The position numbers and the translations under genes are program-made. Under the pieces are notes generated by a model. The model searched no databases and was not told the DNA's origin. It saw nothing but the letters and a program-made list of their open reading frames with translations. Shown in pieces: positions 1 through 64,000 of a stretch of 64,000 nucleotides of DNA. How positions within the stretch are numbered: position 1 is the stretch's first letter; every line of letters starts with the position of its first letter. Origin of the DNA: Thalia democratica (lineage: Eukaryota); the NCBI GenBank assembly GCA_965202585.1, contig OZ241833.1, positions 30,938,001 through 31,002,000 on the forward strand, given 5' to 3'.

Positions 1-775
1 TGGAACTGATTACAATACCTTTTCAAACTCTTAAAAAAATTACAACTAATATTTAGCATTTATACCTAGAGCTTAATTAAAAGAGGTTCAATATCAAGAG
101 TTAATTATTGTAGAATTCATAATTTGATAAACATTTAATAAATAATTTAATGACTAAAACAACAATAACCATAAATATCCATGACTTCAAAACCCCATTA
201 TGTGTTTTTATATATAAAATTTAAAAAAATATATAATGATTAGTATTAAAATACATCCAGGTATAAAGAAGTGAGCCAAAATTAAGTTTAAATGTTTAAA
301 AATAGTAAAGTTTGACTATATTTAAACACTTGATATAAATAATTGACAAAAATAAATTGTATTCTTAGTTAGAAAAAACCTGTATCTCATTCTAAACTTA
401 ATGGAACTGATTACAATACCTTTTCAAACTCTTAAAAAAATTACAACTAATATTTAGCTTTTATACCTAGAGCTTAATTAAAAGAGGTTCAATATCAAGA
501 GTTAATTATTGTAGAATTCATAATTTGATAAACATTTAATAAATAATTTAATGACTAAAACAACAATAACCATCAATATCCATGACTTCAAAACCCCATT
601 ATGTGTTTTTATATATAAAATTTAAAAAAATATATAATGATTAGTATTAAAATACATCCAGGTATAAAGAAGTGAGCCAAAATTAAGTTTAAATGTTTAA
701 AAATAGTAAAGTTTGACTATATTTAAACACTTGATATAAATAATTGACAAAAATAAATTGTATTCTTAGTTAGAA
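1..775. repeat. Tandem duplication, 401-bp period (copy 1 at 1-401, partial copy 2 at 402-775); may extend beyond the window start
   Basis: tggaactgattacaatacc at 1 and 402; copies near-identical (two substitutions noticed). Confidence 0.93.
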
Positions 776-1504
776 TTGAATATAAAAGAGTATATTAGAA
801 ATACATGTATTTAAAAGACCTAAAATATATTTTTTAACATATAACCAGACTTTAAAATAAATGATGTTTTGAATATTACTTAATACAACACTTAAAGTTA
901 TACAATTATTTTCAACTACATATATGCATGGTAGGAAACAAGATTTAAAAATTTATTGCAAAATAATCTGAGCATAATTTCTAATCAAAATAAAGGTTAA
1001 ATGGCTTAAATTAAAAGGAGTTCTTATCAAATTGGAACACTAGAATTTTTAGTAATACATTTTAATAATAAATAAACTAAGGCCACATTGGCTGGCAAGC
1101 GAATCAAGCTAGGTGTTATACTTACTTATTTACTACAGGATTTCTTCTATTGAAAACTGTGTTTGATTTTTTAATGTTTGAATTATTTTATTAAAAAACA
1201 CTATATCTCGAAATTATTAAGACATTTATTTTTTTATTGTAAACAATTGCTTTTTTCTACTTGAATTCAAAGGTGCTTTCAGAGAAATGCAAAGTTTTTA
1301 AGGGACACGCAGCTCAAGTTTCCAACTAGAACCCTTTTTTTTCAACCTAAAATTACAAAAAATATTCTGACTGATGTCACATTAATTTAAAAAAAAAATA
1401 GACTCTTACAGTTATGAGTTTTTTAAACTACTTATTTTAATTTTTGGTAATCAAAATATACATTCAACAACATATCTTATTTGAGAATAGTTGTAAACAT
1501 GCAG

Positions 1505-1680
1505 GGCTTCACCAAGATGGTTGATCGCCTGGTTACATCCGGGCGTGTGTTGTGCGATCTGAAGATTTCCGCCAAGGAGCTGATAAGGTGCAAGAGCTAC
1601 GACCTGACCACTCTGGCGCAACATGTTCTCAACCAGGGACGCATGGAGCTGAAACCGGAACTCGTGCCGTCCATGTACAA
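1505..1680 (+). CDS. POLA1: POLA1 exon A ([34 protein letters not shown]...SMY)
   Basis: catgcag acceptor, AA|GTTTGT donor; [12 protein letters not shown] motif. Confidence 0.92.
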
Positions 1681-4600
1681 GTTTGTGTGGTTTTTGTTTA
1701 TTGAAAATGAACTTTCAAACTAAATAAATATTTTTTATGTTGTTTGTACAAGTTTGTGTGTTTTTTTTTGAAACTTAACTCTAAGGTTGTTTATATGTTT
1801 GGTTGTATGATCTTCCTGTGTTCGGGCTTTTGTCTGTGTAGTTTTCTGGATACAATTTAATTATCAGAAAATGTTTAGCTGCATGTAAAATAAAATGAGT
1901 ATAAAATGCTTAAATTTAAGTTAAGATGTACAAAAAGTTTTTTAAATAAATATAATTATCTTAAAAAAGGAATTTGATATCTAAAGTAAACTTAAATATG
2001 TCTTTGCAACTATGAATTATTTTTTAGACCTTTGAGTTTCACTAGTTTAATCTTAAAGACTGTAATTAAAAGGTTTTTGTTTTATGTTTATACTGTAGTA
2101 TGCAATTGTAAGATAATTAAAGAAAAGTCAGTAAAAAATGTAAAATTTTGTTTTTACCAATAAAGTTGATGACATATTATGGACCACAAAATAAAAACAT
2201 CATAAGTACAATAAAAGTAACAAAATACAATAAAAAATCTCATTTGAAAGTGAATAAATTAAATTATACAAAACTGACTGAAGAGCAAAGTTCTTTATGG
2301 ATAAATTAAAATTTAAACTGAAAAGACAACAGTTGAAATATTTTATAACAAATTAAAACTTACTGTTTCATTATTTTATTGTCAAATAAAAGTATCTTGT
2401 GATATGATTTTTAAGCCAAAATATGTAAACTTTAAAGATTGCTGATCAAATAAAAAAACTCAAGCATATTATGCCAAAACAATATTTTATCATGATAAAT
2501 CCAAGCCAGTATAGTGTCTGTTATTGAAATTAATTTTACAGTTTTGACAAAGGCTTGTTAAAGAAAAGTTTTATTTTAAGATATGAAGTTGCTTAAGTAA
2601 TAAATCATCAGGTTTAAACCACAATGCAATCAGTCAACAGTATATGTAGTTTGAACAAACTTTTTAAACTAAATAAATAATGAAAAAATCTCAATGGTAA
2701 AACATTGTTCACTAAAAAAATATATATAAAAATAGTTTAAAGTGAATACTTGATAAATATTCTTTAATGTAAATCTCAATAAACTGAATAAAATTTAAAT
2801 GAAAACAGTTTATATATCTATGAAGTTAAAGTAAAATCATTTGATTAAAGTACTTATAAACTTGAAAGAATTAAGTTACTGAAAATATTTTTGTTTGAAA
2901 TTTTTAGCAAATCAATGTATCATGAAATTTAAAGTGGTTCATTCATGAAGATAACTGTTATAAGCTGTTGGCAATGAAAATTTTTTTTTTTGAAATAGCA
3001 GCACAAAGAAAAAAAAATTCTAAGATAATTTTTTAAAGTCTATTAAAACTTACATGATACAGATTAAATCGGTTTTTTGGTGTGAATTTTTAATAAATTA
3101 ACAAAAAAAAAGCACTTGAGCCACTTTAAAGTGTAAAGATGGCTCACTATTGAAAATTTAGGAAGCCTGTAATTGTTTTCAAGTTGGCCAAACTTGTAAA
3201 TTAAATTGATTTTCAAGTATAAGTTGCTAGTGCGTAAATTGCTGTGATTTATAACTCTTTAGATTTTTATTTGAAACAGCAGCGCAAAGATTAATTAGTA
3301 CAAGTTAAAATCACACAACAAACTTGTGAACTATAATAAATTATTTTTTCATTTTTTATCTTGAATGTAATAGTTTAGCTTTAACATTTTAATGTCAGCA
3401 TTTTGAAACAGTATAAAATCATACTTTAGGTGTTAAGCTTTAAAAAAATAGTAGATTACAACATTAGAACAATTATTTTTTTGTCAATTCCTCTTTAAAC
3501 AGAAATGATGTTCTTGTGGTATTCACAATCTCAGGGTGGTTATTCGAAAATCCTGCGAATTTGTATTACACATTTATATACAGCGGACAAATTTTATTTA
3601 ATTGGGAATTAAAAAAAAATATGTATTGTTATGTAAAGAGTAAAACAATACGTCTAAAATAATACTTAACTAGAGAGTTTAGAACAAATAAATAAGACAC
3701 AGTAATCTATCCACTAATAGGAGATTGATAATTAATAATTTATTATTTTTGAGAATAAACAATTACTCAGTTTCACCGCAGAGCGGATTTTCAAATTGTA
3801 AATCTGTAGTAAAATAATAATATTAAAAATGACAAATATTTAGAAATTGGTTTGAGTTAAGCTTATATAAAAAAAAATTTAAAAAAAATAAATAAAAATT
3901 AAGAATAATATTAATGTAAGACAACCTTTAATTTTAAAACTATCAAATTATAGTCTACAAACAATACAATTAAACCATAGTATACTGTGGGGTATTGATA
4001 TCTAATGGATTTAAAGAGATAAAAACTTTTACAGAGTTAGAAGTTATGGAGTAGTATATACATATTATTAAGCACACAGTTCTAATAATAAATTAATAAT
4101 GTTCAAAATAAAACCAGGGAGTAAGCATTAAAAAATTTTATGAAAGCATTGTTGTTGTTATTGTTAACACAGATGTATTATGATGACAAAGTATAAAATG
4201 GCTTTTTGTGAAAAATTTTAGATAAGCAACAAATAGAATGAAGGTTAGATTTCAGATGCTAAATTTAAAAAATAAGATAAACATTGAATATATTTAGTTG
4301 AGAGATAATCAAAGAGAGTATAAACTACTAATAATTCAACTCAAGAAAAAAAAAAAAATAAATTATAATATATGTACTAATTCTCCAATAATTATGATTT
4401 ACAACTGGGAATGGGTATATTATAATGTATGCACAATTTATCTTATATCTTAATAGAATATATTTAACTAATCAACAGACTTGAAAAAATAAAAATAAAA
4501 TAGTTTTAACAGTTTAAGACTGAGGATGGGAATAGTATTATAATACATGCACAAATAATAAAATATTTTAATATAATTGATACCTATGTGAGTTATAAAT

Positions 4601-7600
4601 TATAAATATTCATTTAAGTAATGTGGGCATTGGGTTATCAGTTCGTTTCTCTTGTTTAAGGCTTTTCTTTTGTCTGCTAGGGCTATATGGAGTCTTTCTA
4701 GGTTACATAAAGTGCACATGTTAGTATGGTTTGAGTTAGATTTTACTGATTCTACTATTTTCCATTCAATTGAGTATTTTATTTGGTTACTGTATAGATC
4801 CCATAGATGATTTGCAAGTTGGGTACAATTTTTGGGTTTGCTTTTAAAAGGTTTTGGGAAAGAGGTTTTGTGTTCATTATATCTGGACTTGAATGTTCTT
4901 TTGGTTGAACCAATATAAATTTTATGGTCATTTACGGATGTGGAGACTTTAGCTTGATATATTACATTACTTAGGCAACACTTGTTATCAACGGGGCAGT
5001 TTGTTTTTATTCTACAATTACAAAGTTTTTCGTTTTTATCTGATTTTTTCGTGAGTTTTTTGTTGTGGGAATTTATAAGGGCCATAATATTTGGTGTGCA
5101 GCAGTATGATATTTTTATAGAATTTCTGTTGATTATTTTATGATAGATGGTGTCTTTTTTAAAATGTTTATCTACTAAATCCAGGAAAATTTTGCCAATT
5201 TTAGTCTTTACAGATTTACAGAAGGGGGGATTGTAATAAATGCAATTTCTTTTTCTAATTTTGTTAATGTTTGTACTATTAAATTGTTTGTAGGTTAAAT
5301 TATATTTAAAATTACTTTTATTTAATGCGTTTTGGTATAAGCCCTTGATGTTATTAAAAACTTCTTCATTTTTAGATAGTTTGCATAATCTTTTTTCAAT
5401 CATTTTTGGTATATTGTTACGTATATTTTTAGGGTGGTTGGAATTGTTGTTGATGTAGCTAGTTTTGGAATTAGGTTTACGGTAGGGACTGTAGGTGTTT
5501 AGGGATAGGTCCAGGGAGACGTCAAGAAATTCTGTGCTAGTGTTGCCAATATCTATTGTAATTTCGAAACCTATTGAAGACATTTTTTTATAAGGGACTT
5601 TTTAATTTTTTCAAGTGTGGTTCCAGAGGATTGTTTTATGATTGCAAGACCATCATCTCTATATAAGCCTATATTTGATGGGCCTGTGATTGGGGATATT
5701 TCGCTTAGGATGTATAAGCCTATTAAATCGCAGACCTCGGCGCCCTGGAATGAACCCATAGCTATATCAAAGTTATTGTTATTTGTTTTTTTGGTCCAGA
5801 TTCTGTTGTCATAAAATATAATGGTTTGGCAAGTGTGCATAAGGGTGTCTATTTCTTGTTTGTTGAAGGTTGTGTATTTTTCTGCAAATTTAATAGCTTT
5901 GGTGAGGTGTTCTTTTTTTATTGAAGGATAAAAATTTTTTATATCAAAATTAATGAAGCATTTATGGGATTTATCATTGAAATTATTGAACCACTTTATA
6001 ACTTCTTCAGAATTTAACCATTGGGTAAGATTTGATTTTGATCTTATTTTGTCAATGTGGGTTTGTAAATTTATTTTAGCAATTTTACCAAGAAAAGATT
6101 TTGATGGGTTGATTGTTCTGCAACTAATGTTATGGGGGAAATTAGGTTTGTGGTCCTTGACAGTTATGAATGCTTCAGCTTTGAGGAACTTGGGAATCTT
6201 TCTATTTTTTGTATTTTTTGTATTATAGTTGGATAATATTTTGGTAGCTTCTTCATTAATTTTAATTGTTGGATCATTAGGTTTTATTGAATATTCACTT
6301 GTTAAATTATTAATAAGTAGTTTATACTCTCTTTGATTATCTCTCAACTAAATATATTCAATGTTTATCTTATTTTTTAAATTTAGCATCTGAAATCTAA
6401 CCTTCATTCTATTTGTTGCTTATCTAAAATTTTTCACAAAAAGCCATTTTATACTTTGTCATCATAATACATCTGTGTTAACAATAACAACAACAATGCT
6501 TTCATAAAATTTTTTAATGCTTACTCCCTGGTTTTATTTTGAACATTATTAATTTATTATTAGAACTGTGTGCTTAATAATATGTATATACTACTCCATA
6601 ACTTCTAACTCTGTAAAAGTTTTTATCTCTTTAAATCCATTAGATATCAATACCCCACAGTATACTATGGTTTAATTGTATTGTTTGTAGACTATAATTT
6701 GATAGTTTTAAAATTAAAGGTTGTCTTACATTAATATTATTCTTAATTTTTATTTATTTTTTTTAAATTTTTTTTTATATAAGCTTAACTCAAACCAATT
6801 TCTAAATATTTGTCATTTTTAATATTATTATTTTACTACAGATTTACAATTTGAAAATCCGCTCTGCGGTGAAACTGAGTAATTGTTTATTCTCAAAAAT
6901 AATAAATTATTAAAATAATACTTACTAAATCCAACACTTGAAATGGAAAAAGTTATAAATATAGTTTTACAAAATTTTCAGATGTTTCAAACCTTTTTCT
7001 CCTCGTGTTTATCCCGTGCGCTTCTTTTAAAATTCCAACACATAAACCCGTCCAATCTTATTCAATTGGCGGACCACACGCGTTTGCGGAATGATACACA
7101 CTTGAAATTAAACACGTTTACATAAATTTGCAAAATTATCACAGGGTTGCCACTTTACCTGCAAACCTGGAAAATCCTGGAGTTTGACAATTTACGCAAA
7201 AAAAAACCTGGAATTTTAACAATTTTCACATGTTCAGTAGTAAAATTACCATTTGAATCAAAAAATCTATCATATAAATAAAAAAAATTTGTCATCAAAA
7301 AATTTTTTTTTATTAAAAAATATATTTTAAATAACTTTACAGTATCTTTTCAATGTTTTTATACTATTTAACACAGTTTCTTACCTTAAACTTAACTTTA
7401 AACTAAAAATAGACCCAAAAATGTGTACTGTTAAAAACCTGGAAGAAATTAGGAAAGCCTGGAAAGTTTTTAAAAAACGAGTGGCAACCCTTTTATCATT
7501 AAATTAATTTTTTTTAAACTAAATTGTTTCTCAGAAACCTGAACAGTCTCAAACAGTTGGTGGACAACATGTTTTACACACTGTTATTAACTTTTATTCC

Positions 7601-10600
7601 GCAGAAACCTAAACAGTCTGATACAGTTGGTGGACCACATATTTTACACACTATTTTATTAACTTTTATTCCGCAGAAACCTAAACAGTCTGATACAGTT
7701 GGTGGACCACATATTTTACACACTATTTTATTAATTTTTATTCCTCAGAAACCTGAACAGTCTGATACAGTTGGTGGACCACATATTTTACACACTATCA
7801 TTAATTTTTATTCCGCAGAAACCTGAACAGTCTGATACAGTTGGTGGACCACATATTTTACACACTATTATTAATTTTTATTCCGCAGAAACCTGAACAG
7901 CCTCATACAGTCAGTGTACCATAGTATTTTACACACTATTATTAATTTTTATTCCACAGAAACCTGAACAGTCTGATACAGTTGGTGGACCACATATTTT
8001 ACACACTATCATTAATTTTTATTCCGCAGAAACCTGAACAGTCTGATACAGTTGGTGGACCACATATTTTACACACTATTATTAATTTTTATTCCGCAGA
8101 AACCTGAACAGCCTCATACAGTCAGTGTACCATAGTATTTTACACACTATTATTAATTTTTATTCCACAGAAACCTTAACAGCCTGATACAGTTGGCGGA
8201 CCACATATTTTACACACTATTATTAATTTTTATTCCGCAGAAACCTGAACAGTCTCATACAGTTGGTGGACCACACTTTGGTGGACGCCAAGCTCGCGTT
8301 GGACCTCACGTGCGAGCTTCAAGCCCTGCCACTCGCCCTGCAGATAACCAGCATTGCCGGTAAGCATGTGTATATATTAGATTTTAATAAATTAGTTGTG
8401 GAAAAATTAGGAGTAATGTTTTTGAAAATAATTTAATATTCCTGCCACTTGCTCTGCAGATAACCAGCATGTTGTTTAGGTTGTTGAAATTTCAATATGC
8501 TTTCTAATTAAAACGAGCAGTAGTGCATATTACAGTTTAGTTTATAAACTTGCGGAAGTAACAGAGTTCTTTAAAGGTAAAAAACAAGTCCAGAGGTAGT
8601 TTGAAAAGCTACATGTTTAAGATCCAAACAAATATTTTATGAAAACTTTACAGACTGTTTACCACGTTTTATATGAGGTTGTAACAATCAAATAAAATAT
8701 TCTTTAAGAATAAAGTGTATAAAATTGTTTAAATACCGTTGTTTATAAATAGTATATTTCTTTAAAATAGCAATAAAGTTAAAAAATACTTCGACGATTT
8801 TATTGGCTTTACGAAAGGCAATTAATGCTTAATATTCTACGTTCAAGTCTGTTTGATACAAACCTTGTATTCGTGTGTGCAACTACATTAGCTTAAATGG
8901 AATATAAATGCATTATTTAATTATTAGCTTAATTAAACTACATTGGATCAACAGGGAACGTGTTGTCGCGTACCCTGATGGGAGGCAGAGCCGAAAGAAA
9001 CGAGTTTTTATTACTCCACGCCTTCCACGAACTTAGCTACATTGCGCCAGAAAAAAGTAAGATGTTTTGTTCAGTTTCGTTTAATGTTTGAATAATTTAT
9101 TTTGTTTATTGTCACCCTAATAAAAGATGTTTGTCATTTTTTCAAGAGAATTTAAAATATTAAGTCATTTAAAATATTATCACTTTTTAAAGAAGGATTT
9201 TCGATTTATTAAAATTAAAGAAAATTGTTTAATTGTGAATTTTTTCCTTAAACTAATAAATAAGTATATATATATGAAAATAACATAGTATAAGTGTTTT
9301 GAAAACATTTTTAGATGTTAGTAGTTAAACAAATTAATTTAATATTGCTTTGCAAAATAGTTAGGTCTTTAAAGGTAAAGTTAAAAATTTCTTTGTTAAA
9401 CTGAATAAGTAGTGAGTAAATGTGCATTAATTAGATTATGAAAATTAGTTTTCTTTATTTCATTCAACAGTTTTTAAGAAGAAAGAAACGAAACAAGACA
9501 CAACGAAAGCAGGTAAAAATTTACACAAAATATATATTTAAAATATAGAAACACCTGGTAAAAATTTTTGTAAAGTTTTTCAAGTAAAGTTTGACAGCGT
9601 AATTAATAATAAAATATTATACAGCGAAATAAGTAAATTAAAACCGCAGAAAAGTTTTACAAAATGTTCAATTATGTTCAAAATCGTGAAAAAGTTTACG
9701 TGAGCTGTTTATTACAAATAATTTAAGTGAATAAAATACGGTAGAATTTTATAAAAACTAAAAATAAAAACTTTAAGTTTACAAGAAACACAGAAAAGTT
9801 TTAAATGTCTAGAGTTTTTTTGTTCAAATTACGTCAATTTTAGAAATTTCTATGCGCTTTAAATAGATTGATTTTTCAAACCTTGAGAAGACATCAAGGA
9901 TAAAAAAATCTTTGAGCCTGTTCATAAATCGAGGGAAAGTAAATTCTAAACAAAGTTATTAAAGCTATTTTGTAAGTTTTATTTCGGCAAATATTGCCAA
10001 GTAAATCTTAAAATAAGCAAAAGTTTGTTGAAAATGTCAACAAAAAAATAAATACAAACTTCAACATTATTGAAAATTATTCAGGTGATTTACGCCAAAA
10101 AGTTTGCTTAAACTCTCAGCGAAATTATTCAAAGGGGGATAAAAAAAAATTCAGTTTTTTTTTCAATGACGAATCGCGGAATTTCCATTTTAAACTCTGT
10201 GACTCACGCAGAAATTTTCCACTTTTTTTTTCTTCGAAGGATTTAAAAACGCTTTTTGCGTCAAAACTGGAATTTTTATTAATTTTCTTGAATGTGGGTT
10301 TGTTTACCCGACTTGTAGAGTAACTGAATCGAACTCTGAAAATGCTAGTTGTATCCAAATTATGTTGTGATTTAGTTAATCGGTTTAGAGCTGAATATAT
10401 ATTTATTTCTGTATATAACTATCGGTAAAACGTTATCTGAAAAGTTTAAACTGAAACTGTTTGATTGTTCATCTTTTTAAATACAAGATTAAATAATTAT
10501 AAGCAATGAATGTAAAATTTAATGTTTTGTGTTTTAGTGTTTTATTATCCAATTTAGCTAACTTTTGGCCTAATATACACTATAATATTTTATTTTAGTA

Positions 10601-13600
10601 GTTTATCATTGAAAAGCTTTTGTAATTGCTTTATAAAATACTGAAAAATGTATGTATGTATCTTAGAAATTAAATATATAAGTATTAAATATTTACTTGC
10701 TAATTTTTAAAGTAATTAGTTTTATAGCTTGTTGAAAATTAGAACATAACATAACCTAGACAGACACATTTGAAAATAATTTTTTTTAAAAGTAAGTTAT
10801 ATAAACTTTTAGGTAATTTAGTTTTATTTATAAATTTAAAACAACTTTTGCAATAGTCGCGGAAATGTCATGTTATTGAAAAAATGTTTTTATGAGCTGA
10901 CAGCTGACTTAAGAATATTCAATTGTAAAAAAGCTTGAATAAACTTCCATAAATAATATTTTAAAAAACAATTAAAAATCTGTTAAAACTTTTTGTTTGT
11001 GGTTTTATAAAAAAAGGTTTTAATTTTGTAAATTAAGAAATTGTTGAATATAATACAAGTGTTAAAAAATTAAAAGTAGGTTGAAAAATGTAATACTTAT
11101 GATTTATATAAAGCTCAAAAATGAGTTATTTCTATATTTTGAATTAAAAAAACTGACTAGATTTCAAAAGTCATTTTAGTCTATAATAGTATGTTGTAGT
11201 TTATGCTTTAATCTTTAATTTTTTTTGTGAATCCCCTATGACCTTCAAAAGTTAAGTATAAAAAAATATTTTTCTCAAGAAACAGGTAATGCTTAAAAAA
11301 AACCCGTTTTTACCATATGAAAATGACCTTAAACAATAAACTTTAAAATCAAGCTGTGTATTTTACATAAAATAAAAAGTAATTTTTTATAAAATTTAAG
11401 TACCTAAATTTTTATGAATCCCCTATGACCCTAAAAAGTTTAGTATAAAAAAAAATTTTACAAGAAACAAAGCTTTAAAAATAAAATTACCAATCAAATA
11501 ATATTTTTACCTTAAATGAAAATGGCCTTAAACAACGAGCTGAACATTTTACATAAAAAAAAAAGAAAAAAGAAATATTTTTTTATTTCAAGTATTTTCA
11601 CCCGCAGGAAACGCGGGCAAGCCGAAGAAGAAGGCGGCGTACGAGGGGGGTTTGGTGCTGGCCCCCAAGAAGGGTTTCTACGACAAGTACATCTTGCTGC
11701 TGGACTTCAACTCCCTGTACCCGTCCATCATCCAGGAGTACAACATCTGCTTCACCACGCTGGAAACCAACCCGCCCGAGGGGCACCCCGAGGTTGGTAG
11801 GGAGTTGGTTGTTGTTGGGGAAGTTTGGGTGTTGTGAAGCGGGTATGGTACTTTTGTGTCGGGGAGTTGATAGACTTTGAAGCAAAAATAAATTTTGGTT
11901 AAAAAATCATAAAATGAAATGAAATTAATACTATTAATTTAATTTTAAATGCAATATTAGTCTGCAACTTATGTTTGTTGGAATGTGAAAAATAGAAAGT
12001 TCTAGTTATGATGATTCAAAAACTAAAAGTACAGTAGATAATTTATAAAAAAAAAGTCTAATAAAAAATATCATGTTATATAACAATATATGCTTATTAC
12101 TTGATGTATTTGATTAGATTGTATTGTTTTTAGGTAATTAGTAAAGTAAGAATTTATTTTTTGAGAGATATTGTATAACAAAGTAGTACATATTCAAATA
12201 AACAAAAAAAGCATTACTTAATTTTAACATAGGACGAGTTGTACATCCCAGAGGTTCCGGAGCAGGGTCTCGACGCTGGAGTTCTTCCGACTGAGATCAG
12301 GAAGCTGGTTGAAAGAAGAAGGGCAGTCAAGCAGATGATGAAGGGACAGATCAGCAAGGAACAGTATACTCAGGTGATTAGAAAAAAATAAAATAAAATT
12401 AGTAAGCAAGTGATGCACAACATTAAAGGGTAATAATAAAAGCAATAATTTTGTTGGAAGTTTACAAGTATTTGTATAAGATAATAGATAATAAAACAAA
12501 CTAAAAGTTGAGTTAGGTATATGCTTACTGTAAAAATAAATTTAAAACCATTTTGTTTTACTCGGTCGTTAATTTCACTATCATCATTGTTCATTTCATA
12601 ATTTTTTGTGAAATGGTTAATTTATTTATATTCATATCCACAGTACAAAACCCGTCATAAAGTGTTGAAATTTTCCTTCAGACTTGAGTCTTATTATCAT
12701 AATTTTAAAATTCCAGTTCTTCATGATTTTCCTGAAGTATTTTACTTATTACAATACATTTCCACAGTGTATTGTGATAAGTTGAGTCAGACGGGTGTCT
12801 AATGTAAAAATAAATTCAAAACCGTTTTGTTTTATTAAGTCGTTAATTTTTAATTTTAAATAAAATTTTAATAAAATTTAATTTTTAATTTGATTCATGT
12901 CCACAGTACGACATCCGCCAGAAAGCGCTGAAGCTGACCGCCAACTCGATGTACGGCTGCCTCGGCTTCCAAAACTCCAGGTTCTACGCGAAACCCCTCG
13001 CGGCCCTGGTCACCAGGAGGGGTAGGGAGGTGAGAATTGCTGTAAAATATTTGGTTTTTATAAAAAAAAACTGGTGGAACAGTTTAAAAATGTTCTAAAT
13101 AAGTCTATAAGGTACTTGTGTATTATGCTGAATATACATTTAAAACATTTTCGTAGTTTTGTCAGTTTCAAGATAAATAAAAGTGTTTAACAAGAAGTAA
13201 ATTGAGTGATAAGAAGCAGTTTTACTTGTACTTAAACTTATTTGCAATTTTTGTATAACTCAAAAGGTCTTATGGTAGTGAAAGTGCTTATATATACTTT
13301 AATCTCTACAGTTGCAATAAAAAATGCCACACAAATGGTACACAAAACATAAATTGCTTTTGAAATCGAGCATATTTCAGACTTCCTATATGGAAGCATA
13401 ACTTTTTGTTTTCCAAGTGTTAAATAAGTTAATTTAAGTTCAATTAATTCTCAAATAAATTGTTACCCAATATAAAAACGTGATGAGTAAATTGAGCTTC
13501 CTTTTTCAATCACGATCAACTTTGCTAATTTCAATCTAAAATGTTGGAAAATTAATGTTGCAATCAAATATCACCTCGGGATGTATTCAGCTTGTGTATA

Positions 13601-16600
13601 GTGACTTTTATTATAAAAAGTTGATGAATAATCAACGTTTTAGCAAGATTAAAAATTGTAATTGCGATGAAAACCTAGTTGAAAAAGTTTATTGATAATG
13701 TTGATTAGTATAAAAACATAACGGTATTTACATTGGTCTAAACTTGCTGAAAATATTATTAAAACTAAGTTTTAATTAATTCATAACTCGAAGTTTAAAT
13801 ACTATTCATTACCTAGAAAAACTTTTTTATACTTTAATTTAAATAAAAATATTTAAAAGATTGCAATTATAGAATTGTATTGATTATAGAAACAATTTTT
13901 GAAAAGTTTTATTTGATCTTTTATAACAACGAAATTATTAATTTTGTAACTAACATTAAATTGATTTATAAAGTAGTGTAAGATTTTTCAATCTTTCTAA
14001 ACAGCAAGTGGTATTTACTCAATTTTAAAACTGAGCGATTGAAAGCAAAAGAGCATGGAAAAAGTGCAATTACGAGCAATAACACTTGAAACTTATTTTC
14101 ACAAAGTTGAAAATATTTGGCGCTTAAAAATGACTTTTAAGTGTTTCTAGAAATTTCCATTAGTAATGCAGTTATGTTTCACACTATAAAGAAGCTAAGC
14201 TACACTCGTTTAAAGCTTAAATAATTAAAGCTTAAATAATAAATTTAAGGACTCAAAGTAGTTTAGTTCAGTTGATTTCATTTCTTTAAGCCATATGTTT
14301 GAAAACAAAATGAAAACTATTCCAAATGAAAGTAAAATAGTTAACAGAATTTATTTTATTTATTACAAAGTTGATAAAATAACTAAAAATGAAATAAAAC
14401 CTTACAAGTTTTACAATGCTTGCGTATAAATTATGCTTGTTTTGTATAGTAAAAACGGTTTGTTTACTTCTTTTTGCCGCTAAAAATTAGTTCCAAATCA
14501 ACAGTATGTAGAGTTTTACAGTAGTAATAGAAACTAATTTACTGGAAACTATAGAAATAGTTAAACAGAATATGTACTAATCTCAAGTTTAAAAATAGAA
14601 ACTAGAATTAAAACACAAAAAATATAAAAAAACTTTTGCATATAAAAACAAAAGGCAATAAACAAAAGTTTAAAACTTTTAGCCCTTTTGTTTAAAAAGT
14701 ATTTTTGAGTGGTGCTATAAATTTGTATAATGTAAAATATTTTTTTTGAATCATTTATATATAAAGAAAAATTAACAAGCATAAAGTAAAGTATCTAAGT
14801 AACAAGTAGTCAAATTAAAATGAGTTCACTTCGAAAAGCGCGTTTAAGCTTTGAGCGCCTTCAAACGTGATTTTCAAGTTTCAAGTGTTCTAGAATTTCC
14901 ATCAGCAGATGTGAATTATTTCGCTACCGACGACCTTTTGAGTGTCTCGTTGTTAAATTGAATTTTATCCACGTTGACAACTTGTTTGATAATATTTTCG
15001 CTTCCCAGTCATAACTGTTTATTTTTCATTTTGAGTTTTTCTGAATGAGTTTGTTTTGAAGGCGTAAAAACTATTTATGTTTGATTTTTTCAATTTTTTT
15101 TTTCAATGTTGAAATATTTTGTACCATTCGTCTCAACAAAATAGAAATTGTATGGTCGAATACTTTTTTTAACTGCTTAAGTATGCAAATAAAAAGTTAA
15201 TGTGAAATATTTCAGAAGTATAACGCAATAAAAGTGGTGTATACAAAAGTTTAATTTATCTTAAAGTTTGTTTCACTTTTAATCAGTTAAAATTGAAAAA
15301 TAAATGATTAAATGAAAAACCATCAAGAAAGCTGATAAAACAACAGTTTAATCAATTAATTTTTTAATGCTTAAAAACTACACATCTGTTAAAAAATGTC
15401 ATTTAAGTTTTTTAAATTTATCTTTATTGTCATACTCCTTTTTTATTTTCAGTCTAAAATTATTTAATTTCAATTAAACTAAATGTTATTCTAAAACATT
15501 TCTTAACATTAATTTTAACCAGGTAAGAAAAAGGTTATGATAAGTTTATATAAAAGAATTTTTGAAACTGTAAAATCAAACAACTGATAATATAGATAGA
15601 TCATCGATTCTTAATAAGGGGCAAATTACCTTGTTTTAAGGAGTAAATGTTTTTATTAGAATTTATGTAAATTAATGTTTAATAATTGTCCTTTTAATTT
15701 ATAAGGTAGTAACGGTATTTTTTTAAAGTTTAATAAATTCTTTTAGTTTTACCATTTTTATATTTTATTCAAAAAATATAATTTTTTTGCTCAAAATTAA
15801 ACACTACTTTGTACATGGGGGGTAAACTTGGTATTAAACCTTCCAAAAAGGGGTAAAACATGAACAAGGTTAAGAACCGCTGATATATACTATTTGTTAG
15901 TAGTGTTAGTTTTTGTGATGTCTTACTTATTTTTACAACAGTTTTTAATATATTTTTGAAAACATGTGCATTAAAAAAAAAATCTATAAGATACTGACGA
16001 ATACAAACTGTAAGATAGTTGTCCCATTCACACATACACAGTAAATTTATTTAATATTAATTTTATTCTAAAATATGACCAAAATATTGATGAAAACAAG
16101 GTATGTGTGTTAAATTTTTACCCCTTGATATTTAATTTACTCCCCTTCAATGATATGTACTTGTACAAGCATTAATGAATACAAAATAAAAAACAAAATA
16201 TAGTCACAATAATTAAATATACATTTAATCGCTTATGTACAATTTCTATGTCATATCTAAACAAATTTATTTAGACGTTGACATTAATATATTATTAATG
16301 GTGCTATCTAAAAAACATGATTAAAATAACCTTAAAAGTACTCAATCTATTAAAATTAACGACATTTTTCTATATTAAATTAATTCAACAAAGTTTTCGG
16401 ACAGTTACCTTCGTATTGCACCAGCACTTTTTTTATTTATAGATTTATAATAATAATAAATATATGTTATTTTTATTATGTAAATTCAACTGTTTTAATC
16501 GTTCAGATTCTGATGAACACGAAGGAGCTGGCGCAGAAGATGGGGTTGGAGGTGATATACGGGGACACCGACTCGATCATGATCAACACCAACAGCACTG

Positions 16601-19600
16601 ATATGGACAACGCTTTCCGGCTCGGTAACCAGGTACGTTTGAAAATAATATTGAATTTTTTATTTAATGTCTAATTTAATTAAATACAAAATACTAACCA
16701 GTTACTGGTTTGCATTTGAAGAAAATACTGTTTACTATTCTTGCTTTCTAAATAAGGGTATAAAGTCAATGCTGAAATAACTTGAAAAAAATCTCAAGAA
16801 TGAGTAGTTTTTCTTTTATGATTATGGTATTTTAACGGTTCATAAAAAGCTAAGAACAGTAAACATATTAAGTAGTGTATTTTTGGGTAACAAAATGTAA
16901 CTTATTTTGATAATTAATCTAAGTTACATGTATGTAAACTTTAATTTATAGCTATATATGTTAGTAGTCACAAAAATATTCAAAAGTAAATTTAATAAAT
17001 TGATTATAATTAAATTTATTTTCAGCAGCTGTGAGTTATAATATTTATTAAAGTCGAGCTATAAAACTTTTTAAAAGAAAATTAACTTTTTTATATGTAA
17101 CTTTTTAACGTAGTTTTACTAGAAATGTTTAAATACTTAAAAAAAATATTTTTCATGTAAAGTTTATTTACTTTAAAACAAATCTATATTTAGATTTTTA
17201 AGTTATAATCAGTGAAATGTTTTATGTAAAAAAAAGAATTTAATGTTTTAAACCATAACGAAAAGCACCACTAAATTTAAAGTATGAATAACGGTTATGA
17301 TATTGGTAAAACTGATTTTAAAGCTACTCTTATGTAAAGAGTTAAAACAGCGATGCGTTCCAATACACCGTGAAAATTGTTTTTGGAGCCAAAACGTTTC
17401 AAAGTACGTTGCTCGCGATTCAAAAAACGTCCCCAAAACTTTCCGCTGCCAATTACACAATGTATACGCCGGGGCGAAAAAGTTTAATCGAGTTTGCTGA
17501 TGCAAGACTCCACTGGCCAACACAGCGAGTGAGATCGTTCTGTGTGGCTCTTCATTGAAAATATCTCAAAAATATCGCCACTCGACATCGTACGTTTGGC
17601 GCGCAGCGAGTTGCGAGCATAGAAGAGAACAAGCGAGAGAATTGATGTATTTCCCGCGCACGTTACGCTCGGATGAGCACGCTCTCTCGCTCGGAAAAAT
17701 CTCGAACGACGTAGAAGTTTCGCACGGATGTCGAGCGGATTGGCGAACAATGGCGCTTCTTTGTTGTCAAATATTGGCTTTTGATTATAAAATAATCAAA
17801 AAAAAAACTTTAAAGTTGAAACAGAGTTGATGCGCTGCTGTGTGGTGTAGTACTTTTAAACTATATTCCTTTAAGTATATATATATATATATATATATTA
17901 TAAAAATGTGCATTTGAATATTATGTGTATTCAATAAAGCTGAAATGAACTTTAATAAAAACATATTGTTTTTTTTATGAGCAGTTTTAAATTTACAATA
18001 AAAAACTTAAAGTTTTTAACAAAAGTCATTAATATTGTTTTGGTATACAAAAATTTAAGTTAACTTTTATATTAAACGTATTTTTCAATGTATTGTTTAT
18101 TAACATGCCGTAAAAATGGGGATGCTACTGTAAAGTTTGTAGTTGCTTAAAAATAAAAAGTGTATGACTTATACAACCAATGCTTTTATGTTTTTATAAA
18201 TGATCAAAAAAGAAATAATTAGATAAAACAAACTAATTTTATTACAATTTTGTTTAAAGTTGTAAGGAAAAGTTCTCTAAAATAATAATTCAAAGCAAAA
18301 TTTAAAATACATAAACAGTTTTGAAAAAAGTATTTTAGCATTAATTAAAAACATCTTACTTGTAGTTTTATCATAAATTCGTTTCTGAATTATCAAAGTT
18401 TAAAATTCTTACACAACAAAACTTTTTTTTGAATTACAAACATGCTTTGTTTTGTAAAAATATATCTAACACACTCGCCATGGTCACTTATGGTGAGCTT
18501 TTCCGTTTTATCTTAAAAGTTTTACTTACTCAAAGCAAATCGATATATAAAAACTACTTTTATTCATAAAATGCATATGTAAGACAAAACTGATACTATT
18601 CAAAAACATTTAAGCTTTTCGTACTCACAAAGAGTTACTAACTTAAGTTACAATCTTTGCACATATCAAGTTTTTTGTTTTAAATAAAAACTAAGATTTT
18701 TAACGGTTTAAATCAGGGGTTATGTTAAACTCAACACTTCCAAAGTATTTTAGAGTGCTTGGCGCTTTGTATTCAAATTTATTTAAATTTATCATTGTCT
18801 GCCAGCAGCGTAATTCTGACGCATATAAAATTTACAAGCTCATAGTAAAATTGAATACATAGTAGTAAATTTGTTTTTCATAGAGAGTAAATACTCTTTT
18901 CCTTTATTTTTGTTATTTCTGTAAGTATGAATGGGTAGCTAATATTGGGCAATAATTTACTCAATAAAGTGTTATATTGGTATGACCTCATAAAGAACTG
19001 AGAAATAATTATACAATATTAAGCGTTATCAATACCGTAAAGGTTTTTAAATGAAAACTAACTAAAATAATAATAAAAAGCTTAATGTTGTTCAAAAAGG
19101 CTGTTTGTAGCTATTTATTTACACAATAACTGAGCAAAATTATAAATAAAAAGTTTGCAAGTTATCAGGTTTATCATACAAAAAATGTTGAAGTGCATTG
19201 GAAAAATTTCAAATAAAATAAAACATACCTGATTTCGTTGAAATCATTTTTACAAAAAACTACTTTACTCGTTCGCGCACACAAACTTTATACAAAACTA
19301 CCAATGTTAACAAACACTTTCAGGTGAAAGCAGAAGTGAACAAGCTGTACAGGCTGTTGGAAATTGACATCGACGGTGTGTACAAGTCGCTGCTTTTGCT
19401 CAAAAAGAAGAAGTATGCAGCTCTCAGCGTTCAAAAGTTTGTATTTAAGTTAAATTTTTACCTGTGTTTAGTACTTTTATTGGTTTAAGGTTCAAAAAAC
19501 TTTTTTTTATTATAGATTTCAACGTCAATACGTTTGTAGTTTAGTCTTTAGATCAGGGTTTCCTAAACTTTTTTTTCATATTGCCCCCTTCAACAAGATT

Positions 19601-22600
19601 ACTCAAAAAACTACCAATTAAAACACTTAAGACCTTTTTTTGCTCTTCATCAACACCTTCAGAATATCTAGTATAAGTTTCAAATTATGGCCTGTGGCCC
19701 CCTGAATATCTGTCATGGACCACAAGGGGGTCACTTGGCCCACTTTAGGAAACCCTGCTATAGATGGTGTAAAAAGTTTAACGCAAATGATAAGTAATCA
19801 TAAAAAAACAACTTCAGTTTAAAATTTAACGGTATATAAATTTGTCTTTAATATTTTCAGACTTTGGAATAATTAATTTTAAACTGAGAATTGTTTATAC
19901 TTTTATACTGCTGTCAATGATATTATTACCTGAAATAAAAATACGAAAAATCATTAGAAAGCATAAATTTTTTGGCCACTTTATTGCTAGTGTAAGCATT
20001 TTTATTTTCTTTGAAGTTTTATTCTATAAATAGAAATGTTTGCTAAGCATAAAAGATGTAAAAGTTATATTTTTTGAATTCCTTTTATTGAAAAAATAAA
20101 CATAAAAAAACCATAAAAAAGTACTTTAGGCATAGATGCATATGAATTGTTAAAGTTATTGTTTGTATTTACAGTACGTTGAATAAGAAAAGCTTATTTT
20201 GATAGTAAATTTTTAAGGTTTGTGTCATAAAAGAAACAGTTAATTTGAAAATTTAAGCAATTGAAAGCAAACCTTATCTTTAAAAAATGTTCAATAGATA
20301 CAAGCTTTCTTCATAAATAATAAAAGATTAATAAAATATGATTTAAAACTATATAAAAAGATAGTTACTACTACTAGTACAGGGACTTTTTAAAATTATT
20401 TGATAAATAATTATTCAAAATCATTTTAATAAACATTAGTTTTTTCAATTTTTTCAATATTATTTCTTCAAGTTATACTCACATTGAAAACAAAGAGTTA
20501 AATATTTTAACTTTTAAAAGCTGCTCAATCTTACTTATTTAAATTTTATTACTAATAAATTCTTCTCCAGGTCACCAAACGGAACATTTGAAACGAAGAA
20601 GGAACTGAAAGGACTGGACATCGTCAGGAGAGACTGGTGCGACCTTGCCAAGGACGCCGGAAAGTTTGTGCGAAAATAATATGTGTTTAGAATTATAATT
20701 TACTATGCTTATATCTTAAATGATAAAAAAAAGTGAAGTTTCTGTTGAATAAAATTCTGAATGAAGGCAAGCTTTGTTTTTTAGATTGCTACTCAGTTAA
20801 GCTAGCTTGATTAACGCTTTTTAAAAGTCACTATTTAAATTCAGTGTATTTAATATATATTTAATGATAAATACCAATTAAGCACACAATATTATTTTGA
20901 AATATTTCTTAGAAATTAAAAAGTCTAATTAACCCTCAGTCATATCATTCTGATAGTAGTTATAAAATAGCACCTTTGCTAAACTTAAACAACTTTTAAA
21001 TATTAAAATAAACAAACAATTTACAGTTTCGCGGTGGACCAGATATTGTCCAATCAGCAGCGCGAAACGATCGTTGAGAAAATTCACGAAATGTTGAATG
21101 AAGTGGGCACCAAAGTCAAAGAGGGAACTTTCTCATTAGACAAATACGTCATCAGAAAAGTTTGTAACAAGTTCAAATGTTGAAATTATCCGTAAAAATG
21201 TAAATAAAAAACTTATAAAGTATTTAGATTCATTACGGGTATACCAAAGACGTTTCGTTAAACTTAAAGTTTAAAAAGTATGTTTGATCCAAGTAATCTA
21301 AGTAGAGATATATGCAACTTAGATTTTTATTATAAACTTTATTAAATCGACCCATTCCGCAGTTGTAACGATTCTGCAGCTCACTTATTCACTTATCTTT
21401 TATTTTTTTTCATATTTATCATTCAATAACTGCTTTTTAAATTAATAATTTTTTTTTTAAATGTTGTAGTTTTTATATGTGTTGTTGATACTTTCTTTAA
21501 ATCAATTACCATGACTTTAAAAATATTTTCCATAATATTAAGTTCACATTTAAAACATAATTGTTCTTTCTTAAAACCATTCACAACGTATAGAAGTAAA
21601 AATAAAACTCAATTTACCCATTACCAATTTACCTCTGTTTAATTCTTTCACACAAATGGGTTGCCCAAGAAATCCAAAACGAAACTTTAAACTTAAACAA
21701 CTAAAAAATCCTTTAAAATAAATTCGCTTTAAGGAGCTGACGAGAGACCCGGAGATGTACCCCGGGAAGGACAACCTCCCGCACGTGAGAGTTGCAATGA
21801 GGGCAAACAAGGTGACGGGTCAGAGGAAGATGAGGAGCGGTGACGTGGTCGCTTACGTCATTTGTCAGGTTGGTTGAAAAATTAATTTTCATCGGGAAAA
21901 AGTTTAGCAGTTAAAATCTTAAAGAGTAGGTAACAAATGTTAGAACAGTCTTCATTTTGAGAAAGCTGGTTGGTCAGATAAAAATTTTATCAGGCATTGA
22001 AAAGAGTATGGTAAACTATCAGTGTATGGAGTGTAAGTTTTATAATGTGAGTTTTTTGTTCGACCAAGAGCAGTTGTCTAAAAAAGAAGCTATAATTTAT
22101 TCTAAGATGAAGAGATGAAAATAAAATTATCTTTAGTAATATTTTTAAATACTTTTGACGTTAACTGCTCGATTGACGATTTTAAGTTAAATTATGACAA
22201 TCACAAGGAAAATTTTTAGATGAAAAAAGATAAATTAAACTTACAACTAATTGAATATTAAATTCAAACAGGATGGTACGGAAAACACAGCAACGCAAAG
22301 AAGTTACACTTTGGAGGAACTTAACAATCAGGATAATTTGAAGGTAATTGTTTCGTCATAATAGTAATTGACAAACTTGATAAGAGTTAATTTTAATTTA
22401 ATTATTTGCTTATAAAGCGTTTAACATACTTCTCGGAAAGTCAGGTTGGTGAGGAGTGTTCTGGTTAAGTTTAAAAAAAAATTATAATAAATATTTCTTA
22501 TATAAAACACATGTTTATATGTTTTATTGAGAAAATAGAGTAATTATATTACGTTGTGTTAAGTTGAATGTACAAATTGATGTAGTTTATTAGGCTTTCA

Positions 22601-25600
22601 TTTAAATAAACTTCGTCCAAAACTGGTTTATAAAATATAACAAACTTTAGTGTTGTTTTTTTGTTGTTCGTTTTAAAAGTACAAACAACCCTAATTATAA
22701 AGATTATAAGAGCGTCCAAAAGTGAAAGTGATTTTCTAAAGCTTTTACTCGCTTCTATTGTAACAAACAATACTGTTTAAACATTATAATAGGCATACTT
22801 ATTTGCCATCTGTAAAAACTGTTGTTATACTTAAGTTTTGTGCAATTTTTTAAGTGTGTTTTGAAACTTTTTAATTTTCAAAAGTTTACGTAAAAACCAA
22901 CCGGCATTATGAGTCATGGTAAACAGCAGTTACTAAATAAATAAGAAATAAATTATTTCTCCAAAATTTCAAAGTTAAGTATTAAATGTCGTCTTATCCG
23001 GCCGGTAATAAATATCAAGTTTCTTTTCCTGTTAAATAAAAAGTTAAAAAAATGCTTTGCAAAATTCATAGTTGCATAATCTTGTTATTACTTGCTGTGC
23101 AAAATAAAATTTACTACTTTTTATTTGATAAAATAAAGCAATGAAAAAATATTTAATTTCAGTTTCTTTTGCTCTAACATGAGCTAAAGTTAAATATCTT
23201 ACTGCTCGAAAATTTTAAAATTTTGTCAATTGTAAACAAAATTAAAAATTTTTCTTTCTTACTAAACTATTTTGACAACTTGATAATAAAATTGTTACGG
23301 TTCTGCATCTCTTTTAAAGTTACATCTGTAGGAAACATTAAAAAATATGTGTATAAAAACTATTTAGAAAAACACATTTTCTAAAGTACCAAGTGAATTT
23401 TTATTTCATATGCGATTACTACCAGATTATTTATTTATCCTAATATTTATACTACATAATATTGTTTTTATTAAAAAATGCGTATACCTTTAATAAGTTT
23501 CAAAACATAGAATTTTTTGAGTTTTATATGTTTATATAAACTTTCTGATAATTTTATTTGAAACGTCACAATGTGTTTTTTGTGTGATTCTTTAGAAATT
23601 TTGTTTTGTTCTTTATTTCGTTCTGAATATATGCCCAAAGCATTGAAACTAAGTAAACGATTCGAAAATTAGTTGTTTTTTTATGTTGCAAATTTTCTGA
23701 TATATATGTGTACATACCAACAGATAGACTGCGAGTACTACCTGGCCAACCAGGTCCACCCGGTCGTGTCCAGGCTTTGCGACCCCATCCAGGAAACCGA
23801 CCCCGCCATGATCGCCCAGTGCCTCGGTATGATAATGTTTGTACTTGCTGTTGATGTATTACTGTTTGTATAATTGTTTGAATAAGATATTAATGATGTT
23901 GAGTACAACGCAACAGAATTTGTGATAAAATACACCAAGATCAAGTATTCTAATGTTCCAAGCATAAGATTGCGTATATTTTATTTGTAGAATATAGTGT
24001 AGAGTATTTTTATCTTGCGCAACCGTCAACAGTATTATTAATTGTATAAATATATCATTTTATATTTATGATATATATTTAATACAATACAAGTATAACT
24101 TTTTTTTCTTGATATTAGATTAAACATTCAATTAAGTGAAAACAGTGGGAAGAAGTTGATTTAACATGTTGCTGTAAAACTAGAGCAAACAAAAAATCAC
24201 CGTTGTGACGTCACAATCAGGTTTGGACGCGAGCGGGTTCAAGCAGCGGATGAGAAGGGAGTTGGGAGAAGACGACGAGGACGATCACGTGACTTTTCAG
24301 ACGGAGGAGGAGAGGTACTCGGGTTGCCATGGGTTCGTGTACCGTCACCATGGCGACGTTGGGGCGGGCGGCGATGGAAACGTTAAGGAGTTTGAGTTCA
24401 GCAAGGGGCTCTTTGTTGACCTGGTTAGTTTCTATTAATAACAAAACATTTAATAATTATTATTTTAATAAAGCTAACAGCTTTTTTGTGTATACTAAGT
24501 AATAAAAGTAACCAGGAATAATTTACCTTTCTATAATTAATTCAAAATAGGTTTGTGTAGCTTATTAAAACAATGTAACTATGACAAGCATCAAAAAAGT
24601 GTCCGCAAGAGTGTGTGCAGGAACATCACAGATGAATGGTAAAAATTAAGGTCGTGGTTAAATATTTTGATATAAAGTTTCCGCTGGGGAGCAATAAAGA
24701 TTAAAATTTCACCGGTAGTTATAAAGTTTGAAATAAATTCGAAAATTCTTATAATTTTAAAACGTATGACTTCTCAAATTATAGTTTCTCTTGTACAAAT
24801 ATTTTTACACAGAGTAAAGTTTAAACAATTACGAGTTATTCAAATTTGGGGTCGGCAGGCATTTGGTGGTTGCGGGCAAAGTTTCCAAAATAAAAACATT
24901 TGTGGGTCGCAGTTGTAGTTTCGACTCGTAACGGACCGGAAATATCTAGTATAAATTTCGAATTACGCGTAAGTTTTACCCAAGACTTTTTTGCTGTTCA
25001 TTTCAACGCTCAAAATATCCAGTGCACGTTTCGAATTTCCTGTGAAAGGTATGTAAGTGCCTTTTATGCTTTTGAATGCAAACCACAGAATACCTGTGGT
25101 TTGCAGGCCCAGTTTTACCTTTAAATGGGCTGCATTCCATTTAAGATAAAAATATGCCCATGGTAAACAGTTTGCCGACCTCCAATTTAAGCACTTTGTA
25201 CTTGCAAAAAGAAAATTTTTACTGATCATAATTTGTCAATAAGTTTTAAAATAGTCATATGAAAGCAATCTATTCATTAATAGATACACAAATATCACAT
25301 TTTTTGCATAGTTTTTCTTAAAAAATCTAACTTTCACTGATTCCGTATAATTAAAAGTATAGCAGAAGCTCTGTTAAATCAATATAATATGAAAATAGTT
25401 GTCTTAAGATTAAAAATTTAACATTTTATTGCTATATTTATTAATAAGTTGATAATAAACTTATTTACTCATAAGATATTAAATACAAAAACAAAGAAAA
25501 AATTAGTCTTTCCAGAAATAAAAAAACGCGCTTGTCCTCATTTTGATGTGAGATTTAATTTTAATAAAAAGTCAATTAATTCTAATATTCAGTTTTATTG

Positions 25601-28600
25601 TTAAATGTATGTAATTTCGAATTATGATTTGAACACTTTACAAAGGAGCCGAGCTGGCAGTGCACTCTGGCACAACCGTGCGGTGAAAAATTACTGAGCG
25701 ATTGCTTGGTGCAAATAATGAACCAGTTGACCATGGCAATTAGGAAAGACATCAACAAGTACTATCAGGTTCGTGTTTGAATATTGTTTTTTATTTAATA
25801 TGCGTTTTATTTACTTTCTGATCGTTTTCAAAACAAATGCATTGGTGATTGGCAGTAATTAGAATTTGAAAAAGTTTTTGCACAGTTGATTGCTGTAAAG
25901 AAAAACCAGCAAAATGTTATGAACAACAATTTATTAAATGTTAAATTGCATTACGCAGCAGTTTTAGCTAAAATTGTTATTAACTATATCAAAATGTTTA
26001 GTTTACATGTTAATGTTAGTTTGCTCACTTGAAAATATTTGGCCTTTGTTGATTTTATTTTTGAAATCACGGGCAACCACCTCAGAATACCTATAACTTG
26101 CGTTAAGAGAAGAAAAACAAAAAAAAAGATTTTTATGCTTCAAAGTTAGGTAAAAATAATTAAGGAGTTTTTTTAAACACAAATTAAAGCACCATGTAGA
26201 ACTTGTACCAACAGGAAACGAATAAGTGTATAATTTTAACACGTACAACTTTGACACACTTGTCCAGTAGAGTAAAAATTGAACGAGAATCAAGGCGTAC
26301 GACTATTGATTTGTATTTGATTGTTTGATAGAATTACACAATAAGCATGGGTGAAAAATTTTAAGACTATGAAATTAGAGTTTTGTCTTGGGTAAATTTT
26401 AGCATCCGCTCCAATGTTTGTTAACAAAAGTTTCCATTTACGTTATGTACTGTTTATTTTTATCAAAAAAACAAATTATACAAGTGTGAAAGCATCTTTC
26501 AAAACACAAAGCATTATAAATATAACGTCTAACGAAAATAAAAATAACAGACTCTGATCTTTGTAATGAATTTTCACTTTGATATCAAGCTTGATTAGAT
26601 TTCATTAAAAGCTCGACAATGTGACTTGCAGTTTGATGCCTTTGCGTTTTTTGTGCTAAATTTTATAAAAAATGTTTTTATTTATTAAATTCTAAATCAC
26701 GTATTCAAACACTTCATCCGGGTCAAAAATTATAATGAAAAAAATTAATTAGAATTTCGTACTAAATTGACCGCGACGACGGCCACCAACGAATTTTCTT
26801 TGATGTGCGATTAGCGGTTGTTGTGACGTCATAAATATTTGCGACGTGACTCCGAAGTGACGACGAAAAATTATTGGGGGGTCCCCTTGAAATGGGGGCA
26901 GATAGATTTATTTAATTTTTGGAGATGAGAAAGTTTTTAGTCGAATTGAATTGACTGCCACTTGAATTTAATCCGAAATAATTCGCTAAATTCTTTCGCC
27001 TTTCATCTTTTTAATGTTCTCATGAATTGAATTTTCTTTGTAACTTTTTTTTTGGCTCGGTGAATTTTATTGAATTCAAAATGTTCGCAATAAATCTAAA
27101 AAAAAAATTAACATTTTGATAGTTTGCTGTGTCCAAAAGCTCTTCTTGCATCTTTGAAAATCTAGTATAAAAAGTAGTTCATGTTTTGTTTGTTTAATTT
27201 TTGAGTTATAATTATATTTAATTTGAAGTTGCTATCTTAAGTTAGTTTTAAAATATGTAAATTGCTATTATGTATAAAAATATCAATATACATATCAAAA
27301 AATTATAAAGTTTAGGTTCAATAATAGTAACGAAGTTGTAAACTTTACAAACTAACAATTATAGATACATAAATTTTTAATATTTTTATTGTGAAATATT
27401 AATTTTAATATTTTAATTTAATAAAATAAATCACGATTGTTTTTTTGTAAAAAGAAGGCATTAAGAAAACGCAAAAACAAATACAACTTCACTGGGATCA
27501 TTTTTTATTTTCTCCATTTTCAAATTAAACATCGTTATTGAAATTGGGTTTTCTTATAAAAAAATTGTCAAAAAGTCGAAGCATACTTGAAGTTTCTTTA
27601 CAAACGAAGATGATATCAATAATAAGTACTGGCAATAAAAAGTCATTACCGCCTACAAAAGAACGTTAAAAGTGGAAAATTAAAAATAAAAACATGTACA
27701 AAAGAAATAAAGAAGAAAAGAACTGAACTTATATTTACCCAGGCATCGTTATTACTCGGCGGTACAAAAATATAATTGATGAGAAACTTTATTGAAAACA
27801 AACAAGGAAAATTGAAAATGTCTTGAGATTTAGCACGAGGGCTTTCGAGTGTTTTTCATTACTTTGTATTACAAGTTTAATGACGACACTGTGTTCTTTG
27901 AAGTTTGGTTTTATTTGTAAATTGAAATTAAAAAAGTCTGTGAACTGGTGTCTGTAACAAAAAAAAAATTAAACTCGAAAAAAAAAACAGTAAACGAAGA
28001 CTCGTGAAGTTTGTAACTTGTAGTTGTGAAGTATAAATGCGCATAATGAGCTGATTAAAAGTAAAAATGGTATTAGTAAAATTATAAGTTCTTAAACGCT
28101 TGTAAACTCTTTTCAGTTGCGTTTAAGTTTGACAAACAACAATTTAAGTTAATAAAACTTTGTCTAGATAATACTTAAATAGTCTTACTCTTAATTAGTT
28201 GTAACTGTTTCATATGGTCAGAATAGTTTAAAATTAGACATATATCAAAATATTCAAAAGTAAAACTATATTGCTCTTTAATTACCTTTGTATTTGTTTT
28301 TATATAGCATTATTTTAGGTATTTTTATTCTTCGTTTTTTTTATTAAAAAATCACAGAAGAATTTAGATAGTTATGTTCAAGCGGAAGTGTACACTTCAG
28401 TGTACAACATTAAAAAATCAGAGACTTTGACAACCCACTTTTAAAGTCCCTATTATGGTATTTTTATAAAAGGAACACTTGCTTTCAAAACACTCAAGAA
28501 AGCTAGTTTATAACGAATAAATATGATAAAAATTTAAACAAAAACACTAAAAGTTTCCTTGTTATCACTTTGATAACCCTTGACAAACCCCTAAACTTGA

Positions 28601-31600
28601 TAACCCCCTTTATTTTGGATTTTTTTATTTCTTTTTACCAAGTTTTATTTCTTGTAAGTGTCTTTATTTGCACTTTAGCCGTCATTATTTGGCGATTATT
28701 CGATATTGTGTTTGTTAAAAGGCACTTCTTAAGAACTTCAAACAATAAAAACGGATATTCTTGACCATTGTTGTTAATTTTTACTTTGTGAGTTTTTTCG
28801 ATATTAAAAATGCGACTTTAGCTGTCTTTTTTTTTAAAGATTTATGATTCTTTTTATTGTTTTCAATTGCCTTTTTATTGTAATGATGCTTGTTGAAAAG
28901 TTTGATGTTTACTAGTCAATAAGGGAACCGGATATGAACCAAGTTGTTGTTGAGGTTGTTTTATGAGTATTGATATTGAAAGTATACATTTATCTGATCA
29001 ATATTGAATAGACTATTAAACTATGTACCTTCATTAATTTTTCTGTTTATCATTTTATACTAAATATAGTTAGTTTCAAAGTGTTTTTATACAATAAGTT
29101 CGGTGATCAAAACTTTTGAAAGTGTTATTACTTATCACTATATGTATTGATTGTACATTGTAAAACTGAACTACTCCACAAACTGATTTTCTAGCTAAAC
29201 TAAAGCAATTTAATGTTATCATATTGCAAACATAAAATCACTTATGCAGGTGAAATAAATTAATTTCATCTTAAATTACTTGTAAGTATGTATGTAAAAA
29301 ATTATCTCTGTAAAGTGCAAAGTGCAAGAATTTCTTAGGCAGGTGAAACTCGTTACTTAAAATCTCAACGAGCCCGAAATATTTCGAGGTTCGACGTTCA
29401 CACGAGAACCTACTTGTTGCCCTCACCTTTGCATCATGTTTAATTATTACGTCACAGCGTCTTTATCATGTCAAGGAGGGTAATTTACAAGTGTATTTTT
29501 CATTAGTTGCCACTTAAGTTTTATGAACATTGTGACGGATCACGTCAGGTATTTTCTTCAAAAAAAAGTCATTGAATTTTTTTGTGGAATTTTTTTTTAA
29601 CCCATTTCTAGCTACTCGCAGTCATGTTTTAATTTGGAAATAATCATGGGAATTTTTCACAATCTGAAGTTATTGATTTTTTGATTGAATTATTATTTAA
29701 TCTAAAGTTTTTGCTGTTGAAAAGAGTGACAACTAAGACAGTTATAAAGCACGTAAAAGTATTATTTATAAAAATTCAGGTGCTGGTTTGCAGCGTATTT
29801 AGATTGTTTGAAATTATATGTTTAAAGTATACAAAAAAAAATTAAGCATTAAATGAAATTAAGTTTTAACATATTGGCATAAATTTGATACTGAAAAATA
29901 TAGCTCAGTAAGTTTTTATTAGCACTTTAAAAAAGTGCATTACTTAAGTATTTTGAAAACTTTTTAAGTCAAGATTTATTCGTTATAAATATTGAGTTTA
30001 CAATATTAAAAATATTTTCAAATTAAAAACGAAATGAATAACATTTATTTCATTACTTTTGAAAAGTGGTTAAAATTTACCCTCATTTAATCAACAATGG
30101 ACACTGCTCATCAAAAGCCCTTGAAAAGAAAACAGGGTTGTTTGAAAATAATAAAAAATCAATACAACAGATACGTGTAAACAATAAACTTTCACCGAAA
30201 ACAGACAATAGACGGTAATCTGCGCGATAACGAACGGTCATAATCACTTTTATGACGTCGAGTGTTTCACCATTATCACGTCATAATGGAATCAACGAGA
30301 TAATTACTCGAAACGAGCTTGTTTTTGGTGAAAGTTGAAATTTTAAGTGGATTTGCGCGATTGAATTTTTTATTACCATTTTCAAAAGTGGCCACTTGTG
30401 AGCTGTTTGTTCAACGTGTTACTTCGCGTTTGATTTGTGATTATGCGCGGTAATTTTGTGTGTTTGAAAAGTTGAAAGTTGCTAATCAATAAAACTTGTA
30501 AAGCACCCCTCGACATAAGTGAATGTTTGAAATGTAGAATTTTATTTGTCGTGTAATTTCAAAAAACGCTCGTTGTTTCCAAGTTTAGGTACGATCAGTC
30601 GTCTGTGCCCTGAATTCCGCGTAAAAAATGATGCTTTTGTTTCAACAGTTTTCAAACTCAGTTTTAAAAAGAAATACTATTTAGAATGATTGCAACTTTA
30701 GTGTATCATATGCATTTTTAGTTGAACATTTTTCAACTTCCCGAGAATGAAAATGCTTTTTGGTCTTTATAAGTACAAAAAAAATCTGTTTAAACGCAAA
30801 TTGTTTTGTTTTGTAGTTTATATATTTTTTTTAAACATATTAGACAACTTTTTCTATATTTTAACGTTTAAAATAACTACAACACAGAAATAAGTTGCAA
30901 TTTTGAAATGTTTGTTATTATCCATAAAATTGTTTTAACATATTAATAAACTTAAAAAAAAAACTAAATCTTAATTGAAATATTTATCTAAACTAACGTA
31001 TTGTTACGTCACAGGGTTGGACGGTTTGCGACGATCCTGCTTGTGGTCACCGAACCAGATCGGCCCCGAATCTCCATGACAACAGGGGTCTGGTGTGCAC
31101 CGTCTGTTACGGGGGAATCCTCAAGAGCGAGGTACGTCGTAGCATTGTTACGTCATAGTTTTTTTTTGTTAGAGAAAAGTTTGTGACGTCAACTGTGGAC
31201 GCTTTTTGAAGTTATTTTCTTAGTTGTTACGATGCTACGAAACTTAAAAAATGTATTTTGATAAGCTGTAAAAGTTATTATTAAAACTGTCTTCATTACG
31301 TTTTTTTTTCAAATATTTTATTTTTAAATAACTTTAAAAGACTCAAAAACTCCTTAAGAACTTTTCAGTATTTTTCGAAATTCATATTTGTATTTTCAGT
31401 ATTCGTACCGGGATTTGTACCAGCAGTTGTGCTTCTACAGACTCCAGTTTGACGTGGATTATGCGTTGAGAAAGTACAAGAAAAACAATATAAGTTTGTT
31501 TTTTGTACATAATAGACTAATACACATAAGATATAGTATACAAATTTTATATTTTTATGTTGCTTTTTTTTTAATTTTACACAAGTTTAAAGCATCTTTT

Positions 31601-32231
31601 TAGAAGTAAATGATAGCAGTTTTCCTCACACTCGTTAAGCAAATTTTAAAACTTCAACTCTAACTATGTTATGGAATATGTTTCTCAAAATCATTTTGAT
31701 AGCTGCCCCCTTGGCAGAAAGTTATAAAATCCCTTTTTAGATATTGACCTTTTACTAGTAAATCACCCATTACTTTTTCGTGCGCTTATAATTGTATGCA
31801 TCCCTGATCACCAAAATTGCCCACAAGGGCACGACACGCCCACTTTGGGAAACCCCGCCTTTGAATATTCAGTTGTTTTACACCATAACTGTTCATAATA
31901 TAAATTTAAGTGTTTGTTAACAAAATATAGTCTTTCCATTCATAACCCCGTTGAAATGTGTTAAACCGTTAACACACAGAAACATATGTTGGTACGATAA
32001 AGGAAGATTACTGTATAATTTGTTTTTATTTTATGATATCTACTCGTTCTCACAGACTCGAACGCGAACGTGAAGGTGCAAAAGTACAAGGTGCAGTACA
32101 GGAAGCTGACAGACGTCGTCGACGCCTTCCTGCAGATGAACGGCTACAACAACGTGTCGCTGGCCTCGCTTTTCAGCTGGATGTCGGTTAATCGAAGCAG
32201 CAAGGTTGTCAAGACGGAACGCGTGAACTGA
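1505..32231 (+). CDS. POLA1: DNA polymerase alpha catalytic subunit, 3' portion (19 exons; 5' exons lie upstream of the window)
   Basis: GT-AG exons join in frame and contain family-B polymerase motifs [56 protein letters not shown] and the C-terminal CDDPAC..CTVC site; order is colinear with human POLA1 as I recall it. Confidence 0.97.
3759..3799 (-). ncRNA. Minimal type I hammerhead ribozyme (U3:A8 variant), sense to the retroelement, near its 3' end
   Basis: On the minus strand: ACAAT-TTGAAAA-T-CCGC(TCT)GCGG-T-GAA-AC(TGA)GT-A-ATTGT; stem I ACAAT/ATTGT, GUA cleavage triplet. Confidence 0.75.
4600..6347 (-). pseudogene. Penelope-like RT-GIY-YIG ORF split by a 1-nt frameshift in an A7 run near 5582-5588
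   Basis: ORF-track pieces 5571-6347 and 4600-5583 join ([15 protein letters not shown]) if one A is added; that length matches the equivalent region of the second element. Confidence 0.9.
6846..6886 (+). ncRNA. Second copy of the same hammerhead in the inverted repeat, sense to the POLA1 pre-mRNA
   Basis: acaat ttgaaaa t ccgc tct gcgg t gaa ac tga gt a attgt. Confidence 0.75.
7142..7492. mobile_element. MITE with (C)AGGGTTGCCAC terminal inverted repeats
   Basis: agggttgccac at 7143 and gtggcaaccct ending 7491; internal aacctgga repeats; ttatca on both flanks; related copy at 33095. Confidence 0.75.
7521..8274. repeat. Minisatellite of 70-72 bp units made of a POLA1 3' splice site plus the first ~34 nt of exon B; includes a 211-bp higher-order duplication
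   Basis: CAG|AAACCT acceptor-like junctions with exon-like starts at 7535, 7605, 7677, 7749, 7819, 7889, 7960, 8030, 8100, 8171 and the true one at 8241. Confidence 0.95.
8241..8359 (+). CDS. POLA1: POLA1 exon B ([40 protein letters not shown])
   Basis: Begins at the last unit of the 70-bp repeat (ttccgcag|); phase 2 joins exon A with no gap against human [26 protein letters not shown] donor. Confidence 0.9.
8955..9056 (+). CDS. POLA1: POLA1 exon C ([23 protein letters not shown])
   Basis: caacag acceptor, GTAAGA donor, conserved motif. Confidence 0.93.
9471..9512 (+). CDS. POLA1: POLA1 exon D ([13 protein letters not shown]), 42-nt phase-1 exon
   Basis: ttcaacag acceptor, GTAAAA donor; phases match exons C and E; corresponds to the variable charged linker. 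Confidence 0.75.
11228..11560. repeat. Degenerate local tandem duplication (~186-bp period) upstream of exon E
   Basis: gaatcccctatgacc...gaaaatg(a/g)ccttaaacaa occurs twice. Confidence 0.75.
11608..11792 (+). CDS. POLA1: POLA1 exon E ([12 protein letters not shown]...[19 protein letters not shown]), polymerase motif A
   Basis: cccgcag acceptor, GTTGGT donor. Confidence 0.95.
12233..12373 (+). CDS. POLA1: POLA1 exon F ([22 protein letters not shown])
   Basis: catag acceptor, GTGATT donor. Confidence 0.93.
12529..12933. repeat. Degenerate tandem duplication (~265-275 bp period) spanning the exon G acceptor
   Basis: tgtaaaaataaa..aaaacc.ttttgtttta...gtcgttaattt at 12529 and 12803; ttcatatccacag|tacaaaacccgtcataaagtgttgaa versus ttcatgtccacag|tacgacatccgccagaaagcgctgaa. 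Confidence 0.8.
12907..13029 (+). CDS. POLA1: POLA1 exon G ([21 protein letters not shown]), motif B
   Basis: ccacag acceptor, GTGAGA donor. Confidence 0.95.
15602..15882. mobile_element. Degenerate hAT-type MITE (CAGCGGTTCTTAACC TIR family)
   Basis: Right TIR ggttaagaaccgctg intact, left degenerate; internal similarity to 33315-33606. Confidence 0.55.
16507..16632 (+). CDS. POLA1: POLA1 exon H ([15 protein letters not shown]), catalytic motif C
   Basis: gttcag acceptor, GTACGT donor. Confidence 0.95.
19324..19436 (+). CDS. POLA1: POLA1 exon I ([34 protein letters not shown])
   Basis: tttcag acceptor, GTTTGT donor. Confidence 0.95.
19554..19757. mobile_element. hAT-type MITE, 204 bp
   Basis: 14-bp TIR cagggtttcctaaa / tttaggaaaccctg; 8-bp TSD ctttagat / ctatagat (1 mismatch). 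Confidence 0.85.
20571..20663 (+). CDS. POLA1: POLA1 exon J ([18 protein letters not shown])
   Basis: ctccag acceptor, GTTTGT donor. Confidence 0.95.
21027..21159 (+). CDS. POLA1: POLA1 exon K ([23 protein letters not shown])
   Basis: ttacag acceptor, GTTTGT donor. Confidence 0.9.
21734..21868 (+). CDS. POLA1: POLA1 exon L ([21 protein letters not shown]...GDVVAYVIC)
   Basis: tttaag acceptor, GTTGGT donor. Confidence 0.92.
22272..22343 (+). CDS. POLA1: POLA1 exon M ([17 protein letters not shown])
   Basis: aaacag acceptor, GTAATT donor. Confidence 0.9.
23724..23826 (+). CDS. POLA1: POLA1 exon N ([22 protein letters not shown])
   Basis: caacag acceptor, GTATGA donor. Confidence 0.93.
24221..24423 (+). 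CDS. POLA1: POLA1 exon O ([10 protein letters not shown]...EEERYSGC...KGLFVDL)
   Basis: aatcag acceptor, GTTAGT donor; GLD and TEEERY match the start of the C-terminal domain. Confidence 0.88.
25646..25768 (+). CDS. POLA1: POLA1 exon P ([12 protein letters not shown]...[17 protein letters not shown])
   Basis: caaag acceptor, GTTCGT donor; aligns with human EPSLYRCSNIDC...IKKYY. Confidence 0.88.
31015..31131 (+). CDS. POLA1: POLA1 exon Q ([15 protein letters not shown]...CTVC), second Cys4 metal site
   Basis: tcacag acceptor, GTACGT donor. Confidence 0.93.
31400..31493 (+). CDS. POLA1: POLA1 exon R ([20 protein letters not shown])
   Basis: tttcag acceptor, GTTTGT donor. Confidence 0.9.
31617..31857. 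mobile_element. Possible older relative of the 19554 hAT MITE
   Basis: Right end cccactttgggaaacccc resembles cccactttaggaaaccctg; left end cagttttcctcacact is degenerate; no clear TSD. Confidence 0.45.
32056..32231 (+). CDS. POLA1: POLA1 terminal exon S (...[17 protein letters not shown]...*)
   Basis: ctcacag acceptor; GY..V.L..LF motif; TGA at 32229-32231; AATAAA at 32298-32303. Confidence 0.92.
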
Positions 32232-33094
32232 CGAATGGAATGCAATACGCGTGTGTATATGAGTTTTTAGTGTTTTTGTTTTCGTTCGCTTTTTTACAAT
32301 AAACTTGTGGTTTGAAATGATTGGTTGTTTGATTTTGGGAATTAGTTTAAGTTGTAGGCGAAAAAAAAATATTTTTGTGACTAAATGGTTGGAATTGGAC
32401 GCCAATATATTTTCTATACCCAACGTAATATAAAGTGTATTCAATGAATATAACAACAGAGGTTGCAAGCAGTTTTCTGTCTTGGTTAAACATCTACGAT
32501 TGTTTAAAAGAAGATGGTTTGTTTGTTTTCTGGGATGAAAGTAGGGTAAGCGGTGTTTTTTAACAATATGGTCGAAGTTTAAATGAAAAATATGTTTAAT
32601 ACAAAACCAGGCAGTTACCAAGTTTTACCACTGATCGGCTTTTTAACTGCGATTCTTATTATTAGAAGTAACCAAGTTGGTACATGTCTGACGTGAAAAC
32701 TGTATGTGTAATTAACAAGTACTAAAAACGTAAACTAAAAGATGGAAATGCGCATAAACAGGTGCCGATAAATTAACATTGTACAAGTAAAAATCTCCTG
32801 ACAAAATTATAAATTTAAGTATATGAAGTCTGTACATATTTGCATTTACTCGGTAGAAATTTGTATGCGAACATCTAAATATGCGTCCTTTTTAACAGCA
32901 AAAATGTTAAGTATTTTTAATAAAAACAGTTTGAAAGTACTCAATTTGTTATAACGCACGTTTCTCTGTGTTTTACTTGTTAACGTTTTATGTGCGTCAG
33001 CTTTCAATAAACTGAGTGTTTTTCAAATTGTTGCATGTTCAAACGAAATTGTTTCGTTTAGATCTCGGTTAGACCAGAAGTTGTTAGCAGTAAA

Positions 33095-33762
33095 CAGGGT
33101 TGCCAAATTAAAATTAACAACAAAGCTGAAAAAACCTGGAATTTGAGAAATATTGAAGAAACCTGGAATTTTGAACAAAAGTCACTAAAAACTCTGGAAT
33201 TTTTAGCAACTTTTACATAAAAGCTTATAATTTTTAGATTTAATACGAAAAATCAATTATACAAAAATCAATTTTATTTTTTTTATTGAAAAACACGTAT
33301 AAAGTAGCTTTAAAGCAGCTATTCTTAACCTTGGGTAAATTTACCTCTGGGGGTGAATTCCCTTGTTTTAGGAGATATATTTTCTTTATTACAATTTATG
33401 CAAGTTAGTGTTTATCAATTGTTGTTTTAGTTTATAAGTTAGTGTTAAAATTAAATATTTTTTTAGGTGTTATGATTAATAAGCTTAAAGTTCAAAAAAT
33501 CAAGTTTTTTTTCCTTAAAACTAAACACTATATTGTTAATTTAGGGTAAATTTGGTAATAAGCTTCCAATAAGGGGTAAAAAACTAAAAAAGGTTAAGAA
33601 CTCCTCCTTAAAAGTATCTCTTCAATGTTGTTAAACTATTTAAGACCGTCTTTTACCTTAAATTTAGTTTTGTACCAAAATGGGTCAAATTTTTTTTATT
33701 CCTAATCTGGAAGAAGTTTAGAAAACCAAGAAAAAAACTTCAAAAAACCTTTGGCAACCCTG
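33095..33762. mobile_element. CAGGGTTGCCA-TIR MITE containing a nested insertion
   Basis: cagggttgccaa / ttggcaaccctg TIRs; aacctggaattt repeats shared with the 7142 copy. Confidence 0.75.
33315..33606. mobile_element. hAT-type MITE nested in the preceding MITE
   Basis: cagctattcttaacc / ggttaagaactcctc degenerate TIRs; 8-bp TSD ctttaaag / cttaaaag. Confidence 0.7.
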
Positions 33763-36700
33763 AAAAATTAAACATCAAAATATATTTTTGAGCTTTTTCA
33801 GCTAGGCATTAACAGTAACATAGGGGTACAAACGATGTCACGAAAAATCTGATGGTTGGACATTGTAAGATCAAAACCCACTAGTCGACATAGCAGCAAA
33901 ATCTGCAAGTAACAAGAAATGTTTAACATAACTTGAAACCCTCTGTTGTATGTATTAGACTTGAAAAGAATAAGTTTCAAGTCTGACATAGTAAAGCTAA
34001 GCATTAATTAAATTCAAATGACTATCAATTTTGCTTGCACTTGTTTACTAATAACGTACAAAAACAATTAAAACTACTAACAATTAAGTTTGTTGTGTAA
34101 GCAAAAAAAGGTTTATTAATTAATTGATTTGCAAAAAAAAGTCATCTTGCCATCTTTGAAGTTTGACAATGAGTTTTTTGTTGTTAGAGAAAAAATGTAT
34201 AATTCAACACCTTATATCATTTTATAAAAAAATAATAGACGAATTAGCTTGCTTTTACTGTTTTATTAAGACAATGGGTTAAATAATATACCAAAAGGCA
34301 CAAAACTTGCTAACTAAAACTATACTGAAACTCAGAAAATGTATTTTTACGTATAAATATCTCAGGTTGTAAAACTTTGATAACATAGTTACTTATGTGG
34401 TTATATAATTACAAACAAGATTTTTTTTTAACAGCTTTTGTATAAGATATTTCAAACACACTAATTGTAAGAATTTCTGTTAGTTTACCTGCTAAAACAT
34501 TTAACACAGCTAGTATTAATTAGCATATTTTTTACCTTGAGCTGTTATATTTTCGAATAACAATTTTCAACGATGCTAAAGCATTTTGATATAGAGTTGA
34601 AACTAGTATCTTTAAAACAAAAAGGAAATCATAAACAAATCAAGAACAACTCACTTTTGAGTTAAAAAGAGTAAATTAATTTTTATTAGGATTGCTTGTA
34701 GAGTTTTAAATAAGAATTTGTGTTCTTCAAAGTTCTTCAAAGTTAAAAAATAAATGAAATAAATTTCAACAAATTTAAAAGGATTCATGACTAGAATTTA
34801 GACTTTAAAAACGAACTTTATTAGTCAGCTTAAAAAGTTTTCTTGAATTTTTTTTACCAACTAGTAAGAAGCCAACACTTATTCTATTAGAAAACACATT
34901 GCAACACACAGCGAAATCAAAACAACCTAATGTAAATAAAAAATTGAAAAACTAAACGATTATTGATTTTTTATTCGTAAGCTTATCGGTTAAATCGCGT
35001 CGCTTTGATTATAGATAATTTAGTAAAACAATTCTACGAAACCAAAAACATGTGATTATTGTTACAAGTAATATTAATGTTAAATAAACAATTGTATAAT
35101 GATAAAAAAATCCAAGCACAGTATAACTTCCTTTTACGTATTTGATTAATCAGTGTTCTTCTTATTATTAATTGAAACCAAACAGTTGTCTTAACCGATT
35201 TGATTAAAATTAAAAGCTTTTCTAAAAAGAACACATAAAAGCCGAGATCTCTCAAAAGCTGTTTTAATGCTTTGCTACCTGATTTTGATAAAGCAGAACT
35301 TTTAAAGTTCTTTTTGAAAAACTAGTTTTCAACCCTGAGCTTAGTTTCAAAAAGTAACAGACAAATTAAAAGTACGAGCTTAGTTATTAGGCTATAAATT
35401 CTTGTTTTATTTTGTAGCAAAGGTATGTTTTGTTTACTTTAGAATACGTTTAAGTGAGTGAAAACATTAAACTTAACTTAATAACTTGATAGGAAGATTT
35501 GCAATGAGAGCCTTTGCATTCTAAGAAGTACAAAAATAACAAAGTTTATTACGCTACTGTCATAAAATAAGTAAACAAAATTACAAGAGTTTAAATTTAT
35601 GTTTGCGCAAAATTTATTATCAGAAAAAAAAACAATGATTCATTCCAAGTCATTATCAAATTATCTTAAATGCTATATTTTGAGCTCTGTTTGACTTATA
35701 TACTTCTGAAACTAGATCGATATTTATAGTTTAAATGCATAATATTGCTGAATTAATTCGATCGCTTTTTTCAAGCTCTATTTAAAATCTGAATAAATTT
35801 GACATGACCATTGAATTTAAAACATCTCAAGCTAGTAGTTTGCTAAAGCCTGATGATTGTACTAGTTTATTATACTATACTGACGAAAAAAAAAACATGT
35901 TTCTAATTCAAGACTATAAAAACGTCAATTAATTTTGTATGTTTAGTTTAACAGTGATTGAAAAGTATAAGAAAATACGGAGGTTTTTTGTTTTATTGCT
36001 ATGAATGATTTTATTAGAATTAGAACTATGACAAACGCGAATAAAAAAAGAATGCGTACGGTCTACGGGAAATTTCAACTTATAGTAAAACACAAGTAAA
36101 AGTTAATTTTTCTAAATTTAGTCAGTCAAATTCGAAGAATTGATATAATCGCTTTTATTAATATTGATTTTGTTTTTATATGAATATATATATATAGTAC
36201 AAAACGCTGCAACGCAAGCTTCATTCCCATTGCAAGAGGTAAAGGTAGTACGCTTTTTTTGTTTAAATAAACAAGCTCAAAAAAGGACTGCTGTAAATTA
36301 AAAACCGGTGAGTCTGTAAAAAGTTTTTTTTTTTGTTAAATAGTCCTACTTGAGTATTTAAGTGTTCGGTACGAAATTAGAAAACTTTTTTTCAGCTTGT
36401 CAATATAACGATGTTTTGTAAAAATTTAAAATTACGATATTTTGAGCTGCGCTGCTGAAGTGAAGCAGTCGTGTGATAATTAAAAGCTTTTGCATTCAAA
36501 TGAACTACCGCTCAAGTAAGAAGCAGGGCTAGCCTGATCACAACTCAAATTTTGTTAAATGCAAACATCGTGTTGCAACATGTGTGCAGCAATTTCAAAC
36601 AAATGCAATTTTAATATAGAGTGTATTTTTGGAATCTGTCTGTCAGTATTAGTTATAGTGAAAATAGTAATTTATTTCCAACTAAACGACCTTTGAACTC

Positions 36701-39700
36701 ATCTTTTTAAAATATCAAAAAAAATTTCGTTCTTTTTTACCAGGTGTAAATATTTAAAACTAATATTAAACAGTTAATAACGACCATTTTAATTGAAAAC
36801 AAGTTAAAATGATCTTATATTAACTTACATACCTCACTTTTTGATGCGCTATTTTTGACCTTAATCTATTTATTTAGTTAAAACAGATCGTGATCAGTTT
36901 AAAAAGTATAAACAATGGTTTATTTGTATACTGTTTGAAACATTTAGAAACAGAGCGTTCGTTTCAAATATTCGACGAAATGTATTCAAATCATTGGCTG
37001 TCGTTAGGCTTATCTTAACGGATACACTGTTTGTTGAAACTTTGATACAGGCTTCCATGCTTGTAGAAGTCAAAGTAAAACGTAGAAGTAGCATTCTAAA
37101 AATTAGAAAAAAAATTTAACTGGATTAAATATTTGGTTAAAACTTTTTTTTTATCAGCTGAAATTTTTAAAATTGTTTTTTAAGCAAACTATAGAGAAAG
37201 TAAAAAACATTTTGTACTTTTAAAAATTTGTAACAGACTAACCAATAAAGATCTTGTTTTAGGCAACTGAAAAAAGAAAGGATAAAGTCCATTGGTAACA
37301 CACTTGTGTTAAAACCCTGATCAGTTATTTTGATAACTCAATTACTTCATGCAACATTTAAAGCACTTGTGAAAAAGAACCCTTGTAATTCACGCGAATG
37401 GCATTCATAACTTTCTCTTTCTACACGAAATATGAAAAAAGCCCTTTCAAGTACCTGTGATCTCGTGAAAAGCGAAAACTCATCATTTTCACTTATCTGA
37501 GTGCTCAAAGTTGCCGTGATAAACTTGTACGTTGATCATTTTTGAAAATGTTTTGCTTAATAAAGACATCACTATGCAAAAGCATAACAAATGTAATTAT
37601 TTAGTTTTTTTTTAAGGCTACAATTTATAATAAAATATGTGATACTTTAGTACGACTTTTGTGTGTTTTTTATTATGCAAAAATAAATCAAATTAATTTG
37701 TTGTATCTACATGATATTGTTAACAGACGGTTAAAATTCGAAATTGTTGATAAGGAAGCATACGTGTTCAAAAATGTTATGTTGTAATTAGCATTTACAA
37801 AGAAATTGTACTCAAAAAATTAGTTTTGACAAGTTACGATGACTTTTTACTAGGTAAGAAAATATCTCGCGGGTTTAAAAGATCTGTACAATATTTCAAT
37901 TTGTTTTTTTAAATCTACCAAGTTGCTAGTTTTACTTTACTTCAGTCCATAACTCCATGAATCTTAGTCTACAATCTATTTGAAAAATTTTTAAAAGGTT
38001 TAAAACTTTTACTAAATTGCAGCGGTTATAGAACTAAGAATTCTGCAAATTCAGTAGATGTTTATTAAAATGTTTAAAAATGTGTTGAGAACTTAAAACC
38101 AGCTTAGAAAACAAATAAAACATGCATTAATTAGATTTTTGTTTAAAGAAAACTTGACTTTGGTACTTACTAATTAGCATTCATAAGACTTGTTTTTCAA
38201 TTAAAACTTAAAATTAGTATTTGAACAGTAAATATTGGTTGATTACTTATTAACAGTTCAAAACTTTGTCTAAACAGTTTGTCTTAATAAAGCTATGAAG
38301 CTTGGAAAAATCAGTTTGTGTTAACTTTTTTACGGTACAAAGTCTATGATAAGTAGAAACGTTCTAGTTAGTGAAATCAAGTTTGAGCTTTACAGTTTTT
38401 TAATTTTTAACAGACACTTAAACTATCTCTAAGAATAACTGCGTTGAATGAGTTTTAAGTAAATTCATCTAAATAAGAAAAAAAAAAGCTTAAACGTATA
38501 GAATGACAGTTTTATGATTAAAGTAAGAAAGAATACAGTGTGGTTTTGTTTTTTAATTTCCTTTTCCGAGAAAAACACAATCCAAAAAGACTTTCAACTT
38601 TTCCAGTAATAGTGTGTTTTAACAAGACAAAGACTTTTTGGATAGACTTACCGAGAAAATATATCTTAAAACCCGAGCTTTTTAAACCTGTTTAAACCCT
38701 GGGACGCGTGGAAAAAGTGGTTTTTAATGTGAGTTTGCATAATGGTTTCAATTTACACCGTTTTGATCGAAGCGTACAACCAAGTCTCATTTGAAACTCG
38801 TGACGAGATTTGTATGCGAGGAAATGTACGTTGTCAAGTTTACTGTCCGAGCCCATAGTGATTTTGATAAATCGTTTTAATTCGCGCAAATTACACCGAT
38901 CGAACCAGCATTGTTTTGTTGTACGCGTGGGTGTTGTAATTGGCTACAAGTTTTCTTATAAGAAGATGCTAGTACTTGTTAGATCGCATAACAATTACGT
39001 TCGATTGAGAAGTGTAACAAAATGACCTGGTATAACACATACGTAGTCTTTAAGCTTTATATATATACTGTTTTGTGTGATGTTTTTGCTTAGCTTTGTT
39101 TAATTAATACTAAAAAAATTGTAAACAAAAGTTTCAAAGCTTTAATTATTATATTGATTTCAAATCTGAGATACAGCGTTTGTGTGAGATTATATATTAA
39201 TACATATTTATTTTGAATATATTTTTTAATGAGGTAAAACCATATTGGAATTGCTTACGGTCGTTTAACAGCTTGTCAGAACGAAAAATGAACTACTAAA
39301 AAAAAATTGTTAGATAAATTTTTATGGCAGTGACTAATATAAAATAAAACTTTGTAAGTAAAACCTAATAATTTGTTTGAAAGTATTTACTATATGCAAA
39401 TTAATGTTTTTTTAAATATGCGTTTTTGCTATAGCCTTTTATTGTCTTTTAATTATGTTTCTAATTTCTCCAAGCTCCAGAGTTCTACCGAGTATTTTTC
39501 ATTCTAAGTTTTAGTTTGTGTCTTACAAAAAGATCTAGCTCAGAATAATTATTAGTGTTTGTTTAAATAGAATTACTTTTTGTCTTCCGTTGAAGCTTGT
39601 TTTATAATTTAGGCATCCATCCTTGAATGGTGTACTAGTTGAGTGTAATAATTTTATTTCTCGTACAATTAATTAAAAAAGACCAGCCTGTATTTACAAA

Positions 39701-41393
39701 TTTTTGTTTTACCTACAAAACGATGACAACATTTATATCTGTTTATACTCAGTCTATAAACTATTTTTTTGTTTTAATTAGCCGAGAAAATATTGAAGCG
39801 ATAGTTAAAACATAGTTAAATTTTATTAAAACTAAACATTTAACTACTGGAATAGCACAATTATATAGAAGTACTATGAACTCAACCATTAATAAAAACA
39901 ATTCATAATCTATTTATACATTTAGTTATAATGACGCAAATAAAAATAAAGTGATACTAACATCTTAGTTTGAATATAGTGTTTATTGAATGATGGTAAA
40001 AAAAAAAAAACAAGTTTAGCTTAATTTACGAATAAATAGATTAACCAATTAAGTTATCAATAAAGGTTATATGCCTGTTGCATTTATATATATTGAAAAC
40101 ATACTTTAAACTTACTGAGTTAATTGCGTTTGTTAGTTGAGTAAAGTCGAGTAAGAACCATCTTACTAATTAGTTCAACTCTGACACATACTTGTTATTA
40201 TTATTATTGAGAAACATTCAGCTCAAACTGATGCATCAGCAAGCATAAATTTTACGTAATTAGAATTAATTGTCACCAACGTAACAGAGTTTAATTATAA
40301 CTGTTGTTTTTGTTTTGCAAGCGCTATGATTAACACTTCTGCTGGTTTATTTGCAACGAAATAAAAAATAACTTTATTTTTAGCTTAAGTTTGAGCTTTA
40401 GGTACAGACAGTAAAAATAGTATAGTGTTAGTTAAAAAACTTGAAATTTCAAGTAATGATTGTTTTTAAAATTCTTTATACAAAAGTATTGCTGTGTACA
40501 AATAAGAAAACAGGTTAAGTAGGTTTGAAAAAAAATTGTTCGGTGAAAGTTCATAAACTGTTAAAAAATTAAGTTTTTAATAAAAGAGTTTTAAATAAAG
40601 AATGCTAAAAAAACGATGCTAAAGAAGTAATAGAACGTCAATTGTAATAAAAAAATCTTTAACAAGAAATAAAACTTCAATTTTGCTGCGCATGTAGTTT
40701 TACAGTAACCGGTTAAAAGTTAAAACAATTAGTTCGTTAGGAAGTTAAGACCTGCGTGATTAAGACTGAAATAGAAAAAAATTATATTGTTATAACACGA
40801 AACAAACGGTCAAATGGTTTTCTTTAGCAAATAACACAGCTTGTTGATAAATTGATCAATACAAACAGCAAATTGAGAGAATTTTTGCTCAGCGCGTGAA
40901 TCATTGCAAATTAAATGAGGAAACCGTATAATATTGTAGCTGCTTGTTATGGTTATTTTATTGATAGTTGTTCAGCGCAATTAATGGTATTAATTAGTTT
41001 TCTTTCTCACATTGTGCTTAGTTGCTAGACTGGTACTTGCTACGAAGAGCAGTTCCAGTAAACTTTTGTTTGTGCGTAGAGTTGTGTTGATTTTTTGTTA
41101 ATTAAAAAGGTTGCAATAATGTTTGCAACAAAAAAGGTAGTTTTTGTTTAAAACTAGTTTGGACTTTTTTAAAGTTTATTAATTTGTCAGTTGAGTTTTA
41201 TTCGTATAATTATAAATATTCCGATAATTTTTTCAAGCGTAAGAAAAAATTAGAATAAAAAAATTTTAAATTTTCAATCAGAAGCCTTTTTTTTTTGAAA
41301 AATTGTAAAAGTTTTATGCTTAGTTATATACCAGTTTTAACAAGGATTTTATTTCTGCCTTAATATTCCAGGGAAAATAATTTTCACTGTAAA

Positions 41394-43437
41394 ATGTCAA
41401 ATTTCGGAATCGACAACATTTTGAACCAATCACGTCAGAGAATGATGAATTTTGGACCAACCAGAGATCGGGGAGATCATATGAACAACATGATGGCTTA
41501 CAGAGGGGGATTTGTTCAAGGTATATAAAAAAAGAAACAGTTATTGATATATTAATGTATAATAAAAAACTTTTGTATGACATTTTAAAGTTTTTATTTC
41601 AAAATAGGTTTAAGTTCGTATTAAAGTAAAACAGCTCCGTTTTACAAAAACAAAATAGGAAGTTGTTTGCATGTCTAATGAACTACAATAAGCAGTTTAG
41701 AGCTTAAGTAAAAGTTTTTTTTTAACTAAAAGTTTAAGTTTATTTAGAGTTTGCTTTAGTTATAATATAACTAGCTGTCCCTAAGTCGGTAAGTATATTA
41801 ATTTTAATTTTTATTAAACTTTAAATTAATTCGGCAAACTTTTACATTTAGAACATACATTTATAACTCCTTTATTTCGCACAAAACAAACTAAAAAAAC
41901 AAATCCCGCAGCTTTCCAACGGGACCAGAACGTCGTGAGGCCCTCGAAGCCGAAAGAAGAGCAACCGGCTCACAACAGCAAACCTCTGTACTTGAAGGAG
42001 GAACCGACGAACTGCAAAAAGTTCGACAGCAAACACCTCAACGAGGAAATTGTCAGAATCAGGGAGGCGCTGTTCAAGCGCAACCACCGGGACGCCCCCA
42101 ACCTGATACCGAGCAATCGTCAGCGCCCGGAAGAAGCCGAAATCGATTTGAAGCCGGGCTTTCGCTTCGACGCCGAAAAAAGAGCGAAAAGTTTGATTTT
42201 CGGGCAGAAAATAAGCGGTGTCAGGCCGGCAGCGACGGCGGAGCACAAAAGCCATCAGCAGGAAAAAACATGGCCGCACGCCGCTAAAGACGATTTTCGC
42301 CGGAGGCCGGAACAGAAGACGCCGCCGAGGCTGTTGTTCGACTGCAAAAAGGAACTTTCTCCGCAAAACTCCTCCACCGCAAACCAAGAGCTCCTCCACC
42401 TGAGCCTGCAGAACCTGTACGCCAAGAACAAGGAGAAACCCGAAATGTTCCCTCCTTCCTTTCGCCAGTCTCCAAAAAGTTTCGCCAGAGGTGCTTCCCC
42501 GGACGGTTATGGCGGGAGATTGGAGGACCTGCAAACTCCTCCGAAGAAGAACCGCAGGTACAGGACCACTTTCACCTCCATGCAGCTCAACGACTTGGAG
42601 GGGGAGTTTCAGAGGGGCCAGTACCCTGACATTAACAGGAGGTTGGTTGCACCTACTACATAGTAATTTTTTTATGTGAAACGTTAATTTTTGAATCCAA
42701 GTACTTTAGTGAGCAACCGCTATACTCATAAATTGCTAAAGTTAATTTAAAGCGGCATAAGCAGTAAAAGCTACCTAAAAGCTATATTTTTCAAAACTTA
42801 AAGCGTTTACACAATTTTTTCATAAACTCGAATACAATAAACATTTTAAAAATCTTCGTTCAACCAATAAATAAAAACTAAATAAAAATGTAGATTTGTC
42901 TAAATTACAAAAATGCAACGTTGTTTTTAGAACAGTGTTATTTTACTATGTAAATAATTTTTAAAGTAATCAATCCAAGCAAACGCAATTATTACAATGA
43001 TAATTAAAATAAGTGATTTCTTCAGAGAGGAGTTGGCCAGGAAAACAGGTCTGACGGAATCCAGGGTTCAGGTGTGGTTCCAAAACCGCCGCGCCAAGGA
43101 GCGCAAAACCGTCAAACAAACTCGGATGTTTCACGGGGGATTTCCCCTATTCGCAACCACCCCCTTCTACCAGCAGCAGATTGCCAGGGCGACGGCGAGT
43201 TACGGGGTCCAGCCGCAGTTCGCCCCCACTCCCTACCAGCACTACCTGGGGGCCCTGTGCGCGTTGCTAAGGAGCCACGTGAATCCCCTTCAGATGATGG
43301 CCTCGCAGAATTTCGGTTTCCACGGCAACCAGGCGAGGGTAAGCCCCCAAATGTTGCAGCAGATGGGGCTGCAGAGACCCACCTCAGATTTGAAGGAAAT
43401 GGTTCAAGAAGTTGTCAGGAGTAAAGAGGATAACTGA
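41394..43437 (+). CDS. arx: Paired-class Q50 homeobox gene, Arx/aristaless-like; exons 41394-41520, 41912-42641, 43026-43437
   Basis: N-terminus [10 protein letters not shown] (eh1/octapeptide); spliced homeodomain [30 protein letters not shown]|[27 protein letters not shown]; the phase-2 intron at R|EELA matches a vertebrate ARX intron position; exon phases are consistent. Orthology not tested by phylogeny; no clear OAR motif. Confidence 0.78.
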
Positions 43438-44865
43438 ATAAACAACTAATTTGCTTTTTTAATTTATTGCTTATTAATTTTTTGTGGTTGTATTAAAGTA
43501 CCTGTGCCTTTATAAGCTGTTGAATTTTTTTTTTTTTTTAATTTATTATATAATACTTGCTATATCTGTCCTGATATTATGTACACTTGTAAAAACATAT
43601 ATGCGTTATTTTCATAATGATATTGTGCTTTTCATCATGATTATACTGTAATGTTATTCTTTTCAAAAAAAAGACTAAAAACAAACATATCGAAATAAAA
43701 CTTTCAAATTACCAATAGGTTTTAAAAGCTGTTATAAAAACAAAACTTTTACTTTGTTTGATGAGGTATACGAGAGGTGCACTGTTAAAAAAAATTATAA
43801 AATAAACATTTTTGTAATTGTTTTCATTTTCGTTTTCGTTTTTTAATTTTTTTTATTTTTTATGTTCTATTGCTTATGTTGTGTATTTATCATTTCTCCG
43901 TAAAATTTTGACTAATAATTTTTTTTTGTGTATTTAAATAAAAGGTTTATATAAAAATAAAGCTGTTTTGATAGAGAAGTTTTTAATTATATTAATAGAA
44001 ACTATTTTTACACAGTTAAAATTTAAATTGTAAACAAAAAAATTTGTATAGGTTAAGGTATTTTAAATAAATAACAAGATGTTTTCTTAGAAAATAAGCA
44101 TTTTAAGTCAAAAAAATGATTAACAGATTTTTGTAAGTAATCAATAAAATTGAGTAATTAAGTTAAATAAAATAAAGAATCTGAAAAACTTAAAAGTATT
44201 TTAAATAGAAATTAAATTAAACTTGAGCAAACAATGTAACAGTGGATAGAAACAGAAAGTACATACAGTTATGTTTTTCACAAACATTTGAAAAAAAAAA
44301 CTTAAAGCACTGTAGTTATTGCAATAATTTTTTATTTTATGTTAAGAGTATGTAGTTAGTTTTAGAGAGTTCTTTTTATGACTTTAACATTTACAACAGT
44401 TACGTGTTTTTCTTGAAACAAGTAAAATAGTACAAATCTAATTGAAATTTTAGCGTTTTCGAAAAGGGTTTATTAAAGTGCAATTAAACTTCATCACTCA
44501 AAACTCTAAAGTAAACTTTTTTTTAAAGTAGGTAGTGTTCTTAAGTTTCTTCCTTAAACTGTCGTAAATGATTTTTTGGTACAGTGACTGCAGCCTGGTA
44601 TTAAATGCAGTAATTCAAATCATAAAAGTAAGTTTAAAAGTTAGCAGTATTGAATGTCCTAAACGTCTTGTGTGTAGTAAAAACAGTAGTACATAATTCA
44701 AAAGTACATAACTGTTATAAAAAACTCCGAACGACGATACGAAAAATGTTAATTTTTTTTTAGTTGTCAAGTAGAATTAAAAGTTAATCAAGTAAGTTTC
44801 AAGCGTTTGCGTAAAACAATGAGAAAAATAACACAATTTAGTTTCAGTGGGCTCAAATTAAAATT

Positions 44866-44995
44866 AACTTGTAAAAAACAGGAAAAAACTGTCAGTAGGT
44901 TTTTCCTGTAAAAATAAAGTAAATTCAGTTACGTTATTTTATTTTAATTGTTTGTTAATTGAAAGGGAAAAAAGTCGAAACTGCACTTACTGTAA
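44866..44995. repeat. Dispersed repeat; copies at ~47257-47390 and a weaker one at ~49757
   Basis: aacttgtaaaa.acagga..aa.ctgtcagtagg.ttt..tgtaaaaa.aaagtaaa is shared. Confidence 0.65.
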
Positions 44996-46549
44996 AACAA
45001 TGCCTTATAACAGCAAATGACAGCTAAAGTTTTGCCAGCTTTTTTAAAATTTTATAATTTTATATGCTGATCAATTTTATAAAAACAAATAACTGTTTGC
45101 TTTTAGGCAAGCATTGTAATTCGTTTGTAATTTGAAACAATCTTTATCCTTGTTTTATTAAGCTAACTAAAGTTGACCAAAAAGCAAAACTGGCAGTTTA
45201 GAGTAAAAAAACTAAAAAGTAAACTTTAGACAAAAAGTTTTACAACAATATACTTAAATTTATATGATTTTAAGCTTAGCTGAAATAAGTTATCAATTTT
45301 CTTAAAAGTTCTTAGTATTTAAAAAAGTTAAAAAAGTGATTTTATAACTTTTTAAGGCATCACCTATTGTACTTCAAATATAAATTCTGTGCCTATTGTT
45401 TTATGAAAGTTACTATTTTGCACTTATTTAAACTTTTATAGAGAATTTTTAACTCTTTGTAGTTGGCATATTTAAGTGTAAAAAATATTAAAAAATAAAG
45501 TTATATGTTGTTTTAAAATATTAGAAATAATTTTTTTTTTAATTAGATGAAATAAAAGTAATATAAGTAACAACATCGTGTTTTAAACTTATTAACATTT
45601 CAGTTAAAATGTTGTGCTCTTAAATAAGTTACTATTAAAAAAGAAAACAGAAAAACTAAGAATAAGCTGCTGTTTATTGTGTTATGACTTTAAAAAACCT
45701 TGATTTAAAAAACATTAGATAATTGTTAGGTAGTTTGTACTGCAAATTTTGAACAGCTTTTAAAATTAAACTTAACTCAATAAATTGTTCTGTCTTTTGC
45801 TTTATACTAGTAGCTGTTTGTTCAAAGTAATTGCTAAAAATTAATTTTTTATTTAGATTAAACAACACAAACTGAATTTTATTTATTTTTATTTTAAGAA
45901 AGTAGCAATACTTTCGTTTCTAGAGAAAATAGATCATAACTCAATTGGCAAGAATTACGTTTTAAGTTAATTTAAAACTAATGCAAATTGAATGGCAAAT
46001 ACTCAAATTTTACTAATGTTTATGATATATTATTTCATTTCTTACAAGCAAATTAGTTTTAATCGAAAATAAGAAACCATAAAATCAGCTAAAGTTTCAG
46101 CTCCTTGCAAACACTTAAAGCATTTTTTTGTACTTGCCTTTGAAAGAAATTCATACTCTCAGAACACAATGTACTAAAAAGTGTACACAGTTAGTCAAAA
46201 TTGTTGAGGTTTTTGTTTCGAAGATATACGGCAGGTCCAAACTCAGGTGTTGATGTTAAACCCAAACTTTATTTAAAAAGTGCAAACTTATATGTGTGTT
46301 AAATTGTTTGGTAGTTTACTTCACTTAAAGTTGGCAAGTAAGACTTTGTAGAAGTGTTTTAGAGTAATGTGTGCATTGTTTCATACAGATAAAATTTTAA
46401 TATTAAAAAAACCAGTGCCGTTTTCTTTAAAGTTATTAGTTATTATGTTCTATAGTTTTGCCATGAGTGATATATTATTTCGTGGCAAAGTGTCCACTGT
46501 TTTTTAATAGAAGGTAAAAAATATAATTTGTAGAGAGGTGCACTTTAAA

Positions 46550-46755
46550 GGGGAACCGCTCAATTCCAACCCGCGATAAATTTCTATCCACGCATAATTA
46601 CAACCCGTATAATTGCCACGCGATCAAATCTGAGAATCGCTTACCGACCAAGGGTAAGGGTTAGGCGTAACAGTGATAGTAAAAAACAAATTAAAAAAAT
46701 TTACATAAAACCAAAAAAAAAAAAAAATTTTGGGTGGGAATTGTAAGTATACACC
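46550..46755. mobile_element. Small TIR element (MITE) with internal caacccg/ccacgc repeats and a gggttagg-like tract
   Basis: ggggaaccgctcaattccaaccc versus reverse complement of the end ggtgtatacttacaattcccaccc; 8-bp flanks actttaaa / acttttaa. Confidence 0.55.
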
Positions 46756-49700
46756 ACTTTTAAGAAGCCAATAAATAAACTAGTAAGTATCCATTGTCAC
46801 TTATTAGTTCATTTTCTTGTGATCATCGTGCAAATGTGAAATAGTTCTAAAGAAATAAACTCAGTAAAAACATTTTGTTTTTATTTATACTTTAACAGCA
46901 TTTTCCATAGGTAAAGTTTTAATATGAGAAAACCGTAGTCTTTACAGTTGCTAGTTATTATAGTCTATAACAGTCTATGCTTCTACTTGTGATAGTTACA
47001 ATATGTTATTTTATTAAATTTAATTTGAAAGTTTGTAGATAGCTTTTTATGTCCACAACAATTTACGTAATGTTAAAATGTTGTTGAGTTCTACAAAGTT
47101 TTATTGAGTAAGGTACTATACAAAAGTTGTTTAAAATGTTTTTTTTTAAATTTTTTGTATAATACAAACTGCTGTAAACGTTAAAAAAAAATCTTTTTTT
47201 TATGAAACGTAGAAAATTTAAACAATACAGCTTAATTTAAATCAAATTTAAGAAAAACTTGTAAAACACAGGAAGAAGCTGTCAGTAGGGTTTCGTGTAA
47301 AAACAAAGTAAACTAGTTTTGTAATTTAATTTTTATTGTTGGTAAATTGAAACGGAAAAGAAAATCAAAATTTCCCTTACAATAAAGTTTTGTAGCAGTT
47401 AATGAGATTTTAAATTTTAAAAGGTTTATGCAACTTTTAAACTATTGTTGTTTTCATATTAATTGTAATAAAACAAGTAAAGTTTTTACTTTTAGTATTT
47501 ATTGATTAACTTGTGTATTCATTTTGTAATAAAACAATAACTTTTGTATTCAGTTTAAAAAGTTTTCTATATAAAAACTTTGTATATAGTGTTTCTCTTT
47601 ATTTTAAAATATTTCAAAACTAAGTTATTATTAAAGTAATATAAGTTTGTTGGTAAAACATTAAAACTCAAAAAAAAAAAGTTAAGGAAATTAATTTTTT
47701 CAGATAGTTGAAAGGATGTAATATAAAATGCAGCAGAAAAAATTGGACAAAACTGTAGCACAATGATAATAAAAAACAACAAAATATTAGTTCAAATAAC
47801 CAGGTTATATAAAAGTATGAGTCAAAAAATAACTTTAGTAAAATAACCTATAAGTTATGTTATAAGTTCTAAATTTATCAAGTTTATATGCACCATAAAA
47901 ATAAATTGTCTTCGATAAGTACATCTTCTAATTTCCTTTTAATCACAAAAATTCACAATTTTGTTGTAGAATTTTTGATAGTACTTAAATAAAACGTATG
48001 CCAAGTCCGAAAAACATGATCAATATAAAAAAAATAAAAATGTTTCAAGAAACAAAAAACGTTTGCTTTAAATTGAACAAAAAAAGTTATAAGTATTCAG
48101 CCTAATATTATCATAATTAAGCTAAAGTGCAAAAATCTAATATGTTGAAGATAAGAAAATAAGAAATTTATACTGCAGTAGCTAGTGTAGTTATTTTCAA
48201 ATATCAAAGTTTTGTATAAATATATATATATAAATATATATATATTATAGAATACTTTTAAAAATGTTTATATTAGTTAAAACAGTACCTATTAGTTTAT
48301 CGATGACTAAAAAGATTGTTTAAACTGTTTTACAGTCACTGTTGTGTTAGAAATTGCGAAGTCATAAATTAATAGTTAAAAAAGAGTATTTTAGCTTATA
48401 ACACAAATTTTTTTCAATATCTAGGTTTTTAGGTTAAAATTAAAATGTATTTATATACTGTGTAAAACAAATATTTTGTGATTTTTTGTAAACTATATCT
48501 ACTTTTTTATCAAGTGCTTACCTATTTTTAGTGGAATTCAGTAAAAAATACAAATAAAATTGTTATAAGTTTTAGTTTTTGAATTCAAGTTAATTTTTTA
48601 ATTAGTTTTTTTTTAGTTGTCTGTATTTATTATAGAAACTATAAAACCTATAAACGTTATATGTAAACATTAAGCTTCAAAGGTTTTTTAGTCTTAGCAA
48701 ATATGTGTTACTAATTTTTAAAACTATAAAACTTTAAGTTTTATAACCAGCTTATTTTTACAGAAACATCGGTCGGTATTACTATCCTTTTTACAAATGG
48801 CTAAAACTAAATAATTGCTGTTGTTAAAAACTAGTTTAAAATTGCACTTTATTAGAGAATTTAAAGAAAAACCAGCAGATCATCAATTAAAATTTGCACA
48901 TTTACAAAGGTAAACTGTATCATTAAGAAAATTAATAAAAAAAATTCAAGTTCTTAAAATTAAATAAGCGATTTAGAAAGTGGTACAACTAAGCGTTTGA
49001 TTGGAAATTATATTTAAAATAAAATTTGTGCTGTATGGTTTAGTTATGTAATTTTCCAGTAATCGCGAAGTTGCGAGATTTATTGAAAGCTTCGGATTTA
49101 ATTTCAATTAAAATCACAACAAACGGTAAAATATAAGTCAAGCGTCCATAGCAAGTGAAGTATAGCATTTAGATTATTTAGATTATTAAAATTCTTATTT
49201 TTTTGTTTTTGAGATATTAAAACATGACTTGAAAAGATTGAAATAGTTTGATTGCTAATAAAATTAAAAGTCTAGCTTGAAAATTGTATTTCATTGAATA
49301 TCAGCAACTAAAAAAATTAACATAGTTTAATTTACATTAAGTGAGTTATTTTATTTATTCTATCATACTGTGTAAATCTAAGCTTTTAATAATTGCTTTA
49401 AAAGTTAATTTTTCTAAGGTTGTAATGACAACTAATTTGAACAGCTTTTAAAATTTGTTGAGTAAGCAAAGGTAATAAATAATTAAAAATAACTTAATGG
49501 GTAAAAGCGAGCAAAAAATAAATTGAATGGCAGTAGTTTAATCATAAACTAAAAAAAAAATCATCATCGTGTAGTAATATCACATAAGCTTATGTACGAC
49601 ATCTATAAAAAAAATCAATATAAACTTGTCATAAGATGCTAAAATGGTTTGAAATTACCGAAACTTAACTATGTTGCAAACAAAAAAATATGCGAAAAGC

Positions 49701-52700
49701 GCAAGAAATAAGTTCTATTTTTAACAAAAGTTAGTGAGAAGGTTTTACCTTATCTGTAGGAAGAAGCTTTTGGTACATTTTTCCTGTAAAAAAGAAATAA
49801 AGTTCAAGTTGATTCGATTGTTTTTTGTTGAAGTTATTTGTAACATGAAATAACATAAAGATGAAATTTATACTTACAATTTATTAAAACTTTTAAACAA
49901 AAAACTAAAAAAACAGTTAGTGACGTATCTACTTTTGACAGTTTAGTTGTGAAAATTTGAAAACTTTGAAACACAAACTCTTTCTATTGAGGTTTAAATT
50001 TTTTTTTTTTAATATTAAAATACAATAGGAAACAGTATTGTTTAATGTTCGATTAAAATTAGGTATTTTGTAAAAACCATTGTATTTTATTAGCTCTTTT
50101 ACAGTACTTACTTATACTCAAAAGTAGTGTTTAAAAAAGTTGAAAGTACTGTAAAAGTTAAAAAGTTGCAATAAAAATATTAAAAACCTTGTATTTTTTT
50201 AAACAAATCAATTTTTTTTTACAGTTCTAATATTAAAAATAAATTTATTAATGTTTTACTTGAAACTTTTATAATTGTTATCATGCTTAGTTTTTGACTA
50301 CTGCAAACTTAATATGGAATCTTTTAATTTATTTTGTATTGAAGTTTTAGTTTTAGCTTTTTTTTGTTTGGTTAGCCTACAATCTTTTTAAAATTTTGTT
50401 TAAACAAAGTTGAAGCATCACCGTATTTCACAAAAAAAAACTGGAAACAGCACTAATGTGATTAAGCTAGAACGATGTTTATATTATCATTATGCTAATT
50501 TATAAAATTTAAATTAAACAAAGCATACGAAAATTTTCAAAAAACTTTATTTTAACTTTATTTAATAAGTCATTTTTTAGTTTCAAATAAAAAAAAAACA
50601 GAATAAAAACAAAAAAAACTGTTTTTATACTAAATTAGATTTTTAAAAACAGAACAAAACTAAACTCAACTTGTTTTAGCTTTTTGTACAAACTTAAAAG
50701 TAAAAATTTTCAGCTAGCAGTTAAAAACTTTTATTCAGATAACTCCTAAACTTAAGTAACCATTTTCTATAAAAAAACTAAGATCTATTTTTAAATTGAA
50801 ATTATCATAGGCAGTTTGAATTCCAAACAACATTTGATACCCGTTTGTAAACTTTGAATGCTTTGTATAGAAATAAACCGATATTGTTAGAATACCTCGT
50901 GAAAAGTATCATCTACAAATTTTGGTTTTAAATTTATTAAAAATATAACTTTATTTCACAATATTTTTAAACTCCAGAATTTAAGTCAATTAATGTTTTT
51001 GCAGAAATGAATAATTAAACTTAAAGAAACTATATATACCTGCTTTAACTTTCTTAACATATATTTATCTGCAGTATGTAAAAAACTAGTTATGTCTTGT
51101 TAAATTAAATTTTTTAACAAAACTAAGTCAATCTTTGTTTTATGTAATTGTTTTGTTACTTTTGTATTCAAACTGTGCTTAAAAGCATCTAAATCTTTCC
51201 TTTAAAAAACTGGCTAATACTCGAAGAGATTATTATAAAGTATTTAGCTTAACATAGAATGTCAAAATTAGAATACTTATTTTAAAGTTTTTTAAAATGG
51301 TGTAGGTTTAAAGTCAAATAAACTAATTTGATAAAATTGTAGCATCATATAAAAAAATTAAGTTGTTAAACACTTTTAGATGGAATCCAGTATTATAACA
51401 TAGTTTTTTTGAACACGTTTATATATTATTTTCAAGTAAAGTTGTTAGAGTTTGAAAGACAAAATGTTATGTTAATAAAGTTTAAACTGTTTTTGCACAG
51501 TAAAGTTTCTAGCTTTATATTGAACATTTTGATTCACATCAATATAAATCTTATAAACATAGCAATATCAAAGTTTTAGAGTTGACATAAACTTGCTTTA
51601 TTTTTGTACAGACCGAATCGATCGGTAAAGTGGCGTTTTAAGCACGTAAAAAAAGTGACAGTTTTAGACATGCAAATATTATTTTGTTTCCATTTCGTAG
51701 TTAAAATTAATTTTTACTAACTGTAAACATTTCAAGTATCTAGTACGTCAATTTAAAAGACAGTTCGCTTAAATTCAAATTTTAGTTTTTGTTTTTAATT
51801 GTAATAGAATTGCGCAAATGAAAGCTGACGCTTAAATTTTATTTATATGTAGGAAGAGCTATTAACTTTCGTCTCAGGAAAAATCAATTAAGTTTCAAAA
51901 TTTTTGGACTTGAGGAAATAAGTCTTAAGATAACAAAATTTATTCAATAATATTCTTCCTTCTGCACTAAAAGTTCACTTAATAAATTAATATAAAGTTG
52001 AGAGGAAATAACTAATATGTAAAATGCGGCTTCGTAAGCATAAGCTCTCTGTGCACACTTAATTTTCTTTATAATAAAAAACTACAACTTTTTAGAGAAG
52101 GTGTCCTTGTTTTAGATTTTACAAAATCTACGTATTTGTTGTTTTAAACACGATTAACTGGCTAAAGTACATGTGAATGATTCAGTCAGCTAAATTAGAT
52201 TAACGAATCATGTGCAAAATTTAAATAGTTTAAATAAATACGTTTCTGTGAACTTCAACACCGCTAAAACATTTGTGTTGTTTTTCGTTTTCAATTGAAT
52301 AAGGCCACGTAAAAATTACTAACGCGTGGTTTTTACATGTAGTTGATCTGATCGAGTTGAGCAAAGTTGCTTTAAATAATTTTAGTAGATAAAAAGCAGT
52401 CAGATAAAATATATTTTTCTTTGTATAAAACATATCTACTCAATAACTACGTAACTCGTTTTGTAGAACGTTGAACTAAAAAGTATAGTTGAACTAAAGT
52501 ACGAAAATCAAAACTTCCCTTTAATCGTGTTTTATCAAAATTAAAAACTGCTAGTGCACTCTAGTGCACTCAGAGGTGAAAATAGTTCAACCAATCAGAA
52601 GACAACTGCATCTACTTCCTGCCAAACGCTTACGTCATAGGTGTAAGTTGAAAAAGTTGCAGTGTGTATTCAGTGGTAAAAACCTAAGGGGAGACTGTTG

Positions 52701-54363
52701 CTTCTACTCAAAAAAACACGTTTTAAACATAAAAATTAAACAAGAAAAAAAAAAGTCCAACGCATAAGTTGTTTTTGATACTAATAAAACAAAATTGTTA
52801 TAAAATGATTTTATCGTGCTGTATTGCGTACATCAGTTGGCAAGTAATGAAAAAAAGGATTTAAAAAGTATTGTGTTTTCGAAACAAATATACAAAAATG
52901 TTGTAGGATATTCACACTTAGTGGTAAAAACCTAGCAGAAGACTGTTGTTTCTACTTTGAGCAAAATGAAATTATAGCAAGTTAAGTAATCTAACACGTA
53001 CACAGTTTAGACACTTTTTGAACAAATTTTCCGTGAAGTCTTCTATCATGTGATACTCTGGTTGCATTATGTATCTGAATTAGGTAGTAATGTAAAAATT
53101 GTTGAAAAATTTGAATAATTTTCAATAAAAGAAACACAAAACCAGAGTGTGTAATGCTAACAAAAAATATTCTGAAGTGAAATTTAAAGTTTAGCAGTTA
53201 TATAGTATTTTTGTTTCAAAAAGCTTTTCTTTATAAATTATAATTTGTCCTTGTGAAAGCATTAAACTGTACCCGTGGTGTTTGATTTAATAGATAAAAG
53301 ATTGTTTCGTTTACTAGGTCCTTAGACTAAACTTTTCTAGCGCTTTTTTCTTTGTCCTTCAATGATAAACTTGTAATATCTTGTTAGAAAAAGTGTGTAA
53401 TTTAGTATCTAAAAACATTTATAGAAAATGCAAATTATATGGTACTAGCTAAACTTTAAAAAATGGTTTTAAAATCTTTTTGTTATCGACACAGCACAAA
53501 AGATATTAATCTAAAACAAATAAACTGCAAATAATAAACTTATGTATTAAAAAATTAAAATAGAAAAGAGGTTTTAGCTTTTTTTTCTAAACTAATTCAA
53601 GAATGTAACATACAAATTTAAAGCCACTTATTTATGAATTCAATGATAAAAGTTGTTTATTGTTCAACAATGTCCGAACAGGTTTCAAAAAATAACTTAT
53701 TGATATTACTTTTCAAAAAAGATGAAAATAGTTGTAAGTATCTATAAAAAATATAGTTCAGCTCACCAAGTTTTAAATGTACTATGTAAAATTTTCAATC
53801 AATTTTTTTGTATACTTAGAACAAGATTATAAAGCTGCTTAATCAATCATACCTGGCAGTTTATTACTTGCTATTTATGAAAAACACCATTTTAAGATCA
53901 AATCAAACAATTAAAAGATTTAAAGCCACTTGACATTTTAATTTATAGCATCTTTGTTGACTTTTGGGTTGAAATGTAATTGTTGTACGTTTGAAGTTTA
54001 AGAAGTAGAAAAATCTACTACTTAAAGAAATCTGATATTAAGTAATCTTATAGGTGATGTTAATGTTTAATTTACTTGTCATTTTGAAGAGGCGGTTGCA
54101 TTTTTCAAGTCTAACATTTACTCTGCTAGATGTAGTGAATTACTTGAAGTAACTTTAAGTTTCAAAAAAATTAGTTATTTTAAACAAAGTTTGAGGATAT
54201 ATAAAATTCAATAATAACATAAATCTTATATAGTTTAAGTTTCAAATTCAAAATTCTCAAACATATAAATACTCTAGAAGTTAAAAATTCAAGCAAGAAG
54301 AAAACTTAAAAATTGCTTAACATCTTAAGTAAAGTATGAAAGTATATATATATATATATATAT

Positions 54364-54990
54364 ACTTATTTAATTATATAAAAACTATAATTTAAACAGC
54401 TGTTTCACACATTGAAATGTAAAATTTCATGTGATCGTCAGTAAGTTACAGTTTATTATAATAGTGAACAGAAATTTCGATTTTAGAATTTTTATAATAA
54501 TTATGACGTAGTAATGGTACAGTTTATTGTACGATTAGCTGAATTTGAAATACGCTGTGAATGTTATTCTATGCTTTTTAGGAAAGTTTAAAAAGGTTAT
54601 TTTGGTAAAATGTTTTAAGCTATTAGAAAAAAAAATTAGGCTGTTGGGAAAAATGTTATAAAATGCTATAAAATACTCGTGTTTGCCGCTTCGATTTTAT
54701 TTTGTTTTAATATTTAGTTTGTTTTAATTTTGTTAAAAAAGTATTTTTGATAATGGATGCATATGTTTTGTCTTTCGCTTTTCTTGTTTAGTGTTACGTT
54801 CTTATCTGATTTTTCGATTTCTATTTTTTCTAAGTTACAAAGTTTGCAGCCGAATTTAGTATTGAATTTTAATTTTATCCTGTTCAATATTTCCCATTTA
54901 ATTTTGTAGTCTGTATTGTTATCTTTTAAGTTCCATATGTAATTCGCTAGTTCTGTTGTGTGTCTTTTGTTAATATTGTTGAAAATCATC
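54364..54990 (-). mobile_element. 3' fragment of a diverged Penelope-like element (GIY-YIG C-terminus, 3' UTR, hammerhead), inverted and fused to the next element
   Basis: Minus ORF TTELANYIWNLKDNNTDYKIKWEIL...CKLCNLEK...CIH, stop at 54714; followed by a hammerhead and (TA)n at ~54344-54363. Confidence 0.85.
54389..54447 (-). ncRNA. Minimal type I hammerhead ribozyme
   Basis: Minus strand: AACTTA-CTGACGA-T-CACATGAAAT(TTTAC)ATTTCAATGTG-T-GAA-AC(AGCT)GT-T-TAAATT; canonical core, stem I has one mismatch, GUU triplet. Confidence 0.8.
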
Positions 54991-56785
54991 ATTCAATAAT
55001 AAAAGGTAAAATTCCCAAACTTTCTCAACAACAATGTTACATTACTTTAAAAGATCATAAACCAAACTTCCCAAATAAACTAAGTTGTAGAATAATTAAT
55101 CCGGCAAAAACTTTTATTGGCAAACCTGCAAAAACTAATTTAGATAGAATCAACAATTTTATAAGATCAAAAAGTAATTTAATACAATGGAAAAACACTT
55201 ACGAGGTATTGAACTGGTTCAATAGCTTAAGCAATAAACCAACTTCAAGGTTTATCAAATTTGATATAGTGAGCTTTTATCCTGCCATCTCAGCAACAAT
55301 TTTGGAAAACTCCTTCAATTTTGCTGCAGGCCTAACTAAAATCACGGAAAATGAAAAAGAGCTAATCAGACATTGCTGTAAATCAATACTGTTCCACGAG
55401 GGTGAACCATGGTCAAAAAAGCATAACAAGAACAGCTTTGATATACCAATGGGAAGCTTTCATGGCGCAGAAATTTGCGAACTGGTTGGCCTATACATTT
55501 TAGATAAATTGAAGAAGGAAAAGATCTTTAGAGATGGTAATTTTGGTATATACCGTGACGATGGTTTAGCAGTGGTGGACATCCTACCGGGACCAGATAT
55601 GTAGAGAAAAGTCAAACATCTAAGAAAAGTCTTTAAAAACATTGGTTTTGATGTCACCATCGAAGCTAATCTGTTTGTAACAGACTTCTTAGATGTAACA
55701 TTAGATCTTCAAAATGAAAGCCATAAGCCGTATAGAAAACCAAATGCGCATACGGTTTATGTGAATAGCAAGTCAAACCATCCAGAGCATGTGTTAAAAC
55801 ACATACCGGTTGCAGTGAACAACCGCCTCCAGAAGATTTCTAGCAGTCAAAGCATTTTTAAGGAAACAACCCAACAATACCAGGAAGCTATAAGAGAAAG
55901 TGGATACGATCACGAGTTAGCCTATAGCTACAAAAACGAGAAGGGTAACAACAAGAAAAGAAGGAGAAGAAATATTTTATATTTCAACGCTCCATTCTGC
56001 AAAAGTGTGGCAACACGGGTTGGGAAGCGCTTCCTAGAGATTGTGGACAATAACTTTACTGTAAACCATCCATATTGTAAAGTTTTTAACAGGAAGACAC
56101 TAAAAGTGTCCTACTCCTGCATGCCAAACATGAAACAACTTATAATGGCACACAATCGAAAGATCTTAGACACGCAGTACAAAGAGAGGCGAATGTGTGA
56201 CTGCAAAAAACAAGAATGCCCGGTAAATGGAAGTTGCCTGATGGAAAATGTTATATATAAAGCGACAGTCATAACTGATAACCAGACCAAGTTTTATGTA
56301 GGCTCGACTGGACTATCGTTCAAGAATCGCTACACAAAGCACAAGTACAGCTTCAAACACGAAAAACATAAAAATACGACAACTTTGTCGCAGTACATTT
56401 GGAAACTAAAAAATAACGAAGTTAATTTTAAAATTCAGTGGGAAATATTAACAAGAACGAAAAATAAATACAGTTTAAAAAACGGATGTAAATTGTGCAA
56501 TGCGGAAAAAATCGAAATTTTAAAAGTTAAGAAATCGGAATCTCTAAACAAAAGAAACGAATTACAAACTGGCTGCATACATTATAGAAAGCAATTTATC
56601 TAAAAACTCTGTTAATAATTTTGTCTAAAATCAACTATCTATTATTACGTAATACCTAATTTTGTATAATTTTATTGCTGTACTTACAAGTTTGCTTTTC
56701 ATTGAATAAAACTTGGCTGAGGACGCGTATTAAACGCAGAAACAGCTGTACCAAGCAAAAGTTTATTTTGTGTATGTTATTTATA
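54991..56785 (+). mobile_element. 5'-truncated Penelope-like element (RT + GIY-YIG) with one in-frame TAG at 55602-55604
   Basis: YITLKDHKPNF, FDIVSFYPAI, MGSFHG, IYRDDGL, CDC-x5-CP-x4-C, FYVGSTG; frame is continuous across the TAG to the stop at 56603; ends in (TA)n. Confidence 0.93.
56712..56755 (+). ncRNA. Minimal type I hammerhead ribozyme in the element's 3' region
   Basis: CTTGG-CTGAGGA-C-GCGT(ATTAA)ACGC-A-GAA-AC(AGCT)GT-A-CCAAG; perfect 5-bp stem I, GUA triplet. Confidence 0.88.
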
Positions 56786-57416
56786 TATATATATACATAT
56801 ACAAAATAATTATAAATTACACTATGTACTTAGTTTACGGTTGTAAATAAATATATACTTGCACAAATACAAAAAAAAAGAGAGTTAATAATTTGTAAAT
56901 AAAAATTTCAAGCAAGTAAAACATTTATTTTATAAGACAACAAGATAAACATAGGACGATAAATAATGCTTAAAATGTTTGTAATAGAAATTTAAGAATA
57001 TATTGTTCATGTTTTTACTTATGTAAATCTTTTTACTCGATATCTATTTTTTTTACATACAATATTTTCTTAATGGAATCTAAAAAAACACTCTAGAAAA
57101 GCTGCAGTTAAAAGTGGAACATTTTAAACCTTATACTGACAAAGACTATGAAGTGCATATTTGAAACTTTTGCAAAAACATAATATAAAAAATTAACAAT
57201 TTGTTTCATGTTTAAGAACATCTTAATTTTTTTTTTTGTGACGAAATAATAAAATATAAAAATACAGTATTCTACATAAAACTTCAGATGAAAACTATTT
57301 ACATTCAACTGGAACAAAAGTACTTTAGCTCGGAACGTAAAATTGCACGACAACAGATAATACAAAGCAGAAAAACACGCACCAATTAAAACTGTTTATA
57401 GTAAATTATAAACCAA

Positions 57417-58197
57417 TCAGCATCTAGTGTTGTCAGCCTGGCATATGAAAGGGTTCAACTTGTTGCAATGCTCGTCGTTCCATATGAACTCGTCACGGGT
57501 TTTCCCCTCTTCGAAGCAATCCTCCGTTTTGTACTGCTTGTCTGGCTTGCCAATTACGAACCTTTGTTTTTGGAGATATTTTATTTAAGATGTTATTTTA
57601 GTAGAACTTTTTATAGATAACTAATTTAGAAGAAAATAAAATTTAGTAGAAAAAAAAAAGTTTTAACTTACATAAAGGTGATGTTTGTATAAGGTAAATT
57701 TTAAAAATACTTATTTTTGTTTTGAACAAAAATTTTAAATTAACAAACCTGTTGTTTTTTAAACCATACATTTGTAACTAATGCAGTCCCAAAGTAATTT
57801 AATGTAGTTTCTTTTTTTAAATGTAATAGCTTTGTTGCTTGTTACTATCATTATCTATGATACTTAAAACTGTGATTAGGCTAAGAGATTCGACTTTAAC
57901 TTACATCTTAAAAAGACTTTTGTTTAATTGGTTTGGTTTAGTTGTTACAAATTCTCCAAAAATAGAGTTTTGATTTATGAAAGCTCACTTGAACTCCTAG
58001 CTAATTGATGTAAATTATTTTATTAAAAACAAAACAACTTGAAAAGTTTATCTTTAACCACTTAAAAGATCGACCTATGAATAGTACTTTTATAAAATTA
58101 TCTTTGTACGTATCAAACCTGTGGTAGTCTGTCCTCCACATAAAGTCAGTACCGTCCGACCACTTGTACTTGTTTTCTTCGTGCTGGTCTGTCAGTC
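57417..58197 (-). CDS. C-type lectin domain protein, last two exons (58119-58197 and 57417-57561); upstream exons not located
   Basis: Spliced GLTDQHEENKYKWSDGTDFMWRTDYHR|FVIGKPDKQYKTEDCFEEGKTRDEFIWNDEHCNKLNPFICQADNTRC*; CTLD motifs (W)IGL, WSDG, EDC, WND, FIC; donor AG|GTTTGA. Confidence 0.85.
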
Positions 58198-61100
58198 CTG
58201 AAAACAAAAGTTGACATAAATAGTTGCTCGATAATGAGCCGGTGTCCGGTTATTGTGCAAAGTTACTAACTACAAACTTGCTATTGCAATTACGTAACTA
58301 AATATTGGATAAAAATCTCCTTAAAGACATTTAAGTCGAGAACTTTAAATTGTTTAGTTTAAAACAAGTTACAATATCAAAATAGATATTATGTAAATTA
58401 GTTTTTAAGTCTGGATTGTAGGTGTAAAAGCTACAAGTAAGATGTTTTTAGTTTTGTACAAAGTAAATTAAAATTAAGTCGTAAAGAATAGTATGAATTA
58501 AGTAAATTATAAAGGGTTTAAACAAATTTCTCACCCCAATTGGTACATTAAAGTTATTTTTTAATAAGTTTTAAAAAACGGTTTAAACAAATTAGAAATT
58601 CAGAGTGTAGTTAATTTTATTAAAGGCTTACAATGACCATAACCTAAATAAAACATGTGTCAAAACCAAAGTTGTACAATAGTATGTAGTTATTAAAATT
58701 GAGTAACAAAGCATTGATGGAATTTAAGGGGAAGCCGCGAAGATCTAAAAAGTTCTAAACTTTAAATTTGTAATTATTTTTGTCTCTGCGTGTGATCAAA
58801 TAAATGACTTAGTCGTGGCAAACATATATAATATTTTTAAGCGCTTTATTGCTTTAGGTAAAAAAAAGAACACAATCAAAGGGCTTTTAAGTGTTTGCAG
58901 TATGAAACTAGCAAAAAAAATTTAAACTTGCTTTTTTTTTAAATTTTTTACTTATAAAAGTATTTTTAACTTTGTAAAAACAATGCATACATAATGTTAG
59001 AAATAAGTAAAAAGATAATATATATATATAAAATAAAAAATTACCAAAATTTGTAAACAACAGTTACAATGGACGTAAAAAACGTTTTATGTTATGGGTT
59101 GTTTTTTAAGTAACTGTTTAACATTGAACGATAAATATCGCTGTATCATTTATTAAACCTCTATAAGATTTAAACTGCTCAAGTAAACTAATTTATACAA
59201 CTTTTGTTCAAAACTCAAAATAATTTAATGGCTACTTCGTTCATTTAAAGTTTGCGTTGTTTAATACAAACAGATATTGCATAGATAACTTAACGAAACT
59301 AATAAAAATTGAACTTTTTTACATATGAGTAAGTTTATTTTTTGTGGTATTCAGTTTAATATAATTTGCTTTAGCCAAACCTAAATAACATTTTTACAGA
59401 TCTGTTAAAATATGTGTTTTAAATCAATTCGATTTGGGTACGTTTATGACGAAATAAAGTCGATGTGACGTAATAAAACGAGGTTTATACGTGTTCTACA
59501 TTATTATTAGCACTAAAAAATGTATGATATAATATCTTTTGATCAAAACACTTCAAAAAGTTATTTTAATTTAGCTTATGTACACGTTTGAAAATATTAT
59601 TGCCTATAATGATTTCGAATTAAAATGAAACTGTTGATGTCTTCAATTTAATAAAAATTCCACCTTTATAGTACCGTTTAACTTAAATAAATTGCACTTA
59701 ATTGAGTCAATTTCGTTGTAAAATTTATTTTTGTTTGAAAACAAAATAAAGCATTAATAGTGTGACAAAATTTGTACAGGCTTATTTTTTTCTACAGTTT
59801 AGAAAGTTAGTACGTATTTATAATTGACTTTTAAAAACAAAATTCAACGTAAAATTTATACTCACTAATAAAACTTTATTTTATATTACTTAAAAAAAAA
59901 TAACATACAACTGAAACTGTTGTATTTTTTTCAATTGAATAAAAATTCCGCCTTTCATTTAAGCTTTCACGTACACTTTGGCTACATTAAATTAGACTTA
60001 ATTAAGTCCAATTACAGTTGTAAGAAAAAATTGAATGTAAATTATAAGCAGAATTTGTCACAGTACATTCTTTGAAACATTATAAAAGAAAAATATCGAT
60101 TGCTGTATTAATTTTTAATAAAAGTAACAATGTGATCTAGATACGTACTTTGTAGTTAAATCAAATTGCATTGATTGAGAAAATTACTTTAAAATTACAA
60201 AGAAAAACAAAATTTAATGAAATTCTCGCTTTGGAAAGGTTTCACATACGTAAAAGTCTTTGATTTAATTATATTATACCCACAGAAAAACTGTCGTCAC
60301 GTAAAAGGCGGTGAAAATTAATTGCAAAGATAAATTAATAAAAAGTTAAAAACAAAAGCGTTTTTTGACCTTTAAACACGTCTTAAATAACCAACAGAAT
60401 ATTTTTGTTTTTTTTTAGCGGTAAAAAATTAAATTCGCATTAAAATTTTAGCACGTACGCTTCGACAAATTTGCAGTAATTGAGTAATTTGTAGTCTACA
60501 AAACAGCATGTAAAAATTTTGCGTGCCAGACACAACATTTAATTAAAACAGTGTCCCCAGTACAAAAAACTTAATTAGAATTTTGTCATCACTGCACCAC
60601 CTTTAATTGAAATTTGTCGCGTCACAAACCGCTGTTGGGTGTTAGGCTTATTTAAAATAGTTTTGGTTTCAATGAGTGATTCATTTAAGCAGTTGATTTG
60701 AATTTAATTACTTTCAATATATTTAAACGTTATTTTGAAAACATTTCATGATTTTTATGTAACTACCCTTTTAAAATTCCAATGTTGAAAATGCACAAAG
60801 TTGCATTTTAAGTTCACAAAAATACTTTTAAGATCAATCATCATGTCACAGGTTGATGTTAAAATTGCATTTTTTTTCTTCTATGCAAAACTAAATAGTT
60901 TTGTATAATCATGTTAAGCCTGATATTAAGATCTTTTATTTTTTTTGATTTTTAATAAAAAATATCATTCATTTTGATTTTTATGGAAATTGCTAGAACA
61001 GCTCAAAATTTATTATGATTTTTTATAATATCGTTTTTACGTTCAAATTGTTCAAAAGATTAAATTATACGGTTTGCTATAAAAACTTAGATTAAATTGT

Positions 61101-61247
61101 TAGAATATCAATTTAACGTGTTATGAAATAAAACCTTTGAAAGCAACTAAAACAGTTGGTAGTTTAACATATTACTTAGTTCTCAAATATGAAATAATTT
61201 AGTTTTATCTTAATTAAAAAATAATAATAATACACATTAAAAAACTA

Positions 61248-61290
61248 TTACATGTTTTAAATGTAATTTACCATGTAAAGAGTTCCATAG
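61248..61290. repeat. Short dispersed repeat, second copy at ~62830-62871
   Basis: ttacatgtt.t.aatgtaatttaccatgtaaa.a.tt.catag occurs twice. Confidence 0.6.
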
Positions 61291-64000
61291 TGTGCAGAAA
61301 AGTTTTAATATAGCTGTAAATTTAGGTAGTATATTTCTCATGTATATTTGCTTGTCATATTTAAATATTAAACTTCCAAATATTAATTACATGTTTTCTT
61401 TCAAAAAATACTATTTTAACTACATTAAACCTCATACATTGGTTAAATTAATATATAAGCTTCAAATAGTATATTTATTACGTTATAGTACATATATAAT
61501 TTTAAAAATGCTTAACAAACGATTAAGTAACTCGATAACATCGTTATCCTCTAAAGTTTTATAAACTTTTATACAAATAAGAAATGAAAAATGAAACGGA
61601 ACGGTATTATTTAAAACTTAAAGTAATATAAAGTACAAACATTATATAAGCTTATTAGTTACATAGACCGTAGTTTTTAAATAACCTGAAAAAATTGTCA
61701 AGGTTTAATATGCAGCTTTGTAATTTGTTTGGTATCAACTATAACGTGCTCATAAATTTCATAGTAATTTTTTTTATATTTATCATACATTTTTCTACTA
61801 TTAGCAAAGATTTGTTGTTTTAGTTTGAAAGACTTTATAATCAGTCGAAGTAAACTACTGAGTTTCGTACAGCAAATACTCGGAACAGTTTAAAAACTGT
61901 TTGATAAATTTTATGGCAGTAGAAATGTAGTTTGTCTAAACAAACTTATGTCTTGTTTAATTTAACTATAAGAGCGGATATGAAGTTACTGAATATTTTG
62001 TTGTATAAAAGCTTTTTTTTTTGTTTTAAAACAATCAGTTCAGAAATTTTTTGTTTTAAAACAACTTTTATTGAACTATATTGCTGTAAAAACTATACAC
62101 AACACAGTATAAAAAGCCCGTTTTTGTTTTTAAAGTAATAAAATAATATATGTGCTCAAAAAATACTATCCTACTTATTATAGAATTTACTTTTTTCAAC
62201 CGGGTATATTTAAATCTATTACAGACAGTACAAAGTTTTATTTGATATTTTATATAACTTAAAGGTTTTTCATTTTTGAAATAATTCAATTGATAAACTA
62301 ATAAATCAATTGATAAATCATAAAATTGAATACGTGTATTATCTAAAAATTTAAATTTTACTTTAGCAAACTTCTGTGCATTGCACATTAAACATCGGTT
62401 CATAATAAAAAAGCAAAAAACTAATGAGAAATTCTACCAATGGCAAGCAAATTAGAATTTGACCCTGGTGATACTAAAAAAAAAAAGTAATTGTGTATAC
62501 GCACGTAATTTTATAAGCAAATAAAGTATTTTGAAATTTAAAGTCCTAATTTAAATCAGTTCTATTAGTTAAAAAAAGGTGTAAAAGTCAAATAAGTTGC
62601 AAACACAAGCTGTCAGACAGTTTAAATTAGTTTTATTTCGTTTGATATGTATTAAAACTTTTACAAAGTTTCGTATTGGTACATAACATAAATTGATAGG
62701 TGTTGTCAAATATGTTGCTTGAAACAAAAATTGATATATTTTGTTAAATAGATGTTTCCTATATTAGATTTGTTCAAACTATCTCTTTGATCTTTGTTTT
62801 TTTAATTAAATACACATTATTGAAAACTGTTACATGTTATGAATGTAATTTACCATGTAAAAATTTTCATAGATTTAAAACAAGTTCATGTAAAAATTAG
62901 TTTTAAACAGTGTAGTAGCGATGTGTTTAAGCATGTCATACTTAGACATTAAGTTTTGAAATGTTAATTGCATTTTTCTATGTAAAAACACTGCTTTTAT
63001 GTTCATATTAAACCTAAAACTTTGATAATTTTGAAAAAAAAACATATTAAAAACATTTTTTAGGTTTTACTGTCTGACAAAAGTATTTGAATTACTCAGA
63101 AAATTAAGCTATTAGATAAAATCGTTAACCTCAAGACTTACAAATAGATAGTACGGTGTAATACGAAAACTAAATATCAAGCAGAACTTTTATACATTTA
63201 AAAAAGGTAGAGTGTAGAATAGAAAAACTTAAAATTATATGTTTTTTTACGGAATTAGTTAGATACATAAACTTTAGTAAATGTTTTAAAAATGTCTGTA
63301 GAGTTTTATCTTAAAAGAATTATTTATATTAAAAAGAAAAAAAATAAGTGTGTTAACAAAAGTATAAAACAGTAAAAACGTTGTTTAAAAAGGAAGCAAA
63401 TAACTTTGATTTTTCTTATAGTTGGGTTTTTACCAATAATACAAGTGTATCAGTGCTTAAAGAATATTTTATATATTAAATAAAATAAAAATTTCAATTG
63501 ATCACTTTAGTTTTAAAGCTATATTGTTGTCAATTTTGATTAGGTTTTTAGAAAATTGATTTTGTTTACAGTTAAAATTTACTAACATAAACTTGATGTT
63601 TACAAATATCTTTAAACTGTGAAAAATTTGTTGAAGTATACCTGATGTAATTTTGATTTAATCTTTTATATACTTAAGACATATTTAACCTCGTAAGAAT
63701 ATGCATAAAATGAATATTCTATAATGCGCATGTATTTAAATATTAGTTTCATTACTAAACAAACTTCTGTGTTCAGTGAAATTGTGTTCAAAATAAATAA
63801 ACAATGCTTTTTTTGTATATTTCATCAGTAGTATATTGTTTAATTTTTACTCTAGTATTAAAAAAAATACAAATGTATCGATGCAACCTGTTCAACTTAC
63901 TTACGGAATTTCACCATTAAAAATCTCACCAATTTTTTTAGTAACAAACATTTTCTTACAAACCTAATTTTCTATGCTCACTAAAGAATGCATACATATA

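What the first reader, a model, noticed from the sequence alone, without database searches (positions are those of the whole stretch)
1505..43437. POLA1 directly upstream of an Arx-like homeobox gene: possible ancient genomic regulatory block outside vertebrates
Seen: POLA1 ends at 32231 and the next gene, ~9.2 kb away, is an eh1 + Q50 paired-class homeobox with the Arx-type RRYRTTFTS start and R|EELA intron. Established: in human and mouse ARX neighbours the 3' end of POLA1 (tail-to-tail) and ultraconserved ARX enhancers lie in POLA1 introns. Here the genes are head-to-tail, so Arx would be inverted relative to vertebrates yet still linked. Inference: cis-regulatory constraint has preserved the pair in this fast-evolving invertebrate.
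Basis: partly seen in the sequence, partly recalled or inferred. Interest (0 to 1): 0.78.

Follow-up and report, generated by a model that had tools for sequence, protein, structure and literature searches.

The report
Arx-like homeobox gene beside POLA1
In this tunicate genome a divergent but working relative of the brain-patterning gene Arx sits 9 kb behind the DNA polymerase alpha gene, as in vertebrates; the pairing was probably inherited from their common ancestor, but a regulatory reason for keeping it is untested.

Summary
POLA1 (+ strand) ends with its stop codon at 32231. The next gene, 9162 bp on and on the same strand, is a three-exon homeobox gene of 422 aa (41394-43437). A metatranscriptome contig confirms its splicing, and dN/dS is 0.23.

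I read the gene as a divergent Arx:
- It has an N-terminal eh1 motif, a Q50 paired-like homeodomain and the Arx/aristaless arm RRYRTTFTS.
- Its homeodomain intron splits codon R31 in phase 2. Pufferfish arx and Arx-type genes of a clam and a bryozoan have the same intron. Fourteen other paired-class genes lack it.
- The genome holds no better Arx candidate.

Against this, the gene lacks the OAR domain and the 46/47 intron, and homeodomain trees are unresolved.

With the same look-up tool, pufferfish POLA1 shows arx 4.4 kb downstream, tail to tail. POLA1 of amphioxus, an acorn worm, a sea star, a clam, an annelid and a sea anemone shows no homeobox within 10 kb.

The linkage therefore looks shared by tunicates and vertebrates rather than ancient across animals. 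I could not reach other tunicate genomes. Nothing here tests whether regulatory DNA holds the pair together. The scan had not reported this on other DNA.

The parts
1505..32231 (+). 3' two-thirds of POLA1, the DNA polymerase alpha catalytic subunit. About 19 exons were detected. The gene starts about 7.8 kb before the window.
   Evidence: tblastn of amphioxus POLA1 (P0215) gives colinear blocks from residue 734 at 1505-1678 to residue 1461 at 31012-31182. Pfam DNA_pol_B hits 11652-11837. The C-terminal exon and stop are shown.
32040..32231 (+). Last coding exon of POLA1, with stop codon TGA at 32229-32231.
   Evidence: Frame translation ...[34 protein letters not shown].
32232..41376 (.). POLA1-homeobox intergenic region of 9.1 kb. 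No gene was detected. High-copy repeats lie at about 33000-33800. The rest is single-copy sequence.
   Evidence: ORF and GC scans. Contig depth profile in four runs.
41377..41520 (+). Homeobox gene exon 1. At least 17 nt of 5' UTR, ATG at 41394, and the eh1/octapeptide motif FGIDNIL.
   Evidence: Sequence. mRNA contig L014 block 1-144 aligns to 41377-41520.
41912..42641 (+). Homeobox gene exon 2. A low-complexity linker and homeodomain residues 1-31 ([30 protein letters not shown] + AG of R31).
   Evidence: Pfam Homeodomain positions 1-30.
42642..43025 (+). Homeodomain intron in codon R31, phase 2 (AG|gttggt...ttcag|A). This is the Arx-type position.
   Evidence: The same position and phase occur in Mya ARX-like, Takifugu arx and the Watersipora RRYRTTFTS gene.
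43026..43437 (+). Homeobox gene exon 3, coding part. Homeodomain residues 31-60 ([27 protein letters not shown]; Q50, E56) and a C-terminal tail without OAR. Stop at 43435-43437.
43438..43910 (+). 3' UTR of the homeobox gene, as far as the mRNA contig reaches.
   Evidence: L014 block 873-1756 aligns to 43024-43910.
17400..17790 (.). Single-copy GC-rich (47%) non-coding island in a POLA1 intron. It is a candidate regulatory element only.
   Evidence: GC scan. One genomic copy. No Rfam hit. Fold z-scores 0.04 and -2.2.

Best explanation
The gene at 41394-43437 is this tunicate's fast-evolved Arx (aristaless-related) orthologue.

What it is. It encodes a transcription factor with an N-terminal eh1 motif and a Q50 paired-like homeodomain. 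In other proteins the eh1 motif recruits Groucho/TLE co-repressors, and such homeodomains bind TAAT-type sites. It has lost the C-terminal OAR domain and one of the two Arx homeodomain introns.

Why it sits there. Its place directly downstream of POLA1 is inherited from the common ancestor of tunicates and vertebrates. Only the orientation of Arx has flipped, from tail-to-tail in vertebrates to head-to-tail here.

Shown: the gene model, its expression and splicing, purifying selection, the Arx-type signature and intron, the adjacency, and the vertebrate arrangement.

Inferred: orthology, and descent of the linkage.

Likeliest reason for retention, but untested (about 0.35 absolute): Arx regulatory DNA lies in the intergenic region or in POLA1 introns, so breaks between the two genes are selected against.
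For: Gene is real and constrained:
- The spliced mRNA contig matches all junctions.
- dN/dS is 0.23, with no non-synonymous change in the homeodomain.

Arx identity:
- In an exhaustive HMMER search of 1.84 billion representatives, 48 of the 82 single-homeodomain proteins among the hits fetched up to then carry the R-[YF]-RTTF arm. Most of the closest are aristaless/Arx proteins at 66-72% identity.
- Among solved structures, Drosophila Aristaless scores 84.5 bits. The next single-domain families score 75.9 (Paired) and 74.8 (ALX4).
- As a control, the genome's Pax3/7 gene correctly hits Paired and Pax-3 first.
- The intron in codon R31, phase 2, is identical in Takifugu arx, Mya ARX-like and a Watersipora RRYRTTFTS gene.
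- That intron is absent from 13 other paired-class genes of this genome and from one Styela gene.
- The eh1 motif lies in exon 1, as in Arx.
- No other Arx candidate exists. The rivals are Pax3/7 (L002, with paired-box exons just upstream) and Phox2-like (L003).

Linkage:
- Takifugu has POLA1, then arx 4.4 kb downstream on the opposite strand.
- uc467 lies in the last POLA1 intron next to ARX (PMC1964772). ARX enhancers lie between ARX and POLA1 (PMC8955779).
- The chance that the single Arx-like gene falls within 10 kb of POLA1 is 20 kb/802 Mb, about 2.5e-5.
Against: - Homeodomain trees are unresolved. The window's homeodomain is not placed with Arx. The AU test gives p 0.06-0.14 for an Arx+window clade, and Phox2 or Pax3/7 placements fit as well.
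- Identity to Arx (66-72%) is barely above identity to other paired-class families.
- No OAR domain was found. The 46/47 intron is missing, and position 56 is E instead of W.
- AG|R is a proto-splice site, so an independent intron gain at R31 cannot be excluded in a lineage with intron turnover.
- The linkage was not found within 10 kb of POLA1 in six non-tunicate invertebrates, amphioxus among them.
- The older PCYT1-POLA1 pair is broken in this genome, which shows local rearrangement.
- No second tunicate was examined.
- There is no evidence at all for enhancers or conserved non-coding elements.
Confidence: 0.68

Rival explanations
1. The gene is Arx and the adjacency is inherited, but it is a neutral leftover. 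The 9 kb simply has not been broken, and no Arx regulatory DNA depends on POLA1. This rival shares orthology and inherited linkage with the best explanation, so its confidence overlaps with that one rather than adding to it; it differs only on why the pair persists.
For: - Nothing in the window demonstrates regulatory elements.
- Arx has been inverted relative to vertebrates, so the region is not frozen.
- The neighbouring ancient PCYT1-POLA1 pair was lost.
- A few ancestral pairs are expected to survive by chance.
Against: - Tunicate genomes are heavily rearranged.
- Irimia et al. report that the retained pairs in tunicates are enriched for developmental-regulator plus bystander pairs (PMC3514665).
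- In vertebrates, ARX enhancers do lie in and next to POLA1 (PMC1964772, PMC8955779).
Confidence: 0.3
2. The gene is not Arx. It is a lineage-specific, fast-evolving paired-like gene, for example derived from a Phox2-, Pax3/7- or Prop-like ancestor, that lies by POLA1 by coincidence. The R31 intron was gained independently at a proto-splice site.
For: - Homeodomain trees do not place it with Arx.
- The motifs LEGEF and QYP(D/N)I are shared with other divergent paired-like genes on the same chromosome: L003 at 8.3 Mb, and L128 and L129 at 30.0 Mb.
- OAR and the 46/47 intron are absent.
- From my own recollection of the PROP1 sequence, identity to PROP1 (about 65%) is close to that to ARX (about 67%). 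This is not a tool result.
Against: This reading needs three independent coincidences:
- the Arx-specific arm with Tyr4;
- an exact intron position and phase;
- adjacency to the one gene that flanks ARX in vertebrates. Joint chance is well under 1% even allowing for about 40 paired-class genes.

The same-chromosome paralogues keep the 46/47 intron and lack the R31 intron.
Confidence: 0.12
3. The gene is Arx, but the adjacency arose independently in this lineage by convergent translocation next to POLA1.
For: Amphioxus and five other invertebrates show no homeobox within 10 kb of POLA1. The orientation differs from vertebrates.
Against: An independent landing within 10 kb of the same gene has odds of about 2.5e-5. 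One origin in the tunicate-vertebrate ancestor plus a local inversion is far more parsimonious.
Confidence: 0.03

Closest known systems
Vertebrate ARX-POLA1 locus, a regulatory block with ultraconserved ARX enhancers in and next to POLA1
   Same: The same two genes are immediate neighbours. The POLA1 3' end faces the homeobox gene across a few kb: 4.4 kb in Takifugu and 9.2 kb here.
   Different: - Orientation is tail-to-tail in vertebrates and head-to-tail here.
- Vertebrate enhancers are documented (PMC1964772, PMC8955779). None is shown here.
- PCYT1B lies beside POLA1 in the human duplications listed in PMC8955779, and PCYT1 lies beside POLA1 in Mya and Ptychodera. It is not on this chromosome here.
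Arx/aristaless family of paired-like homeobox genes (ARX, Drosophila al, mollusc ARX-like)
   Same: Q50 homeodomain, RRYRTTFTS arm, intron in codon R31 in phase 2, and an eh1/octapeptide encoded in exon 1.
   Different: - No OAR domain.
- The 46/47 intron and the 15-residue microexon are missing.
- Only 66-72% homeodomain identity.
- Unusual residues G18, E19, N29, R30 and E56.
Conserved ancient microsyntenic pairs of a developmental regulator and a bystander gene (Irimia et al. 2012, PMC3514665)
   Same: A developmental transcription-factor gene is kept next to an unrelated housekeeping gene with many long introns, in a fast-evolving genome.
   Different: - Here the pair was seen only in a vertebrate and this tunicate, not in the six other invertebrates sampled.
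- The paper's main text does not mention this pair, and its supplementary lists were not available.

Membership tests
Arx/aristaless family (PRD class) | Paired-like homeodomain with Gln at position 50 | tested here: met
   WFQNRRAK. Pfam PF00046 hits both halves.
Arx/aristaless family (PRD class) | N-terminal arm RRYRTTFTS (Tyr at homeodomain position 4) | tested here: met
   [13 protein letters not shown]. It matches Arx/al proteins, and 48 of 82 single-homeodomain hits carry the R-[YF]-RTTF arm. Phox2B has I, ALX4 has N, and Pax3 and Prd have S at this position.
Arx/aristaless family (PRD class) | Intron splitting homeodomain codon 31 (Arg) in phase 2 | tested here: met
   Window AG|A. Takifugu AG|A, Mya AG|G, Watersipora acceptor |G. 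Absent in 14 other paired-class genes.
Arx/aristaless family (PRD class) | Second homeodomain intron at 46/47, giving a 15-residue microexon | tested here: not met
   Exon 3 runs uninterrupted from residue 31 to the stop. This is compatible with intron loss.
Arx/aristaless family (PRD class) | C-terminal OAR (aristaless) domain | tested here: not met
   No PF03826 hit in the protein or anywhere in the genome's six frames (a low-power search for a 19-residue motif).
Arx/aristaless family (PRD class) | N-terminal octapeptide/eh1 motif | tested here: met
   [10 protein letters not shown] in exon 1, present in the mRNA contig. ARX has SYCIDSILG near its N-terminus. The motif is not specific to Arx.
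Arx/aristaless family (PRD class) | Groups with Arx in a homeodomain phylogeny | tested here: inconclusive
   The trees are polytomies. Adding the window's homeodomain costs 1.2 lnL for the Arx clade and 7.3 lnL for the Pax3/7 clade. A Phox2+window clade is only 0.2 lnL below the best tree. The AU test rejects none. Prop, Rx, Hbn and Alx1/3 references were not available.
Arx/aristaless family (PRD class) | Only candidate in the genome (reciprocal search) | tested here: met
   Searches with ARX and with the Arx first half find no other RRYRTTF gene. The better-scoring loci are Uncx, Otx, Pax3/7 and Phox2-like.
Genomic regulatory block (target gene plus bystander) | Target-bystander adjacency conserved between distant lineages | tested here: inconclusive
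   Present in Takifugu and in this tunicate. Absent within 10 kb in amphioxus, Ptychodera, Patiria, Mya, Capitella and Nematostella. No second tunicate was reachable.
Genomic regulatory block (target gene plus bystander) | Conserved non-coding elements of the target spread through the bystander's introns | not testable with these tools
   The only other data are short contigs 0-8% divergent, too close to tell. One single-copy GC-rich island at 17400-17790 is a lead only.
Genomic regulatory block (target gene plus bystander) | Enhancer activity and contact with the target promoter | not testable with these tools
   Needs reporter assays and Hi-C/4C.
Pax3/7 | Paired box upstream of an S50 homeodomain | tested here: not met
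   No PAX match on chromosome C9. The mRNA starts at the eh1 exon. The homeodomain has Q50. The genome's Pax3/7 is L002 on C5.
Phox2 | Arm QRRIRTTFTS and THYPDIY | tested here: not met
   The window has Y4 and GQYPDIN. L003 on C9 at 8.32 Mb carries the Phox2 signature.

The most novel reading that the evidence does not exclude
POLA1-Arx is a true regulatory block that predates the tunicate-vertebrate split. Arx enhancers are embedded in POLA1 introns or the 9-kb spacer of this tunicate; the single-copy GC-rich island at 17400-17790 is one candidate. If so, this pair survived in a heavily rearranged genome because it cannot be broken, and a vertebrate disease locus would have a small, experimentally tractable invertebrate counterpart.
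Probability: 0.3. Interest if true: 0.65.

Novelty: new member of a known kind. Interest (0 to 1): 0.42.

Why it matters
ARX is a human disease gene, and its ultraconserved enhancers lie in and beside POLA1. Those elements cannot be traced outside vertebrates by sequence.

If the same gene pair is held together in a tunicate, two things follow. The linkage dates to the tunicate-vertebrate ancestor. And the idea that regulatory DNA locks neighbours together could be tested in a compact 40-kb locus.

The shared R31 phase-2 intron is also a practical marker. It can identify Arx genes whose homeodomains have diverged too far for trees.

No paper in the searched library links POLA1, ARX and synteny outside vertebrates.

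Tried and rejected
- **Styela clava protein P0023.** It turned out to be the counterpart of another gene (L005, Otp-like), not of this one. No POLA1 lies near it.
- **L002 as an alternative Arx.** It is Pax3/7, with paired-box exons 2-3 kb upstream.
- **L003 as an alternative Arx.** It has the Phox2 signature.
- **Apparent Pax3/7 grouping in the first trees.** It was caused by P0010, a row picked from the database because it shares exact words with the query. The grouping vanished when that row was removed.
- **Automatic names.** 'RAX2-like', 'Pit-1 prophet-like' and 'Pitx2' proved unreliable. The bryozoan 'Prop-like' gene has the Arx microexon.
- **POLA1 transcript of the close relative.** None was found in the metagenome collection. 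A jellyfish-like POLA1 ORF (L051) served as query instead, and no tunicate POLA1 was among the 120 hits listed.
- **Laying public contigs on 32000-37999.** It gave only 150-850 nt pieces, so it neither bridges the two genes nor tests a sister species.
- **Irimia 2012 and a follow-up paper.** Their main texts do not mention the pair, and no supplements are held.
- **Other blanks.** Rfam found nothing in the window. The ESM Atlas look-up only said 'homeodomain'. PCYT1 is not near POLA1 in this genome. One PDB search repeated by mistake.
Full report
**Setting.** The window is G000:C9:30938001-31002000 of an 802-Mb, very AT-rich genome (about 27% GC, with GC-rich exons). Earlier notes of the scan call the animal an unnamed tunicate. 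I did not test that myself.

**Observation: POLA1.** Its exons lie on the + strand.
- The exon with polymerase motif A ([29 protein letters not shown]) hits Pfam DNA_pol_B at E 5e-19.
- Amphioxus POLA1 aligns colinearly in 19 blocks. Residue 50 lies about 6.9 kb before the window. Residue 734 lies at 1505-1678, and residue 1461 at 31012-31182.
- The final exon ends ...KVVKTERVN, with the stop at 32229-32231.
- The window has no N. No GC-rich ORF lies between 32231 and 41377.

**Observation: the homeobox gene.**
- The next gene starts with ATG at 41394, which is 9162 bp after the POLA1 stop.
- It has exons 41394-41520, 41912-42641 and 43026-43437, giving 422 aa.
- A protein from a JGI metatranscriptome (P0001, 93-94% identical) and its 1756-nt contig L014 align to the window in exactly three blocks at these junctions. 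The contig carries the eh1 start [10 protein letters not shown] and 473 nt of 3' UTR.
- Between the genome and that transcript dS is 0.126, dN is 0.029 and dN/dS is 0.23. The homeodomain has no amino-acid change.

**Which family? Similarity.** The homeodomain is [58 protein letters not shown].
- An exhaustive HMMER search of 1.84 billion representatives was dominated by multi-homeodomain proteins. Of the 82 single-homeodomain proteins among the hits fetched up to then, 48 carry the R-[YF]-RTTF arm. Most of the closest are aristaless/Arx proteins at 66-72% identity.
- Against solved structures, Drosophila Aristaless scores 84.5 bits. Paired scores 75.9, ALX4 74.8, PHOX2B 72.6 and PAX3 68.6.
- This ranking is meaningful in this genome. 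The locus L002 has paired-box exons just upstream, and it correctly hits Paired and Pax-3 first.

**Which family? Gene structure.** This is the most discriminating evidence.
- The window's homeodomain intron splits codon Arg31 after its second base (AG|gt...ag|A).
- I mapped three Arx-type genes onto their genomic loci. They are Mya arenaria ARX-like (L015), Takifugu flavidus arx (L119) and a Watersipora gene with RRYRTTFTS (L130).
- In all three, the exon that starts with the last base of codon Arg31 sits at this position. For Mya and Takifugu the donor side was also read, and it shows the same phase 2. All three then have a 15-residue microexon, (R)EELA...RVQV, and the classical 46/47 intron.
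- Thirteen other paired-class genes of this genome read straight through position 31 and break at 46/47. They are two Uncx-like, four Otx, Prrx-like, Gsc-like, Otp-like, Pax3/7, Phox2-like and two unclassified genes. Styela P0023 does the same.
- The window gene thus shares the Arx-specific intron and has lost the 46/47 intron.
- Searches of the whole genome with ARX, and with the first half of an Arx homeodomain, found no other RRYRTTF gene.

**Evidence against Arx membership.**
- No OAR domain was found.
- Positions 18-19, 29-30 and 56 hold unusual residues.
- Homeodomain trees are unresolved.
  - The first trees paired the window with P0010 and Pax3/7. P0010 had been retrieved precisely because it shares rare 5-residue words with the query. 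Without it, the window's homeodomain falls into the basal polytomy, and its nearest rows by path are aristaless/Arx.
  - Adding the window costs 1.2 lnL for the Arx clade and 7.3 lnL for the Pax3/7 clade. A Phox2+window clade is only 0.2 lnL below the best tree. No AU test rejects any placement.

**Linkage in other animals.** I obtained POLA1 proteins of many animals with a metagenomic jellyfish-like POLA1 ORF as query. I then looked at the called genes within 10 kb of POLA1.

| Species | Within 10 kb of POLA1 |
|---|---|
| Takifugu flavidus (positive control) | A 463-aa Homeodomain+OAR gene 4.4 kb downstream on the opposite strand; its exons are arx |
| Amphioxus | EBP upstream, a TLD-domain gene downstream; no homeobox |
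| Ptychodera | PCYT1 head-to-head upstream; no homeobox |
| Patiria | No homeobox |
| Mya | PCYT1 overlapping POLA1; no homeobox |
| Capitella | No homeobox |
| Nematostella | No homeobox |

- tblastn with Arx and window homeodomains found no unannotated homeobox exon in any of the six invertebrate loci.
- In Mya the two genes share a chromosome but lie 4.5 Mb apart.
- The look-up reaches only 10 kb, so looser linkage in these larger genomes is not excluded.
- The vertebrate background is documented. uc467 lies in the last POLA1 intron next to ARX (PMC1964772). ARX enhancers lie between ARX and POLA1 (PMC8955779).

**Other tunicates.** I could not reach them. No tunicate POLA1 was among the 120 listed hits, and all protein searches, metagenome scans and contig look-ups were then exhausted.
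- Public runs that hold the region are two of one organism, one of a second label and two marine metagenomes.
- They give only 150-850 nt contigs that are 0-8% divergent.
- These contigs cover the whole spacer piecewise but bridge nothing. The source organism itself shows two contig sets about 6% apart.
- The 93-94% 'relative' may therefore be the same species.

**Weighing chance.**
- The genome has one Arx-like gene. The chance that it lies within 10 kb of a given gene is 20 kb/802 Mb, about 2.5e-5.
- Suppose instead that any of about 40 paired-class genes could sit beside the orthologue of the flank of its vertebrate namesake. Even then the expected number of such coincidences is below 0.01. 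This is my own estimate, an inference.
- Sequence signature, intron and neighbour each point independently to Arx. I put Arx orthology with inherited linkage at about 0.68.

**Mechanism.**
- The protein should act as a homeodomain transcription factor with a Groucho-binding eh1 repression motif. This follows from established knowledge of these motifs and was not tested here.
- Why the pair persists is open. The PCYT1-POLA1 pair is present in clam and acorn worm, and PCYT1B lies beside POLA1 in human. It is broken here: PCYT1 hits lie on other chromosomes. Arx itself has been inverted.
- The region has therefore been rearranged around a preserved POLA1-Arx junction. That fits a constraint acting on this junction but does not prove one.
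- Candidate elements exist, such as the single-copy GC-rich island at 17400-17790. They are leads only.

**Verdict.**
- The Arx reading is likely, but not by phylogeny.
- The linkage is most likely inherited at the level of tunicates plus vertebrates, not shown to be older.
- The regulatory-block claim is plausible and untested.
- This is a new member of a known kind of feature, and of moderate interest.

Noticed in passing
window 4600-6347 (-) and 54714-56603: Penelope-like retroelement ORFs: a reverse-transcriptase-like part plus a GIY-YIG-like end ([17 protein letters not shown]). Pfam gives no hit. One copy sits inside a POLA1 intron, and others lie 11 kb downstream of the homeobox gene.
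   Followed up: no
window 7521-8363: Minisatellite whose units read ...[24 protein letters not shown]. It runs directly into the POLA1 exon at about 8254-8361.
   Followed up: no
window 24830-25130: Dispersed SINE-like repeat in a POLA1 intron. There are at least 292 first-look candidates genome-wide, and a 74-nt head is 85-93% identical between copies.
   Followed up: partly
window 17400-17790: Single-copy GC-rich (47%) island in an AT-rich POLA1 intron. It shows no coding signal, no Rfam match and no significant RNA fold. Its function is unknown.
   Followed up: partly
window 33000-33800 and 32000-32031: Very high-copy repeats in the POLA1-homeobox spacer. Summed contig depth is up to 1000-fold above the flanks in four independent runs.
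   Followed up: no
G000:C9:30015047-30015196 and 30041390-30041545 (L128, L129), 0.9 Mb upstream of the window: Two tandem, very divergent paired-like genes (RRVRTNYTSQQIEVLEAEFQRNKYPNIY..., KRLRTKYTSHQLNFLEGEFQKNQYPNIY...). They share the odd LEGEF/QYP motifs with the window gene and with the Phox2-like gene L003. Their family is unassigned.
   Followed up: partly
G000:C7:36.92-37.51 Mb; C4:36.18-36.71 Mb; C6:69.83-70.22 Mb: Large tandem expansions: more than 20 paired-box (PAX) matches on C7, and two arrays of near-identical homeobox exons, all scoring 60.3 bits, on C4 and C6.
   Followed up: no
L097 (Mya), L120 (Ptychodera), L119 (Takifugu): A PCYT1-type gene (CTP_transf_like) lies head-to-head with or overlapping POLA1 in clam and acorn worm. 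PCYT1B lies beside POLA1 in the human duplications listed in PMC8955779. This looks like an older conserved pair than POLA1-ARX, and it is broken in this tunicate.
   Followed up: partly
window -100 kb to -16 kb (L107-L112) and window 57.4-72 kb onward: The upstream neighbour of POLA1 is a giant multi-MAM/LDLa-domain gene on the - strand. Downstream of the homeobox gene lie C-type-lectin and pentraxin/LamG-like exons on the - strand, and a gephyrin-like 628-aa ORF at +92.7 kb. Domain names were read from motifs in the ORF translations, not confirmed by Pfam.
   Followed up: no
window 32000-37999 in run X1: The source organism's own contigs come in pairs over the same stretch, one identical to the assembly and one about 6% different. 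This suggests very high heterozygosity.
   Followed up: no

What the first reader, a model, noticed from the sequence alone, without database searches (positions are those of the whole stretch)
7521..8359. Splice-acceptor minisatellite: ten decoy 3' splice sites stacked before an essential POLA1 exon
Seen: each 70-72 bp unit is an intron tail (T-rich tract ending ...ttccgcag) plus the first ~34 nt of exon B; only the 11th copy (8241) continues into the exon. Offsets to the true start are 70, 141, 211, 281, 352, 422, 492, 564, 636 and 706 nt. The four in-frame decoys all meet a stop (TGA 8185-8187 at the latest) and the rest frameshift, so any decoy use destroys Pol alpha. Several decoy acceptors match the real one over their last ~30 nt. 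Inference: either splicing skips them by exon definition from the downstream GTAAGC donor or a discriminating exonic signal, or the array acts as a copy-number-tunable NMD rheostat on an essential replication gene. It is also a candidate route for intron expansion.
Basis: partly seen in the sequence, partly recalled or inferred. Interest (0 to 1): 0.82.

Follow-up and report, generated by a model that had tools for sequence, protein, structure and literature searches.

The report
Splice-acceptor minisatellite in POLA1 intron
Ten extra head-to-tail copies of one splice junction sit in an intron of a pelagic tunicate's DNA polymerase alpha gene, yet the mRNA evidence shows only the last, genuine copy in use, so this is a good natural example of a rare but already described repeat type ("mirage" minisatellite), not a new regulatory device.

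Summary
Window 7532-8275 is a tandem array of 10.5 units of 70-72 nt. Each unit is about 36 nt of intron tail ending in YAG plus the first 35 nt of a POLA1 exon (8241-8359). Ten upstream acceptor look-alikes lie at the stated offsets. All would give premature stops.

Three intronless metatranscriptome cDNAs from a sister taxon (95.6% exon identity) join 1680 directly to the 8241 equivalent. RNA contigs of the organism itself cover exons B and C but not the array. Animal orthologues align without gaps only with the 8241 acceptor.

DNA contig depth in two samples fits a multi-copy array, so it is not an assembly artefact. The same intron is about 81 nt and repeat-free in the ascidian Clavelina. 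The array is therefore a lineage-specific intron expansion.

This is the "mirage" kind of splice-junction minisatellite known from amphioxus genes; human F7 has a donor-side counterpart. This scan has already found the same kind at several other loci of this genome (AGBL5, ATG14, Pax, TTC39, HUWE1, ankyrin).

The NMD-rheostat idea has no support. How the last copy is chosen is inferred, probably by exon definition. Low-level decoy use was not excluded.

The parts
1500..1680 (+). POLA1 exon A (at least this part), ending ...ATGTACAA before donor gtttgt
   Evidence: cDNA L002 2135-2315 aligns here at 92%. The cDNAs show the junction 1680|8241.
1745..1766 (+). Single echo of the exon A donor junction (tacaa|gtttgtgtg), 71 nt into the intron
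   Evidence: 22 nt, 95% identical to 1674-1695; sequence read.
1681..8240 (+). The 6560-nt intron (26% GC) that holds the array at its 3' end
   Evidence: The orthologous Clavelina intron is about 81 nt.
7039..7078 (+). Old, decayed twelfth copy of the same junction; the AG is lost (cacat|aaaccc)
   Evidence: the repeat finder family D2, 63-78% to the units; sequence read.
7141..7492 (.). MITE-like insertion between the old copy and the array, with terminal inverted repeats CAGGGTTGCCACT / AGTGGCAACCCT
   Evidence: Inverted repeat I1. Contig depth is 1e5-1e6 against 43-109 for single-copy sequence in DNA runs.
7532..8275 (+). Tandem array of 10.5 units of 70-72 nt, each being the intron tail plus the first 35 nt of exon B. 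Decoy acceptor AGs end at 7534, 7604, 7676, 7748, 7818, 7888, 7959, 8029, 8099 and 8170.
7720..8141 (+). Two copies of a 211-nt three-unit block (7720-7930 and 7931-8141), 98% identical, marking the most recent expansion step
   Evidence: the repeat finder D1. Units 5=8 and 6=9 are 100% identical; 7 and 10 are 96%.
8205..8240 (+). True 3' splice site: AT-rich tail, ttattccgcag, AG at 8239-8240. A 47-nt AG-free zone lies upstream.
   Evidence: Junction confirmed by cDNAs.
8241..8359 (+). POLA1 exon B (119 nt, 57% GC), encoding (K)[39 protein letters not shown](G)
   Evidence: The cDNA alignment shows five differences, all silent. The orthologue alignment has no gaps. RNA contig depth ends at 8359.
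8360..8365 (+). Donor GTAAGC of exon B
   Evidence: The X9 loose end behind 8360 matches the exon C start of the L002-type cDNA.
8441..8470 (+). Echo of the 3' end of exon B (copy of 8325-8354) in the next intron, without an intact donor
   Evidence: the repeat finder D3, 93%; blastn.
8955..9056 (+). POLA1 exon C ([33 protein letters not shown])
   Evidence: The X1 RNA depth boundaries match it.
9471..9516 (+). Small 46-nt POLA1 exon found only by cDNA mapping

Best explanation
This is a 'mirage' minisatellite. A segment of about 70 nt spanning the 3' splice junction of POLA1 exon B was duplicated in tandem. The segment holds about 36 nt of intron tail (branch-point-like TTAAT, pyrimidine tract, YAG) plus the first 35 nt of the exon.

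The array was then expanded by unequal exchange or slippage. The last step was the duplication of a three-unit 211-nt block. Only the 3'-most copy is contiguous with the rest of the exon, so all upstream copies are read as intron. The net effect is about 0.7 kb of new intron, more when the older decayed copy is counted.

Shown:
- the structure of the array;
- its derivation from ancestral coding sequence;
- the 1680|8241 junction in mRNA of a sister taxon;
- the absence of array sequence from assembled RNA;
- its absence from an ascidian orthologue.

Inferred: the spliceosome ignores the ten look-alikes because 3' splice-site commitment here works by exon definition. U1 at the GTAAGC donor and factors on the GC-rich exon body (8276-8359, 62% GC) stabilise U2AF/U2 on the nearest upstream site, giving a 119-nt exon. 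A decoy-defined exon would be 189-825 nt long, AT-rich and full of internal 3' splice sites. Occasional decoy use would give premature stops and would probably be removed by NMD. That would be a small cost, not a function.
For: - Array and offsets.
- The exon-like half of the unit is real, conserved coding sequence. [13 protein letters not shown] aligns without gaps to LTSDSLLWLVEHT in Ciona and to 15 other animal POLA1 proteins. The in-frame AG 12 nt downstream would delete four residues that all orthologues have.
- Three intronless cDNA contigs from two JGI samples (L002, L005, L006) are 95.6% identical to the window's exons. All read ...CCATGTACAA|AAACCTGAACAG... without gaps and contain no array-specific motif.
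- RNA-like run X1 of the same organism has depth 0 over 7592-8257. Depth of about 29 fits 8272-8359 and 8955-9056.
- Metatranscriptome X9 has depth 0 over 7592-8183 and about 257 on exon B. A loose end behind 8360 equals the start of exon C.
- DNA contig depth summed over the array equals about 0.72-0.77 kb of single-copy depth in X2. It is about 10-fold single-copy at 8265 in X5.
- Units 5=8 and 6=9 are identical, so the expansion is recent.
- Clavelina has the same intron position, about 81 nt, with no tandem repeats in 14.3 kb.
- Two further junction echoes lie in this window.
- The class is published: PMC3087553, PMC3902484. The F7 donor-side analogue is PMC1557585.
Against: - The cDNAs come from a sister taxon or divergent population. 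It is not known whether that genome carries the array.
- For the organism itself I have only assembled contigs. These drop rare isoforms, and the exon B contig starts at about 8272, probably a unitig break at the C8271T variant seen in X2. The 1680|8241 junction was therefore not read directly in this individual.
- The single read-laying run was swamped by the MITE at 7141-7492, so loose ends at the eleven acceptors were not listed.
- Exon definition as the discriminating mechanism is untested.
- Decoy 10 would still give a normal-sized 189-nt exon, so distance alone is a weak discriminator.
- NMD would hide decoy products.
Confidence: 0.8

Rival explanations
1. NMD rheostat: the decoys are used at a copy-number-dependent rate, and the unproductive isoforms tune polymerase alpha dosage.
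For: Every decoy gives a premature stop upstream of many exon junctions. Decoys 6 and 9 are identical to the true site from -36 to +12. Rough depth sums suggest different array lengths in two samples.
Against: No RNA contig covers the array in X1 or X9, although exon B depth is 29 and about 257. Three cDNAs show only the canonical junction. The array is absent from Clavelina. The same repeat type flanks other exons in this window and, by earlier notes of this scan, many unrelated genes. A gene-specific function is therefore not needed.
Confidence: 0.05
2. Assembly artefact: the array, or its length, was produced by mis-assembly of a shorter repeat.
For: No spanning read was seen. Logan contigs break inside the array.
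Against: The units carry distinct variants in an ordered three-unit pattern. DNA contig depth over the array in X2 sums to about the assembled length. X5 shows about 10-fold depth on the shared part.
Confidence: 0.03
3. Junction-linked process: the array is not just a tolerated random duplication. It would be the product of a mechanism tied to splice junctions. It would keep exchanging sequence with the coding head of the exon, so the first 35 nt of exon B would evolve in concert with non-coding copies.
For: The only large minisatellite among the POLA1 introns of the window sits on a junction, and two more junction echoes exist. At the two silent sites 8253 and 8256, all four combinations occur among the units. 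The sister taxon's real exon carries the combination of decoy 10.
Against: Survivorship explains the enrichment at junctions: duplications inside exons are lethal and purely intronic ones go unnoticed. Third-position excess among unit variants is weak (6 events at 12 sites against 5 at 23; my count). It is expected when a selected exon is compared with dead copies. Recurrent mutation can give four combinations.
Confidence: 0.12

Closest known systems
'Mirage' minisatellites of amphioxus (Adh3, globin BflGb6/BflGb9, troponin C, PGBD5), as described in PMC3087553 and PMC3902484
   Same: Both are tandem minisatellite units that each span an intron-exon boundary with its AG or GT signal. The authentic junction sits at the edge of the array. 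Regular splicing is not disturbed. Both show concerted evolution within the array. Mirages have been proposed as a route to intron growth or gain. BflGb6 is likewise acceptor-side (3' end of intron plus 5' part of exon).
   Different: The host is a pelagic tunicate, not a lancelet. The unit is 70-72 nt with ten decoys, against 3-6 units of 150-160 nt in BflGb6. Length polymorphism and somatic instability, shown for Adh3, were not demonstrated here.
Human F7 intron 7 37-bp VNTR whose first unit spans the exon 7 donor (PMC1557585)
   Same: Both are a stack of splice-site copies identical to the authentic one that stay silent. The site adjoining the exon body is the one used. The pseudo-sites are functional in principle.
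   Different: F7 repeats the donor and selection was shown experimentally to follow 5'-to-3' scanning. Here the acceptor is repeated, the site used is the last in transcription order, and no experiment exists.
Intron creation or extension by tandem genomic duplication (PMC3265369; model in PMC3087553)
   Same: Duplication of a segment carrying splice signals adds intronic sequence in one step without destroying the reading frame.
   Different: No new intron was created here. An existing, ancient intron position (shared with Clavelina and with an unrelated animal, L001) was lengthened.
Regulated unproductive splicing (poison exons or alternative sites coupled to NMD)
   Same: Use of any decoy would give a premature stop.
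   Different: No decoy isoform is seen in assembled RNA. The element is not conserved and not gene-specific.

Membership tests
Mirage minisatellite (tandem duplication of an intron-exon boundary) | Head-to-tail units of minisatellite size | tested here: met
   Period 70, 10.5 copies, 91% matches, score 1224.
Mirage minisatellite (tandem duplication of an intron-exon boundary) | Each unit spans a real intron-exon boundary, including the splice signal | tested here: met
   Each unit is a 36-nt tail ending in YAG plus 35 nt identical or nearly identical to the exon head. The exon head is conserved POLA1 coding sequence.
Mirage minisatellite (tandem duplication of an intron-exon boundary) | The authentic junction is the terminal unit and is the one found in mRNA | tested here: met
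   Three sister-taxon cDNAs join 1680 to the 8241 equivalent. The orthologue alignment has no gaps only with 8241.
Mirage minisatellite (tandem duplication of an intron-exon boundary) | The repeat does not generate aberrant transcripts | tested here: inconclusive
   Array depth is 0 in RNA contigs of X1 and X9. Contigs drop rare isoforms, NMD would hide them, and junction reads in this organism were not obtained.
Mirage minisatellite (tandem duplication of an intron-exon boundary) | Length instability or polymorphism between alleles or individuals | tested here: inconclusive
   Depth sums give about 0.75 kb in X2 and about 2.0-2.2 kb in X5. The tool warns that contig depth is not a copy number, and there were no spanning reads.
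Mirage minisatellite (tandem duplication of an intron-exon boundary) | Concerted evolution or homogenisation inside the array, with older units at the edge | tested here: met
   Units 5=8 and 6=9 are 100% identical. The first unit is only 62-73% identical to the rest. A still older copy lies at 7039.
Recursive splice site (ratchet point) | A 3' splice site directly followed by a regenerated 5' splice site (AG|GTRAGT) | tested here: not met
   Every AG is followed by AAACCT.
NMD-coupled regulated unproductive splicing | An unproductive isoform is detectable in RNA and the element is conserved | tested here: not met
   There is no array sequence in RNA contigs or cDNAs. The array is absent from Clavelina POLA1. 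The test is at the level of contigs only.
Structured RNA or microRNA precursor array | A stable fold or a match to an RNA family | tested here: not met
   No Rfam hit in 1-13000. Unit folds are -5 to -8 kcal/mol with z from -1.25 to +1.2.

The most novel reading that the evidence does not exclude
The coding head of an essential exon may be part of the minisatellite and exchange sequence with its non-coding copies, because unequal exchange can slide the functional boundary along the array. Junction-centred duplications in this tunicate, and in the unrelated animal of locus L001, may arise by a process linked to splice junctions and not by chance plus survivorship. If so, this would be an active, observable engine of intron growth.
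Probability: 0.12. Interest if true: 0.7.

Novelty: new member of a known kind. Interest (0 to 1): 0.38.

Why it matters
The array is a clean natural experiment in 3' splice-site choice. Two decoys are letter-for-letter identical to the real site from -36 to +12, yet the evidence shows only the last copy in mRNA. The deciding information must therefore lie in the exon body, the donor or position. A minigene series could map this.

It also records intron growth in progress. An ancient intron that is about 81 nt in an ascidian is 6.5 kb here, and part of the gain is junction copies of different ages.

As a single locus it adds little. The repeat class is published, and this scan has already reported larger examples in the same genome.

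Tried and rejected
- **Read laying.** The stretch 7000-9200 included a very high-copy MITE. The tables of pieces, joints and loose ends were filled with its hits, and only the depth bins and a few rows were usable. The intron is too long (6561 nt) to lay both exons within the 6000-letter limit.
- **Exon A peptide search.** Searching for short cDNA-derived peptides found nothing near-identical.
- **Exact look-up of two window ORFs.** Neither was on record.
- **Two scans of metagenome contigs.** One used a unit motif and one a degenerate exon B pattern. Both gave 0 hits.
- **The look-up of encoding contigs for the Ciona protein.** Not on record.
- **Alternative acceptor at 8253 (AG 8251-8252, in frame, 12 nt shorter).** I considered it because the X9 contig alignment starts at 8250. 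I rejected it because the cDNAs and all orthologues keep the four residues.
- **Units as micro-exons.** Rejected: no good donor lies inside a unit, 25 nt to the best GT is out of frame, and there is no RNA coverage.
- **Recursive splicing.** Rejected (AG|AAACCT).
- **RNA structure or microRNA array.** Rejected.
- **Weak pairing of GGUGGA with UUCCGC, which could mask acceptors.** It is present for the true site too and is no better than shuffles.
- **Pfam on the two retroelement-like ORF pairs.** No hit.
Full report
**What is there**

Tandem Repeats Finder gives one array, 7532-8275, with period 70, 10.5 copies, 91% matches and score 1224. It also reports a 211-nt three-unit period at 94%.

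The repeat finder puts twelve copies of the 40-nt core in register. Eleven lie 70-72 nt apart from 7530 to 8236, and one older copy lies at 7039-7078. I extracted the eleven sites. Each is an AT-rich tail ending in ttattccgcag, or in ctcag, cctcag or ccacag. The tail is followed by AAACCTGAACAG...GGACCACA.

After the eleventh site the sequence runs on into GC-rich coding sequence up to the donor GTAAGC at 8360. The offsets to 8241 are 706, 636, 564, 492, 422, 352, 281, 211, 141 and 70. Four offsets are in frame, and these meet stops at 7660, 7732, 7894 and 8185. The rest shift the frame.

Decoys 6 and 9 are identical to the true site from -36 to +12. Decoys 5 and 8 differ at two of 71 positions. 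Each acceptor has a 47-nt AG-free zone upstream.

**The gene and the true junction**

A phmmer search with the exon A peptide found POLA1 proteins. The best full-length one is the Ciona intestinalis DNA polymerase alpha catalytic subunit. tblastn placed the C-terminal half of the protein on the + strand of the window from 1505 to 32189.

The peptide spliced at 1680|8241 aligns without a gap to 40-odd orthologues. In the multiple alignment, [15 protein letters not shown] lies over MFLTSDSLLWLVEHT (Ciona), MYSSSAQLLKLVDLT and so on. Two things follow:
- The exon-like half of the unit is ancestral coding sequence, so the repeat derives from the junction and not the other way round.
- The in-frame AG 12 nt downstream (exon start 8253) would delete four residues that all orthologues have.

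**RNA evidence**

A region search with the Ciona protein returned P0164, a 1499-residue protein from a 4594-nt JGI contig. It is 97% identical to the spliced peptide and 100% identical over exon B. The contig (L002) is intronless and aligns to the window exon by exon at 89-100%.

This gave exact exon borders: A to 1680, B 8241-8359, C 8955-9056, and a 46-nt exon at 9471-9516 that I had missed. At the junction it reads ...CCATGTACAA|AAACCTGAACAG.... All five differences in exon B are silent, and no array-specific motif occurs in the cDNA.

Two more full-length cDNAs in the same 90% cluster show the same junction without gaps. One comes from a second sample. These cDNAs are 95.6% identical to the window's exons. 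They belong to a sister taxon or a divergent population, and I do not know whether that genome has the array.

For the organism itself, the single read-laying run gave these results:
- Run X1 (contigs totalling 47 Mb, RNA-like) has depth 0 from 7592 to 8257.
- Its depth of 29.3 fits, by bin arithmetic, 8272-8359 and 8955-9056.
- The start at 8272 is one base after a C8271T variant that the same organism's DNA run X2 carries. It is therefore most likely a unitig break, not a splice site.
- Metatranscriptome X9 has depth 0 from 7592 to 8183 and about 257 on exon B.
- A loose end behind 8360 in X9 equals the exon C start of the L002-type cDNA.

Assembled RNA therefore contains the exons and not the array. 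The 1680|8241 junction was not read directly in this individual, and rare or NMD-degraded decoy isoforms cannot be excluded.

**Is the array real DNA?**

In DNA run X2 a zero-mismatch contig covers 8328-9006 at depth 42.8. The depth summed over the array bins equals about 0.72-0.77 kb at that depth, against 744 nt assembled. One collapsed contig has depth 232.6.

In X5 ('organism B', a heterozygous close relative) single-copy depth is about 109. The part shared by all units has depth 1158.6 at 8265, and the sum corresponds to about 2.0-2.2 kb. The tool warns that contig depth is no copy number. I take this only as support for a multi-copy array in two samples and as a hint of length variation. 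The ordered unit variants also argue against an assembly artefact.

**History**

- Units 5 and 8 are identical, as are 6 and 9. Units 7 and 10 are 96% identical, and 7720-7930 against 7931-8141 is 98%. The last step was therefore a three-unit block duplication.
- Unit 1 is only 62-73% identical to the others.
- The copy at 7039-7078 has lost its AG. It is separated from the array by a MITE-like element at 7141-7492 with terminal inverted repeats. The element is present at enormous depth in the DNA runs.
- The same intron carries one echo of the exon A donor 71 nt downstream (1745-1766).
- The next intron carries an echo of the 3' end of exon B (8441-8470).
- In Clavelina lepadiformis the intron is at the same position, is about 81 nt long, and the whole 14.3-kb gene has no tandem repeat.

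The array is thus a lineage-specific addition to an ancient intron that has grown to 6560 nt here.

**How it most likely works**

Origin by tandem duplication across the junction, followed by unequal exchange, follows from the anatomy. Such a duplication is tolerated because one intact copy remains attached to the exon.

The choice of the last copy must rest on information outside -36..+12, since two decoys are identical there. The real exon is 119 nt and 57% GC, with a body of 62% GC, in a 26% GC intron. Decoy-defined exons would be 189-825 nt at 49% down to 38% GC and would contain further 3' splice sites.

Exon definition from the GTAAGC donor and the exon body is the simplest mechanism. 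It mirrors the human F7 case, where the donor adjoining the exon is chosen and identical downstream copies stay silent (PMC1557585). This step is inference.

**Comparison with what is known**

[quoted passage not shown] They were found again in globin, troponin C and PGBD5 genes. They do not disturb splicing, show concerted evolution and length instability, and were proposed as a source of intronic sequence (PMC3087553, PMC3902484). BflGb6 is an acceptor-side case like this one.

The present array meets the structural criteria. Polymorphism and complete silence of the decoys remain open. Earlier notes of this scan led me to the term. They report the same kind of repeat at AGBL5, ATG14, Pax, TTC39, HUWE1 and ankyrin loci of this genome. 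I did not re-check those loci.

**Rejected readings**

- Recursive splice sites: every AG is followed by AAACCT.
- Micro-exons.
- Structured RNA.
- The 8253 acceptor.
- Assembly artefact.

The NMD rheostat is not excluded by experiment, but nothing supports it.

**Verdict**

This is a new member of a known kind. It is useful as a natural test case for 3' splice-site choice and as a snapshot of intron growth, but it is not a new mechanism.

Noticed in passing
L001:10136-11078 (ENA ERZ26696912 ctg95679, unidentified animal, 43% GC): The orthologous POLA1 intron (after ...KEMYG) is about 95% filled by roughly 17-19 tandem 48-52-nt copies of the last ~12 nt of the upstream exon plus a GTAAGT/GTAGGC donor. 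This is a donor-side mirage at the same intron in an unrelated animal, about 60-70% identical in protein to hemichordate, amphioxus and echinoderm POLA1.
   Followed up: partly
L001:17295-17862: A second donor-type array in the same gene. About 12 copies of a 46-nt unit repeat the exon end GAACACACACCCAGT plus GTAAGTA, right after the [10 protein letters not shown] exon. The 20-kb locus has 45 TRF rows in all.
   Followed up: partly
window 7141-7492: MITE-like element with terminal inverted repeats CAGGGTTGCCACT / AGTGGCAACCCT, flanked by TTATCA on both sides. Contig depth is 1e5-1e6 in DNA runs against 43-109 for single copy. It is also abundant in RNA contigs.
   Followed up: partly
window 1745-1766: One echo of the exon A donor junction (tacaa|gtttgtgtg) lies 71 nt into the intron. 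The same intron therefore has junction copies at both ends.
   Followed up: partly
window 8441-8470: Copy of the last 30 nt of exon B (8325-8354, 93%) lies 116 nt downstream in the next intron, without an intact donor.
   Followed up: partly
window 8253 and 8256 and the equivalent sites of the ten decoys: At these two silent sites all four combinations occur among the units: TC, TG, CC and CG. The sister taxon's real exon carries CG, the state of decoy 10. Exchange between array and exon head, or recurrent mutation, could explain this.
   Followed up: partly
window 7518-8331, runs X2 and X5: Contig depth summed over the array corresponds to about 0.75 kb in organism A but about 2.0-2.2 kb in organism B. 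This hints at a roughly threefold longer array there. Contig depth is a poor copy-number measure.
   Followed up: no
window 9471-9516: A 46-nt POLA1 exon, invisible to protein-based mapping, is revealed by the cDNA contig.
   Followed up: yes
window 1-775: Tandem duplication with a 401-nt period, 1.9 copies, 99% identical, at the start of the window upstream of exon A.
   Followed up: no
window 4600-6347 (-) and 54960-56603 (+): Two copies of a pair of long ORFs resemble a retroelement (by eye, a reverse-transcriptase-like part followed by a Cys-rich / GIY-YIG-like tail). Pfam gave no hit for the three ORFs tested. Other first-reader notes call the second one Penelope-like.
   Followed up: partly
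L003 (Clavelina lepadiformis OX392441.1, POLA1 gene): The whole gene spans 13.9 kb with no tandem repeat found by TRF. The intron orthologous to 1681-8240 is about 81 nt.
   Followed up: yes
window 41935-43437: A paired-type homeobox gene lies downstream of POLA1 on the + strand (Pfam Homeodomain, E 7.8e-13).
   Followed up: no
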